64,000 nucleotides of DNA from Chiloscyllium plagiosum (taxonomy: Eukaryota). The stretch lies in assembly GCF_004010195.1 (NCBI RefSeq), contig NC_057718.1, forward strand, positions 90,056,837-90,120,836. The letters are read 5' to 3'. Of this stretch, positions 1 to 64,000 are shown piece by piece (position 1 is the first letter of the stretch; the number at the start of each line of letters is the position of its first letter). A program made the translations under genes and the position numbers. Below the pieces are notes generated by a model. It had not been told where the DNA came from and did no database searches. It saw only the letters and a list, made by a program, of their open reading frames with translations.

Positions 1-2211
1 ATTTCATTGTTTTTGTGCTCTCTGCTCCTTTTGTATAAACCCAAGAGTCCCAAATACATGTTTAGCAGTCTTCTCTGCCTGTACTGATCCCATCTAAAGA
101 TCGATCAACAGTTTTCTTATTCCTGCACTTTAAAATTGTGCTACAAAAATTCAAGAATCACTCAAAAAAACCTAGTTTAATTGCTGATTGTTGTTAAAAT
201 CTCATCTTGCTCACTAAGGTTCTGTGGGGAAGGAAGTTTGCAATTCCCAGCTGGTCTGGCCTTCCTGTGACTTCAGACCCGCAGCAATGCGGTTGATTTT
301 GTAACAATCAGGGATGGGTAATAAATGCTGGCCTAGTCAGTGAAGTCCACACCCCATCAATGAATAAAAAGATTGCTTGTTTAGCAGTCCTCTCAAGGAA
401 CACTGACCCTACCTAAATCTATATCCACAGTCTCTCTTGTTCCTGCACCTCATTTAAAATGGTACCGTGCATGAAATAGATTGTTATTTTGATAACCAGA
501 AATGTCAGGAAGAGAGACTTGTGAAGGAACAGAACACACTTAAAACAACCAGAAGGATTCCATTAGGGTTTGCGGTCTGAATAATAGAGAAGCCAGGATT
601 GTGGTGTGCAACGAAAGAGTCAGGTATGTAAATGGTAGTCGGGGTGGGAGGTTCTCTTTTTAAGAGTGTAGCTAACTACCCCAATAAAATAGATTGAGTG
701 ATGGATTCCTAAAACGCAACCATATGATAGTTGGGGCAGCGTGACATGCTCGTCAGAAACTGGAGGTGGGGATAGTGGGTGTTCAGAATGGAAAATAAAT
801 GGGAATGTTGTTAACTTATTAATATTTATAGAGATGGATCTGAATTTAAATGAACTGTTTAATATGTGAAATCCACCAGCCAGCTGTTACTTTCTCTCTA
901 ACCAAACCTCACCACATCCCACCTAGCTTGTCAACACTATGGAAATATCTACACTACATTCTGCCCTGAGTCTGCGCTTTTTGTAAGATGTAACCAGCTA
1001 TCCTGCTCAGTGTGTTGAGTTTGATTAGAAAGATCTAGGCTTGATTGCTGGTGAAGTGATGTTTGTGTCTAGCAGGCCTGATGCTGCAATGCTAATGATA
1101 TCTGCCAGTTGCATAAACTGAGCATGGATTTTGTGGTACTGAAGAATCTGACAGACATTTATTACAGCTAACTATTATGGGTAAACATTATTCTGCTTGG
1201 ACACCTAAGTGTATGGCCTAATATTAAGCTATTATGTTACACAGAGCAACATGCTTCCAGTATCATGATAAGCTTCAAGTGATCCTGACGTATGATGGAG
1301 TCTGAGACTTTTATACACTCAGGTCAAGTACAGTGATATAGTGATGATATTGTCATGATTGTGACTGTGGTGAAGAGAGCAGTGTTAATTAACACCAGTA
1401 TACCATGAGACATCACAAATGTATAAAGGGCCAATTGAATTACTAGGAAGGTTAATTTATCTGACTTTGACCACCATCGAAGTTTAAAACAAAACTCACA
1501 CCAGGTTTCATTAATAAGCAAGAAAATAAGAAATGTATTTATTATAAACAAACTTCACCTTTTAAAAGTGGCAAAGTAGATTATTAATTAGTAAGATGCA
1601 AACTTAAACTATATTCCCTGTAACCCTAACACACACACATTCATTCAGAAATAGTATAAACAAGACAAAAAGGGGTACAGAAATATAGTGGGTGGAAAAC
1701 ATGGGCAAAATTCTGTGAACCATGAGACCAAAACCACAAGGTTGGAATGAAGTATTTTCTCTCCTTTCTTTAGTGACGATTTTGATGGTGTTGACGATGA
1801 TGCAGTTGTCAACAACAGGAGATCATCGTTTTGGTAACTGGTCAGTTAGACCCAGATCTTTGCTTTAGTCAGAAATTCATTGTCTCAGAATCCTTGCGTG
1901 CTGGTTTCATCCGACTCAGGGACAGAGACGCAGAGAGAGAGGTATATCTTTTGTTGGCAGGTGTTCTGGAGGTTTGGATGCAACTACCTTCTCTCAGCCT
2001 TATGACAATCTGACATTTAACCATCCAAAAATTATTGCTAGGCGACAGTTTAATCTAAAGGTGCCTGGCATCTGCTTGTCTCATAAAAATATCAAGTCCG
2101 CCTTCTACAAAAGTTGCTCGACCTTGGAACTATTACGTGAACATCACCCAGTTCCATAGAGTCATAGTCATACCTGGCTCTTAAACATTGCAAAATGGAG
2201 ACCAGAAGTTG

Positions 2212-2236
2212 GACCCTTTCATCTTGCACTCATCAG
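2212..2236 (-). ncRNA. Degenerate hammerhead-like core (PLE family E)
   Basis: Minus strand reads CTGATGAGTGCAAGATGAAAGGGTC. Stem II is very weak. Confidence 0.4.
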
Positions 2237-2369
2237 AACTAGGATGCAAGAAGCAGAGTTGAAAAAAGAGCCCCATTTTATGTAGAGTAAGAAGAGTGTG
2301 CTGATTGGTTGGGCTATAATTGGCATGGAGATGCTGCAAGAGCAGTTAACTGTCAATCTTCATTGTCAG

Positions 2370-2544
2370 GCGAAAGTGAGGACTGCAGATGCTGGAGATT
2401 AGAGTCAAGAGTGTGGTGCTGGAAAAGCACAGCAGGTCAGACAGCATCTGAGGAGCAGGAAAATCAACATTTCAAGCAAAAACCCTTCATCAGGATGTTT
2501 TCCTGCTCCTTGGATGTTGCCTGAACTGTGCTTTTCCAGCACCA
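2370..2544. mobile_element. Short inverted PLE family A insertion
   Basis: Inverted arms. Perfect 16-bp TSD CAATCTTCATTGTCAG at 2354-2369 and 2545-2560. Confidence 0.85.
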
Positions 2545-3306
2545 CAATCTTCATTGTCAGACCAGGCAGGTAGATTCTGATTGGTCAGGACATTGCCAAG
2601 GAGTTTGACTGTCTCCGTGACTCCTCTATTTGATTAAAAAAATGCAATCTATGCACAAATTGCTTTTGCCTTTATAAAACAGGATCCAGTGTGTTTATTC
2701 CTACAGCTTCCAGCACTGCAAATGCATCAGAATGTGAGTGCAGCTGATGATCTTCAATTGGTCTCTGGTATAGCTCTAAATAGAGTCTGGATTATTCAGT
2801 AGGTGATTCCCTTTGGCAGAATCACATCTATTGGTAGATATATTTTTCTGAGGCTTGAAAACATAGGCCGTTTGAGCACATGTGGCATGATGCCAGCTAC
2901 AAATGGTCAACAGGATGAATTGTTTGTTATGGTCTGCCAGTCTTTGGGATGTACAGCATACATACCTGGCATCACTCTGGCATTGAAACTCATATAACAC
3001 ATCACTCATTTGTGTGGAGGTCAAAATGTCTTTTTGGCTTACAACAGGATCCTGTTCTTAGAGGAAACCACTTGTCGATTTATTGCATAGTTGCAGTATG
3101 AACCAGCCAGCTTCAACGAATCAAAGTTTTGAGATACCTTGCCCTTTCAGGGAAAGCTGAGGTAGACTGGCTACAGCTCAGAGCCAACAGTGATGGACTT
3201 GGTCCCTTTCGTGAGTTTGCACAATGATATGAAGAGTAATGATTTGCTCAAGATCTCCATTATCATGTGGGATAATGATTTGCTCAAGATCTCCATTATC
3301 AATTGG

Positions 3307-3722
3307 TGTCAGCCCAGATAATGAATTGAAGGTGTTAGCCCACTGTGTGCTACTGTCTGTGCACCTAACACCTTCAATACATTATCTGGGCTGACACCAA
3401 TTGTTAAAGTTCTCTTGAGAATGTAACTTTTTAAAAACGTTTTGCGATTTACATATGAAAGAAGTGAAACTAACATGATCATTCTAACAGATGAGAGACT
3501 TAACAAACAATCAAGGTATTTTTCAATGTATAATTTCAGTTACATCACACTGTAAACTTTTGCTATAAATTTTGTGTCCCCCAATCATGTACTCCACAAC
3601 CACCTGATGAAGGAGCAGCGCTCCGAAAGCTAGAGCTTCCAATTAAACCTGTTGGACTATAATCTGGTGTTGTGTGGTTTTTAACTTTGTCCACTCCAGT
3701 CCAACACCAGCATCTCCAAGTC
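3307..3722 (+). mobile_element. PLE family B 3' fragment with a short inverted 5' segment
   Basis: Homologous to 17056-18590. About 3307-3338 is the reverse complement of about 3366-3397. Contains a hammerhead core. Confidence 0.8.
3604..3632 (+). ncRNA. Minimal type-I hammerhead ribozyme core (PLE family B)
   Basis: CTGATGA A GGAGC-AGC-GCTCC GAAA GC TA. Confidence 0.7.
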
Positions 3723-3971
3723 CTGTGGAACTAACGCAGCGAATGAGATGTTTGACGTCCAAAAACCCCAGCCATCTTCCTATGAACTGGGAATGATCCC
3801 AAACTGCAGAGTGCTCTCCCTCACTTCACTTTCGCTCGAGCTGTTAATACCATACTCAGTGAAGTGCTTCAAATTGGAAATCAGGCCTGCTTTTCCTGTA
3901 CTCATCCCAAAAGTGAAGTATTTTATAAACATATGCAAAGTTCACCAATTTACATAGGTTTCAGACCCAGG

Positions 3972-4066
3972 ATTGAAAAATGTGTTGCTGGAAAAGCGCA
4001 GCAGGTCAGGCAGCATCCAAGGAGCAGGAGAATCGACGTTTCGGGCATAAGCCCTTCTTCAGGAAT
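3972..4066 (-). mobile_element. PLE family A single arm with an intact hammerhead core at 4035-4062
   Basis: Minus strand reads CTGAAGAAGGGCTTATGCCCGAAACGTC. Flanked by AGACCC(A/T)GGAT duplication. Confidence 0.8.
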
Positions 4067-4148
4067 TAGACCCTGGATGACATACAACAAAGACCAGGTT
4101 TCTGTACTTAACAACAATGACGATTTATTGTAAATCATAAGATCCTAG

Positions 4149-4382
4149 TTAAAAATCACACAACACCAGGTTATAGTCCAACAGGTTTAATTGGAAGCAC
4201 GCTAGCTTTCGGAGCGACGCTCCTTCATCAGGTGGTTGTCTTCATCAAGCATACTCCACAACCACCTGATGAAGGGGCAGCGCTATGAAAGCTAGTGCTT
4301 CCAATTAAACCTGTTGGACTATAACCTGGTGTTGTGTGATTTTTAGCTTTGTATACCCCAGTCCAACACCGGCTACTCCAAG
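4149..4382. mobile_element. Palindromic PLE family B insertion
   Basis: Inverted arms, intact core on the minus strand at 4203-4231. TSD TCATAAGAT(C/T)CTAG at 4135-4148 and 4383-4396. Confidence 0.85.
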
Positions 4383-4447
4383 TCATAAGATTCTAGGTAG
4401 TGGTAAACATTTATGAGACATCAACACCTAATTGTACTAGTTATCAC

Positions 4448-4925
4448 AGAGTCATAGTATTGTGCAGCATGGAAGCAAACATGCTGACCAGATATCCTAA
4501 GCTAATCCAGCCCCATTCGCCAGCATTTGGCCCATATCCCTTTAAGCCCTTCCTATTCATATACCCATCCAGATGCCTTTTAAGTTTGGATGGGTATATG
4601 AATAGGAAGGGTTTGGAGGGATATGGGCCGGGTGCTGGCAGGTGGAACTAGATTAGGTTGGGATATCTGGTCGGCATGGACAGGTTGGACCGAAGGGTCT
4701 GATTCCATGCTGCACATCTCTATGACTCTATGACTCTAAGTGTTATGATTGTATCAGCCTCCACCACTTCCTCTGGCAGCTCATTCCATACATGCACTAT
4801 TCTTAGGTCCCTTTTGTATCTTTCCCCTCTCACCTTAAACCTATGCCCTTTAGTTTTGGACTCTGCTACCCTGGCATTCACCCTATCCGTGCTCTTCATG
4901 ATTTTATAAACCTCAATAGCGTCAT
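4448..4925 (-). mobile_element. CR1/HER1 LINE 3' fragment with a second CR1 3' end (about 4586-4737) inserted in opposite orientation
   Basis: KGHRFKVRGERYKRDLR..WNELPEEVVEA peptide and (CTATGACT)n-type tails. Confidence 0.85.
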
Positions 4926-5685
4926 CTAACCCTACCTCTTCCACACACCAACACAGATACGCTCAGACAGGCACAAAAATAAAATGGATGCTGTGAGTAG
5001 ATGGAAAGACTGGGAAGGTGGTTCAATGGTCTCTGTCCATAGGGTTTTCTGAGATGATCCTTTTGACTTGTTAGAATGTTCTGTCCCTTGATCTTTCTTC
5101 TTTCGGTACTTTTGCTTGCAGGAGGCACGAGGTGACTGGTTCACACCTGTACAGTCTCTAACTTCTTAGTTAAAAGCCACAATTTATAGCAATGAATGAG
5201 GAAAGGTATGCTAGCTTTCTTCAGGCTTGAGGTGATTTTTAACGCAGAGAAAAGAGACTACTTCTTCCTTTTTCAGAGATCAGATAGCTTCTTACTAAAG
5301 GGTCACCCCCAGAATCTACTTGGGAGCCAGTCACGTTGATATTAGCAGTCAGAGGCCATTGGCAATAAGTCACCATTCCACAGACCAATCAGCTACCTGT
5401 TGCAAAGCGAACCTCCATTTGTACACACATCCTGTAACTAGACTCATCTGTAACTAGACTCTTTCTCCCCCCCCCCCCACCAACACCTCCCTGTTTGAAT
5501 AAACAGCACTTAAACTGAGTGTCACGTCATTTGTTTTTAAAAGTGGAGTAATCCTTTCCACACTAGTTACTTTTGAAAACAGTTCATTTTCCCTTTCAGT
5601 GCACAATCAGAAACAACATAAAAATGAAAAGACAAGGTCTTTACAATTCCCTGACATTTAAAGACCATACCTCTCAAGTTTTAAT

Positions 5686-5995
5686 AGAATCCCTACAGTG
5701 TGGAAACAGGCCATTTGTCCCGACAAGTCCACACTGACTCTCTGAAGAGTATCCCCAGACCCATTCCTCTACATTTCCCCTGACTAATGCAACTAACCTA
5801 CACACCCCTGAAGACTATGGGCCATTTAGCATTGCCAATTCACCTCATCTTTTGGGTTGGGGGAGGAAACTGGAGCACTCGGAGGAAACCCACGCAGATG
5901 TGAGGAGAATGTGCAAACTCCCACACACAGTTGCCCAAGGCTGGAATCGAACCTGGGTCCCTGGCGCTGTGAGGCAGCAATGCTGACCACTGAGC
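5686..5995 (-). mobile_element. HE1-type tRNA-derived V-SINE
   Basis: A/B-box-like tRNA head, V-domain (GGGTTTCCTCCGGGTGCTCCGGTTTCCTCCC), CR1-derived tail. Confidence 0.9.
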
Positions 5996-6784
5996 CTCTT
6001 GAAGGTCATGAGCCTGAATGACTGAGTAAATGTGGTCAGGATGAAGAGGTGATTAAATAATAGGTGACTCTCCCTCAAATTATTGCCTTATATAGATCTG
6101 AAATAGTCAGGATGAGGAGCAACAGTCGGGTTAGTTGTCAATTTGAGAATTCTCCAGCATCAACTACAAGATATGCCACATGACTGAATTCCTGATGATC
6201 ACATCAGTACTAGTTACCCTGATTCGAGCCCCTTGTGCAGTCTCGTTTGTTGCAAGTTCTTCCATTCACCCTCATGCTGTCAGCTTCCTCCTTCCTAAGT
6301 GCTTTCGGGGAGAGTGGCTAACAAAGTGCGAAACAAACCGATCTGCTGTGACTGAAAGTCTGGACGTTTGCCGTGCTAAAACTCTGCCAAGGACCAAGTG
6401 GTGACAGTGTGGTGTTACAGCGAGCTCAGTTACAGAGAGTTATATCAATTTGCACTTTTATTTATTAACAGATGGCAGTATGAAGTGGTAGTACAACTGA
6501 ATAAGCAATAAGCAAAAACTATTGTTGAATTATAAACAAACAAAGCAGATGGAATCGGAGGTTTGTCAAATTTAACATGTCAAAATAATCCCTGATCAGA
6601 AATTTGAAAATAAAACAGCAAATTCAACCACCACTAACATATTTGCTCAATGTTTAGAGATAGTGATCTTCAAGCAATGAACTTCAAGCAACCTCTACTT
6701 CTTTAACAATGCTCTTTCAGACCTGTCTGTCTCACCAAGGTTTTGACCAGCTGCCCCAGCAGCTCTTTATGTGGCTTGTTAATA

Positions 6785-7425
6785 ATAAGATAATGAGAGG
6801 ATTAGATAGGGTGGACAGTAAGAGCCTTTTTCCTCAGATGGGGATGGCTAGCACGAGGGGATATAGCTGTAAATTGAAGGGTGTTAGATATAGGACAGAT
6901 GTCAGAGGTAATTTCTTTACTCAGAGAGTAATAGGGGCATGGAACGCACTGCCTGCAACAGTTGTAGACTCGCCAACTTTAAGGGCATTTAAATGGTCAT
7001 TGCATACACATATGGATGAAAGTTGGCTCAGCGGTTAGCACTGCTGCCTCACAGCATCAGGATCCCAGGTTCAATTCCAGCCTCGGGCAACTGTCTGTGT
7101 GGAGTTTGCATGTTCTCCCCATGTCTGTGTGGGTTTCCTCTGGGTGCTCCAGTTTCCTCCCACAGTCCAAAGATGTGCAGGTCAGGTGAATTGGCAATGC
7201 AAAATTGCCCATAGTGTTAGGTGCTTTAGTCAGAGAGAATGGGTCTGGGTGGATTACTCTTCGGAGGGTCGGTGTGGACTTGTTGGGCCGAAGGGCCTGT
7301 TTCTGCACTGTAGGGAATCTAATCTAAAATGGAATAGTGTAGGTTAAATTGGCTTCAGATTGATTTCATAGATTGACGCAACATCGAGGGCCAAAGGATC
7401 TGTACTGCGCTGTTATGTTCTATGT
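6785..7425 (+). mobile_element. CR1/HER1 3' fragment interrupted by an HE1 SINE (about 7023-7326, +)
   Basis: KIMRGLDRVD...TRGYSCKLKG...FFTQRVIGAWNALP peptide. The SINE splits the 3' UTR. Confidence 0.88.
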
Positions 7426-7847
7426 AATCACACTGTGAGGGGCTTTGGGATATTTCACTAGCTTAAGGGTGTTATAGAAATGCAAATTGTTGTTCCCATA
7501 AATGGTGGGCCACAAATCGAATGCATGATTGAAAAGCCTGTTACAAAGTCAGCCATAATTATTAGATGACATTGAGATCCAAATGGGATCAGAATGGTGT
7601 GGCTTCCTCTAATTTAAAGTCATCCATTAAATAGCAGGGCAGGCTCGATGGACCGAATGGCCAACTCCTGTTCCTATTTTCCTGTGTCAGCTGTCGCTTA
7701 GTTGCCTCGCAGTCCAAGGTCTTGGGTACAAGTCCCATTCTAGGGATAGGACACAGACCCTCCAATGCAGCACCAAGGGAGTTCTGCACTGCCTTTTTCC
7801 TGGCCAACACTTATCCCACAATGAACTTCATTGTCACATTACTTTTT

Positions 7848-8200
7848 TTAAATTCTCTTATGGGATGTGGGCATCGCTGGCTGGGTGAGTATTTATTGCG
7901 TCATTGCCCTTGAGAAGGTGGTGGTGGTGGTGAGCTGCCTTCCTGAACCACTGCAGTCCACCAGGTGTGGGTTGACTCACAATGCCCTTTGGGAGGGATT
8001 TCTAGGATTTTGACCCTTTGGCAATGAAGGATGATGAGTGGTGTGGAATGGAGCTTGCAGATGGTAGTGTTCCCATGTATCTGTTGCCCTTGTCCTTCAA
8101 GGTGGGTGCTTCTTAGGATTATGGGTGAAATTGTGCAGTGCATCTTGTAGATCATACACCATAGATCAGTGCTACTGAATGTCAGTGGTGGAGGGAGTGA
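7848..8200 (-). mobile_element. 3' end of a second LINE family (CR1/L2-like clade uncertain)
   Basis: Homologous to 27760-28230, 49300-50025 and 62810-63195. IYKMHC peptide. Its tail is shared with the SINE at 8370 and 33063. Confidence 0.7.
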
Positions 8201-8369
8201 TGTTTGTAGGAGTACTGTTTCCTATTGTACAGGAGTAAATACAATTCAAAACATATTTCATTGGTTGGAAGGTGCTATGAAATGCCTGGTGGTCATGATA
8301 AGTGTGAAATAAATACAGGTTAAAAACAGGAAAGAACTGCGAATGCTGGAAATCAGTGGGAAGTGACTG

Positions 8370-8685
8370 TCAATCCAGAGACCCATTTAATGTTCCAGGG
8401 ACATGGGTTCAAATCATGCCATGGTGGATGGTGAATTTGGATTCAATAAAAATGTGGACTTCAGAATCTAATGATGGCCATCAAACCATTGTTGGCTGTT
8501 GGGAAAAGCCCATCTGGTTCACTAACTTCCTTTGGGGAAGAAACTAGTCATTCTTACCTGGTCAGGTTGACATGTGTCCAGCCCACAGCAATTTGATTGA
8601 CTCTTAATTGCTCTCTGGGCAATTAGGGATGGGCAATAAACACTGGCCCAGCCAGAGGTGCCCACATCCTCATGGGAGAATAAAG
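8370..8685 (+). mobile_element. Older tRNA-derived SINE
   Basis: GGGTTCAAATC B-box-like motif. Homologous to 33063-33400 and about 165-370. GGATGGGCAATAAA...CCCACATCC tail. Confidence 0.7.
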
Positions 8686-8739
8686 GAAATCAGAAACAAA
8701 AACAGAAAGTGCTAGAAAATCTCAATAGGTCTGTCAGCA

Positions 8740-9100
8740 TAGAGTCATAGAGATGTAGAGCACGGAAACAGACCCTTCGGTCCAACTCGTCCATGCCGAC
8801 CAGATATCCCAACCCAATCTAGTCTCACCTGCCAGCACCCGGCCTATATCCCTCCAAACCCTTCCTATTCATATACCCATCCAAATGCCTCTTAAATGTT
8901 GCAATTGTACCACTTCCTTTGGCAGCTCATTCCATACCCGTACCACCCTCTGCGTGAAAAAGTTGCCCCTTAGTTCTCATTTAGCGGCATCCAGTCATAC
9001 AACATGGAAACAGACCTTTCAGTCCAACCAGTCCATGCTGAATATAATCTCAAACTAAACTAGTCCCACCTGCCTGCACTTGGCCCATATCCCTCCAAGA
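8740..9100 (-). mobile_element. Two CR1/HER1 3' fragments
   Basis: Reverse complement of the CR1 3' UTR seen at 54272-54667. Confidence 0.85.
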
Positions 9101-9333
9101 GTTAAAATTTCAGATCCTGTGACCCTTCTTCAGAACTGGAAAAGGGTGGTTTTTATGCAAATAAATACAGGTCTTTTGTTTTAACAAAATGCTCTGAGAT
9201 TAGCGGAATATGGCATTCAATACCAAGGAAATTCCAAAAAGATATGACAGTGTGAACCGCATGTCCAGTTATAGTCAGGATTTTAAGGATGTAGTTTGCT
9301 CCATTTCACAAAGGTTTCCTTTTTATTTTCCAG

Positions 9334-9424
9334 TGGGTGAGGAACAAATCAGCTCAATAGGACGAGGTATCTGTGTGCTCCTCGGCATCTCGGTCGAAGA
9401 TACCCAGAAAGACATGGAGTATAT
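9334..9424 (+). CDS. DTD1: D-aminoacyl-tRNA deacylase 1, internal coding exon (equivalent to exon 2)
   Basis: ttttattttccag acceptor and GTGAGT donor. Translates (V)GEEQISSIGRGICVLLGISVEDTQKDMEY(M), matching vertebrate DTD1. 91 nt, phase 1 to phase 2. Confidence 0.96.
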
Positions 9425-9879
9425 GTGAGTGCCCTTTTAAAAAGAAAATGCTCTTGTTCAAGATAGAAATGTGTTAATGGAGATCAGGGCTGACAATGTA
9501 ATTATTGTTCATTGCTTTAATAGCTCATGATAGAAAGTGACCCTGTTATCGGAAAACCTTTTGATTGAAAATTTATTTGATAATAATTTATGCAACATAT
9601 TGTAATTGCTGAGCAAAGAGTAAGAAACTAGATCCTTATATAGCTTTTGAATCACATTTTCTTCTGCACAGTGGGCACTATACATAGCTGATCTCCAGTC
9701 TGCAAAAAATCATTTCCTCCAGACAGCAAGGCTGTGGGGAATCTATCATTGACTCAGTTTTTTTCACCTGCTGTCCCTTTCAGTGATAAAGCTATAAAGA
9801 GGCACTTAGAGCTACATCCTAACAATCCTCAGCAGAAGGGAGCAACTAATGGTGAATTTAACCATGAAACAAAGGACAA

Positions 9880-10720
9880 ATGCATCACGACTTGATACGT
9901 CAACTGTTCTGCCCAGGACCATACAAAACTACAGCGAGTTCTAAACAAAGCCCAGTCCATCACACAAGCCAACCTTCCATCCATTGACTCAATGTACGCC
10001 TCTCGCTGCCTCGGGAAGGCAGCTGACATCGTCAAAGACCCCGAGGTAAAAACAATGACTGCAGATGCTGGAAACCAGATTCTGGACCAGTGGTGCTGGA
10101 AGAGCACAGCAATTCAGGCAGCATCCGATGAGCAGCAAAATCGACGTTTCGGGCAAAAGGGCTTTTGCCCGAAACGTCGATTTTGCTGCTCGTCGGATGC
10201 TGCCTGAATTGCTGTGCTCTTCCAGCACCACTGGTCCAGAATCTGGTTTCCAGCATCTGCAGTCATTGTTTTTACCTCGTTGATTTTAACCCTACTGCGA
10301 ATCCTCTTGCAAGGATGCCTGCCTGGAAGACGTTTTCCTCCTCTCTCTGGCTCTCTTGCCTTTATTCCTGATGAAGGGCTTTTGCCCAAAACGTCGATTT
10401 TGCTGCTCGTCGGATGCTGCCTGAATTGCTGTGCTCTTCCAGCACCACTGATCCAGAATCATCAAAGACCCCTCCCACCCCTGGTTATAATCTCTTCCAA
10501 CCTCTTCTGTCAGGCAGAAGATATAAAAACTTAAACACATGTACCGACAGATTCAAAAACAGCTTCAGCCTCATGTTTTGAATGAACTTCTCAAATTTAA
10601 TATTGATCTCACTCTTTCTGCACCTTCTCTACAGCCGTAACATTGTATTCCTCACTCCGTTCTGTTGCCCTAATGCACTTTGTATGGTGTGATCTGCCTG
10701 TACTGCATGCTGATGTGCCT
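9880..10720 (+). mobile_element. Rex1/Babar-like LINE 3' fragment interrupted by a PLE
   Basis: Peptide KLQRVLNKAQSITQANLPSIDSMYASRCLGKAADIVKDP / ..LFQPLLSGRRYKNL..RFKNSF, typical of the Rex1 ORF C-terminus. Confidence 0.75.
10042..10457. mobile_element. Young PLE family A composite: 238-bp near-perfect palindrome plus a partial tandem copy
   Basis: 10042-10279 is self-complementary and a third arm lies at about 10365-10457. Flanked by ATC(G/A)TCAAAGACCCC duplication. Confidence 0.9.
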
Positions 10721-10728
10721 CATCTTAA

Positions 10729-11052
10729 TCATAGAATTCCTACAGTGTGGAAGCAGGCCATTTGGCCCATCGAGTCCACACTGATCCTCCAAAGAACATC
10801 CCACCAGACCCACCCTATCCTTGTAACCCTGTGCTTCCCATGGCTAATCCCCCGAGCCTGCACATCCCTGGACATTATGGTCAGTTTAGCATGACCAATC
10901 CACCTGACCCGCACATCTTTGGATTGTGGGAGGAAACCCACACAGATATGGGGAGAATGTGCAAACTCCACACAGACAGTCACCCGAGACTGGAATTGAA
11001 TCCAGGTCCTCAGCGTTGTGAGGCAGCAGTGCTAACCACTGAGCCACTGTGC
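10729..11052 (-). mobile_element. HE1 SINE
   Basis: Same consensus as the other HE1 copies. Confidence 0.88.
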
Positions 11053-11484
11053 CATTATGTTATTTATACTACCAGCAATAAAGATACAGAGGGAAAGGCA
11101 TTGATTGATTATTTTGAACAAATATAAAAAGAATTTGCTTTAATTTGGTGAGGTCCAGTTGGTGTTTTATTGGTTCCATTGCAACAATGCAGAAGTGCTG
11201 TTTATGTGTTTAATTATTTTCCATTCATTGGTTCTCTCCAAAAGAATATAAAGAAGGCATTGTGGGGACACTTTATGCTAATAGATAGGAGGCAGACATA
11301 GGCAATATAGCATTCTGTAAATTAACCAACTATCAAGAAGAAGATTTGCTATGATCTCGGACTAGATCACCAAGTTTACACTATAATCTGATGAGGGACT
11401 GATACCTTTATCTTTAAAGTAGACTAAAGGTGAGATACTGGGGACCTACTTAGACATTAAAGCTCCAAGATTTGAACAAACACC

Positions 11485-11612
11485 CTTGATGAAGGGCTTA
11501 TGCCTGAAACGTCGATTCTCCTGCTCCTCAGATACTGCCTGGCCTGCTGTGCTTTTCCAGCAACACACTCTCGACTTTGATCTCCAGCATCTGCAGTCCT
11601 CACTTTCTCCTA
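11485..11612 (+). mobile_element. PLE family A single arm
   Basis: TGATGAAGGGCTTATGCCTGAAACGTCG...CTCACTTTCTCCT. Confidence 0.8.
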
Positions 11613-12123
11613 ATATTCTTCACTATACTAGTTAGAACAATACTGCGATCTACAATACATGTAGACTTATTTTTTCATCCAGACTTAACATGTGGCAAAT
11701 ATCGGTAATGTGTTGTGATCAAATGCCCCAAGAGGACATAAAAATAGCAATTGTGCTCAGGGCAGATCCAATTAATCTTCCGGCAACTCCCCAAATCCCA
11801 GATTTTATCAATATGATGGGTCATCAAGTCTTATTAGTCAATGCATCGGTAAAAACAACAATGTTTCATTTACCAGTTGCCATAAGCTGCTGACAGTCAG
11901 ATAACCTTAAAGAGAGAGGCTGATTAATGACCAAAGTCAAGAGTTGATCATACTATTGTCTGAAAGAACACTGACTGCAGCCTTCATTCTCTCCTGAGAT
12001 TGAATTGGTGTGTGTGTGAGAGAGAAAGTGACGTGTAAGACATTTATATGACAATGACATCAGTGTCAAGGTATGTAAACTGATGGATTGTTTTCTTAAA
12101 TACTCCCATTGTTTTTACATTAG

Positions 12124-12359
12124 GGTTCGCAAGATCCTGAACTTAAGGTTATTTGAGGATGAAAATGGGAAGCACTGGTGTAAGAGCGTGATGGACAAGC
12201 AGTACGAAGTTCTTGTGGTCAGTCAGTTCACGCTGCAGTGCATCCTGAAGGGTAACAAGCCGGATTTTCACTTGGCAATGGGAGCCGAACAGTCGGAGAC
12301 CTTCTACAACGGCTTGTTACAACACATCAGGAAGGCCTACAAACCTGAGTTGGTGAAAG
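12124..12359 (+). CDS. DTD1: DTD1 internal coding exon (equivalent to exon 3) with the SQFTL motif
   Basis: ttttacattag acceptor and GTATGA donor. Translates VRKILNLRLFEDENGKHWCKSVMDKQYEVLVVSQFTLQCILKGNKPDFHLAMGAEQSETFYNGLLQHIRKAYKPELVK. 236 nt, in frame with both neighbours. Confidence 0.97.
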
Positions 12360-12719
12360 GTATGAGGAAATTCTGCCTTTTGCCCCCGGGGTGTGAGGAG
12401 GAGATGTTCAGCGGCGCTAAGATTTAACTTCATTGGTGGTGGGAGGTTACTGGATTAGCTACCCTCCTTTATGACCAGTTTTCTTTCTCCTGAATGGCTG
12501 GACTGTCGGGAAATGGCTCATCTCCTCAATGTGAGATCATCATGGACATTGTGGGATAGTGCCACAGAGGTCTTCCCTGGGTTCTCTCAACCCATTGACT
12601 CTGGATTATCCCCCTGTACCATGTTTGAAATATTCCACTGACTCACTCCCCCCCACAATAGTACGACACAAGTATTTTTTTTCACAAGGCTTCAACAGTT
12701 AAACATTCAGAAGTGACAT

Positions 12720-13250
12720 AAAAACAGAAGCTGCTGGAAAAGCTCTGCAGGTGTGGCAGCATGTGTGGAGAGAAGTCAAAGTTAACAATTTGGGTTCAGT
12801 GACCCTTTTTCAGAACTGATGGTAGCTAGGAAAAGAATGTCTTTTATATAAAAGATAGGGTGGAGGAAGAGGGGAACAATAGGTAGAGGGAGAGCCTAAG
12901 GAGAGAGAAGATCAGTTGGATAGACAAAGGAGTGGATAATGATCAGCCTGGGAAAATGAACAGCTACTCATGGGGACAGTTAGTGACTAACAATAGGTTG
13001 TGTGTAGTAGCAGACCATGTGATAACAAGGCCTGGTGTGGAGGGGCTGGGGTAAGGACTTGGGCGAAGGTGCTTCAAGTCCTAAAGTTGTTGAACTCGAT
13101 TTTGAGTCCAGAAGGCTGTTGAGTTCCCCAGTGGAAAATGAGGTGCTGTTCTTCTCGCTTGTATCTGAACTTCGCTGGAACAGTTCAGCAAGCCTGCGAC
13201 GGACATGTTGGACAGGGGATGGGATGGGGTGGGGGTGGGGAGGTTTGCTG
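12720..13250 (-). mobile_element. Older PLE 3' fragment (family D)
   Basis: GIY-YIG C-terminal remnant, purine-rich tract, degenerate CTGAAAAAGGGTCACTGAACCCAAA core on the minus strand. Confidence 0.65.
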
Positions 13251-13591
13251 AAGTATTGCATAATGACTTACAAAGGCTGAGGTAGACAGATTTTTAATCA
13301 GTGAGGAAATGGGGAAAGGGCAAGAAAATGGATCAGCTATGATATCATTGAATGGATCCGCAGACTTGATGGGCTGAATGGCCTACTTCTGCTCTGACAG
13401 CTTAAGGTAAAGAGTTTACAGTAGTACAGACAGTGAGAGAGAGCCTAATTCTAGGATTAGGACAGAACTGTAGTGGTCTAGTCAGACAGCACAGCCTTGA
13501 AGAGTACAAGTGCAGACATCCAACACTGCAGAGAAATTGAATGAGTATAGAATCCATGAAAGGATGGCCAGCAGATGAGAGTCTGTGAGAC

Positions 13592-13864
13592 TTGGGTTCG
13601 ATTCCAGCCTCGGGCGACTGTCTGTGTGGAGTTTGCACATTCTCCCTGTGTGCGCGTGGGTTTCCTCCGGGTGCTCCGGTTTCCTCCCACAATCCAAAGA
13701 TGTGCAGGTCAGGTGAATTGGCCAAGCTAAATTGTCCGTAGCGCTAGATGCATTGTTAGGGGTCAATGTAGGGGAATGGGTCTGGGTGGGTTGCTCTTCG
13801 GAGAGTCGGTGTGGACATGTTGGGCCGAAGGGCCTGCTTCCATACTGTAGGGAATCTAATCTAA
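13592..13864 (+). mobile_element. 5'-truncated HE1 SINE
   Basis: B box through the (AATCT)n tail. Confidence 0.88.
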
Positions 13865-14227
13865 TTGTTTTTAATTTCCCGTGTAATAACTGCAATGATT
13901 GTTGAAACTTTCTCTCCAGGCAGCCCCATAGTGCCCTATATATTGGGGTGACCATTTCTCAAAGTTCAAAGCGGGGGCATGCTAGACTGGAGCACAGTAA
14001 AAGTAATGTGAACAGTAAACGTAATTGCTCGACCTGGCACGGCAGAGGTTTTAGCAAGTTATTTTTCACCACATTTGGACATCCGGTGCGAAACAGATGA
14101 GTTGATAATTGACGGTGGATCTGGCATGATGGTATTGAAATTCATTCAGATTTATCTCATTCATTAACATTCAGACCATTCAGGAATGTCAAGCTTTTGT
14201 ACCCATTGTCTACATTGCTTACTCTGT

Positions 14228-14605
14228 GAGAAAGGGAGGACTGCAGATGCTGGAGATTAGAGTCGAAGAGTGTGGCGCTGGAAAAGCACAGCCGATCAGG
14301 AAGCATCCGAGGAACAGGAGAGTCAACGTTTCTGGCATAAGCCCTTCATCAAGAATGAGGCTTGTGGGCCAAGGGGGCTGAGAGATAAATGGGAGGGGTG
14401 TGGGGGGAAGGTAGGTGGATGAAGGTGGGGTAGAAGGTGATAGGTTGGAGAGGAGGGTGGAGTGAACAGGTGATGGACAGGTTAAAAGGGCAGTGCCAAG
14501 TTGGAAGATTGGATTTGGGGTGAGGGGAGGGGAGGGGAAATGAGAAAACTGGTCAAATCCACATTGATCCCATATGGTTGGAGGGTCCCAAGGTGGGCGA
14601 TGAGA
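14228..14605 (-). mobile_element. PLE family A 3' fragment
   Basis: Reverse complement of 37930-38341 including the end of the GIY-YIG ORF. Confidence 0.8.
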
Positions 14606-14929
14606 AGTTCTTTGATATTGCTTAGTCTGTGCCCACTGAACTCAGTGAAAGAAATTAGTCTCAGGGATACATTGCAGGTGCTGTAAGAGCATCAGTCTGT
14701 TTAGTCATAGCTCTGTTCTCTTCTATCGATGTCCTACCTCAACTGGAATTGGAAAATAACGACTGACATTTTAACACTTTGCTTCATTAATGATCGGTCA
14801 CAAATACAGAAAAAAACACCTTTGAAACTCATTGTTGATGTAGCACTTATGCTTTCTTGACAAACAACGATCTCACTTTAAACCCAACTTGAGTCATATA
14901 CCATTCAGTCAACTTGACAGCTGCAACAG

Positions 14930-15270
14930 CGTTGTATTATTAATGTGACTGTTAACAGGAATATCACGAATAATAAATGTGGGATGCAAATTGATTTGAT
15001 CAGGCAATGCCCTGATCAATCAGAATCAATGCGCCTGGTTTAAAACTTAGACAGGTCATGGAAGTTAATTGTCAATCATCATCAATTGGTGCACTCTCCA
15101 CGGCAACTCCTCTACAAATCACCTGCCAACAAATCAACACTCTCCTCTCATACTTTATAAATGTTGATTTACCCCTTGAACCTGTATTCTTGTGAATTGT
15201 CTGAACAAGTGTGAGACATTGGGCAGAGATAATTTGTGTCCTTTTTCCAGCATACCCAAGTTCTGTACTA
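14930..15270 (+). mobile_element. Degraded PLE family E 3' UTR
   Basis: Similar to the reverse complement of 2190-2600. Confidence 0.5.
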
Positions 15271-15486
15271 GCATGTCACTGTTTGATTTATTATTATTAT
15301 TAGTGTTTAAACAGTTAGATGGAAAGTGATACCGGTTAGTGTGTCCGAGACTTTATTTGACCGGGGCTCCAGTCACCCATTCAGAAACAGTCCATGGAAA
15401 CCAAAGGGAGTTTAATCATCCCACTGCATCTATCAATCGGAACTTCCTTGCTCTTGAGAAAAGGAGAACAAGGCAAGAGCTTCTGA

Positions 15487-15790
15487 GGCACGGTGGCTCA
15501 GTGGTTAGCACTGCTGCCTCACAGCGTCAGGGACCTGGGTTCAATTCCAGCCTCGAGTGACTGTCTGTCTGTGTAGAGTTTGCACATTCTCCCCGTGTCT
15601 GCTTGGGTTTCATCCGGGTGCTCCGGTTTCCTCCTACAATCCAAAGATGTGCAGGTTAGGTGAATTGGCCATGCTAAATTGCCCGTAGTGTTAAGTGCAT
15701 TAGTCAGAGGGTCTGGGTGGATTACTCTTCGCAGGGTCAGACTTGTTGCGCTGAAGGGCAGGTTTCCACACTGTAGTGAATTTAATCTAA
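15487..15790 (+). mobile_element. HE1 SINE
   Basis: Full head, V-domain and tail. Confidence 0.9.
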
Positions 15791-16478
15791 AGTGTCTAAT
15801 TGAGTAAGGAGGTACTGTTCCTCATTATTGTTGAGATTCATCAAAGCAGTGTCGGAGGTGGAGGACACAGGGAGTGAGTTGGAGGATAAAAATGACAAAG
15901 GACTGTAAACACAGGTACACCTACAGACAGTATAGAAAGCCCAGGGCTGGTTACTTTAAGCTTGGCTGGTATGTTCCTCACTGAAAGACATGAGGGGAGC
16001 CATTGTCATCCTTATTAACCAGGTAAAGGTGTGTTGTGGTAAAGGGCGATTAGACCCTTCAGTGATGGAAAGAGGAGAGGGCACCCCACAGTTGCTCTCC
16101 ATGTTTCCAGATGAGTGAGGATGGGAAATCTCCCATAATCCCAGTGAAAGTGCCCAGGATGATGGCTGTTCTGTCAGAACCCGAACCCATGTGGAAACAA
16201 GTCCTTTCTAGCATTGCAGAGAGAACAGACTCTCTGGAGTTCAGATTCTGGAGTTGTCACCTCGTTCCTGAGGAAGGGCTTAAGCTCGAAGCATCGATTC
16301 TCCTGCTCCTCGGTTGCTGCCTGACCGGCTGTGTTTTTCCAGCACCACACTTTTCGACACTGTTCACATCCTGCTTTGCTTAAAAATAACATTACAAAAA
16401 CACCCAGTCAGTGGAAGCTGAAAACTGTAAAGGTGGCGAGACTAAAAGTGATCATCTAAGAAAGGAGATGACTAAGTG

Positions 16479-16806
16479 GCGGCACGGTGGCACAGTGGTT
16501 AGCACTGCTGCCTCACAGCGCCAGAGACCCGGGTTCAATTCCCACCTCAGGCGACTGACTGTGTGGAGTTTGCACGTTCTCCCCGTGTCTGCGTGGGTTT
16601 CCTCCGGGTGCTCCGGTTTCCTCCCACAGTCCAAAGATGTGCAGGTCAGGTGAATTGGCCATGCTAAATTGCCCGTAGTATTAGTTAAGGGGTAAATGTA
16701 GGGGTATGGGTGGGTTGCGCTTCGGCGGGGCGGTGTGGACTTGTTGGGCCGAAGGGCCTGTTTCCACACTGTAAGTAATCTAATCTAATCTAATCTAATC
16801 TAATCT
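16479..16806 (+). mobile_element. Young HE1 SINE with (TAATC)n tail, 40 bp upstream of DTD1 exon 4
   Basis: Near identical to the reverse complement of 36608-36925. Confidence 0.93.
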
Positions 16807-16846
16807 ACAGTGAGCTGATTAACTTAAACAATCTATTCTATTCTAG

Positions 16847-16944
16847 ATGGCAAATTTGGAGCCTACATGCAAGTTCATATACAGAATGATGGCCCAGTCA
16901 CTATTGAATTAGAATCGCCCACCGGTCCCTCTGACCCTAAACAG
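16847..16944 (+). CDS. DTD1: DTD1 internal coding exon (equivalent to exon 4) with the Gly-cisPro NDGPVT motif
   Basis: ttctattctag acceptor and GTAAGA donor. Translates (D)GKFGAYMQVHIQNDGPVTIELESPTGPSDPKQ. 98 nt, ends in phase 0. Confidence 0.96.
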
Positions 16945-17055
16945 GTAAGAGAATACTGGTCTGTTCCTGTGTTTAAGTGGTTAAGGTTTTGTAATGCTTG
17001 ATTACACAAACTCACCTTGATCTACAAAATAAGGCTGCATGATTTCAGACTTCAA

Positions 17056-18590
17056 GTTAAAAATCACACAACACCAGGTTATAGTCCAACAGGTTTATTT
17101 GGAAGCACTTTTTTTAATTTCAAAAATATACTTTATTCATAAAAATATTTTGATGATCTGTACAATTGGTCATGCCATACCTATGTAAACATTCCATTTC
17201 TTTGCATACAGAGATCGAGTAAGCAAACATATATACAGGTCTGTACGTTTACTATGCATATATTTAGCTGAGGAGTCAACGGAGCCCACTTACTGCGTGG
17301 GCCCCCTGTTCTTAGGCAGGCAGACGTTACACGGTGGTATTTCCCCACCGCTCCTTGGCGGCAGCTGCCCCAAGCTTCAGCATGTTCCTCAACATGTAGT
17401 CCTGGACCTTGGAATGTGCCAGTCTGCAACACTCAGTCGGGGTCAGCTTCTTAAGCTGGAAGATCAACAGGTTTCTGACAGACCAAAGAGTGTCTTTCAC
17501 CGAGTTGATGATCCTCCAGGCACAGTTGATGTTCGTCTCGGTGTGCGTCCCGGGGAACAGGCCATACAGCACGGAGTCCTGTGTCACAGAGCTGCTTGGG
17601 ACAAACCTCGACAAGCACCACTGCATTCGTCTCCAGAATTCATTTGCGGAGGCCCATTCCAGAAGGAGGTGTGTGACAGTCTCGTCCCCTCCGCAGCCGC
17701 TTCGAGTCTGAGAGTCCGGGCGTGCATAAAGGATCTCACCGGCAGAGCCCTTCTCACCACCAGCCAAACCATGTCTTGGTGCTTGTTGGAAGATTCTGGC
17801 GATGAGGCATTCTGCCAAATGACTTTGACAGTCTGCCCAGGGAACCGCTCGACAGGATCCGCCCTCTCCTTTTCCCAAAGGGTCTTAAGGAAGCACTAGC
17901 TTTCGGAGCACTGCTCCTTCATCAGGCGGTTGTGGAGTATAAGATTGTAGGACACAGAACTTATAGCAAAAGCTCACAGTGTGATGTAACTGAAATTATA
18001 TATTGAAAAATACCTAGATTGTTTATTAAGTCTCATCTTTTCGAATGACCATGTTGGTTTTTGTTCTTTCATATGTAAATTCAAGAACTTTCTTAAAGTT
18101 ACATTCTCGAGTGAATTTTGACAATAGGTGCCATGTCAGCCCAGATAATGCATTGAAGGTGTGAGGTGCCCTGTATGAGGCTATCTGTGCCACAGTGTTC
18201 AGACTGATTCTAATCTAAAAAAAGGATTTACAGAATCTTATATGGATTCATGCAGTTTTTGAGCAAAATAAAGTGTAATTCTGCAAGTACAAATTCACCC
18301 CACAAACCTGTGTGTGTGTACATATGGATGTGTGTGCGTGGAGGGGGGTATTAATGTCTGTGAGACAGTGTGTGTATGAGTGTGAGTGTAAAGGAGTATA
18401 AGTCTGTGAGACGGTGCGTGTGTGAGTGTGGGAGTGTATGTGTGAGCGTATGAGAGAGGGTCTGCGAGAATGTATGGGTCTATAGGAGTGTGTCTGTGAG
18501 TGTGTGTCTGTCTGTATGTGTGCGTCTGTCTGTTCTATGTGTGTGAGTAGTGCAGTGGGGTCACCTGTATTGCGACATGTTCACATTTCT
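17056..18590 (-). mobile_element. PLE family B long 3' fragment with a TG-rich tract, interrupted by a Tx1/L1-like element
   Basis: Family B sequence resumes exactly after the insert. Intact hammerhead core at 17897-17925 (minus). Confidence 0.85.
17110..17888 (-). mobile_element. 5'-truncated L1/Tx1-clade LINE (ORF2 C-terminal zinc-finger region, 3' UTR, polyA)
   Basis: WLVVRRALPVRSFMHAR..GCGGDETVTHLLLE peptide. AATAAA plus A-tail on the minus strand. TSD GGAAGCACT at 17101-17109 and 17889-17897. Confidence 0.85.
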
Positions 18591-19019
18591 GTCTAGTTCC
18601 TGATTGTTCTGTATGTACATACTTGCCCTTAGAATGATTACAGCACAATGTTGTAATGATCCCAGGTCGTGCTGACAGCACATTAAGTTAGACAGTATTA
18701 CTTTTAGATTAGATTAGTTTAGATTCCCTACAGTGTGCAAAGAGGTCCTTCAGCCCAACAAGTCCACACTGACCCTCCGAAGAGTAACCCACCCAGACCC
18801 ATTTCCCTTTGATTAATGCATCTAACCCTATGGGCAATTCTCGACAATGGGTTTATTTACAGAATGTATATACTGTATATCGCCCACCAACCATCTCATA
18901 CCTCAGCGGTCTCTCTTAATATAGTATTATTTTGATGAATCAATTAAAACAATGAACTCAAATTAAAATAATTGCACTTGATTAAACACTAGGCAGCTCC
19001 TGGAAGGGGCCAATACACG

Positions 19020-19680
19020 GGATGGTACAGCATAGAAACAGGCCCTTTGGCCCACCATATCTATGCTGACCAACAAATGCCAAACCACTAATCCCATTTA
19101 CCAGTACTTGATCCATAGCCTATATTCTCTGGTGTTTGATGTATTCATCCAGATGCTTCTTAATCGTTGTGAGCGTATCTGCCATCACCACCCTCTCAGA
19201 CAGCCACTCTCTGAGTGAAAAGAGTTTTCTTCAGATCTCTACTGAACCACTTGCTCCTCACCTTAAACTTATACCTTCTGGTCTTAAACACATCTCAAAT
19301 GGAGAAAACATTCCTACAATTGTCTCTGTCTTTGCCTGTCATTATTCTGTATACTTCCATCAGATTCCACCCCCAGCCTCCTCTGATCCAGTGAAGCAAA
19401 CCCAGCCAATCCATGACTTTACTCAATAACTGAGACTTGCCATCCCAGGCACACATCCTGGTGAATCTCCTCTGCACCCTCTCCAGTGCAATCATGTTCT
19501 GTGTGGCAACTGGAACTGCACATAGTATTCCATTCCATCTGTGACCTCACCAATGTTTTATGAAGTCATACAAGACTTCCTTGCTCCCGTATTCTATCCC
19601 ATATGCCTTCTTCACCACCCTGTCTATCTCTATGGACACGTTCAGGGATCTATGAGCTTGTAGACCAATGTCCCTCTGTT
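19020..19680 (-). mobile_element. Degraded CR1 LINE 3' part
   Basis: IALERVQRRFTRM peptide. Confidence 0.8.
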
Positions 19681-19747
19681 TCTTAGTCCGAGGGATTTAT
19701 CATGCAGTGTGTAAATTGTTCTCTCATTCCACATGAAAACCTGTGAA

Positions 19748-20078
19748 AGGCATGGCAAAGTGGCTCAGTGGTTAGCACTGCTGCCTCACAGCACCAGGGG
19801 CTGATTCCAGCCATAGGCGACTGTCTGTGTGGAGTTTGCACACACTCCCTGTGTCTCTGTTTCCTCCGGGTACTCCGGTTTCCTCCCACAGTCCAAAGCC
19901 ATGCAGGTTAGGGTGGATTGGCCATGCTAAATTGCCCATAGTGTCCAAGGATGTGCAGGCTAGATGGGTTAACCATGGGAAACACAAAGATAGGGTGGAT
20001 TCTGGGTGGGATGCTGTTTGGAGGGGCTGTGTGGCATCGATGGGCTGAATGGCCTGCTTCCCCATGGTAGGTTCCATG
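19748..20078 (+). mobile_element. HE1 SINE (older)
   Basis: Consensus match. Confidence 0.85.
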
Positions 20079-21039
20079 AAATTAAACCAATTTAACAATT
20101 GACTTCCCCTTAAAAGTGCATTGTTAGTAAAGTTTAGGGGATAAAAAACCCAACAAGAATTGATGAATTCAAATTAAAAGTTGATTATATGGGAGGATAA
20201 TACACTCCAGCCCCAGTGGTGTGGATTGGTCACAGAAAGTCTCAAGCAGACACTTGATCTCTACCGTACCATCTGAACATGAACTTTCACCTGTCTCTCT
20301 TTAATTGACTTCCATTTGGAGAGTATAATCAAAAATAACACAAATTAACAGTCCCTTAAAGAAACACGGCAGCTAAAGTTAAAGCTTGCTGTTGAAAATT
20401 AATTTGTAATTTGGTGTTGCGGAGTAATGCCCTGTGATGCCCACCAGTGACATAGGGCATTGACCAGATCAGTGAGCACCCGATATGGACATCTTCAGGT
20501 CCTTCTGCAAGGCCACCCAGGGAACTGACATTACCATAAACAGTGTCTCGCCAATTAACACAGGGCATTCAGGATGTTTTTTAGCTCCCTAAATTCTTAA
20601 TTTCTTCAACCATTTCCCCTTCAAAGCAAGGGAATATTTTAATATGCAACTATAAATTTCCCTCTGAGTATAAGTTTCTTTTGTGTTGGGTTTTCTTTGG
20701 AATCCCTTATGCTTATCAAGGTAAGGGAAGTAATGTGTTGTGGAATTGAATAATCTGGCTTGACAACATGTTCCAACCTCCCCACAGCCCCAGCGCAGCC
20801 ATTTTCTTCAATTTGACCAGTCATCTGGTGGTCTCTCCTAAAATTGCTAATGAGTATCCAAATCAGGGCAGCTTTGAGTAGTGGGCCCATGGATGGACAC
20901 TGTTCAAATGCAGTGCATTTGACACCTTGTCAGGCAGTGGACAGAGCAGAATTATTTGAGATTAATTTTAAATTTAGGTCCTAGGCCAGTCTCCAATTCA
21001 GTATGTTGAACAACCCACATAAAACACATTCCCCTTATT

Positions 21040-21650
21040 GCTGAGGAAAGCTTACTGACAATGCACTGCACTGTCAGAATCACCAACTTTCCAGCCAGGT
21101 GTTTGACTCGAGACCCTGTCTGCTTGAGTTAATGTCTAAGGGAATTCCTAGAAGCATGGCTTTCCAGCCAGAACTCTATCAACAAACACATCGAGTTAGA
21201 CCCCATCTACCACCCCCTGAGAAAAGGAACAGGAAGTTACTTCACCACAGGAAATAACATCACTGAAGGAAATGACATCAACAACCCAAGCAGGAATTTT
21301 CAGCATTGCTTCGCCTGAGGCCCACTGAAGGTGTTATCTAGTAGGGTAACGAAACGTCTGGAAATGAACCTTGCAGCTCAGTGAGCAAACCTCCATCCAA
21401 ATCCCCAACCTGAGCTACGAATCTTCTCAAACCTTGATATCTCAGAGCCTGTGGCACTACTTTGAAGGAGAACAGAGGAGTTATCCCTGATTTACCCTTA
21501 ATGGGAACCACCCTAAACAGGTTACCTACTCACCTGGCTGTTTGCCTGCTGTACTATAATGATTACACAAGTATTTCATTGGTTGTAAAGCTCTTTGAAA
21601 CGTCCAGAGGTTGCTACATAAATGTAAGCTTTTGTTTTTTGCCTCTGCAG
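21040..21650 (+). mobile_element. Ancient Deu-domain-like SINE remnant split by PLE family C
   Basis: GCACTGCACTGTCAGA...CCCTGTCTGC / GGCACTACTTTGAAGGAGAACAGAGGAGTTATCCCTG...ATTTCATTGGTTGTAAAGC resembles the SacSINE1/AmnSINE1-type body, from memory. Confidence 0.5.
21141..21432 (+). mobile_element. PLE family C 3' fragment with a hammerhead-like core at 21325-21358
   Basis: Peptide EFLEAWLSSQNSINKHIELDPIYHPLRK is a PLE ORF end. Core reads CTGAAGG T GTTATCT-AGTA-GGGTAAC GAAA CG TC. Confidence 0.75.
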
Positions 21651-21986
21651 TTATTATTTGAATAAAACTATACACAAGTGTCCGTTACAATTCTGAGCAT
21701 CAGCCCCTTTTCAGTGTTTCAGGGTTTTTGAATTGCGCTGGTTATTAAATTTGTTTGCTGACTGTGAAGAATTATTTTGATAAAAGTGTTGAAGAAGTAC
21801 TTATATCCTGATTATTAATATTCTCAATTAAAAGAAATGCAGTTTAATAAGGGGGAGAATGTTCTAGAAATGTGACCACCATCCGTGGGCAGTTGGATGA
21901 TGTTTTGACTTTTTTTTACTCAGTGAGAATTAATTGTTTTGACAGAGATTGAAGGGACCTTATCTTCCAACTTTTCAAAGTAACTC

Positions 21987-22315
21987 ATAGAGTTCCCATA
22001 GTGTGGAAGCAGGCCATTTGGCCCATCAAATAGGCAGCAACTCTCCGAAGAATATCACACCCTATTCCTGTCACCCTGCATTTCCTGTGGCTAACCTTCC
22101 TATCCCTGGTCACTGTGGGCAATCTATCATGGCCAATCCACCCTAACCTGCACATCTTTGGACTGTGGGAGGAAACCGGAGCACCTGGAGGAAACCCACG
22201 CAGACACGGGGAGAATGTGCAAACTCCACACAGGCAGTTGCCCGAGGCTGGAATCGAACCTGGGTCCCTGGCGCTGTGAGGCAGCAGTGCTAATCACTGA
22301 GCCGCTTTGCTGCCG
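21987..22315 (-). mobile_element. HE1 SINE
   Basis: Consensus match. Confidence 0.88.
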
Positions 22316-23712
22316 TAACGCACGTGACAGTTTCCTATTGAATGGGCCGTTGAGGCAAGATGAGTGTTGCCCTGCTCTTTGATGCCTCCTGCATTTACCC
22401 ACTTTATCTCCCTGGCTCGACTTGGCCTCTCTTACCCCCTTCCCCCATGTGCACCACCTGGGTTGGCATCTGTGTTACCATCTAGTAGGGACAGGCACGG
22501 GGACCTGAGGCCAAATGGAACCGGGCAAATGTTGATCTGATAATTAAGGGATAATTGGATGTGAATTATGGCTGGGTGTGTAAGTGGGGGATAGGGCTGT
22601 TGTGATGAAGTGGTAGTGTCCTTTCTCCTGGGCCTGGAGGTCCTGGTTCAGGTATCAGAGATGTGTCTTAACATGTTGAATATGTTAATTAAAAATATTG
22701 GACCCCACCCCCTTTGTGGCTCACAGATAGTGTCCCTGCCTCTAAAGCAGGAGGCCTCGAGTTCATGTCCCAACTACTCCAGAGATATATCATAACATCT
22801 CTGAACAGGTTGACTAGAAACTGTCAACCCACCGGTGATAAATAACCCATGATGCTGGGGTTTTGCGCTGCATGAATTGGAATAAAAGTCGAACTAGAAT
22901 AATACTGGACTTTTGACTTTAACCTCTGGGGTGTTTAACCTCTGCAGTGCTGGAAGAATGGAGTGGCTTTGCAAGTGAGAGTCACATTTCTAAGCTAATT
23001 GCAATAGAACTTCAGTGGTCTGCCTCTGTGCTGTTGAAAGGCTTGTTCAGTGGGAGTTGGTAGAAGATTTAGTGCCTGGTACAGGTCAATGGTGACCTTC
23101 TAAACACTGTCACGAGTGAAAACATATTTAATGGGCTGTAACCATGGAGAGTGAGCAAGCCAACATTTCGAGTCTAAGTCTCTGATGAAGAGTTTTGTCA
23201 ACTCACAACATTAGCTTGCTCTGTCTCCATGGATGCTCCCCAATCCGCTGTGACCTCTGGCATTTGTTGTTTTCAGTACGGATTCCAGCATCTGCAGTAA
23301 TTTGCTTTTCCTTTAACAAGCTGTAATCTTGGGCCTCCATGATGATTGACAAGTTGGGTGTCCAATGGCAGTAGTCTGGAGGTGGGGTGGCTGAAGGCAG
23401 GAGATCATGTGGTGACATCTCCCAGACCCAATTGGTCACTATGGTGTTCCAGAGATTATTTGCAATGTACAGTGTATATACCCCCCAGACTGAGCAATTC
23501 ATGGTGTCCTTCTCCTGCACCATTCACAATGAAAGGTTACATGAAACAGAGGTTGTGACAGGTTGAATTAATGAGCCTGGGGACGTACACCTTTATGACT
23601 GCTGGGAGGGACGGAAGAGTGCTTCAAGATGCATTCCACGCTAAATCTCTCCAAAGAACAGAAATAAAAGACTACAAACATTCTGATAGGCTTGAAGGCA
23701 TGCTTTAAAGGC

Positions 23713-23888
23713 AAGGAGAAAGTGAGGACTGTAGATACTGGAGATCAGAGTCAAGAGGGTGGTGCTGGAAAAGCACAGCGGGTCAGGCAGCATCCGAGGA
23801 GCAGGAATGATGAAGGGCTTATGCCTGAAACGTCGATTCTCCTGCTGCTCAGTTAGTGCCTGACAAACTGTGCTTTTCCAGCACCACC
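23713..23888. mobile_element. Inverted PLE family A insertion
   Basis: Two opposed arms with the centre deleted. Confidence 0.8.
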
Positions 23889-26456
23889 CTCCCAACTTTT
23901 AACCCCAAGTGAAGATAACTCAATACATCTCACAGAACCATATGAATTTGAGCAGCTGAAATTGAAGATAGGTGTGAGAGGTGTGAGAGATCTCTCAGGC
24001 GTGAGAGATCTCAAAACAACAGCGCAACCACTGAAGGAAGTTAACCTGACTCTTGAAGAAGTTCTAAACATTTGCAGAAGCTCTGATCTTGGAAAGCAAT
24101 AGCCATGGCCTGTAAGTTGGTGAGCAGTTTGGACCTGGCCGCCATATTGAAATGTGGCCCTGATTGTTCAAATATAACGATGCGGAGAAATTTTGCGGAA
24201 GCGATGGTGTTGGATTGGGATAGAGATGGACAGAATTCACTTGTCAGGTGAAGTCAACCAGATGAAGGGGCAGCGCTTCGAGAGCTTGTGATTTCAAATA
24301 AACCTCTTGGTCTGTAACCTGGTGTGACTTCTCTGACAGTGCGGAGAAAAAGCACCAATCAATCCACAGAAAGATCAAGGACGATAGACAAGATTGAAAT
24401 ATTCGTGGCGCTACACAAAGGAAAGAGTGTCCCGTATGGAGGAAATGTTTTAACTGCAAGAAGGTAAACCACTTCTCAGGTTGTGGGTAGGGCTGTAAAA
24501 GCTAGAGTGGTGATTGCTACTGAGAAAGTGGTGGATGTGCGTACAGTTACAGCATTGAAAAGACATTTGGGTAAGTACGGTGAATAGGAAAGGTTTCGAG
24601 GGATGTGGGGCTAGTATAGTTTGGGATTATGGTCAGCATAGACTGGTTGGACCGAAGGGTCTGCTTCTGTGTTGTATGACTCTCTGACTATATGTTGGAT
24701 GATAATTTGGACAAGTCAAGTATGAGTACAGAGATGGCAGATGACTCAATCCAGCCATTCCAACAGGTTGGCAATGTCAAGTCTGAAGGAGAAACATAAC
24801 CATTGTAAGACAGTGGAATAGGAGCATCAAATTAGTCAATAAAAGGTAAAGTAGCCCATAGTCCCATTCTCTCAGTGCAAGGAATGACTGGCGGTGGGTT
24901 TAACCTGAGGGTCAGCACGCCTCAGGTGAAAGGAGAGGTAGAGAAGGAGAGTCCTTCATAGTAACCTTAGCCGCTTCAGGAATTGAAGCCATGCTGTTGG
25001 CATCTGGATCACAAACCAGCCATCCGGACAACTGAGCTAACCGACTCCCGTCAAGTGAATATACGTGACAAATAGACACAGGTCCTCCTCTTGCTTTGCA
25101 AGCCTTTGTAAAGCACGATGTCATTGGCAAGAGTGACATCTTGGAATTCCAGATTATTCAACACAGAGCTAAAGCTGCACACCTCAGCAGAAACAAGTTG
25201 GAAGCTCAGTCTAATGACCTGGATGTTCCAGGAGAGATTTCCGGTGTTTCAAGGGCCGCATCGAGTGGATAAACAGCGGGACACAGAGCACATCTGATTG
25301 GAGGGCCACAAACAAAGCTTGGTGCCAAAGGCAAGCAATTGAAAGCCTGCCTTACCAGATGGCTAGTGCAATGAAGACAAAACGTGTGGAAAGTGAACAG
25401 TGTGAGTCAGTTGAGAAGATTTTGAAACAGGCCCAGAGAGCAGATTGTTCCAACCAGCAGATGTTGGAGGAGAAGCCAGTGACCTAAAGCCTGACTGAAG
25501 GTCTGGGCCCTTGGGAAGCCAACTTCCAGCCAGTTGTGGCCTAGCCATTGACTCATAGGTGAAAATTCCAGTTGACCTCTGATGACAGGCCCCTGGGTTG
25601 GCTTTTTATAGGTGTCATTGGTTACCCAGAGGAGTATCCCTTCAGTTGCCCATCTATTCTCTGGGAAAATAGACCAGACTGAATGGTACTGTCTGGTAGC
25701 ATGAATCTTTGTACCCACCCTCCTGCCAGCCTCTGTACTCAAAGTGAAAAATGGCAGTGGAAATTCTTCATCTGGTGTGCATGAGGGGGTTACATCTGAC
25801 TGTGCAAGACTCGCTAATGAGACATGGTACACACCTTCAGAGGAAGTGATGAAATATCACATGATCTTGCTCAAACATGCGGCCTCGTGGCAAAATGAAG
25901 TCACAGGAAGGTGTTTCTCAAATAATGTTAATTTTTTCCTCACCTCAGCAGAGTCATTCCAGCAGCACAACAAGACCAAGAATATAATCACACAGTCAGT
26001 GTGACCTTCCCCTGCTGAATTGGAACTTGTTTAATTCCAGATTGTTTCAATACATGGTGTATCTGACAAGAGGTTTTGCGAGAGCTGTGTTTCAGCATAG
26101 AATTAGCTAAAACTGACAATATGGATGGATGTGATGATCAAGTCCACATTACACCATCAGGGCACTATATATCTCTCAAATCTAATGAACTGCTCCCAGA
26201 CTTTGTTAAGTCCATGTCACTATATCAATCAAATTTCAATTGTACCAATTACTAAGATGCACTCTGCTATTCTCCTGTCTTTGGAAAATTGCTTGAGAAT
26301 GTTGTTATGTAGTTTGGGAGTACTTTGCCATTTTATTTCTTCTTCCTCTTTGAAATTTCTTTTGTTTTGTCTTTGGGCGATGTCTTCAGCTTTGACCAGA
26401 TGTTATGATCCCAGCTGAAGTGGGCACGTTAGATCTCAGGCTGAAGTCTGGTTTGA

Positions 26457-27035
26457 TAGAGTCACATAGCATGGAAGCAGACCATTCGGTCCAACTCGTC
26501 CATGCCAACCAAGTTTCCCAAACCGAATTAGTCCCATTTGCCTGCACTTGGACCGTATCCCTTTTAAACTTCTCCAATTCATGTACCTGTCCAAATGTCT
26601 TTTAAATGTTGTGACTGTACCTACATCCACCACTTTCTCTGGCAGTCCATTCCACATACGAACCACCCTCTGTGTGAGAAAGGGTGGCACGGTGGCTCAG
26701 TGGTTAGCACTGTTGCTTCACAGCACGAGGGTCCCAGGTTTGATTCCAGCCTTGGGTGACTGTCTGTGTGGAGTTTGCACATTCTCCTCATGTCTGCGTG
26801 GGTTTCTTTCGTGTGCTCCGCTTTCCTCCTACAGTCCAAAGATGTACAGGTCAGGTGAATTGGCCACGCTAAATTGCCCATAGTGTTAGGTGCGTTAGTC
26901 AGAGGGAAATGGGTCTGGGTGGGTTACTCTTCAGTAGGTCAGTGTGGACTTGTTGGGCCGAAGGGCCTGTTTCCACACTGTAGGGAATCTAATCTAAAAA
27001 AAGCTGCCCCTCAGGTTCCTTTTTAAATCTTTCTC
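26457..27035 (-). mobile_element. CR1 3' fragment interrupted by an HE1 SINE (about 26682-26997, +)
   Basis: TQRVVRMWNGLPEKVVDVGTVTTFKRHLD peptide. CR1 resumes after the SINE tail. Confidence 0.88.
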
Positions 27036-27759
27036 CTCGATAGATCATATTCTGTTACTTTTAAAAATATATACAATGACACGGACATTCTCTGACAAAT
27101 GGCCAAAGGTGCAGATTTGATTTTCACAATAAAGCAGAAGTCCATAATTCAGAAGAAGCTGTGATAAAGTAGAAGAAGCCAAATAATTGTATATAACACG
27201 GGATTAAAGATCGCAAAATGCACGGTACTCCTTTACAGGCCTTACACCAGAGAGAGGCAAAACCTACATCTCTATCACGTCTACAGGTTTAACGTTTGTG
27301 GCTTTCTGTCAAAACTGGGAAAAGTTAGAGACGGGTAAAAGTTTTAAGATGGGGTTGTGAGGGTGGGGAGGGTGGCGGGGTCGATGGAAATGGTGGTGGG
27401 AATAGGGACAAATGGAAGGTCTTTGATAGGATGGAAAACAGGAGCGATGGAATGACAGAAGAGTTAACCCACCAGGGTCAAAGGGAACAATGATGGGACA
27501 AGAGAAGAAACTAAGATGCCAGGAGTGAAAGCAAAAGGTAAGATGAAAATCAAACCATGAGGAGAAACGGTAGAAAAGCAGGGACAAAGTTTACAGTCAG
27601 AAATTGTTAAACCCACTGCTGAGGTAAGGAGGGTGTAAAGTGTCCAATTAAAATTCAAGATGCTTTTCCTGTACCTTATGTTGAGCATTATTGGAACACT
27701 CCAAACATCGACAAAGTACTGCTGCTGCTGCCAAAGGGTGAGAGGAGAGTGACTGCCCT

Positions 27760-28230
27760 TTATTTTATTCCTTTGTGGGACTTGGGCGATGCTGGCTGGT
27801 CAGCATTGATAGCCCATCCCTAATTGCCCCTTGAGAAGGTGAGGTTGAGCTGTCTTCTTGAATCGCTGCAGTCCACCTGCTATGGGTTGACCCACAATGC
27901 TGGTAGGGTGAGAATTCCAGGATTTTGATCCAATGGCTATGAAGGAACGGTGGTATATTTCCAAGTCAGGGGTGGTGAGTGGCTTGGAGGGGAACTTACA
28001 GGTGGTGGTGTTCCCAAGTACCTGCTGCCCTTGTCCTTCTGGATGGAAGTGATCGTGGGTTTGGAAGGTGCTGTCTCGGGATCTTTGGTGAATTTCTGCA
28101 GTGCATCCTGTGGAAAGTACATATTGCTGCTACTGAGTGCTGGTGGTGGAGGGATTGAATGTAGATGTGGTGCCAATTAAGTGGATTGCTTTGGCCTGGA
28201 TGGTGTCAAGCTTCTTGAGTGTTGACATCA
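27760..28230 (-). mobile_element. 3' end of the second LINE family
   Basis: Homologous to 7848-8200. Confidence 0.7.
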
Positions 28231-29799
28231 AGGCAGCATTTGGCAGAGTGTGGCATCCAGGAACCCAAGCAACACGGGAACTGAGGAGAACTCTCCACTG
28301 TTTGGACTCAAACCTAGCACGAAGGGAAGAGTTTGTGGTTGTTAGAAATTATTCATATCTGACAAGAGTAGGCCTCTGATTTTCCAACACCTTTCAATAA
28401 GATTTTAACTGACTCTACATTTCCACCTACCCTGATAACCTTTCACTCCATTACTTATAGAATCATAGAATCCCTACAGTGTGGAAACAGGCCATTCAGC
28501 CCAACAAGTCCACACCGACTCTCAAGAGCGTCCCACCCAGCCTCACCCTCGCTTCTATCCCTGTAACCTTGCATGTCTTGGGCTAATTCACCAAACCGAC
28601 ATATCCCGGGACACCATGCGCAATTTAGCATGGCCACTTATGAAGACGTTATCTACATCTGCTCAAAGACTCAGTTTCCACTGACTCACTACAAGCAATT
28701 ACTGGTAGGTAAATAAATGTTGGCCTGCCCGCAACACCCATATCCCATGAATGAAGCAATAAAACAATGTCAGGTTGTTGTGCATCTATGTGCGAGACAG
28801 CTCTCCCAAGCTTGGCGTAAATCCTCAGAGGAGGACTTTGTAGAATTGATTGGGTGCACTGGGTCTTCATTGTTTGTGTTGATAGGTCCAAACTGTGGAG
28901 TCATCTTGTGCTTATCTTCCTGAGTTGACTAGAGGGGTTTGCTATAACAGAGTGGCTTCCTCAGCCTGTTGGGAGGACAGCAGAGAGTCAGTCGCATTAC
29001 TTTGGGTCTGGAGTCAGACTGGTTCAGGACAATTTACGGGAAATGTCAGATGCTGACTACAGGAGAGAGCCAACATGAATTCAGAAAGCATGGAGATGAA
29101 CTGAGAAGCGAACGACGAGGGTCAAAGAGTGTGTTCAAGAATGGATGAGCAGGTGACATAAAAGGGACATGACATAAAAGTTCACGTGCAATCAGACACA
29201 CGGTAAAACAAGTTAAAAAAAATATTCCGGACCAATTAGGGAGAAAAAGCAAATCTTCTTCTGGACATGAAGGGTGTGGCTGAGATACTAAATGAATACC
29301 ATGTAAAGAGGACACTGTCAATGTCACAGTAACAGAAATGGTTAAGGAAGAAGCACTTTGAGAGCAGTGAATGTAGCAGACTTAATTTGAAAAAGTGCAT
29401 GTGAATTGCAGCTTAACCTGGAAATGCATGGGGCCTGGGATTGCCTGGAGTGAGAAGGAAAAAGTGTAGTCCTTCAGGGCTTTTGAGGGAAGTCTCGGTG
29501 GAAAGGACACGGGTGTTGTGGGTATTTGACGAGTGGACTGTGTCTCACAGAGGAATGTTTCCTTTGGGATGCTGAAAAGGGAATTGAGGGGAATGATATA
29601 GGTTTTGCCTCTAGAGTATGTTTACCTGATATGGCAATGCTTATGTTACCCATTGTTGTATAAGAAACTAGGGTAGAGATAACATGGTATTGAAAGATCT
29701 GATGGACATTTAATACAGCATGCTAATATTTAGTAATACTGCATTTGCAGGCTGTGTCTGGACGAGCCTTAAACAAATTGGTTACAAAGAGTAACAGGT

Positions 29800-31250
29800 T
29801 CATTTAAGAGGCATTTGGATGGGTATATGAATAGGAAGGGTTTGGAGGGATATGGGCCGAGTGCTGGCAGATGGGGATAGTATGGGTTGGGATATCTGGT
29901 CGGCATGGACGGGCTGGACCGAAGGGTCTGTTCCCATGCTGTACATCTTTATGACTTAGATATGATGCAGAGCTGGGCCGAGGAGTGGCAGATGGAGTTC
30001 AACCCTGCCAAGTGTGAGGTTGTCCATTTTGGAAGGACAAATAAGAATGCGGAATACAGGGTTAACGGTAGGGTTCTTAGTGAGGTGGAGGAACAGAGGG
30101 ATCTTGGGGTCTATGTTCATGGATCTTTGAAAGTTGCCACTCAGGTGGATAGAGCTTGTAAGAAGGCCTATGGTGAATTAGCGTTCATTAGCAGAGGGAT
30201 TGAATTCAAGAGCCGTGAAGTGATGTTNNNNNNNNNNNNNNNNNNNNNNNNNNNNNNNNNNNNNNNNNNNNNNNNNNNNNNNNNNNNNNNNNNNNNNNNN
30301 NNNNNNNNNNNNNNNNNNNNNNNNNNNNNNNNNNNNNNNNNNNNNNNNNNNNNNNNNNNNNNNNNNNNNNNNNNNNNNNNNNNNNNNNNNNNNNNNNNNN
30401 NNNNNNNNNNNNNNNNNNNNNNNNNNNNNNNNNNNNNNNNNNNNNNNNNNNNNNNNNNNNNNNNNNNNNNNNNNNNNNNNNNNNNNNNNNNNNNNNNNNN
30501 NNNNNNNNNNNNNNNNNNNNNNNNNNNNNNNNNNNNNNNNNNNNNNNNNNNNNNNNNNNNNNNNNNNNNNNNNNNNNNNNNNNNNNNNNNNNNNNNNNNN
30601 NNNNNNNNNNNNNNNNNNNNNNNNNNNNNNNNNNNNNNNNNNNNNNNNNNNNNNNNNNNNNNNNNNNNNNNNNNNNNNNNNNNNNNNNNNNNNNNNNNNN
30701 NNNNNNNNNNNNNNNNNNNNNNNNNNNNNNNNNNNNNNNNNNNNNNNNNNNNNNNNNNNNNNNNNNNNNNNNNNNNNNNNNNNNNNNNNNNNNNNNNNNN
30801 NNNNNNNNNNNNNNNNNNNNNNNNNNNNNNNNNNNNNNNNNNNNNNNNNNNNNNNNNNNNNNNNNNNNNNNNNNNNNNNNNNNNNNNNNNNNNNNNNNNN
30901 NNNNNNNNNNNNNNNNNNNNNNNNNNNNNNNNNNNNNNNNNNNNNNNNNNNNNNNNNNNNNNNNNNNNNNNNNNNNNNNNNNNNNNNNNNNNNNNNNNNN
31001 NNNNNNNNNNNNNNNNNNNNNNNNNNNNNNNNNNNNNNNNNNNNNNNNNNNNNNNNNNNNNNNNNNNNNNNNNNNNNNNNNNNNNNNNNNNNNNNNNNNN
31101 NNNNNNNNNNNNNNNNNNNNNNNNNNNNNNNNNNNNNNNNNNNNNNNNNNNNNNNNNNNNNNNNNNNNNNNNNNNNNNNNNNNNNNNNNNNNNNNNNNNN
31201 NNNNNNNNNNNNNNNNNNNTGTTCTATGTTCTATGTTCTATGACTATGAC
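29800..31250 (+). mobile_element. CR1 3' end followed by a young CR1 RT fragment running into the gap, with a (GTTCTAT)n tail after the gap
   Basis: WAEEWQMEFNPAKCEVVHFG...QRDLGVYVHGSLKVATQVD peptide. Confidence 0.9.
30228..31220. other. Assembly gap (993 N)
   Basis: Run of n characters. Confidence 1.
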
Positions 31251-31879
31251 TTATCTCATGATCTGAATTATGATGGAGTCTGAGACCTTCAGTTCAAGTG
31301 CTATAATGAGTTACTTGTCCAATTTCCTATTGTTCATGACTTAATTGAATGATTACAACCGTTGCTGATATGACGATCACTACTTTTCAGTTTATTTGTG
31401 AAATGAATGGTGTCTGATTACAGACTGTAGTTCATTGGCAAACCATTCATAGACGCGTATCAAATGGAGAGTGAAGCATAGCAGTTCATTACCTCAGCAT
31501 CAAAGTTCAAATGGTCTAGCAGAACAGATGCAACATAACATCAGTTCAATGTCATCACGTGTCAAGCAATAAAGGAAGATTTTAGTATTGCCTTGCAACA
31601 TTTTCGCGCTACATCAATGGAGAAGGGATTATCATCCAGGCACAACATATGCTCGGAAGATTTTTGTTAAAAACCTCGCCCTGCAACTAATTGTCTGATA
31701 CCCCAGGACACTGAGCAGTCAAAGACAGGGGAGAATGGAAGCAATGGTGAACGAATAAGTAGAGAACGACCAAAACTGAGTGCTGGACAAAGCTAGAAAT
31801 ATAAATGCAAAAACTTGAATGCAAACAGAAGTTTTGAGAATGTGAAACCAGTGCAGATTATGTGATGTCAAGCAGAGAG

Positions 31880-32547
31880 ACCTAAGGGTTCAGGTACAGT
31901 TCCTTGAAAATTGCGTCACAGGTAGACAGGATGGTTAAGAAGGTGTTTAGCACACTTGCCTTAATTGCTCAGAACATTGAGTATAGTGGATGGGACGTCA
32001 TTGTTGAGGTTGTGTAGGATGTTGGTGAGGTCTCTTCAGGAGTACTGTGTGCACTTCTGGCATCCCTGTTATAGGAAGGATATTATTAAATTGGAGAGGA
32101 TTCAGAAAGAAAATTACCAGAGTGTTGCCGGGACTGGAGAGGCTAGGACCTTTTTTTTATTTGAGGGTGGGAGGTTGAGAAGTGATCTTCTAGAATTATG
32201 AGGGGTGTAGATAAGGTGAATAGCAAAGATCTTTTTCCTAGGGTGGGTGAGTTCAAAACTAGGAGGTATATTTTTAAGATGAGAGGAGAAAGATTTAAAA
32301 GGGATCTGAGGGGAACCTTTTCACACTCATGATGGTTTATGTATGGAATGAACTGCCAGTGGAAGTGGTAGTTGCAGGTACAGTTCCGATGTTTAAAAGA
32401 CATTTGGACAGGTACATGAATAGGGAAAGTTTGGATGGATATTGGGCCAAATGCAGGCAAGTGGGACTAGATTATTTTGGGAACGTGGTCAGCATGGACT
32501 ATTTGGGCAGAAGGGTCTGTTAACTTGCTGTATGACTCTATGACTCT
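31880..32547 (+). mobile_element. CR1/HER1 3' fragment
   Basis: LVRSLQEYCVHFWHPCYRKDIIKLERIQ peptide and tail. Confidence 0.88.
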
Positions 32548-33062
32548 CAGTCATTCCTGATCATGGTGAAGGAACAAAAGCCCGCTCAGGTCAATATACA
32601 ACACACCAATCACGCACGAAGAGAGGGAAGAAGAACACTTTGGTGATGGTATTATGTGATGATGTTAAGTGACTGTACCCAGCGATAGGACAACTTAGGT
32701 TGTCAAACAAGTGTAACATAGAACAGAGTGTCCCACTCCAGACTGGAATATGCTCAATGGATCAGAGCAAGTTGTCAAAACTCCAAAGCATTACATTAAC
32801 ATTTGAAATGTTAATCTTGTAAACTCTGTTTTACCCATTTGTACAATTCTCAAACTTGACAACGTGTCTCTGTTACAACCATGTATATCTGTCTTGGGAT
32901 AATGTTTTATTTCTGGGAAAGGGGTGTGGGAATGTTGTCTTATGCCTCATGGCCTGTATATCAATATGTATTCAAGAGCCATGTTGATGGTAACATCACA
33001 GTATTGTAGCATATAACTGGAGGTGTCAGACTGTATTTAAACTCGGGCCATTTGCAGTATGA

Positions 33063-33400
33063 CAGGGGCTGGTGATGACCTAGTGGTATTATCACTAGAC
33101 ACCCAGGTAATCTTCTGAGGACCCAGGTTCAAGTCCTGCCATGGCAGATGGTGGAATTCGAATGCAATAAAAATCTGGAATTAAGAATTTAATGATAATA
33201 GTTGTCCATGGTTAGGGGGAGACAAACCCATCTGATTCAGTAATGTCCTTTTGGAAGGAAATCTTCCATCCTTACTCAGCCTGGCTTACATGCGACTCAC
33301 AGGAATGTAGCTGGCTCTGAACTGTCCTTTTGACAATGAGAGGTGGACAGTAAATGCTGGCCTAACCAGTAATGTCCCCATCACCTGAATTAATAAAAGA
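33063..33400 (+). mobile_element. Older tRNA-derived SINE
   Basis: tRNA-like head (CTAGTGGT...GGTTCAAGTCC). Same family as 8370-8685. Confidence 0.7.
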
Positions 33401-34359
33401 AAATAATGTTGAAAGCATGTTACTCTTTGCAGCCGAATAGATCGATGTTGGCCTAGACATAGATGTGCTGGTGAATGCAGTATTGGTGCATATTAGTTCA
33501 CAGTTTATCATAGCTCACTGTGTTGGACCTTTCAATAGTTTCTTTTGTCATGAGGGACAATATAAAAGTTGCTGCATTAGGAAAAGATACAGTGCTGAAG
33601 AGAAAATGTACTGTGCTTGAGTAGTTCTAGCATTTGTTGATTTTATTTTCAGATTTCAAGCATCCACAATATTCACTTTCTAAAAATCTGTGCATACTCA
33701 GATTATCACAACACCAGTCTTGCTATTTTAAATAGATTTCTCTAACTTAAACTACAGTTGTGAATTGAGAGAAATATTTGCATTGCTGTTATGACATGTC
33801 ATTTTCACTAGGGGACAGCATGACTGCATCAAATTTCCTCTAAACCTGAGCTTTCCACTAAAACCTCTGTGAAGTATTGTGTATAAAAATTCAACCATAC
33901 ATAGCCCCAACCATTGCTCTCCTAGCAGAATCTTCGATTAAAATGTATTCTCACATCTTAGGACTTCATGATTTGTTAAAAAGATTTGTCTTAATAGGTC
34001 CCTTTTCTGATGCTGCGTTTGATAAAGCCTCATCTAGCCAACAATTAATGTAACAAATAAGCTGCTTGTCTGAGTTATACTTCCGCTATATTTTGAAAGC
34101 TTAAATAATCAAAATTTGAAAATAATCCTTTTTGTCCTTGTCACTGCCTGTTACATGACGTTTGTCTGTCTCCAGTCTAGATGTCAAACCTTTATTGGAA
34201 AGAAATCTCTGCAGTTGTACAAAGTTAAATACTGTGGTGGGGGGGCAGGGGAACTATTGATCTGCTTGAGTCTCATAGAGTAGGAAGTTTGCTGATGTGC
34301 CTAATGATCTGAGAATTGTGTCTTTTTTGGAGACCGGTGTCCATTCCTGACAAAGAAAT

Positions 34360-34709
34360 GTAGAGTCCTACAGCACAAAGACAGACCCTTTGGTCCAACT
34401 AGTCCACGCCAACCATGTTGCCAAACTAAACTAGTCCCACCTGCCTGCGCTTGGCCTACATCCTTCCAAACCTTTCCTCTTCATGTACTTATCCAAATGT
34501 CTTTTAATTATTGTGACTCTACCACCAAATCCTTCAGTAGTTTATTCCATCCATGAACCACTCACATGTTGCCCCTCATGTCCTTCAAATCTTTCTCCTT
34601 TCACCTTAAAACTATGCACTCCCCCACCCTAGGGAAAAGACTCTTGCCATTCACCTTATCTATGCCCCTCATGATTTTAGAAAGCACTGTAAGGTCACCC
34701 CTCAACCTG
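34360..34709 (-). mobile_element. CR1 3' fragment
   Basis: Reverse complement of the CR1 3' region. Confidence 0.82.
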
Positions 34710-34934
34710 GAGGAGAAAGTGAGGTCTGCAGATGCTGGAGATCAAAGTTGAAACTCTATTGCTGGAACAGCACAGCAGGTCAGGCAGCATCCAGGGAACA
34801 GGAGATTCGACGTTTCGGGCACAGGCCCTTCTTCAGGAATCATTCCTGAAGAAGGGCCTGTGCCCGAAACGTCGAATCTCCTGTTCCCTGGATGCTGCCT
34901 GACTTGCTGTGCTGTTCCAGCAATAAAGTTTCAA
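34710..34934. mobile_element. Young palindromic PLE family A insertion with two intact hammerhead cores
   Basis: Cores at 34809-34836 (-) and 34846-34873 (+). Perfect TSD CACCCCTCAACCTG at 34696-34709 and 34935-34948. Confidence 0.92.
34846..34873 (+). ncRNA. Minimal type-I hammerhead ribozyme core (PLE family A)
   Basis: CTGAAGA A GGGC-CTGT-GCCC GAAA CG TC. Stem I is AUUC/GAAU from the flanks. Confidence 0.72.
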
Positions 34935-34969
34935 CACCCCTCAACCTGACATATTGTTAACGTAGTGGA

Positions 34970-35182
34970 GAGAGTGGTGCTGGAAAAGCACAGCAGGTCA
35001 GGCAGCATCCGAGGAGCAGGAGAATCAATGTTTCAGACAAGAGCCCTTCATCGGGAATGAGGACGAAGGGCTCTTGCCCGAAACGTTGATTCTCCTGCTC
35101 CTCGGATACTGCCTGACCTGCTGTGCTTTTCCAGCACCACACACTCGACTCTGATCTCCAGCATCTGCAGTCCTCACTTCTT
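34970..35182. mobile_element. Palindromic PLE family A insertion
   Basis: Inverted arms. Confidence 0.82.
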
Positions 35183-35645
35183 TCATACAGTTATTGTAGA
35201 CAGTACAGATATTCATACTAAGCTGCTGATATAGGCATTCTTGGTATATTGCCAATGTTGGCATAAAATATTCCTGCTTTATATTTCAGTACAGGCATAT
35301 ACCAATTCCAATGCAATGTCAATGCATCTATCCTGTTGTAGTCTCAATACATGTAATCCTGGTACATTACCAATGCAGGAAGTACACCAGTAGATTGACA
35401 ATGAAGCCTGGTAGATCTTGCCTGAGGGAGACTGGTCAAGGCACCTGATTGACAACTCCTTGAGATTTTGACACCGAAGCTGACTATAATTAATACTTGG
35501 CACACTAGCTGAAATTTGTAGCAATGATTTTTATTTTAAATGAATTAAGTGTCGTCTACGTTTCAGTGAGCAGCAAATACATTCTGAAGGAACAGCAAAT
35601 ACCGAATAATAAGTGATTCTTTGGCTTTAGTCAAATCAGTATTTG

Positions 35646-35876
35646 GAGAAAGTGAGGACCGCAGATGCTGGGATCACAGTCAAAATGTGTGGTGCTGGAA
35701 AAGCCCAGCCGGTCAGCCAGCATCTGAGGAGCAGGAGAGTCTGCGTTTTGAGCATAAGCCCTACATCAAGAATCCCCCACATTCCTGATGAAGAGCTTAT
35801 GCCCGAAACATTGATTCTCCTGCTCCTTTGATGTTGCCTGACAGGCTGTGCTTTTCCAGCACCACATTTTTTAACA
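35646..35876. mobile_element. Palindromic PLE family A insertion
   Basis: TSD CAAATCAGTATTTG at 35632-35645 and 35877-35890. Confidence 0.87.
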
Positions 35877-36607
35877 CAAATCAGTATTTGTTTGACATAT
35901 CAGTTTACCTCCTAACAAAGCAATCACGGTGAATGTTTGCCACCTGATTCACTGTCACATCAACTGTCTGTGTTCTGTACTGTCAAAAGATGCCTCTGAA
36001 TCCATACATACCAGGCATTGAGAGCTGGTCCTAAACACACACAAACAACAAATTGCCCCTCCCCCAGCACAATGTCCCAAAGCACTTCAATTGTGTACTA
36101 ATTGTTCAATTGTACGTAGGTTGTGGCTGTAAGGGGGTATCAGTTGCATTCCTATTCTCTGAAAGTGGAGCTCCAACCCTTTATCGATGCACTTCAAGTC
36201 CGGATTCCTGGTCTTTGACCTCCTGGGGTGGACAGCTGGGGAGTGGGCAGACCTGAAGGCCTCATTATGGGTCCTGATGGTGAACATCTGAGGTGGCCAT
36301 ATAGCCTGACTGCCTGCCTCCCTTCTGTCATTACTCCTGCGCCCAGGTGTCCCCAGAGACAAAGCTTGCTGGGCCCACCTTTTTGAGACTAGTGGGCACT
36401 GACGGAGGGGGTGCGGGTGGCTGCAGGGCACCATCAACAGAGGGATATTTTAATGGACAATTACGATTGGTTCTGCAGAAACAATGTCCTGAAGTAAAGA
36501 GGTTAATTGCAGGACAGGCTTTTTCAAACCCAAATGTATCAAGGAACAGGGGAGTACTTTTGATAAGAAGGCATATTTTAACTTGATGAATTTTATTTCA
36601 AAGTTCT

Positions 36608-36925
36608 TAGATTAGATTAGATTACCAGATTAGATTACATTACAGTATGGAAATAGGCCCTTCGGCCCAACAAGTCCACACCGACCCGCCGAAGCGCAAC
36701 CCACCCATACCCCTATACCTAACACTACGGGCAATTTAGCATGGCCAATTCACCTGACCTGCACATCTTTGGACTGTGGGAGGAAACCGGAGCACCCGGA
36801 GGAAACCCACCCAGACACGGGGAGAACGTGCAAACTCCACACAGTCAGTCGCCTGAGTCGGGAATTGAACCCGGGTCTCTGGCGCTGTGAGGCAGCAGTG
36901 CTAACCACTGTGCCACCGTGCCGCC
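36608..36925 (-). mobile_element. Young HE1 SINE
   Basis: Consensus match with (GATTA)n tail. Confidence 0.93.
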
Positions 36926-37789
36926 GTGTTTTGGTTACTGTGAGTTAATTCACCTGGGGAATTTAACTGATTATCTGATATTAAAAGTGGTACAAATAGA
37001 ATCATAGCATCCCTACAGTACAGCTTCAGGCCATTCTGCCCATTGAGTCTGCACCGATCCTCTGAAGAGCATCCTACCCAGAAATAGAGTTGGAACTGTA
37101 ATCCTCATGTGTAGCTTTGTAAACAAAAGCTCATAAAAGTGTGTAAAGATTGGCTCAGCTCTATCTTTCACTTCCTAGCTTCCTGGAATATAACACTTCT
37201 CAGCACCGAATCTTAAAAAGAGATGTTGATGTGGGTAAACGATAGCTCAGTCAGAGTACCGTTCAAGGAGGAGGGACAGAAAGCTTCAGGCAAGACAGAT
37301 GCTTTAAACATCTTCTGACTTTGGCCACCTTGTTTTAGGTTCAGCCTGGGAGAAGGACTGACTCACTTGTGATTGTCTGACGTTGTTGAAGGCTAGCTTC
37401 TGTTCACCTGTGAGAAAGCAGCCAATAAATGGCATGGATGTATTGGTTGTGTGTAAGTACTAGTACACTGTATTCTCTTCCCATGCCTGGTCTAGCTGCA
37501 GTGCCGATTCCAATCCAGACCCCTGAAATGTGGAGTGAGATAACTCCGGTGTTTAAGGACAGGATACCCGGCTCCCCCACCCCTGCTCAGCTTCCCTGCT
37601 TCCACCTTCTCCCAAAGAGTTTGGTATTATTCTTTCCGTTATGGGTAAGTCACCACAAGTTACCTTTAATTCGGCTACTTATTAAGAAATCTCACAATCA
37701 AGTACTGAAACAGGGATTTAAACTTTACTGCATGTAGCAACCAAAATAAGGCAACAAGTTAAGCCTCACAACCCAACTTGGCTATTATA

Positions 37790-38341
37790 TGAACACCTCT
37801 GGGACACCCGGACAAACCAACCCAACCACCCTGTGGCTCAACACTTTAACTCCCCCTCCCACTCCACCAAGGATATGCAGGTCTTTGGACTCCTCCACCG
37901 CCAGACCACAACAACACGACGGTTGGAGGAAGAGCGCCTCATCTTCCGCCTGGGAACCCTCCAACCACAAGGGATGAACTCGGATTCCACCAGTTTCCTC
38001 ATTTCCCCTCCCCCCACCTTGTCTCAGTCAAATCCCTCGAACTCAGCACCGCCTTCCTAACCTGCAATCTTCTTCCTGACCTCTCCGCCCCCACCCCAGT
38101 CTGACCTATCACCCTCACCTTGACCTCTTTCCACCTATCACATTTCCGACGCCCCTCCCCCAGGTCCCTCCTCCCTACCTTTTATCTTAGTCTGCTGGAC
38201 AAACTTTCCTCATTCCTGAAGAAGGGCTTATGCCCGAAACGTCGATTCTCCTGTTCCTTGGATGCTGCCTGACCTGCTGTGCTTTACCAGCAACACATTT
38301 TCAGCTCTGATCTCCAGCATCTGCAGACCTCACTTTCTCCT
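37790..38341 (+). mobile_element. PLE family A 3' fragment: GIY-YIG C-terminus, 3' UTR and intact hammerhead core at 38216-38243
   Basis: EHLWDTRTNQPNHPVAQHFNSPSHSTKDMQVFGLLHRQTTTTRRLEEERLIFRLGTLQPQGMN links family A to a PLE endonuclease. Flanked by CTATTAT(A/C)TGA duplication. Confidence 0.9.
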
Positions 38342-38919
38342 ATTATCTGATTTAGCCATAATTCCAACCAACAGTGTCTGTCCCTGGAAGTGTCCAGGGT
38401 TCAATCCTTACACAGCATTGCCTTTCGAAGTTCTGCTGGTGAATTGTTCTGGTGTTGGATTCTTATACAATTTTCTCTCTATCAAGTTTGTTGTGTGACA
38501 TTACTGATGATCCTATAGATTCTTTCACCTCCAACACTGATTATACATCTGGAGACCTCAAGTCTGTAGCTTGCCCTTTCTTCCTTGTTACATTCAGTGT
38601 TAGATGTCTCTTTAAAACACTGTGTGTCCTGCAATTTATCCGTTTACTTCAGGGCATCCCTTCTGCACATGCTGTTAATTGCCCATTTGTCACAAAGCAG
38701 CAAGTTATCAAACAATGTTACCTCCTACATCCCAGGAAACAGCTTGTCTATGTTGGTTTGACTCCTTCTTTCCAGAATGGTTAATTAGCATCTTGCCTTT
38801 CATTCCTTTATAACTGTTTATCCTTGTCCTTTTCATCCTTTAACTGATTCCAGAAAAAGTTATTGCTGATTATTTCATTCCCAAAGTTATTAAAGTTTAC
38901 TTTGTCATAGTTCCTTCTA

Positions 38920-39395
38920 GTTATAGAATCTCTACAGTGTAGAGACAGGCCATTTGGCCCAACAAGTCCACACCAACCCTCTGAAAAATATCTCACCCAG
39001 AATAATGCCTGACTAATGCACCTAACCTACACATCCCTGAATGCTATGGGGCAATTTAGCATGGCCAACTCACCTAACCTACACATCCCTGAATGCTAAG
39101 GGGCAATTTAGCATGGCCAACTCACCTAACCTGCACATTCCTGAATGCTATGGGGCAATTTAGCATGGCCAACTCACCTAACCTACACATCCCTGAATGC
39201 TATGGGGCAATTTAGCATGGCCAACCCATCTAACCTACACATCCTTGGACTGTGGGTGAAACTAGAGCACCCGGAGGAAACCCACACAGACACGGGGAGA
39301 ATGTGCAAACTCCACATGGTCTCCTGAGGCTGGAATTGAACCCAGGTCCCTGGCGCTGTAAGGCAGCAGTGCTAACCACTAAGCCACTATACGGC
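38920..39395 (-). mobile_element. HE1 SINE with an internal 52-bp tandem expansion
   Basis: Four units at 39021-39228. Confidence 0.9.
39021..39228. repeat. Tandem repeat, 4 x 52 bp
   Basis: Unit CCTAACCTACACATCCCTGAATGCTATGGGGCAATTTAGCATGGCCAACTCA. Confidence 0.92.
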
Positions 39396-40577
39396 TGTTG
39401 TGATCCATGCAAACACTGACTGGATAGGAAAAGACCGTCTGGTTAATCCATTCAGTTCCATGTGACCCAGGGACAAAATCCAGTTAAAAACCAAATTCAG
39501 TGATAGCTGCAAATGAACGTAATGCAACACTGTTCTGAGATGCACTCGCCAAGTTGGAATCAGCATGCATCATTTGCACATTTTATTGATCTATCCTTCT
39601 GACAATTAGGATCTTTGAGTGTTGCACTAAAATCATTAGCCCATTGAATTCTGCTGGGAGAGGTAACAAACTGCTTAAAACTCAGACTGATATAATATGT
39701 CTTTGAAATTCCTCTCTGACACCACTACCTGATCAGAACTAGCCCGGCTGATCACTAAGTGCTTGTCTCTCAAGTGCCGCTATATTTAATCAGCAGCAGG
39801 TATCAGCTGTTGAGAGTGCGGTGCTGGAAAAGCACAGCCGGTCCTGCAGCGTCTGAGGAGCAGGAGAGTCAACCTTTTGGGTGTAAGCCCCTCATCTGCA
39901 GTCCTCACTTTCTCCTAGAGGATATCAGCTGTCAACCTGACCCTGCCTGTGGTGGGATAGGCCACTTCTTAGCGTGTTTAAACTGGGCTCCTGCAGGCCA
40001 TTTCAATGGAAGTAAATTTCCATTGGGGTGCTGACCTCGTCCAAACTCTACTCAGCTGGAAAATATGCTTCCTTTCTCATATTTTTGTGAGTCCTCTCGC
40101 CAAAGTTTGCAAGTGTTCTTCAGGGAAGGTAATCTGACATCCTAAACTGGTTTGGCCTACGTCTGACTCTATGCCCATGCCTCTCAACTGCCCTTTGGCA
40201 ACTAGGGCTTAGGCCGGTCTAGCCAGCGGCACACACAGCCATTGAGTGAATAAAGTCAAAAGAGCCCATGCTGATGTTGCGCTCCACATGAGCTGACCCT
40301 ATAACAGTTCATCTCGCCCCCCTCTACGTATCCTCCCACTTTTCCCCATGCATTTATCTGATCTATCCTGAAAGAGTGGGATTGCATGGGTGTTGAAAGC
40401 TCTGTAGAGCCAGAGGGGTGTTTGCATCAGTCTCAAAACCCTCACATTTGATCTATTTTGCAGCCACTTCTCACCAAATGCTGTAAGACACCGTAACCAT
40501 TTTGATGGGCAAACCACAGCCTGCACTTCCCCACAAATAACAGTAACCGTGGGTAGGTTTAACAATACCTCACAGGA

Positions 40578-41040
40578 TAGACCTCATAGAAGTTTATAAA
40601 AATAATGAGAGGTTTAGATAGAATTAATGTAGGTGTCTTTTCCCTAGGGTGGGGGATTTCAAGGTTGAGAGTGTGTTGCTGGAAAAGCACAGCAAGTCAG
40701 GCAGCATCCAAGGAGCAGGAGAATCGACGGTTCGGGCTGGACCCCTTCATCAGGAATTGGGGGATATCAAAACTAGAGGGCACATTTTTTAAGGTGAGAG
40801 GAGAGAGTGTTAAAACAGACATGAGGGCTTTTGTTTTTACACAGAGGATGGTTTTTGGGTGGAATGAAATTCCAGAGAAAGTGATGGATGCAGGTACAGT
40901 TACAACATTTAAAAGACTTTTAGATAAGTCCATGAATAGGAAAGATTTGGAGGGATATGGGTCAGGAGCAGGCAGGTGGGACTAGTTTAGTTTGGGATTG
41001 GTTGGATTGAAGGGTCTGTTTCTGCGCTGTATGACTCTAT
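40578..41040 (+). mobile_element. CR1 3' fragment with a PLE family A arm inserted at 40663-40757
   Basis: TSD TGGGGGAT(T/A)TCAA at 40650-40662 and 40758-40770. Confidence 0.87.
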
Positions 41041-41069
41041 AATTAACAGTCCAGATAGACATACCTGAC

Positions 41070-41305
41070 AATGTGTGGAGTTTGCGTGTTCTCCCCATGT
41101 CTGCGTGGGTTTCCTCCAGGTGCTCCAGTTTCTTCCCACAGTCACAAAGATGTGCAGGTCAAGTGAATTGGCCAGGCTAAATTGCCTGTAGTGCAAGGTG
41201 CATCATTCAGAGGGAAATGGGTCTGGGTGGGTTGCTCTTCAGAGGGTCGGTGTGGACTGGTTGGGCCGAAGGGCCTGTTTCCACACTGTAGGGAATCTAA
41301 TCTAA
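41070..41305 (+). mobile_element. 5'-truncated HE1 SINE
   Basis: V-domain and tail. Confidence 0.87.
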
Positions 41306-42792
41306 AAAAAAGTCAATGTTTTGGGTGCAACCCTTCTTCAGGACTGGGGGTGGGGGTGGGGGGAGCTTCAGATAAAGGGGGTGGCGGGGACAGGGTGATG
41401 AAGTGGGGATAGGTGAAGACAGGCAAAGGGAACGACCTGGTTGATCAACAGGAGGAATGAATCCAGTGGGTGGCTGGGAGGAATGGAAGGGAGGGGTATT
41501 GCTGTGAAGGGAGTCGGGGGAAGGGAAGAGAGGTATTTGAAATTGGAGAACTCGCTGCTGAGTCCCCAAACTTGCTTGACACAGCAGTTCACACTTGCTC
41601 ATTCTGAATCTCACCCGGTCCTTGACTTTACGTGCAGTTTTGATTCTGACATGAATTGGGAAGTCCTAAGGTGGGTGAACCCTGGAACGTTTCACCACCC
41701 ACCCATCCCGGCCCTCAAAGGCTTGACTTTTTGGATTGATGAAAGGATTCAGAATGTAGCACACAGAGTCAATGTGGTAACTTACAATTGGTGTTAACAG
41801 TGAATAACACTATACTTGAACAGGTCACAGCAGGAGAGAATCAATTCTGTCAGTACGAGGGGGCTGACAGGGTAATGGAATACAATATTGTCCTGACATA
41901 CTGTGACTGTCAAGATAAGGCAATCTTTCAAAACTCAAGTGCTGGATAAAGCAATTGTTTCCTGGCAAGGAGCTGGATATGAGTAAAATGTGTCCTCTCT
42001 GGGATTTGTATTGTAGAACCCTTAGACTATCTGAGCTATTTTAAAAGCTGGCCTGTCGATGTGACTTTAGGTTTGATTATAACTAGGGAAGTAGAGAGGG
42101 CTTTAAACTAAACGGGGGGTTTAGGGTGTGTCAACTTTGGATATCTGTGACAAATCAAGGGATTGAGTCAAAGCAGAAGAGAAATATACCAAGCTCAGGG
42201 AGTGGCAGCCAGTTTGTATTTAGTTGATATCAAGACCAATTGGACAATATGCTACTTTTCTTATTGTATCTAGTATTTACGTTAGCCCTTTAATGAGGTA
42301 AATGATCTTCAGGCACTTTTACAAGATCAAACAAAATTAGACACCAAATTACAGAAGGATGAGATAAAAAATTTGATCAAAGAGGTAAGTTTTGCAGGAT
42401 CACCTCAAGGAGGTAGATAGTCTGTAACTTGCTCTTTCCCAACATCTTGTAACTCCATGCTTATCATGGCTGGTAGATGTAATGCATCATGCCTTCTGCA
42501 TTGACGCTGTCTTGCACTTGTCATGTTAATGGTAGTGATTTAATAATCAGTCACTCACCAGGATTGATTAACTCAGTGGATTAGTTCATTTAAAACAGTA
42601 AAACACATTACAAGTTCTGAAGCTGAAGTTTAACAACAGACTGATTTCTATGTGTCTAGCCTGCAGACACCAAGCAGACTAACTGGCAGCAGGGTATCAA
42701 CATTGTATATATACATATGGAGTCATTAAAGGTGAACACTCTTAAAGGCAAGGCACACAGACAAATGTAGTACCCCAAACATTTATCTTAAT

Positions 42793-43102
42793 GGGCGGCA
42801 CCCGTGGTTAGCACTGCTGCCTCACAGCGCCAGAGACCTGGGTTCAATTCCCGCCTCAGGCAACTGTCTGTGTGGAGTTTGCACATTCTCCCCGTGTCTG
42901 CGTGGGTTTCCTCCGGGTGCTCTGGTTTCCTCCCACAGTCCAAAAATGTGCAGGTTAGGTGAATTGGCCATGCTAAATTGCCCTTAGTGTTAGGTGAAGG
43001 GGTAAATGTAGGGGAATGGGTCTGGGTGGGTTACGCTTTGGAGGGTCAGTGTGGACTTGTTGGGCCGAAGGGCCTGTTTCCACACTGTAAGTAATCTAAT
43101 CT
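42793..43102 (+). mobile_element. HE1 SINE
   Basis: Consensus match. Confidence 0.92.
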
Positions 43103-43814
43103 TAATATTACCTTTCGGAAGAAACAATCTTCCAGGTCTAAGCCTGATCAATTTGTAAAAGGAAAGGCTTTTTCATAGAGGCATTGAGATCTACAGCATA
43201 GACAAACAGCCTTTGGCCCATTGTGGAGTCAAGTCCCACTTGCTTTGGAAGTGAGATCACGTCTCTCTCCTTTAAGGACATTGGATGCGGTTCACAGGAG
43301 GATTATGAGATTGGTACCTCGAATGAGTGGGTTGACTTATGAAATGTAGAAAAATGTAGAAGAATGAGGGTCGATTTGATTGAAGTTAATGGGTGGAATT
43401 TGATGGGGGCCTGAGTGGCGTGAGGTGAGATGAGATCTGTGGCAGAGTCAGATGAAAAGGAGTGTGGTCAAGTGTACCGCAACACTGGGAGAATCTCACT
43501 CCATCTTCTGTGCTTTTGCTGAGCGATGAGGGGAGTTTATCACGAGACAGAATTAGTTTGCCTTTGAACGAGGCATTTAAAGGAACTCGAATCCCCTTAA
43601 CTCCTCAGCCCCCTCTTTAACGTTCAGCTCCCTGTCTTAACGAGTGAGTCGAGCAAACAAGACATTGAGCTTTGGGAGTGAGAGTGGAGGTCCCTGGCAA
43701 TTCTAGCTCACCGTTTGCTTCAAAGGATCTCCATAGGACCCAGCAACAGCACAGGGCACCATCCTCGGGCATATTGCCCACAGACATTGGCATCTGACCC
43801 CCTATTGACCATCG

Positions 43815-44155
43815 TAGTACCTACAGTGTGGGAGCAGGCCATTCGGCCCATCGAGTCCACACCGACCCTCTGAAGAGCATCCCACCCAGACCCACCCCTC
43901 TACCATATCTCTGTAACCTTGCATTTCCCAGGCTAAACCACTAACCTGCACATCTCTGGACACGTTAGTACGGCCAATCCACCTGACCTGCACATCTTTG
44001 GACTGTGGGAGGAAACCGGAGTATCAGGAGGAAACCCACACAGACACGGGGAGAATGTGCAAACTCCACGCAGACAGTCGCCCGAGGCTGGAATTGTACC
44101 CAGGTCCCTGGTGCTATGAGGCAACAGTGCTAACCACTGAGCCACCCGTGCTGCC
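43815..44155 (-). mobile_element. HE1 SINE
   Basis: Consensus match. Confidence 0.88.
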
Positions 44156-45526
44156 CTTTAATATTCTAGAAGGATGCTTAGGAAGCACAGCCTTGAATTA
44201 TGGGGTGTACCAGCAGCTAACATTGAAAGGCTGCTACAAGGATGGACATGTGCCGAGTTCATTTATTGGGACCAGGTTACATTACAGGGTTTCGCACTTG
44301 CTCTCTTAGCACTCGCTTACTTAGTGTCTTCTGGCCTTGACCAATCAGGGTAGCTTTGGAATGCCAATGTTCATCTGGTTACACAGTGGCCTTTTAGATC
44401 TGGCTGCAAGGAATGCTGGTCATTTAGCAGATATCTGGTGAGTGGTGAGTTGTTCTGGAAACAACAGTAAGTTGGGGATGGACGCAGACGTGAGGGTACG
44501 ATAGGTAGTTAATGACTGCATGTTTTGGTAAGGGAAAGCCCAACCAGGCTTTGCAGAAAGAATCACTCCAGGAAAACTCGCGCACCCCACGATTCAGCCC
44601 TGTAAGATTACAATTGATCTTGACAAGGTGTACGTGAAAAGAATTTTTCCCTTTGTGGGCACTGTGAGACACTGTTTTACAATAAAGACAAGAGCTGAGG
44701 GGAAATGATCTCTCTCAGATAGTTGTGTGACTTTGCCTCAGGGGGGCAGTGGAGGTGGAGTCATTTAATGTTTTGAAAGCAGAGATATTTCGATCCCTGT
44801 TAGAGTAGGGAATCAAAGGTTAGCGGGGATAGATGGGAATGTGGTATTTGGAACACAATTGTTCGAAGGGCCAAATGGCCTCCTTCTCCTATTTTGTATC
44901 ATGTCCATTTTGTTTTCATTCTGAAATAGCGGGCTTTCTGCTAGATTAGCCAGGTTACACTGTCAGAGATGTGCTCTTCCTTTGTGTAAAGATGTTTCAC
45001 CATTGAAATCGTGATATTTTGCCTAAGGGCAGCTATTCTGCTCATTTCTGAATGGAACTGGCCTGTGTACCTCCATTCCTTGTAGGAACCTCCCATTTCC
45101 CATTGCAGTGAGCAATGGGCCTGGATACACATAGTGGTTTCCTGTTAACTTTCTTTCTGTGCACCACTAAGAAATGCAAGTGCTCCTTCCGCAAGACTGG
45201 CCTCCTGTCAGCCATTTCTGCTCAGTATTCTAGATTCTCTACCATCACTATTGCCAATTCGCTGGTTCTTAAGTTGGCCGTGACTCATAATCCTGAGTTT
45301 CTGATCCTACACCGGGCAAATTTCTCCAGTGCACTCATGTGGCCCCTGCTATATTTGTGCAATGCTTTAATAACCCTGGCATTAAAGAGTGCTTCATAAT
45401 GTATATGGCAATGTCAAAATCAACTGTTACCACCTAGGAATTCAAAATCTTTATCAGGTTTTAATCGACTGCTGTGCTTCCCTAATGGTGTATTGGAAAA
45501 TCCATGCTATTGTCATATATTCTTCC

Positions 45527-45544
45527 TGCCACCAGGGGGTGCCA
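45527..45544 (+). promoter_or_regulatory. Candidate CTCF binding site
   Basis: TGCCACCAGGGGGTGCCA closely matches the CTCF core consensus CCACCAGGGGGCGC and lies in apparently non-repetitive DNA. Confidence 0.5.
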
Positions 45545-45981
45545 ATGGGTTGTGGGTGTTAAGTCACTTTAAAAGACAGAGTGAAACTTTCCGCTGAACT
45601 TTTGAGGTGTAGCATTTCTGACTTTCTCCAAACCTGACAGTAATGTAAGGTAACACCCTCTTTTCATCACATGATTCCTGAACACCAACTAGATTTCTGG
45701 ACCAAAAATAATTTGCTGGCGTTTAGCTAAGCCTCAGTCTAAAGTATTTTCTGCACTAATTGGACAAAGCCAATAGCTGGGTGCACTGGAGGTATAGATA
45801 GGGTGTCACCTCAATAATAACTGAAAGTGAACTTGTTTCCCAGCCAACCTCCATAGGACAATGCTGTCAAACTCTCAGTCGGGGCACTAGGAGGTACTGT
45901 TGGGTATAATACAATTTGAGAAGGCACATCTGTTGACTTACAGATGCTACTGAGCAGTTGACCTGATTCATGTCATGATAT

Positions 45982-46463
45982 GCATCTGAGGATCAGGAGA
46001 GTTGATGACTCGGGCATAGGTCTTTTCCCTAGGGTGGGGGAGCCCAGAACTAGAGGACATAGGTTTAGGGTGAGAGGGGAAAGACATAAAGGGGACCTAA
46101 CAGGCAACTTTTTCATGCAGAGGGTGGTGCTGAGCTGCCAGAGGAAGTGGTGGAGGCTGGTACAAATGCAGCATTTAAAAGGTATCTGGATGGGTATAAG
46201 AATAGGAAGGGTTTGGAGGGATGTGGGCCAAATGCTGGCAAATGGAACTAGATTTATATAGGATATCTGGTCAGCATGGATGAGTTGGACCAAAGGGTCT
46301 GTTTCCGTGCGGTACAGCTCAATGACTCTAACCCTTCCTGATGAAGGGCTTCTGCCCGAAACATTGACTCTCCTGCTCCTCGGATGCTGCCTTACCTGCT
46401 GTGCTTTGCCCGCACTACACTCTTCGACTCTGACCTCCAGCATCTGCAGTCCTCACTTTCTCC
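45982..46463. mobile_element. Inverted PLE family A insertion with a CR1 3' fragment (about 46020-46330) inside it
   Basis: Flanked by TCATGTC(A/G)TGATAT duplication. Confidence 0.82.
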
Positions 46464-46490
46464 TCATGTCGTGATATCTACAATAAAGAC

Positions 46491-46653
46491 CAACAGGTTT
46501 AATTGGAAGCACTAGCTTTCGAAGCGCCGCTCCTTCATCAGGTGGCGCTCTGAAAGCCAGTGCTTCCAATTAAACCTGTTGGACTCTGACCTGGTGTTGT
46601 GTCATTTTTAACTTTGTACACCCCAGTCCAACACCGGCATCTCCAAATCGTGA
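46491..46653. mobile_element. Palindromic PLE family B insertion
   Basis: TSD CTACAATAAAGAC at 46478-46490 and 46654-46666. Core at 46513-46541 (-). Confidence 0.88.
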
Positions 46654-48484
46654 CTACAATAAAGACTGGGGTTTACGTTATGTCACTACTGATTGGAAGT
46701 TCCAGTAGCATTGCTAATGTGACTATGTGTTTTGCTCTGCTGAATTTGTTCGTGACTCCTCTTTGATGAATGTGACCCACCACCCAGATTGCTCTGTGCT
46801 TAATTAAGACACTCCCTACAGCAAAATGCCCACTGACGAAGGTGCAGTTGAGCTGTGAGGTTGCAGGGTGCAGCAGTGCTCCATCACGAGAATCTGAATC
46901 TCCTGAGGCATCGGTGCCCCTGTGTATGGGATTGCTGGTCACCTGGTAGTCAATCCAGTGTCGGAGTGTGGCATCCTCCCATTGACATCTGAGTGCCCAT
47001 CCTCTATGGAAGGGCATGTGACTACTGGTGCAGCCGCAACTGGGGGATGGTGTCCAATTTCCCACACCCCAAGCAGAGATGGGTGGCGAGCTTATTCTGA
47101 ATGCTGGGAATATTGACGTACAGCTGAAGGGCTGGTCAGGTGAAGGGGCCTCCAAGTTGGCAAATTGGTATTCAACCTGCCAACCGCTTTCTGAGGGAAG
47201 GAGCACTTTGTAGTCGGCCTGCCCTTCAGTGTAACTATTCAAAGCTTTTAAAATTCTAATGCACCACACTCTTATTTGTTCAGAGACACAGTGTGTGGGA
47301 CAGCTCCCTTATGGGCATTGAGGAACTTCCATGAGAAAAATCCTCTTCACTACCTTCCCAAATGATTGTCTTTCTATCTCAGCCACAGGGTTCCTGACTT
47401 CTGCATCAAGTGTTTGCTTGAGAACTTCAGAAGTCGTTTGGAGATTTGGGCTCCACGGTGTTTATCCAAATTTCAACCTTCCTCAGCCTCAAAAGCCTTC
47501 CTTCGCCAACCAGGTCAGACCCCACCCATCCCGGCTGTCATTTTATGTCACGTGGCTTGAAGGAACTCTAGTTACTACCCTTGGAGAAATGAAAAAAGGG
47601 AAATAATGAAAAGAAACATTCAGACCAAGTGTCAACATAATGCATTGCGTCGCTGCAGACCGTAGTTTCTCTTTGATTCCCAGCCTTTGGATTTGATGTT
47701 CATTTCAGACATAGCACTTAACAATCAAATAGGCTCCAGTCATCAGTGATTTTAATTATGAGCTTATCTGTTCTTCGTCTGTTCTTCATTTGCTGAAATG
47801 AGGAGCATTTTGGATTTATAGAAATAGTTGAAAAGATTGAAACAAGACATAGGAGTGTAGCATTTCGGCGAGTTATTGTGGAGGAAAACCATGGGCTGTA
47901 GAGTCAATTTTCTCGTTTTACTGATGTTACCATCAAATTCTGACATGCTTAATTTTGTCAACAGCATGCAATTTGGAAAAGATGTAACAAAAAAAAGAGT
48001 TGAAATGAAAGGATAAACTTGACTCGATGTGAAGGTGAATTGGAAAATATCATGGAATCCTTTTTTTTCCAAGTGCTCTTGACGATGAGATGTTCCATTT
48101 TAGTTTGATGCAGGTGAAGAGTTCAGTGCATCTATTAATACCATGTTAATTTGAGTCATTGTGGATCAGTGTATTGGAGTTTAGGCTGTATATTAAACTC
48201 TGCTTTGTCTCCGCAGCAGTGTACTTGACCTTAATCCCACACCGCAAGATTAAAATTCCTGGATGTGGTCTGTATTTTCACTTTCTCTTCAGGGCTAACA
48301 TCCTTCAGCCACTGAACTGCTAAAGCAGAACACAAAACGGCACTTTTATATCAGCGTTTTCAATGAGGTGGATCATACATATATAGTTGCTTCAAGGGTG
48401 AAGGTCATTGGAGTCTAGAGTTCACTGCCTGAAGGGAAGGTTGAGTCAGAAAATCTCATAACATGTAAGCAAGTGTTTACATTT

Positions 48485-49007
48485 GGGGCGGCATGGTGGC
48501 TCTGTGGTTAGCACCGCTGCCTCACAGTGCCAGGGATCCAGGTTCGATTCCAGCCTCGGGCAATTGTCCGGGTGGAGTATGTACATTCTCCTTGTGTCTG
48601 TGTGGGTTTCTACAGCTGCTCTGGTTTCTTCCCACAATCCAAAGATGTGCAGGTTAGGGTGGAATGGCCAAGCTAAATTGCCCATAGTGTTCAGGGATGT
48701 GTAGGTTAGGTACATTAGTCAGGGATAAATGTAGGGCAGGTGGCATCCGAGGAGCAGGAACATCAACATTTCAGGCAAAAGTCATTCCTGAAGAAAGGCT
48801 TTTGTCCGAAACGTTGATTTTCCTGCTCCTCAGATGCTGCCTGACCCACTGTGCTTTTTGAGCACCACTCTAATCTAAACTCTGGTTTCCAGCATCCACA
48901 GTCCTCACTTTTGCCTAGGGGTAAACGGGTTTGGGTGGGATACTCTTTGGAGGGTCAGTGTGGATTTGTTGGGCCGAAGGGCCTGTTTCCACACTGTAGG
49001 GATTCTA
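48485..49007 (+). mobile_element. HE1 SINE interrupted by an inverted PLE family A insertion (about 48735-48917)
   Basis: SINE sequence resumes after the PLE. Confidence 0.85.
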
Positions 49008-49299
49008 TGGAAATGTGCACTTGTGCTTTCATATCCTCTGGCACAAGGACTAAAAACTGGACAGATCTTTGTTGATCAGCAAGGATGTGATGGGCCAAAT
49101 GGCCCCCTGCTGCTCTCTAAACATCAACACGTTGAACAATTTTAAGCAGAAGCAATGCCAGCAATTTCTTCACAATTTACAGAATTGAGGATGGAGCAGA
49201 AATTCAAGTGTAAGATACAAACTGGAAGATAAAGGGTGCAGGAGGGTGTGCCAGGAGCAGCATCGAAACATGAGGTAAAGCTACCCAACAGGTCTACGT

Positions 49300-50025
49300 G
49301 CATGCCAAACAGCATAAGCAACAAGTGATTGACAGAGTTTAATATGGACAACCAGCAGGTCAGATCGAAGGTTTGCAGTTCTGCCATGTCCAGACATGAA
49401 TGGGTATGGACGATTAAACAACTGACCAGGAGATACTGGTTTCTGAAATAGCCCCATCCTCAATGATGGAAGAACATGGCACATCGCTACAAACGATAAG
49501 GCTGAAGCTTTCGCTGCAATCTTCAGCCAGAAGTGCTGAGTGGATGATCCATCTTTGTTTCCTCCAATGGTCCCCCATTATCACAGATACAGTCTTCAGC
49601 CAATTTGATTCACTCCATGTGATATCAAGAATTAGTTGGGGCTACTGGATATTCCAAAATCCTTGACAAAATTTCAGCAATAATACTGAAAGCTTGTCAC
49701 AATAATACATGAAAACTTGTTACTCCCTTAGCTCCAACAAAGAGCTCGATGCCATCCAGGACAAAGCATCCCGCTTGATTGGCACCATATCCACAAACAC
49801 CCACTCCCTCCACCACCGACGCTCAGTTGCAGCCGTGTGTGCTATCTACAAGATGCACTGCAGAAGTATACCAAGTCTCCTTAGACAACACCTTCCAAAC
49901 CTATGATCATCATGATCTAGGAGGACAAGGGCAGCAGATACATGGGAACATTCCCACTTGGAAGTCACCATCCTGGCTTTGAAGTATATTGCTGTTCCTT
50001 CACTGTCACTGGGTTAAAATCCTCT
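49300..50025 (+). mobile_element. Fragments of the second LINE family
   Basis: ELDAIQDKASRLIG...SLHHRRSVAAVCAIYKMHC, an RT C-terminal peptide. Confidence 0.72.
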
Positions 50026-50044
50026 TGTGCCAATAGACCCTACG

Positions 50045-50270
50045 CTACACTAGCAGACAGGCTGGTACACTGGCAGGCAGGCTGGTACACTGGCAGCTTA
50101 GTAGACTGGTAGGCAGGCTGGTACACTGACAGGCTGGTACACTGCATGCAGGCTGGTACACTGGCAGACAGGCTGGTACACTGGCAGGCTGGTATACTTC
50201 ATGCAGGCTGGTACACTGGCAGGCTGGTACACTTGCACCCTGGTACACTGGCAGGCAGTCTGGTAAACTA
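50045..50270. repeat. Minisatellite based on CAGGCTGGTACACTGG
   Basis: About 10-12 variable 16-20 bp units. Confidence 0.9.
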
Positions 50271-51934
50271 ATGGGCAACCTGCTTGCCAACATATGGGCA
50301 GGTGCGCCAGCCTTGATAGGACACTCCTAGCACTGCAGATTCATTCCCAAGCTGCGGGTATTGACACCACTGGATGCCATCACACTGATTCCCCAACATG
50401 GACCCACATGCCACAGACTCCAGGCCTTGCACCACACTCCTGTTGCATTTCTGTGGAGGTTTGTCATTGCGCTGTGCAATCGGGAGGATTTCATACCAAA
50501 GCTGCTCCCACTCAAAGGGAGCAGTTCCATCTGTTTGTGTGAGACAGAGAACTTTGGAGCAAAATCTGACACTTGTAATTCAGTTGCTGTCTGATGCACT
50601 TGGATGACAACCAGTTTCACTGTGGTCCTGATGTGCCTTCCTTAACCTGCCAAAAGGAACTTGTCACATTCTTCAAAGTAACTGCATCAAGATATCGTGC
50701 CATCGGGCAGGTCTCAGCTGTCATCAAGGATGTTAAAATAACTAGGACCTAACACTCTGTTTCTGTACAGTTCCCTTGTAAGGTGACAAAACAGGACAGG
50801 AAGTAATATTTCAGAAGTCCAGCTCTCTCTGAGTTTTGGATCGTCATCCATGGTTCTTTAGGTATCAGAGAGACCCGATATTAGTGAGTTGAGCTGGATG
50901 GTTGGAGCAGAATGTGGAAGTAGCGCACGGTTCAGTAAACACACTGACACTGCTTTGTACAGGAGCTCCTGAGAGGACTGAAGATTATATAAAGGAAGGT
51001 TTTCAGTTTTAATGGAGTGTTCAGTGTAATTCAATGTCTTTCTTTCGTTATTGACGTGTAAATCCACTGGGAGTCTCACGGAGAAATGAGAAAGATATTC
51101 TGGATCATTCTTCTTTTAACAATCTCCCTGCCTTGCTCCAGTTAATCGCTCCCACTCTGTCTACTGTGTATACCTGTCTATTTCCTTTTCATGGTCTGGG
51201 CATAATGCACACACTGCTGCCATGAATGTTATATTGTATTTCTTTCTCGTCTCCTTTTGTTTAGGTCTCTTGTTCCTCACCCTCTCATTAATGTCAGTTA
51301 AGTAGGAGGACTGGGGAAGCTGGAACTGTTCCCCATGGAGCAGGGAAGGCTGAGAGGAGATTTGATAGGATTAGAATCAGATTTTATTGTCATGTGCACA
51401 GTGAAAAATATACCACGTCACTTTTCCTGGCGCCATCTTTGGTACAAGGTACAAACCCGTGGGTACAAAGTAGAAAAATAAATGAATAAGCGAGAAGTTC
51501 AACAGTACAGTTCTACTCTGTAAAAAGTGGTAAATAATGTTTCAAAACTACGGTTCCTCTTTAGCCACGGGCCTGCAGTCACTCCACCCTGGCCTCTCCT
51601 CATGAGGGCTTGCACAGCCCGTGATGGATCGATCTCTCTCCCGCTGGATCTCTCAATCCTCGTGCCTCAGCGCTGCCGCCTCACTGCAGACCGGTAGAAG
51701 AGAAAGCACCAGGAGTGGTGTCTCGCTGCGGGGTGTAGACATCTGATGGGGAAGGAGGTCTGCTGTCATGGAGAGGGAGCCAGGGCCCTTCTCCACAGCA
51801 AGGGCTGGACATTTCCACACTGGAGGATATCAGCGATGTTGAGACAACACCAGGACCCTCTCCTGATGCCTTTGGACACCATTTTCCTGAGGTCTTCTGT
51901 CTGCCAGTCTCTCCCTCTCCAGAGATCATCATCA

Positions 51935-52224
51935 TAAAATCCCTCCAGTGTGGAAACGCCCTTCAGCCCAATATATCCACACCAACCCTCTGAAGAGTAA
52001 CCCACCCAGACTCTTTCCCCTACCCTATTACTTTACATTTTACTCCTGACCAATTCACCTGACCTGCACATCCTTGGACTGTGCGAAGAAACCGGAGCAC
52101 TCGGAGGAAACCCACGCAGACACGGGGAGAATGTGCAAACTCCACACAGCCAGTCGCCCGAGGGTGGAATCGAACCCGGGTCCCTGGTGCTGTGAGGCAG
52201 CAGTGCTAACCACCGAGCCACCGT
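51935..52224 (-). mobile_element. HE1 SINE
   Basis: Consensus match. Confidence 0.88.
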
Positions 52225-52362
52225 GCAACTTTTACAAGAGCTCTTGTAAAATTCAGAAAAACTGGGACGCGTCCTGAGGTGGGGATCGTGTTGTCCTGGT
52301 CAGAAGGCAAGGATGGGTCTGAAGGGAAAAAGGGCCTTGGTTGACAATGAACCCAATGAGGT

Positions 52363-52458
52363 TCATTCCTGATGTAGGGCTTTTGCCTGAAACATCGATT
52401 TTCCTGCTCCTTGGATGCTGCCTGACCTGCTGTGCTTTTCCAGCACCACTCTAATCGA
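52363..52458 (+). mobile_element. PLE family A single arm
   Basis: Flanked by GACAATGAACCCA duplication. Confidence 0.8.
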
Positions 52459-52874
52459 GACAATGAACCCACTGATTGACAGCATGGATGTCCGATCTTG
52501 GGGATGTGGCACCAATGCTTTAAATAAATATACTGCTGTGTTTTATCGAGTCACTAATCATTAGGGCTTGGTTGTCTAAATATAGACAAATATGTTTATG
52601 ATGCAGGATTTGCTTTTGCTTTAATTTATCTCGCACGTAGAATCGTCCAGCACAAATCTAGACCACTCAGTCCACTATGCTGCTGCTGGCTGTTTTTGAA
52701 AGGGCTCTCCAATTGGTCGCCCACCCCTTGCCCCTCTTCCATGACCTTGCAAGTTGTAGGTGACATGAAAGATGGCAAACTCTGGAATGTCTTTGGTGTG
52801 TGGGAAGTCGCTATGATCTAAAAGCAGTAAGGTCATGTTGCAGAAAGACCATTGCAGAAATAATACCCCAAATG

Positions 52875-53560
52875 AAGTACAAGTTCATAGCTCCTTGAAA
52901 GTGGAGTCGCAGGTAAACAGGATAGTGAAGAAGGTGTTTGGTATGCTTTCCTTTATTGGTCAGAGTATTGAGTACAGGAGTTGGGAGGTCATGATGTGGC
53001 TGTACAGGACATTGGTTAGGCCAGTTTTGGAATATTGTGTTCAATTCTGGTCTCACTGCTATCGGAAGGATGTTGTGAAGTTTGAAAGGGGTTTTAAAAG
53101 ATTTACAAGCGTGGTGCCAGGGTTGGAGGGCTTGAGCTATAGGGAGAGGCTGAATAGGCTGGGGCTTTTTTCCCTGGAACATCAGAGGCTGAGGAGTAAC
53201 CTTATAGAGGTTTAGAAAATCATGAAGGGCATGGATAGGGTGAATAGCCAAGGTCTTTTCCTCAGGGTCAGGGAGTCCAAAACTAGAGAGCATTTTTTAA
53301 GGTGAGAGGGGAAAGATATAAAGGGGCAACTTTTTCACACAGAGGGTGGTGTGTGTATGGAATGAGCTGCCAGAGGAAGTGGTGGAGGCTGGTACAATTA
53401 CAACATATAAAAGGCATCTGGATGGGTATATCAATCGGAAGGGTTTAGAGGGATATGGGCCAAGTGCTGGAACGTGGGGCAAGATTACTTTAGAATATCT
53501 GGTCAGCATGAACGAGTTAGACCAAAGGCTTTGTTCCTGTGCTGTATATCTCTATGGCTC
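52875..53560 (+). mobile_element. CR1/HER1 3' fragment
   Basis: LYRTLVRPVLEYCVQFWS...LSYRERLNRLGLFSLE peptide. Confidence 0.9.
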
Positions 53561-54271
53561 TCGCCAGAAACTCCTAAGAGACCTTGGGCAGGAATTTAAC
53601 CCATTCCTCCTCCTTTGATGAAATGAGGCAGGTGGGCGTGAATGTATGTGTGACCGAGCTGGCACTACCTGCCCCTGATGTGGGATCAGTAGCTGAAGGG
53701 GTACTCAGTCACAAGCAGGGGATAGCCAATCAGAATGGGGCTGTTGACTGGTCCATTGAATCCTATTGTTAGAGGCTGCCTGGGATCTTCCAGTTGGCTT
53801 GCAGTGTTCCTGCAATTGGAGACAGACCAGGGGTGAGGATATTGATGGGGAGCGGGAGGTGGGGGGGAAGCAGCTACTGCTCCAGACTGACTTATCTGCC
53901 TTGTGTGTGTGACAGTCAGAAGGACAGACTCATGTTAGATGCGCTGTTGTAATGAGTTATTAACCCATTCAAGCGGACCGAATGAAAAACCTGGCAGGGG
54001 TTACGAAGAGCATTGCTTAATGCCTTGGCCAGATGATTTCAAATAAATCAAGGGACGGGGAATGAAATTTTAGCAAGCGTAATGAGTTTTCCTGTCATCA
54101 GTTTGACTGCATGGGGATTATCATCGGATTACTTACAGGATGGTGAAGTACAAAATCGGAACATTGTCTCGGCAAAGGTCTGTTTGGGTTTTGCAGAAGA
54201 TATAGTAGAATTGTGGTAATACGGATCAGGAGGGTCCTGTGTGTGAGGGGTACGGAATATAATGTAGAACT

Positions 54272-54667
54272 TGGAGGCTGAGGGGTGACCTTATAGAGGT
54301 TTACAAAATTATGAGGGGCATGGATAGGGTAAATAGGCAAAGTCTTTTCCCTGGGGTCGGGGAGTCCAGAACTAGGGGGCATAGGTTTAGGGTGAGAGGG
54401 GAAAGATATAAAAGAGACCTAAGGGACAACTTTTTCACACAGAGGGCGGTACGCGTATGGAATGAGCTGCCAGAGGAAGTGGTGGAGGCTGGTACAACTG
54501 CAACATTTAAGAGGCATTTGGATGGGTATATGAATAGGAAGGGTTTGGAGGGATATGGGCCGGGTGCTGGCAGGCGGGACTAGGTTGGATTGGGATATCT
54601 GGTTGGCATGGACGGGTTGGACTTAAGGGTCTGTTTCCATGTTGTACTTCTCTATGACTCTATGACT
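54272..54667 (+). mobile_element. Young CR1/HER1 3' fragment
   Basis: Open C-terminal frame and (CTATGACT)n tail. Confidence 0.9.
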
Positions 54668-55192
54668 TTGTCTGAGTGAACTAATTCAAAGCAAAGGAGA
54701 TAGTAAATAATATTAGTGGGTACTAGTGTGAACTTGCCTCCAAAAGGGTATTTTACCTAATGTAGTGATGTTTATGTTATTCCCTATAACATAAGGCATT
54801 GAGTGTAGACCTTGTGGTATTGAAGAATCCAACAGACATTTCTTACAATTAAACATTATATAGAAACATTGCATTGCTCAGGCACATAAGTGTCTGGGCT
54901 AGTATTAAGCTACTCATTTACAGTAGAAGTGCATGCTGTTAGTGGAGCATCATGCTTCAACTGATCCAAGGTAAGGTGGTGTATGAGATCTTCATAGCCC
55001 CTGGTCACATGAAATGATGATATCCTGACTATGTCTCTTATATGCACACTGACGTACTGACTGTGAGACATAACACACCAGGGATGGGTGAGATTGATGT
55101 AATAACGTAAAGAACTGCTGGAGAAATTCACCAGGTCTGGCAGCATCTGTGGAGAGAAAACAGAGTGAACATTTTGAGCAGGATTGATGCCT

Positions 55193-55331
55193 GATAAAAC
55201 TTAGTGTGCCAGATAAACTGTGAATGTACCAGGTAAACCATAAGGATACCTGATAAACCATTAGGCTACCAGATAAACTGTGAGAGTACCAGGTAAGCTA
55301 TAAGTTTACCAGGTAAACTGTAAGGATACCG
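55193..55331. repeat. Diverged 20-bp tandem repeat (about 7 units)
   Basis: Units such as GATAAACTGTGAATGTACCA and GGTAAACCATAAGGATACCT. Confidence 0.8.
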
Positions 55332-56451
55332 GACAGAGAATAACAATGGAGAAAATGACAGCTAGGGAAAGTAGTGAGGAGGTCTTACTGATGATACAAA
55401 GAGAACACAATTAGCTTTGGACTCTCACCATGACAAACGAATGTGCGAAGAGGTTGCAATGTTAAAGTGCTGTTAGATGGACAGATGGATAGAAGGGGAT
55501 GATGAGGATTAAAAAGAGGATGCTTCACAGTTACCTGAAGAATGGATGGTCATATGAAGAACTGAGGAGAGAAACAGATGACTGAACTCATTTGGAGATG
55601 GGGATTGACCCTGCCACATCTTAGCCTGATTGAAGGCTGGTTATAGAAGTGTTTGTTTTTTTGTCCTGTTTTGTTTGTTCATCACTTTCTAGCAAGAAAA
55701 AACAAAAGGCTAATATGAATTTGTACTGAACTTAATGCCAAAGAGGTGTGAAAATGCACCTTTTCTTCAGAGATGGCATCAGATTCCATTACATAGCCAT
55801 TACATGAGTTGAATCTTTCTCCATCCCAAAAGTCAATTATATTCAATAAGCGCGAGTCGACTCTCAGTCAGGTATAAGCTGAAAGCTAATGGCATTGATT
55901 TCATGCTACCCCGAGATCATGTCTCAATACTGAAACTCAATGTTATTTTCAGATCCCTCCTTTGCCCTCCATCCTTACTCTTAATCTTCAATAATTCTGG
56001 TGACTTGTGCATCCTCGATTTTAATCATTCCACTATTGGTTGCTGTATTTTGAGCTAATGAGGCTGTGAAACCCGCTCCCCTCCCCCCCCCAAACCTCTC
56101 CAGCTCTCTTTTTGTCTGTTCCCCATGAGCATGTTATCTCATGCATAAATGTTACAATGAGGATATGATTTTTTTTTGGGGCTATTATGTGTTTTGGTGT
56201 ACAATTCACACCAAAGTTTAAGACGCATCAGGTCAGTGTCAGGTGACAACCTCCCTTTGTGTGCAGCTCAGCTGAGCTCAGTTCCTCTGTAGCACTTGTG
56301 GGAACTATTACTGTAACTTGTTGTGGTTTTTTTTCTTTATTTGTTTAGATGTCAATTAGGCTACTACTAATGACACGGTACTTTGGACTGTAGCATGAAT
56401 TTCAGCCCATCAAAAGTAGTATCCATGTAATAGTGAACCACATAAATTTAA

Positions 56452-56658
56452 GATAAAAATCACACAACACCAGGTTATAGTCCAACAGGTTTAATTGGAA
56501 GCACTAGCTTTCGGAGCGATGCTCCTTCATCAGGTGATAGTGAAGGAGCGACTCTCCGAAAGCTAGTGCTTCCAATTAAACCTGTTGGACTATAACCTGG
56601 TGTTGTGTGATTTTTAACTTTGTCCACCCCAGACCAACACCGGCATCTCCAAATCGTG
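56452..56658. mobile_element. Palindromic PLE family B insertion
   Basis: TSD ACATAAATTTAA at 56440-56451 and 56659-56670. Intact core at 56505-56533 (-). Confidence 0.88.
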
Positions 56659-57109
56659 ACATAAATTTAAAGTCTAAAAACTCGGACTTTTGCAGGAGTA
56701 CATGTGGTATGTTGACCTTTTCCTTTTCTCTATTGCTTATCCTCCAGTCAGTTTGGTCTCCTGATCACTTAGACTCTCTCAGAAATCCTAGAGAAGCCGA
56801 ATTCTTAAAGGAACCATCACCCCACCTTAAAATATGGGCTTTTTCCATATCGCCAACCCCTCCCCTCCAAAATCACACGGGCTAGTAGAGACTGCATTGA
56901 AATGTTTACCACTCTGTTCTCATATTCTAATGGATACATTTATGATGGTTTAAACTTGGATCTGAGCTGCCATGTACGTACAGGACGTTGGCTTCATTTA
57001 TCATGAAATTCTAAATCCTCTTCGGAAGGCAAATCCTCACGGAGAAATGATATTGGATGCATGGGTTGTTTTCCTGATGTTTCGAGGATAGAGTGCCTGA
57101 TGGATTGCT

Positions 57110-57931
57110 GTAGATATTTGCCTTCATTGCTCAGATCTTTGAGTACACGAGTTGGGACATCATGTTGAGGTTGTACAGGGCACTGTTGAGGCCTCTTCTG
57201 GAGCACTGTGTCCAGTTCGAGTTGCCCTGTTATAGGAAGGATATTATTAAACTGGAGAGGGTTCAGAAAAGATTTACCAGGATGCTGCTGGGAATGGAAG
57301 GCTTGAGTTATAAGGATAGGCTGGGACATTTAAGGGTTACACCCGAAACATGGTCTCCTCCACCTCCTGATGCCGCCTGGCCTGCTGTGTTCTGTCGGCC
57401 TCCTGCCTGTCTATTTTTGTCTCTAGCATTTTTCACTGGAGCATAGGAGGTTGAGGGCTAACCTTTCAGAGGTTTATAAAATCATGAGTATAGATAAGGT
57501 GAATGGCAGGTGTCTTTTCCCTAGGGTTGGGGATTTCTAGTTGAAACTTTATTGCTGGAACAGCACAGCAGGTCAGATGCTGCCTGACCTGCTGTGCTTT
57601 TCCAGCAATAAAGTTTCAACTTTGATCTCCAGCATCTGCAGACCTCACTTTCTCCTTGGGGATTTCTAGACTAGGGGGCATATTTTTAAGATGAAAGGAG
57701 AAAGATTTAAAATTGACATGAAGGGCAGTGTTTTTACGTGATTTGTATGTGCAATGAACTTTCAGAGGAAGTGTGGATGTGGATTTAAAAAGGCATTTGG
57801 ATAAGTCCATGAATAAGAAATGTTTGGAGGGATGTGGCCAGTAGCAGGCAGGTGGAACTAGTTTAGTTTGGGATAATGGTAGGCATGGACTGGTTGGATT
57901 GAAGGGTCTGTTTCCTTGCTTTATGACTCTA
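57110..57931 (+). mobile_element. CR1 3' fragment with two PLE-derived inserts (about 57330-57420 and 57541-57655)
   Basis: LYRALLRPLLEHCVQF peptide. TSD TTGGGGATTTCTAG at 57527-57540 and 57656-57669. Confidence 0.87.
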
Positions 57932-58424
57932 TAACTGGTGCTGCATGAACGAAATAGAGAGAAAAGGAATTATTATCTCGCTCAGCAAGGCACAGAATTT
58001 ACACCCTGATTTTGTTTCCAATCTCGAGCTGGAAACTGAGTGGAACTGAAGATCTCCTGCGATGGGGGAAGGCAACAAATGAATAGTGATGCTGTCCTCC
58101 ATTCCCCCCAGAGTGGGGCAAGACAGATACCTTTCATCTCTGACCTTTCCCAGCTCCGAGAGCAAACTGTGAACTGTCCTAGCCACACAGGCTGTGTACC
58201 AGGGTCAACTCAGAGCAAAACTGCTCATGAAGTCACTCAATAATGATGGGAGTGGTGCAGTAGATTTGCACAGCACAGGAACTGTGCTGTCCCAGTTTCA
58301 TTCAACGGCTTTAACAGCTGCTGGAGGTGATTTAAGGTTGCAGATTTAAAATGAAGTTGTCATAAGCTCCAGCTGCCGTTATTCTCTTGTATTTTAAGCA
58401 TTAATTCTTCAGGTTATTTCCTGA

Positions 58425-58743
58425 ATTCATAGGATCTCCAGTGTGTGGAAAGAGGCTATTCAGCCCATTGAGTCTGAAGCAGCCCTGTGAACAGCATCCC
58501 ACCTTATCCCTATAATCCTGCATTTCCCTTGCTGACCCACTTAAACTGCACATCGCTGGACACTGTGAGGCAACTTCCCATGGTCAATCCACCTAATGTG
58601 CACATCTTTGGACTGTGGGAAGAAACCCACACAGACACAGGGAGAATGTGCAATCGCCGTGCAAACAGTTGCCCGAGGTTGGGATTGAACCTGGGTCCCT
58701 GGCACTATGAGGCAGTAGTGCTAACCACTGAGGTACCATGCCA
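58425..58743 (-). mobile_element. HE1 SINE (older)
   Basis: Consensus match. Confidence 0.83.
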
Positions 58744-59874
58744 TCCAATTTCTTCAATGCACTGTCAGAGTGAATGGTGCTTTGAACCATAAGTTCCTCT
58801 TTACCAATTCACTCCAGCAGGGAGCAGGAGTTCAATGGCTGAGCCTGGGTCAGGTTGCACTGATGGCTTCCCATTTCCCCCCTGCTCAGTGCTTTTACCC
58901 TGCACCGCTCCCACCTTCACCCCCCCCAAGCCCTCCTGTGGCCGACTCCCTCTACCCTTAGCCATGGGGCTGCGGAGGGGAAAGTCACTTTGGGAGTTGG
59001 TCAAGGCTTCCCCGAATCATCAGCCAGAGAATAGAGGGGGCAGAGGGGAGGCTGGTCTCTGGGTCAAGGGGCAGCTGCCTGTCATGTTGCTGAGGTGGCA
59101 GGGAGAGTGGGTGCTTCTCATTAATCTGTGGGTAGTGGAGGCCAAGTCGTTGAGTGTCTTTAAAAGAGGTTATTGACTGATAAGCAGAAAAAGGGTTACA
59201 GAGAGAACGCAGGAGAATGGAGTTGAGAAACAGATCAGCTATGATGGAATGGTGGCAGACTCAATGGGCTGAATGGCCTAATCCTGCTCCAGTATCTTAT
59301 GGTTGGCATCACTGTGGCGTCTCGGGGCAGAAATGGAGTGGGTGCTGTTGCTGAGGTGATGTGTGTGGCCTCCTACCCTGAAGCAAGACAAAGGAAGGGT
59401 GGAGGGTTGGTGGAAGGGTTGTGGGGGATACATGTCTGTTGGGTCCCACTGGCGATAAGGGCTGCGGGAAGGGCAGGAAGCGGGGTTTCAGGAGGACATG
59501 GAAGAGTAAGGAGTGGCAGGAAGACACAGAGGCCAACCCCTAAACACAAGATCCAATTCAAGGACAGAGGTGCACCATGGGAGACTGGGACTGTTCAGGC
59601 ATTTGGTTTGATGGTCCGTATTCCCATCATCGAAGGCAGCACTGGGTCCCACACCCTGTCAGACCCGAGTCTTGAATTTCTTCACTTCTGGCTGCTTCTG
59701 AGGGTCAGCTACAGACCCCAATGATGTCTTGCAAAGGGCAGCTGCAACATTGTAGCTGATTGGTCACAGAAACCTTCTTTGCAGGACTGGACAGCCTATT
59801 CCCTAAGAGTAGACTCGGATGGACCAGATGGTTCACTCCAAGTTCAGCGGCTAATTGGGGAAACAAATGGAATC

Positions 59875-60295
59875 TTGACTTCCTCTGGCAGCTCATTCCA
59901 TACTTGCCACACCCTCTTGGTCAAAAAGTTGCCCCTTAGGTCCCTTTTGACCTTTCCCCCCCCTCACCCTAAACCTATGCCCTTTAGTTCTGGACTCCTC
60001 CACCCCTGCGAAAGGACCTTGTCTGTTTATCCTATCCATGCCCCTCATGATTTTATAAATCTCTATAAGGTCACCCCTCAGCCTCCAGTGCTCAAAGGGA
60101 AAATAGCTGCTGGAGGAAGTGGTGGATTGCAGGTGCAGTTACACCATTTAAAAGGCATTTGGACAGGTACATGAATGGAAAAGGTTTAGAGAAATGTGGG
60201 CCAAACACAGGTAAATGGGAATAGTTTAGTTTGGGAAACTTGATCGGTGTGGGCGAGTTGGACTGAAGGGTTCGTCTCCATGCTGTGTGACTCTA
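59875..60295. mobile_element. CR1 3' fragment with an inverted 5' part
   Basis: 59875-60105 is minus-strand and 60108-60295 is plus-strand CR1 sequence. Confidence 0.8.
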
Positions 60296-62809
60296 ACACT
60301 CTGAATAAAACCATTTCTCTTCACCTTCAGCCTACATGGTGTCTCCCTTATTTTTAAATTGTGCCCCTTGATTCAAGACTTTCCAATCAGGGGCTACATG
60401 TTTCCTTCATCTAATCTGTATATAGGGATGGATCCTAGGAAACAAAGGAGTATCTCTTTGAAGAGATGGTGACTGATCTCCTTCAGCAGTCCCAGACAGA
60501 GGCCTGGGGTGGTACATGCTTGGGACCTCTTCAGTAGCACAAGCATTGAGCACACCATCCAGATTTGATCCACAGTCTACCCTCCAATATCCTTCTGTAA
60601 GGGGTTCTAGCTCCAGATGGTGGTCCCCTCTGATCTCCATATCATACTCCTCCAGAGAATTGCAGATGTCGAGGATGGTGGGAATCGTGGAAGGAGAGAG
60701 CCAATAGGGGAGGAGCAGGAGGTGAGGGAAGAGGAGGCGGAGGGAGGAGGTGCCCCCCCCCCCTCCTGCCACCCTCTGGGAGGGGCTCCCCTGTTCCCCT
60801 ACCCCTGCCCCCGGTGTCAGTCCTCAGGCCCCTCTCTCACACACAAGTCCTTGGCGTGATCTGCTGGATTTCCCTCAGGACCAACAGCAGCCTCAGTGAT
60901 ATCTAAGCGATCCTGCGACTGACCCTGGCCCTCCACTGGCTCAAAGTGGACAAGGAATCTGTCTCCATAGCAAATGAGGAGAGTACCCATTTTAAAAAAA
61001 ATGTGCTTGAATTCCACACAAGGGGTGGATCCTGTCCCCGGTTCTGCTTCCTGCTTCTCTCTCAGGTGAAAATCCAGCCTTATATGTGTCAGGCCAGGAT
61101 AGGCCTGGTGTACAACTTCACTTACAGAACAGCCTACGTGCATTTACCTAGCACCTTTAATCCAGCAAAGAGGTGCTTCACGGGAGTATTGTTAAACTAA
61201 ATATGGCTCCTCGCCACTTCCAGAGACACGAGTACAGAACCAGGTGAGAGGTAAGTCATCTTAAAGGCAAGAGAAAGGTGGAGACTTTTAGATAGAGAAT
61301 TTCAGAGACTTGGCAGTTCTCAGCAGCGGTGGAGTATGTAGAATGTGCAAAAGGTTTTGAATTGGAGGAGCGCCAAATTTTTGTGGGGCTGGAGGTGGTT
61401 CCAGAGATAGGGAGGGATTCGAAGACAATGATGAGGATTTTAAACAAAGCAGAACAGGAACTCCGCATCTATGGAGAGGAAGCAGAGTTAACCCCTTTCG
61501 AGGATCACAGGACTGAAAATGTTAAGTTTGCTTCTTTCTCTGGCGATGCTGTCAGACCTGTTGAGTTTCTCCAGCTCTTTCTGTTTTGTTGTGTTTAAGA
61601 TCTCCAATGCCCACAGTTCTTTTTTCCATGCTTTGTGAGGATTTTAAGTTGTAAATGTTGCTGCACAGGGAGCCATGTGGGATATAGAGCAGGGAGGGGT
61701 GCTGGGTGAACGGAACTCAATGTAAGTTGAGCAGCACACTAAGGTTCACACATGGATAGTGTGTCGCCTGGGCAAAGTTTACAACCCAAGCAGAAACAAA
61801 GAGGAGCGTAGAAAAGGGAAGTGCAAAATAACTCCAGAGAGGCTGGTATCCTGTCACCAAGTCACCCTTTATGTATGAATGAACAGTCCTTCACGTTAGT
61901 ACTGCCTCATACTGAGTGTTAGTATCCCTGACACACAACCTTTCTGTGTCAGCCAGGGCTCCCTGATTGGAGCTGTTGGTCTGGTCCAATCAGGGAACTC
62001 GTATTCTGTGCAGTAAAACTGGCTGACCTCATTGCAATCACTACAGAGATAAAGAAACCAATCTCAGCCCAAAACTTTCCTTTCAAATGTCAGAGATGGG
62101 GGGGAAGGGTGCGTGCCGTAAAAAGTAACTGGGGAAGGTATCAGCAGAAGTGAACCTCATCGATAAAGTGTCTCTTTAGTCAGGTCTTTCCCTTTCAAAC
62201 TCTGCCCCACAGTGAGCATTTCTCTTTCAGCTCAGTGTTACAGCCAACATGCTCCTCCGGTACCATATCGTTTATTTATTTATTTTCAACTCCCAGCGTC
62301 CTAATTACATGGCAGTCTTTCATGTTAATGCCACACATTTGTGTGGCAAGTATTTGAGAGACACAGTATTGGGTTGCCAATGAGCTGTGCAGTGTGGGTT
62401 TGTGCCAGGATATAGCAGCTTGTGACATTATGTACCCATTAGCAGGCTTTAACTATAATGAATGTTCTGTTAGACCAGGGAAATGTAATACACACAGAGA
62501 ACTACCAACCTGCTGGGTTATTCGACCGATAGGTTTCCCTTCCTCACCTCACTACATCGCTCCTTGAATTAATATAATTTATCCTGAATTGAATATTTGA
62601 ATGATACTTCATCTGCAACTACTGGAGAGCAATGATTGCCCAATGTTATGAGATTTTTGTCATGTCGATGAACAATTATTTGTGTGATTTCCCTCTCCTG
62701 CTTCCCCAAGAAGGCATTGCTTCATTACTGGCAGTTCCACAGACTCTAGTCACCCTCTAGTACTTCCCCTGCAATGATGAGCGTGATAGAGGTGGTCAGA
62801 TAAGCTTTT

Positions 62810-63195
62810 AGTTTTTTTAACTTCACTCGTGGGGTGTGGGGTTTGATGACTGGACCAACACTTATGTCTGACCCTAGCTGCCCATGAGAGGGTGGTGGTG
62901 AACTGCTATCTTGAATAGCTGCAATCCATGTGCTGTAAGTGCACCCAAAATGCCCTCAGGTAAGGAATCCTAGGATTTTGACCCAGGCATAGTAAAGGAA
63001 CAGTGATATATTTCCAAGTCAGGATGGTGTGTGGCTTGGAGGGGAACTTGCAGGTCATGGTGTTCCCATGTATCTGCTGCTCTTGTCCTTCTGGTGAATG
63101 TGTGTTTGTTTAAGGAGCTTTGTGTATTATGGAAGTACATCTTTTAGGTATTACACACTTCTCTTATTGAGCGTTGGTGGTGGAATGACTGAGTG
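62810..63195 (-). mobile_element. 3' end of the second LINE family
   Basis: Homologous to 27760-28230. Confidence 0.7.
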
Positions 63196-63504
63196 TTCAT
63201 GGCTACACTGCAGTTTCTTCTCAGGAGTGCATAGTTCTGCCTCACACAACATCCACACGAGCACACTTGCCGATTTTCAACGGAAAGCGAATGTGGGACG
63301 GGATCTCTGGCTAATTGTCCTCTTTCTCACCTAGTGCCTTTTGTGGCCATTTGTCCAATCCCCAATGAGACCAACCAACTCAACATAGACTGAAGCTTGA
63401 GCCTGGCTGTTGGTGACATTGGTAAGTCTGGTCGCTCAACAGCTGAATGCCTTGTGAGGACAGAGGGATAGCGAAGGGGGACAAAACACTATACAATTTT
63501 CTTT

Positions 63505-64000
63505 AACAACATGCTTGCTTTCATTTGTTGTAACATTGAGTATAGGTATTGGGACTTAATGTTGCGGCTGGAGAGAACATTGGTGAGGCCACTTTGGAAT
63601 ATTGCGTACAATTCTGATTCCCCTGCTACAGGAAAGCTGTTGTGAAACTTGAAAGGGTTCAGAAAAGATTTTTAAGGATGTTGCTAAGGTTGGACGGTTT
63701 GAGCTCCAGGGAGAGGCTGAACGGGCTGGGGCTGTTTTCCCTGGAGCATCGGAGGCTGAGGGGTGACCTTAGAGAGAGGTTTATAAAATCATGAGGGACA
63801 TGGATAGGGTGAACAGACAAGGCCTTTTTCCCTGGGGTGGGGGAGTCCAAAACTAGAAGGCATAGGTTTAGAGTGAGAGGGGAAAGATTTAAAAATGACC
63901 TTGGGGCCAACTCTTTCACACAGAGGGTGATGAGTGTATAGAATGAGCTGCCAGAGGAATTGGTGGAGGCTGGTACAATCACAACATCTAAAAGGCATCT
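63505..64000 (+). mobile_element. CR1/HER1 fragment running off the window
   Basis: Homologous to 52875-53560. Confidence 0.88.

Follow-up and report, generated by a model that had tools for sequence, protein, structure and literature searches.

Minimal hammerhead ribozymes of Penelope-like elements in DTD1 introns of the shark Chiloscyllium plagiosum

The 64-kb stretch of Chiloscyllium plagiosum DNA analysed here (the window) contains motifs that are very probably minimal type-I hammerhead ribozymes (min-HHR) in the pLTRs of endonuclease-bearing Penelope-like elements (PLEs). Their cores would have been kept intact by selection on the elements during multiplication, and the copies, scattered as 5'-truncated and head-to-head fragments, would now be decaying as passengers of the gene DTD1.

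Ribozyme cores and the families that carry them

A sequence-only reading of the window had placed a family A core, CUGA(A/U)GA-A-GGGC-(4-nt loop)-GCCC-GAAA-CG-UC, at four positions and a family B core, CUGAUGA-A-GGAGC-(3-nt loop)-GCUCC-GAAA-GC-UA, at five, and all nine are present. They satisfy the type-I consensus (C3 U4 G5 A6 N7 G8 A9, G12 A13 A14 A15, U16 H17), as do genome copies of families C (257) and D; the window copies of C and D have mutated cores and fail it. The sequence described for family C is found at 21325-21358, but with A9 mutated to G. Cores and associated features in the window are:

2211-2236 (-): family D degenerate core, stem II 1-2 bp; TATA-like box at 2277-2282
3564-3569 (+): TATAAA box, 40 nt before C3 of B copy 3604
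3604-3632 (+): family B min-HHR, core intact, sense, stem I middle pair broken
4035-4062 (-): family A min-HHR, intact, antisense
9104-9133 (-): family E degenerate core, with another repeat in place of its 3' side
10368-10395 (+): family A (subfamily A2) core, G12 changed
12784-12813 (-): family E (A-related, older) degenerate core, stem I 4 bp; TATATAAA 37 nt upstream
17897-17925 (-): family B min-HHR, intact and antisense; its native upstream sequence runs for >400 nt, and another insertion cuts off its 3' side
21142-21434 (+): family C (Poseidon-type) PLE 3' end, core at 21325-21358; TATA segment deleted in this copy
37785-38340 (+): family A PLE 3' end with the C-terminal part of the GIY-YIG frame (37785-38054), 3' UTR, HHR and tail to +125
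38216-38243 (+): family A min-HHR, intact, sense; predicted cut after 38243

The extra nucleotide between A9 and G10.1 claimed for families A-C is seen in all three and also in E, with none in D. The self-complementary stem III tetramer is likewise present (ACGU in A and C, AGCU in B), together with the G10.1-C11.1 pair, and family D copies L074 and L076 have the stem III palindrome AAGCUU. Stem II had been said to stay paired while its loop varies; the pairing holds, with one G-U pair in B copy 46513, but stem II is invariant within each family, changed-but-paired stems appear only in between-family comparisons and, judged from the sequences, loop II variation is a subfamily marker and not covariation. 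The short stem I pairings described earlier exist, but B copies 3604 and 4203 no longer form the middle pair. Degenerate cores had also been reported for D and E: the D core at 2211-2236 (-) lacks U16.1 and the stem III palindrome, and E, reported without coordinates, probably corresponds to two degenerate cores in a family related to A, at 12784-12813 and 9104-9133 (both -). Three sense cores in the window are intact: one is trapped in a fold-back hairpin, and in another stem I is broken; 38216-38243 is the sole one with two adjacent stem I pairs and no fold-back lock.

The probability that these are chance motifs is negligible, and a chance origin is refuted for families A-C. A strict minimal-hammerhead descriptor gave seven matches in the window vs none in each of 20 dinucleotide shuffles, a descriptor allowing one core mismatch gave nine vs one match over eight shuffles, reversed-pattern controls for the exact-core counts gave zero, and stem I pairs differ between families yet still pair. 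On the side of chance is a loose match at 49509-49526 (-), rejected as a hammerhead family, which is antisense to a LINE-like reading frame. A search of Rfam returned no hammerhead match at the gathering threshold nor at E<=5, and its 28 matches at E<=5 were rejected as miRNA-like and other chance matches on fold-backs.

The identification as shark versions of PLE-type minimal type-I hammerheads agrees with the surroundings of the cores: those of A, B and C sit in the pLTR position 3' of the PLE reading frame, behind GIY-YIG remnants and, for B and C, also reverse transcriptase (RT). That the host is a shark is confirmed by DTD1 exon 3, all 78 aa of which match a Chiloscyllium protein with 100% identity. 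Upstream of the core, family C locus L008 has RVT_1 (E=7.5e-8) and GIY-YIG (E=4.7e-5); family A has GIY-YIG in locus L101 (PF01541, E=1.4e-5); and in family B locus L069, frames covering the RT region, the linker and a GIY-YIG-like part match shark proteins at 67-79% identity. A Pfam search of the family B pieces found nothing, and B domains were called by motifs and homologues. In the broken copies examined, RT and GIY-YIG both occur in C (Pfam) and B (motifs, homologues); the family A copies examined have the linker and GIY-YIG only, and no RT. A CX2-5CxxC linker is found in B (L069) and A (L036, C-x4-C-x2-C) and is absent from C in L008, which fits Penelope/Poseidon. By the linker, which is found also in Nematis (PMC8557442), A and B are classed as Neptune-type, and C is classed as Poseidon-type. 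In the claim of at least four unrelated families, 'unrelated' is too strong: A and B, whose endonuclease pieces are 34-38% identical, share the Neptune-type cysteine linker, and E shares nucleotide sequence with A. In family C, A9-U-G10.1 is an ATG that opens a reading frame; the A9-to-G change of the 21325 copy also removes this ATG, and A9 is kept in 12 of 13 family C cores inspected at other loci. The frame upstream of family D matched no Pfam family and no homologue, and D is a putative PLE by resemblance only.

Genome-wide copies and the DTD1 host gene

Exact cores number 86,254 (A), 16,739 (B) and 257 (C) genome-wide (about 103,000 in total), or one per 34 kb, which makes the shark genome a very large natural sample of PLE insertion endings. 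Conservation was measured in copies not selected for their core, since loci chosen by an intact core are circular for it. In family A, core positions differ from the best reference less often than tail positions (10/352 vs 132/1,531, p=7e-5); in family B no such difference is seen (4/152 vs 23/676, p=0.8).

DTD1 lies on the + strand and spans the window, which carries three of its exons:

9334-9424 (+): DTD1 exon 2, 100% match to P0002 residues 15-45, with AG/GT ends
12124-12359 (+): DTD1 exon 3, PF02580 (E=7e-21), 100% match to P0002 residues 46-123
16847-16944 (+): DTD1 exon 4, with the next coding exon about 144.5 kb further on

The window begins 5.5 kb after exon 1, and the last coding exon falls near window position 161,450; all copies are thus intronic, as claimed. 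Location within DTD1 looks incidental. A DTD1-specific role finds no support: only three of the nine A/B cores are sense, and element arms in the window show no strand bias (19 sense vs 17 antisense, p=0.87). Four sense cores in head-to-head pairs are predicted to be buried in long hairpins, with a stem II probability of 0.0, and pairing of stem III between molecules is predicted to yield no more than -3.1 to -4.5 kcal/mol. Within the DTD1 pre-mRNA the copies would be passengers that almost never cleave.

Domestication of the intronic hammerheads by the host for DTD1 regulation, on the lines suggested for the ribozymes of RECK and C10orf118, is extremely improbable. The intronic position of all copies, the four exact B cores in the window vs 0.3 expected from the genome mean, and the family A sequence found in shark RNA reads would fit such a role, but three of those four B cores are antisense, a density of one exact core per 34 kb makes intronic copies unavoidable, a monomer-competent fold with a stable stem III was not found, and the copy at 38216 is 96-98% identical to 39 other loci and hence a young insertion.

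Element ends and a possible transcript start

The junction sample comprised 80 loci from the start of one contig and 84 copies in the window and locus flanks. The 3' ends of 73 of 80 A/B copies fall into two groups, at about +82 to +100 and +118 to +127; these classes, 30-40 nt apart and found also in C, correspond to the optional PLE tail. At the 5' side (counts for families A and B), 24/40 A and 18/40 B copies begin no more than 10 nt before C3. Among unselected A copies, 31/56 end at -12 to +2 vs 4/56 at +3 to +25, and the B pile-up lies at -5 to -11, with no ATT there and about 30 nt after the B TATA box. Four families have a TATA box 35-47 nt upstream of C3. In B, TATAAA stands at the same place as 3564-3569 in 17 of 21 long copies, and in family C the box overlaps the stop codon region. 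Family A has forward TATAAA in 0/14 copies, though its pile-up is the clearest.

Copies in the window are single or head-to-head, with no head-to-tail tandem units, and target duplications flank all five head-to-head pairs checked. An adjacent inverted arm accompanies 11/40 A copies (one N-masked locus set aside) and 11/40 B copies. The window examples, listed without a strand, include:

4147-4388: family B insertion, arms head to head, one with an intact core at 4203-4231 (-) and the other with damage to stem II of its core at 4266-4294 (+); target duplication
34712-34935: head-to-head family A insertion with cores 34809-34836 (-) and 34846-34873 (+); 14-bp target duplication
46484-46656: family B fold-back insertion with core 46513-46541 (-) and the junction inside stem II; target duplication
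56450-56662: family B fold-back insertion with core 56505-56533 (-); target duplication

Both arms of 34712-34935 begin at the A four bases before C3, and the predicted fold is one long hairpin.

Pile-up and TATA box together suggested that the ribozyme lies at the RNA 5' end, and we see about an even chance that the Pol II transcript of the element starts 4-17 nt before C3, with stem I formed by the first RNA bases. Short copies would then have arisen as run-off cDNAs, primed on uncleaved RNA at the 5'-proximal start site. Cleavage, when it occurs, would remove a 30-50-nt capped leader and release no unit-length RNA. Cleaved RNA was rejected as the template, there being no pile-up at the cleavage site: 2/56 A and 1/28 B unselected copies begin at +26 to +34. 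Cap-derived G, first suggested by eye, was also rejected: most G's trace to inverted arms or target, there is no significant excess at 5' junctions (17/41 vs 12.7 expected, p=0.10), and none of the seven junctions fixed by target duplication has an untemplated G. Since cap-derived G is absent, the start-site step is one that we infer. In shark RNA reads, molecule ends do not pile up at any position, nor would fragmented libraries be expected to show this; the top 5' loose end, in run X19 at 38212 (-4; 112 reads), was not taken as independent support because subfamily A2 diverges from the reference copy at that base.

Plausible too, if somewhat short of an even chance, is that the pile-up marks no transcript start and reflects RT stalling or template switching at a folded, dimerised or protein-bound ribozyme, or microhomology of the element ATT with an AT-rich target, which would favour second-strand joining. 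Six of the seven junctions fixed by target duplication overlap the element by 1-4 nt (four within ATT/AAT), the anole endonuclease prefers ATT (PMC11167929), the ends of 22 adjacent inverted arms are spread over -15 to +30, and cap-G is absent. A structural block, however, predicts stops 3' of stem II, against the A distribution given above, and the B pile-up follows its TATA box without any ATT.

Both PMC7761336 and PMC8557442 treat the function of PLE hammerheads as an open question. If the pile-up does mark the transcript start, it supplies a concrete model in which the 5' end decaps itself and no unit-length or circular RNA is set free. As a tentative extension with well under an even chance, the vertebrate PLE min-HHR could be the 5' end of a capped transcript, stem I being only 2-4 bp because the first RNA bases form it, cleavage a protein-gated decapping, and the palindromic stem III a means of pairing two RNAs head to head for a dimeric RT-endonuclease, with family D perhaps a pseudoknot-stabilised variant. 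This would explain the position of head-to-head junctions on the ribozyme and why, of some 100,000 shark copies, half are run-off products of 90-130 nt.

We think it unlikely that the fold persists because of some non-catalytic function, such as that of a palindromic dimerisation signal joining two element RNAs for a dimeric PLE protein, or of a translation-start structure. Inserted copies come from uncleaved RNA, about 11/40 per family have the head-to-head arm, and in the anole element catalytic mutants left in vitro insertion unaffected and the protein is a predicted dimer (PMC11167929); but all catalytic positions, and not the palindrome alone, are identical in four families with entirely different stems, the anole core does cleave with protein, and Naiad PLEs form inverted insertions without canonical hammerheads (PMC8557442).

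It is distinctly improbable that the short copies of 90-130 nt propagate themselves as a non-autonomous element of the retrozyme or SINE kind, despite their huge copy number and a report of retrozymes, traced to pLTRs, from one cartilaginous fish genome (bioRxiv 10.64898/2026.07.22.740005). They have no upstream promoter region, their flanks are unrelated and their 5' ends variable, the subfamily marks they carry are those of long copies too, and they form no head-to-tail arrays in the window.

Relation to described hammerheads and PLEs

Lunse and colleagues reportedly described metazoan PLE minimal hammerheads in 2017. The window cores add sharks to this described kind; Cervera and de la Pena (2014; PMC4209133) had already set out its extra nucleotide, G10.1-C11.1 pair and palindromic stem III. 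The likeness covers the core, the extra nucleotide between 9 and 10.1, the G10.1-C11.1 pair, the palindromic 15.2-16.2, the short helix I, mostly single dispersed copies and opposite-strand pairs; stem II is 4-5 bp in shark A and B vs 7-8 bp there, and the available part of that text does not name sharks. Cleavage as dimers, which the sequence-only reading took as established, is published but weaker in print: activity is low even as dimers (PMC4209133), cleavage of the anole PLE hammerhead is protein-assisted and dispensable for insertion in vitro (PMC11167929), and one of nine frog dimers was active (bioRxiv 10.64898/2026.07.22.740005). In the literature, stem III is a 4-bp helix formed only between two cores, and PLEs initiate reverse transcription at an internal site some 110 nt beyond the ribozyme, with uncleaved RNA as the template.

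Family C resembles Anolis Poseidon (PAc; Frangieh, 2024; PMC11167929) in its ATG at the start of stem II, its element end about 105 nt past the ATG, its optional tail and its copies from uncleaved RNA. A and B, unlike PAc, show no such ATG frame, and PAc was tested biochemically; the available part of the PAc report gives no start site relative to the ribozyme. A and B share with Neptune-clade PLEs (Craig, 2021; PMC8557442) the CX2-5CxxC linker before a C-terminal GIY-YIG, the tails and the inverted 5'-truncated copies. Adineta Penelope pLTRs (Arkhipova, 2013; PMC3846280) likewise have a TATA box with initiator-like sequence and head-to-head palindromic junctions, there explained by self-priming on antisense RNA; unlike our reading of shark A and B, the available part of that study draws no link to a ribozyme or truncation hot spot. 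Our literature searches turned up no earlier account that links the ribozyme to a truncation hot spot or RNA start.

Non-LTR retrozymes (bioRxiv 10.64898/2026.07.22.740005) are also type-I hammerheads derived from pLTRs and reported in one chondrichthyan, but are defined as tandem arrays, whereas window copies are single or head-to-head. Family D resembles pseudoknotted hammerheads (Perreault, 2011, PMC3088659; Zhan, 2024, PMC11300833) in its 1-2-bp stem II and in a loop II with 7-bp complementarity to 7 nt upstream of stem I, a pairing that may form a pseudoknot; unlike them, it has no extra helix IV and a minimal stem III, and its 24 genome matches show no covariation, only decay without compensatory changes. 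The about 103,000 exact shark cores compare with about 4,000 in coelacanth and 9,000 in Xenopus (PMC4209133), counts obtained by differing search methods.

Hammerhead cores and their repeat families

All hammerhead cores quoted in the sequence-only reading were found at their coordinates, and a strict descriptor (full core, paired stem II, palindromic stem III and stem I of at least 2 bp) had seven matches across the window, against zero in 20 shuffles; the family B copies at 3604 and 4203 failed on stem I only. In the window, A9 is replaced by G in the family C copy and U16.1 is lost in the family D copy. An Rfam search of the window found no hammerhead match, and a loose hammerhead-like match at 49509-49526 (-), antisense to a LINE-like frame, was judged to be chance. 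Stem II is GGGC/GCCC, GGAGC/GCUCC and GUUACC/GGUAAC in families A, B and C, respectively, wholly different sequences with pairing retained, and stem I begins with a C-G pair in A and B, A-U in C and U-A in D. Stem II, described earlier as staying paired while its loop varies, is invariant inside each family, so that the loop variation is a subfamily mark. Genome-wide counts of exact cores are 86,254 for A, 16,739 for B and 257 for C; reversed-pattern controls gave none.

The proposed Penelope-like element (PLE) membership was borne out for families A, B and C, which sit downstream of GIY-YIG frames (B and C also of reverse transcriptase, RT, frames). The family A frame (GIY-YIG E=1.4e-5; C-terminus at 37785-38054) has a C-x4-C-x2-C linker, and the family B core follows RT-region, linker and GIY-YIG-like frames. 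The linker and GIY-YIG frames mean that both fit the Neptune/Nematis type, a probable placement that goes by the definition of the type. Pfam returned no families for the family B frame pieces, one of which aligns over most of its length with seven shark proteins at 67-79% identity (15 hits among 19 candidates). Shark proteins labelled septin, PPP1R12A-like, receptor-like, IQCK and RING (P0128-P0134) contain fragments of the endonuclease region of family B, through either exonisation or annotation error. The family C core follows an RT and GIY-YIG frame (locus L008; RVT_1 E=7.5e-8, GIY-YIG E=4.7e-5) from which the cysteine linker is absent, as would fit a Penelope/Poseidon type. In this family A9, the extra U and G10.1 together spell an ATG that opens a frame of about 35 codons up to the element's end, the layout reported for an anole element (PMC11167929). 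At L002-L014 the additional nucleotide of the motif supplies the U of this ATG, which is lost in the window copy at 21331-21435 (+).

Family E is related to A and older. Family D is real and dispersed, a query with it matching all 40 scored candidates, and is a putative PLE. Its stem II has 1-2 bp beneath a loop II complementary to the 7 nt upstream of stem I (window 2198-2252 (-) and loci L073-L077), making it a possible candidate for a pseudoknotted minimal hammerhead; no covariation for the pseudoknot was found among 24 matches.

The shark motifs are real and of a kind already known, in a new host group. No literature naming shark PLE hammerheads by family was found in a search with most subscription papers and Repbase/Dfam outside its reach, and the supplements of one preprint (10.64898/2026.07.22.740005) may contain shark consensus sequences.

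Copy 5' ends and upstream boxes

Copy 5' ends pile up at the edge of the ribozyme, falling no more than 10 nt before C3 in 24/40 A and 18/40 B copies, a per-base rate 6.9-fold (p=4e-9) and 9.9-fold (p=3e-10) that further upstream, respectively, under a constant-rate null. The first 42 A cores and first 41 B cores in the list for contig C1 supplied 40 copies each, once three partners of head-to-head pairs had been set aside. Flanks of the piled-up copies are unrelated to one another, and target duplications of at least 8 nt flank 7/22 non-inverted short copies versus 0.9% in controls. Among copies not selected by core (after dropping matches to the central query, hits at edges and those short of +70), 5' ends lie at -12 to +2 in 31/56 A and 8/28 B copies and near the cleavage site in 2/56 and 1/28, a peak that old subfamilies with divergent upstream sequence may inflate. 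The pile-up is a solid observation from a limited sample, with an explanation that is unproven and cheaply testable; the literature search described above found nothing that connects the places where copies begin with the edge of the ribozyme.

In 17/21 long B copies a TATAAA sits at -36 to -40 (3 occurrences in 6,369 nt elsewhere), 10/13 C cores have TATAA at -47, and D and E have TATA-like boxes at -46 and -37, respectively. Long A copies (n=14) have no TATAAA; at the matching place 12 carry TTATC at -34 to -36 (window 38181-38187), common to otherwise divergent A subfamilies, where family E has TATATAAA. Transcription starts about 30 nt downstream of a TATA box. Such a start would make the RNA begin with stem I or immediately ahead of it, and internal priming at the transcript's first pseudo-LTR (pLTR) copy would give the 90-130-nt products seen; the short copies would then be run-off cDNAs of uncleaved RNA. 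Internal priming of reverse transcription has been reported for the anole element (PMC11167929). We give this start-site reading about an even chance. Two tests for cap-G at 5' junctions failed, which speaks against it, and a peak can also arise from microhomology or RT pausing. In Drosophila, transcription begins some 120 nt upstream of the ribozyme, a distance made up of 46 nt and a 75-nt intron, from a TATA-less promoter (PMC2377424, PMC4209133), so a start just before C3 cannot cover all PLEs. Promoters in pLTRs, the TATA and initiator of rotifer pLTRs (PMC3846280) and head-to-head palindromes are already published. In sequencing run X15, three contig joints run from 38243/38246 to 38212 (cleavage-site region to -4), each across a spacer of 1-2 letters that ends in G.

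In 73/80 copies of A and B the 3' end belongs to one of two clusters separated by 30-40 nt, the PLE tail. An inverted arm adjoins 22/80 copies, and target duplications were found at all five head-to-head window pairs checked. At L136 a fold-back B unit is duplicated head to tail, and at L140 an inverted A arm is joined to a B core.

Among copies found by alignment and not picked for an intact core (CpG and loop excluded; a statistic that ignores base composition), differences from the best reference occupy 10/352 core versus 132/1,531 tail positions in 44 A copies (p=7e-5) and 4/152 versus 23/676 in 19 B copies (p=0.8). The core is unchanged in about half (21/44 A, 9/19 B), and the pattern fits elements that were under selection while active and then decayed neutrally.

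DTD1 as host gene

The reading had placed the cores inside DTD1, and indeed the whole window falls within this gene (+ strand), with exons mapped inside it and on both sides:

5.5 kb upstream of the window, +, DTD1 exon 1
starts 9334, +, DTD1 exon 2
starts 12124, +, DTD1 exon 3 (78 residues identical to a Chiloscyllium protein, which marks a carpet-shark genome)
starts 16847, +, DTD1 exon 4
about 144.5 kb past exon 4, +, DTD1 last coding exon

Element arms number 19 sense and 17 antisense to DTD1, and the intact sense cores (3604, 34846 and 38216) are separated by kilobases. Predicted folds of nine sense cores in 331-nt context gave stem II a probability of 0.0 in the four that belong to head-to-head pairs, including 34846, and stem III between two molecules was computed at -3.1 to -4.5 kcal/mol. 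In one shark RNA run, 2,350 of 12,955,460 reads matched the A element, with both orientations represented and 58 reads reaching >=99% identity; none was assignable to the DTD1 intron, and no site with many read starts or ends was seen. The DTD1 location is incidental, and these cores would be unlikely to cleave its transcript. The window holds 4 exact B cores, 3 antisense to DTD1, versus 0.3 expected from the genome mean. A second PF02580 match (G000:C10:73001932-73002255 (-), about 100 residues without a stop) is a DTD paralogue.

Other features of the window

A run of N spans 992 bases (30228-31219), and a 52-nt tandem array lies at 39007-39266. Copies of a tRNA-like, HE1-like SINE are abundant (7024-7332, 16478-16793, 36641-36925, 42797-43109 and others), and one pair is inverted, 97% identical and 20 kb apart. 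A near-perfect fold-back at 4525-4633, in a different abundant repeat (D6/D18), gave rise to several chance matches to miRNAs.

Follow-up and report, generated by a model that had tools for sequence, protein, structure and literature searches.

Twelve head-to-head palindromes in the window (the whole 64-kb stretch of shark DNA that was analysed) are confirmed as cut-short insertions of Penelope-like elements (PLE); it appears that a staggered cut supplied two ends and that copying began at each. This identity is mostly known and the palindrome layout has been described before; the window adds detail on how such insertions are probably made. The palindromes belong to two PLE terminal-repeat families, A and B, which may already be catalogued in Repbase or Dfam, and one older palindrome of a third PLE-like terminal-repeat family lies beyond the 12. 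A preliminary description of this DNA had counted about ten insertions from two families. The two families stand, the count is revised as above, and the evidence supports the proposed PLE origin, with priming from the two ends of a staggered cut, much of that proposal being already in print. Table 1 lists the elements.

Table 1. PLE-derived insertions in the window. Arm positions are relative to the hammerhead core C at 38216 (position 0), with the ribozyme cleavage site at +28; arm 5' ends 48720L and 56440L were read by eye.
Element	Coordinates	Strand	TSD	Arms and content
Family A palindrome	2354..2560		16 bp, exact, 2354-2369 and 2545-2560	tailed 2370-2495 (-), from -2; short 2498-2544 (+), +30 to +79
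Family B palindrome	4135..4396		14 bp, 1 mismatch, 4135/4383	short 4149-4239 (-), from -8; ~11 nt filler; tailed 4251-4382 (+), from -15
Family A (second subfamily) compound insert	10028..10472		15 bp, 1 mismatch, 10028/10458	tailed 10043-10159 (-); arm 10157-10277 (+) continues beyond tail; tandem short-ended pLTR, end at 10457
Old family A palindrome	23714..23897			tailed arm (-) from +33; short arm (+) from +1
Young family A palindrome	34696..34948		14 bp, exact, 34696/34935	tailed 34710-34840 (-), from -4; short 34840-34934 (+), from -5/-6; minimal hammerhead intact in both arms
Old family A palindrome	34962..35187			short arm (-) from -9; tailed arm (+) from +2
Family A palindrome	35632..35890		14 bp, exact, 35632/35877	tailed 35646-35773 (-), from -4; short C-rich spacer; short arm (+) to 35876
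5'-truncated family A copy	37788..38341	+		GIY-YIG C-terminal half, 3' UTR, minimal hammerhead, tail
Family A inverted insert	39801..39932		10 bp, 39801/39923	arms non-overlapping, 4 nt common at joint; short 39811-39896 (-), +2..+87; right 39893-39916 (+), tail only, 24 nt, +102..+125
Family B palindrome	46478..46666		13 bp, exact, 46478/46654	short arm ends early, +50; tailed arm from +14
Family A palindrome in SINE	48730..48916			tailed arm (+) from -6; left arm end ~+59
Family B palindrome	56440..56670		12 bp, exact, 56440/56659	short (-) from -3; tailed 56541-56658 (+), from +4
Young family A palindrome in CR1-type LINE	57527..57669		14 bp, exact, 57527/57656	arms +53..+88 and +45..+124; without hammerhead core
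Lone tail-less family A arm	40650..40770	-	13 bp, 1 mismatch	-4..+89
Lone tail-less family A arm	3963..4078	-	11 bp TSD-like repeat, score 8	from -4
Lone tail-less family A arm	52343..52475	+	up to 17 bp, 1 mismatch	from -6
Lone tailed family A copy	14214..14631	-	15 bp, 1 mismatch	into GIY-YIG C-terminus
Old palindrome, third PLE-like terminal repeat	23132..23313			tail right only; read by eye; outside the 12

In family A the terminal repeat is contiguous with an ORF of the RT plus C-terminal GIY-YIG type: 37788-38030 is 63-89% identical to shark RT + GIY-YIG proteins and runs into the pLTR, and a second GIY-YIG link is present at 14500-14613. The GIY-YIG connection proposed earlier at 37790-38341 holds for family A; for family B the window gave no protein match tying it to an ORF. 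Pfam returned no match on the 81 aa fragment alone. Family A may belong to the Neptune clade; its closest database proteins (P0003, P0004) have a CxxxxCxxC motif before the EN, the window fragment is without the linker, and the motif also occurs in Nematis. A family A 20-mer had no match in viral contigs, and 17 metagenome and 9 prokaryote matches to it, which extended over 20-26 nt only, were treated as chance.

Every one of the 12 palindromes has exactly one tailed outer end, an outcome with a chance of 0.5^12 = 2.4e-4 if each end were free at 50:50. The inverted 5'-truncated copy with a one-ended tail of 30-40 nt that marks insertions of endonuclease-bearing (EN+) PLEs was found in 12/12, two of the tails being longer. 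The five tails measured earlier (34710, 35646, 4348, 56619, 57621) were recovered within a few bases, but the constant tail length claimed for them does not hold: tails span 32-46 nt in most palindromes (44-46 at 2354) and reach ~70 nt at 46478 and ~65 nt at 48730. Distal outer ends, tail included, fall at +116..+126 and the proximal, short ends mostly at +79..+91, with two off the usual site (46478 and 48730). At 7/12 junctions the short end matches the continuation of the RNA by at least 2 nt, where ~0.75 would be expected at 1/16. The short end also works alone as an insertion end, because lone tail-less arms bear TSDs at 40650 and 52343 and, more weakly, at 3963.

Target-site duplications (TSD) of 10-16 bp with a score of at least 10 were obtained for 9/12 palindromes in a fixed-slack search, against 0/460 mismatched edge-pair controls, of which the maximum was 9 (462 pairs minus 2 that are edges of abutting elements). 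All seven TSDs named previously were located, six exact and 4135/4383 with one mismatch. At 23714 there was no clear TSD and at 34962 and 48730 none above control level, and wider slack did not help; no target motif common to the TSDs was found by eye. The narrow TSD range is no peculiarity of the palindromes, since the lone non-palindromic arms (3963, 14214, 40650, 52343) are flanked by TSDs of the same length. Flank searches for 15 elements yielded paralogous empty sites for two, 57527 and 40650, which occupy the same LINE position, and at these LINE sites the TSD is present once. Among the matches listed, the empty paralogues of 57527 carry the 14-mer once with an overlap of exactly 14 in 4/7 sites, and those of 40650 an overlap of exactly 13 in 2/4; the rest are either the sister site, which is filled, or alignments over part of the length. 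The SINE into which 48730 inserted was too variable (19 paralogues, scattered overlaps). Two candidates were rejected: a flank match at 34696, which was misaligned, and a skip of 37787-38446 in relatives as an orthologous empty site, which loses ~100 bases beyond the element and has repeated flanks.

A minimal type I hammerhead descriptor matched 9 times in the window, each time within an A or B arm, and 0 times in 100 shuffles. Rfam gave no hammerhead match at E<=1 in the window, and its weak matches were miRNA models in 17/17 cases, four of them on PLE palindromic elements. To describe all palindromes as opposed hammerhead arms was an overstatement, as 34696 alone has two arms passing the strict descriptor, and at 57527 the core is in neither arm. 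The 15.2-16.2 positions are palindromic, ACGU in A and AGCU in B. Of the 24 arm 5' ends, 16 fall within -15..+6 of the hammerhead core, 8 further downstream and none upstream. In family A they cluster at about -4, at an initiator-like TCATTCC, and in family B at -8..-15, 25-32 nt downstream of a TATA box; on these sequence grounds the RNA 5' end likely coincides with the hammerhead 5' edge. The uniform look of the palindromes in size arises because their 5' ends pile up at this front edge, a point missed in the preliminary description. The 5' wall may be exaggerated if long-armed palindromes were purged or misassembled, and later central deletions can reshape palindrome centres.

It is likely that both nicks of the staggered cut prime, one per start site, on uncleaved RNA, and that the two cDNAs join by microhomology. 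Each palindrome would then be one insertion of an endonuclease-bearing PLE, built at the target site. The GIY-YIG endonuclease would nick both strands ~10-16 nt apart, a stagger suggested by the TSDs seen. Each 3' end would prime RT at an internal site of the element RNA, the distal site serving one end and the proximal site the other, often with 1-4 nt of microhomology; the ends are those seen here, and priming is argued by analogy with the Anolis element in vitro. The template would not be hammerhead-cut, and most cDNAs would stop at the hammerhead 5' edge, presumably by running off at the RNA start. Annealing of cDNA 3' ends via 1-4 nt or short filler, followed by repair, would yield head-to-head arms with one tail, whereas extension from one primer alone would leave a single arm, with or without the tail, between copies of the same TSD. 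The MITE-like size would simply be the span between the start sites and the RNA 5' end.

Alternatively, a single cDNA or an antisense template may fold back and copy itself, the short end being a stop or a product of endonuclease trimming. Self-priming and an antisense template have been proposed for PLEs (PMC3846280), and the tail has been ascribed to endonuclease resolution (PMC8557442); the near-perfect hairpins with tiny loops (1 nt between the arms at 34696) and the microhomology at centres fit such an origin. However, in 5/12 palindromes (23714, 34962, 46478, 56440, 39801) it is the short arm that extends beyond the tailed one in the 5' direction, which a single folded-back cDNA cannot give, the arms of 39801 do not overlap, lone short arms have TSDs of their own, and the short end corresponds to an RT start in vitro in the main text of PMC11167929. 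Later deletions could rescue the points on 5' reach and 39801, but not easily the lone-arm TSDs, and self-copying is considered unlikely. The identity between arms did not discriminate between one template and two; only in 34696 and 10028 is each partner arm clearly the best match of the other.

The palindromes could also be an independently spreading class, MITE-like or ribozyme-processed and retrozyme-like, copied together with their centres. MITEs have symmetric terminal inverted repeats, a fixed short TSD and common internal sequence; here the tail is one-sided, TSD length varies over 10-16 bp, and the centres differ in 12/12 palindromes, even between 34696 and 57527, whose arms are 97% alike. 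The junction comparison suggested previously gives, at the scale of the window, unique centres and not identical ones across loci. The retrozyme-like alternative is not supported either, since arms are inverted and not tandem same-strand units each with a type I hammerhead, they run through the ribozyme cut site instead of stopping there (only 2/24 arm 5' ends are near +28), and the RNA of a palindrome is predicted to form a single long hairpin in which the hammerhead is buried (-197 and -133 kcal/mol). A genome-wide view came from raw reads of the same species mapped to one family A copy (run X20). The best three strand-switch joints, with 1,206 more beyond them, have one side at -4..-1, share 2-3 letters and are supported by 52-71 reads each; set against a depth of ~80,000, and with 12/12 centres different, this argues that the palindromes are neither a MITE nor a retrozyme family. 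Uniform size speaks for independent spread, as do three atypical short ends that could be truncated copies of older palindromes and junction forms recurring in perhaps 150-200 loci (for a genome that we take to be ~4 Gb), but the recurrent forms are those that microhomology favours. Such a class is highly improbable.

The strand-switch joints with one side at -4..-1 count in favour of two-ended priming on uncleaved RNA, and so do two other observations from the same reads: 32,532 loose ends with random flanks (agreement 0.33) fall at 38340-38342, and depth is 16.7k at -14, 76.8k at +38, 83.0k at +64 and 48.4k at +111. The step at -4 is partly a homology boundary, because loose ends at 38212 resemble the 3' UTR of another subfamily (agreement 0.5); since this is so, and a subfamily indel accounts for part of the drop at 38296, these reads do not fix the genome-wide ratio of tailed to short ends. 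Stubs exceed ORF-linked ends by ~4-5 to 1 in depth, a confounded figure. This excess might reflect a mobile unit consisting of a ~130 nt non-autonomous RNA (-4 to +126, hammerhead plus tail) with an internal promoter in the stubs, moved in trans, the palindromes being built anew each time. A head-to-tail joint of 38342 to 38212, exactly 131 nt in all four runs and supported by 8 and 6 reads and by 11 and 1 contigs, is in keeping with this, as are the internal promoter of Drosophila Penelope and the derivation of tandem retrozymes from pLTRs. A normal transcript of full length would, however, yield the same products by virtue of its 5' end, subfamily variants are common to stubs and ORF-linked copies (lone arm 3963 is 96.7% like the 37788 copy), family B stubs are without the TATA box at -40, and the joint, which exists elsewhere in the genome, is rare. 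We regard a short mobile RNA as quite improbable.

Within two-ended priming on uncleaved RNA, a stricter scheme may be entertained tentatively, with some doubt: PLE integration as obligatory asymmetric double priming, in which a protein dimer would load both nicks of a 10-16 nt staggered cut on one uncleaved RNA, at two fixed sites ~35 nt apart. The RNA would begin with the first base of helix I of the hammerhead; of the two enzymes, the trailing one would displace the leading cDNA or stall, giving a tail-only arm as at 39801, and the run-off ends would anneal. The scheme was not found stated in the PLE literature searched; the figures of PMC11167929 and the supplements of the bioRxiv retrozyme preprint (10.64898/2026.07.22.740005) may bear on its novelty. 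If true, tail, inverted pLTR and TSD would be covered by one scheme, the hammerhead would be a 5' leader and protein-binding module and not a nuclease, and a 130 nt module from the RNA 5' end may spread in SINE-like fashion, to the order of 10^5 copies. More generally, with ~10^5 short copies bounded by TSDs, a shark genome records the outcome of the PLE reaction on a large natural scale and makes three predictions countable, namely a single tailed end in each insertion, the length of the stagger, and a wall where the RNA begins. Such stubs also run the risk of being annotated wrongly as MITEs or microRNA hairpins.

Among known systems, L1 twin priming (PMC2837659) produces an inverted, truncated, TSD-flanked insert, exactly the non-overlapping shape of 39801. 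In it, as proposed for the shark stubs, both 3' ends of the target act as primers on the element RNA, whereas in the stubs the two sites keep a nearly constant distance of ~35 nt, the arms overlap almost fully and there is no poly(A). Animal non-LTR retrozymes (PMC7229834; bioRxiv 10.64898/2026.07.22.740005) are likewise short, non-coding and pLTR-related with a type I hammerhead, but are defined as tandem repeats on one strand that contain two or more ribozymes and give circular RNA, while the stubs are pairs in inverted orientation whose ends lie away from the cut site. The minimal type I hammerheads of metazoan PLEs share the core, bulged base, stem II, palindromic 15.2-16.2 and short helix I, and opposed copies 100-700 bp apart on opposite strands were reported; the text available of that study (PMC4209133) does not mention sharks or give the anatomy of opposed pairs.

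EN+ PLE units of Penelope/Poseidon and Neptune (PMC8557442, PMC3846280, PMC8969392) share with the stubs the inverted pLTR in head-to-head arrangement, the tail at one end, the TSD, the partial tandem (as at 10028), the GIY-YIG link and the minimal hammerhead. EN+ insertions carry an adjacent inverted 5'-truncated copy and a 30-40 bp tail at one end (PMC8557442), and rotifer examples have inverted pLTRs flanked by TSDs of 8-10 bp (PMC3846280), against 10-16 bp in the shark; both arms of the stubs are cut to the pLTR end in a unit of 112-234 bp, and their 5' ends are clustered where those of known units are spread. For the inverted ends and tail, the literature offers self-priming, endonuclease resolution or circular RNA, with later steps called unvalidated. 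With PAc (Poseidon, Anolis carolinensis; Frangieh 2024, PMC11167929, main text), in which both strands are cut and extended in vitro and two RT starts bound the tail, the stubs share two 3' ends ~35 nt apart at a similar hammerhead distance and probably also an uncleaved template (uncleaved RNA being the main substrate in vitro) and the use of both strands; the agreement with the two PAc starts lies in the end positions, and the PAc start 111-118 nt past an ORF start at stem II maps near +120 here. PAc start sites were alike between strands and not homologous to the cut DNA, in contrast to the common 1-4 nt matches of the stubs, and the main text contains no site-per-strand pairing, TSD or palindrome analysis, or 5' run-off. 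In summary, the inverted pLTR, one-ended 30-40 nt tail, TSDs, opposed minimal hammerheads and two RT starts in vitro are already published, and what is added here is the single tailed end in 12/12 palindromes, the TSDs on lone tail-less arms and the clustering of 5' ends at the hammerhead core.

Penelope-like element (PLE) terminal repeats of families A and B were located in the window by BLAST with two reference copies and by an inverted-repeat scan, which together revealed 12 head-to-head pairs, referred to here as palindromes and named by start position. About 12 lone arms (single, non-palindromic repeats) were also found. The window is repeat-rich vertebrate DNA with a GC content of 44% and a single N gap. 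Arm positions take the C of the hammerhead core CUGANGA as 0, which falls at 38216 in the family A reference copy and at 3604 in family B.

Palindromes, with the 5' ends of their two arms, and other features of the window
Position	Feature	Arm 5' ends
2354	palindrome	-2/+30
4135	palindrome	-8/-15
10030	palindrome (compound insert)	+11/+6
23714	palindrome	+33/+1
34696	palindrome	-4/-6
34960	palindrome	-9/+2
35632	palindrome	-4/-8
39811	palindrome	+2/+102
46478	palindrome	-4/+14
48730	palindrome	about +10/-6
56440	palindrome	-3/+4
57527	palindrome	+53/+45
23132	old pair of a third family, excluded from the 12	
10277-10363	middle arm of the compound insert continues 86 nt beyond the tail, probably reaching the start of the ORF, then jumps to a tandem terminal repeat	
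3238-3725	longer family B copy; 43 bp inverted 3' UTR piece (3296-3407) at its 5' end, adjoining a 27 bp direct duplication (3238-3301)	
17054-18590 (minus strand)	long family B copy lacking a tail, broken up by a LINE-like fragment (~17110-17888) that has a 9 bp duplicate; the copy's far end may contain the final codons of an ORF	
12720-13230; 27300-27743 (minus strand)	decayed GIY-YIG C-terminal fragments of older, further PLE families, each with its own hammerhead-like end	
45982-46025	additional family A piece of 44 nt, located at the 5' edge of a CR1-type copy	
39007-39266	52 bp tandem array within a SINE-like copy	
30228-31219	assembly gap, 992 bases	

Target-site duplications (TSDs) were sought by a fixed search at element edges with a threshold score of at least 10, reached by 9 of the 12 palindromes, 3 of 10 lone arms and none of 460 control pairs of mismatched edges, two pairs from the edges of abutting elements having been left out beforehand. 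All seven TSDs named in the preliminary description are present. The best control score, 9, has a biological origin, arising from 40660 and 57527, which were inserted at matching positions in a pair of paralogous LINE copies that we take to be of CR1 type. Empty LINE paralogues show left and right flanks overlapping by exactly the TSD length in four of seven listed sites for 57527 and two of four for 40660 (the remainder being a filled sister site or partial alignments), and thus the flanking duplicates arose on insertion. These two family A insertions (40650-40770 and 57527-57669) differ in subfamily and structure, and both have the short, tail-less end on the left; their host LINEs carry GATTTC, four empty paralogues have GAGTCC or GAGTTC, and the shared position suggests a target preference.

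Exactly one outer end is tailed in each of the 12 palindromes, an outcome with a chance of 2.4e-4 under a free 50:50 choice. Tailed ends lie at +123 to +126 in family A and +116 to +122 in family B, and short ends at about +79 to +91 and at +80, respectively; the short ends of 46478 (+50) and 48730 (about +59) are outliers. The tail, earlier held to be constant, has a typical but varying length (32-46 nt in most palindromes, about 65-70 nt in two). Lone arms occur in both tailed and tail-less forms, the tail-less ones with a TSD being 40660, 52360 and, more weakly, 3960. At 7 of 12 short junctions at least the first two bases of the duplicate match the continuation of the RNA, as taken from the partner arm where possible and from another copy in four cases.

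Raw reads of two C. plagiosum individuals, placed on 37651-38490 at 88% likeness, gave 171,983 and 165,035 matches out of 12.9 million. In run X20, 32,532 reads run out of the element and into unrelated flanks at 38340-38342, so the long end is sharply defined across the genome. Between +64 and +111 the depth decreases from 83.0k to 48.4k, and because a subfamily indel at 38296 accounts for part of this drop, the ratio of tailed to short ends can be put only approximately, at about half. Assuming a genome of about 4 Gb, family A arms number in the order of 10^5. Rare joints at low counts elsewhere in the genome connect short end to long end, tail to tail (38301/38342), or involve arms starting at the tail start (38216-38221/38306-38307), with a tail-only partner as at 39811; both are possibly alignment artefacts.

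The 12 central junctions are mutually different. Arm 5' ends pile up at -15 to +6 (16 of 24), with none further upstream and only 2 of 24 near the predicted ribozyme cut (+28). Each of these ends is bounded by its partner arm or a TSD, leaving the counts free of the homology-boundary effect, which is mixed with true ends in the read-depth step from 16.7k to 76.8k; loose ends at 38212 are partly another subfamily's 3' UTR. Lone arms bounded by TSDs begin at -4 in two cases and at -6 in one. In family A, helix I (ATTC/GAAT in 34696) opens with the base at -4, which is also the A of TCATTCC, a motif that we regard as initiator-like; TTTATCT or ATCT is found 24-26 nt upstream in three A subfamilies, and family B has TATAAA or TATAAG, presumably a TATA motif, at -40. 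The three best-supported strand-switch joints genome-wide in the raw reads (38212/38214, 38213/38224 and 38215/38227) each have one side at -4 to -1 and share 2-3 letters, the first consisting of two arms each ending at -4 and annealed via AT (GGAATTCC). Each has only 52-71 reads per run, beside 1,206 further joints. The comparison of centres proposed in the preliminary description yielded unique centres in the window and no dominant joint genome-wide.

The elements are almost certainly PLE products formed insertion by insertion. Identity as a MITE or as the retrozyme-like class suggested earlier was rejected on the asymmetric ends, variable TSDs and unique centres; retrozymes, as described in PMC7229834 and bioRxiv 10.64898/2026.07.22.740005, consist of tandem units on one strand with two or more ribozymes, and the palindromic RNAs are predicted to fold as single long hairpins with the hammerhead buried. 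A head-to-tail joint of a 131 nt unit exists in raw reads from elsewhere in the genome and is rare; given this joint, the stub (an element cut down to its terminal repeat), rather than the palindrome, may be capable of acting as a non-autonomous unit.

A palindrome might also be formed by one cDNA folding back on itself. However, a single folded cDNA cannot yield a short arm whose 5' extent exceeds that of its tailed partner (23714, 34960, 46478, 56440 and 39811), arms that do not overlap (39811), or lone short arms flanked by TSDs, though subsequent deletion could imitate the first and second of these. All three are accommodated by two primings. Each nick would prime one start, the cDNAs, from one RNA molecule or two, would run off at an RNA 5' end placed at the hammerhead's front edge, and they would then join through microhomology or filler; this full scheme we consider probable, with appreciable room for doubt. 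The TSDs, the end positions and the pile-up of 5' ends are observed, and the priming, the position of the RNA 5' end and the number of RNA molecules used belong to the inferred part of the scheme.

Inverted truncated copies with a 30-40 bp tail at one end are described in PMC8557442 and PMC8969392, as are, in PMC3846280, inverted terminal repeats with TSDs, a tail, and a TATA and initiator within the terminal repeat; self-priming is proposed there. Minimal hammerheads opposed at 100-700 bp (PMC4209133) and an internal promoter with a 34 bp repeat in Drosophila Penelope (PMC2377424) are likewise described, and the portion available of PMC6155905 adds nothing further on the subject. A literature search covering few subscription papers and not Repbase gave no account of such shark stubs or of the pairing rule. 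The palindromes are real and add new members, from a shark, to an insertion type already known. The rule of one tail per palindrome, the short arms that stand alone, the naturally occurring empty sites and the 5' wall refine PLE integration specifically and testably. A CR1-type LINE 3' end at 4444-4737 also forms a head-to-head palindrome, each outer end of which carries the LINE's 3' tandem repeat; it is similar in form to the PLE stubs but of another element class, and a clear TSD was not seen there. A Poseidon protein cuts and extends both strands, and starts within an uncleaved RNA template at two sites bounding the tail (PMC11167929); its start, 111-118 nt downstream of an ORF start located at stem II, maps near the shark long end.
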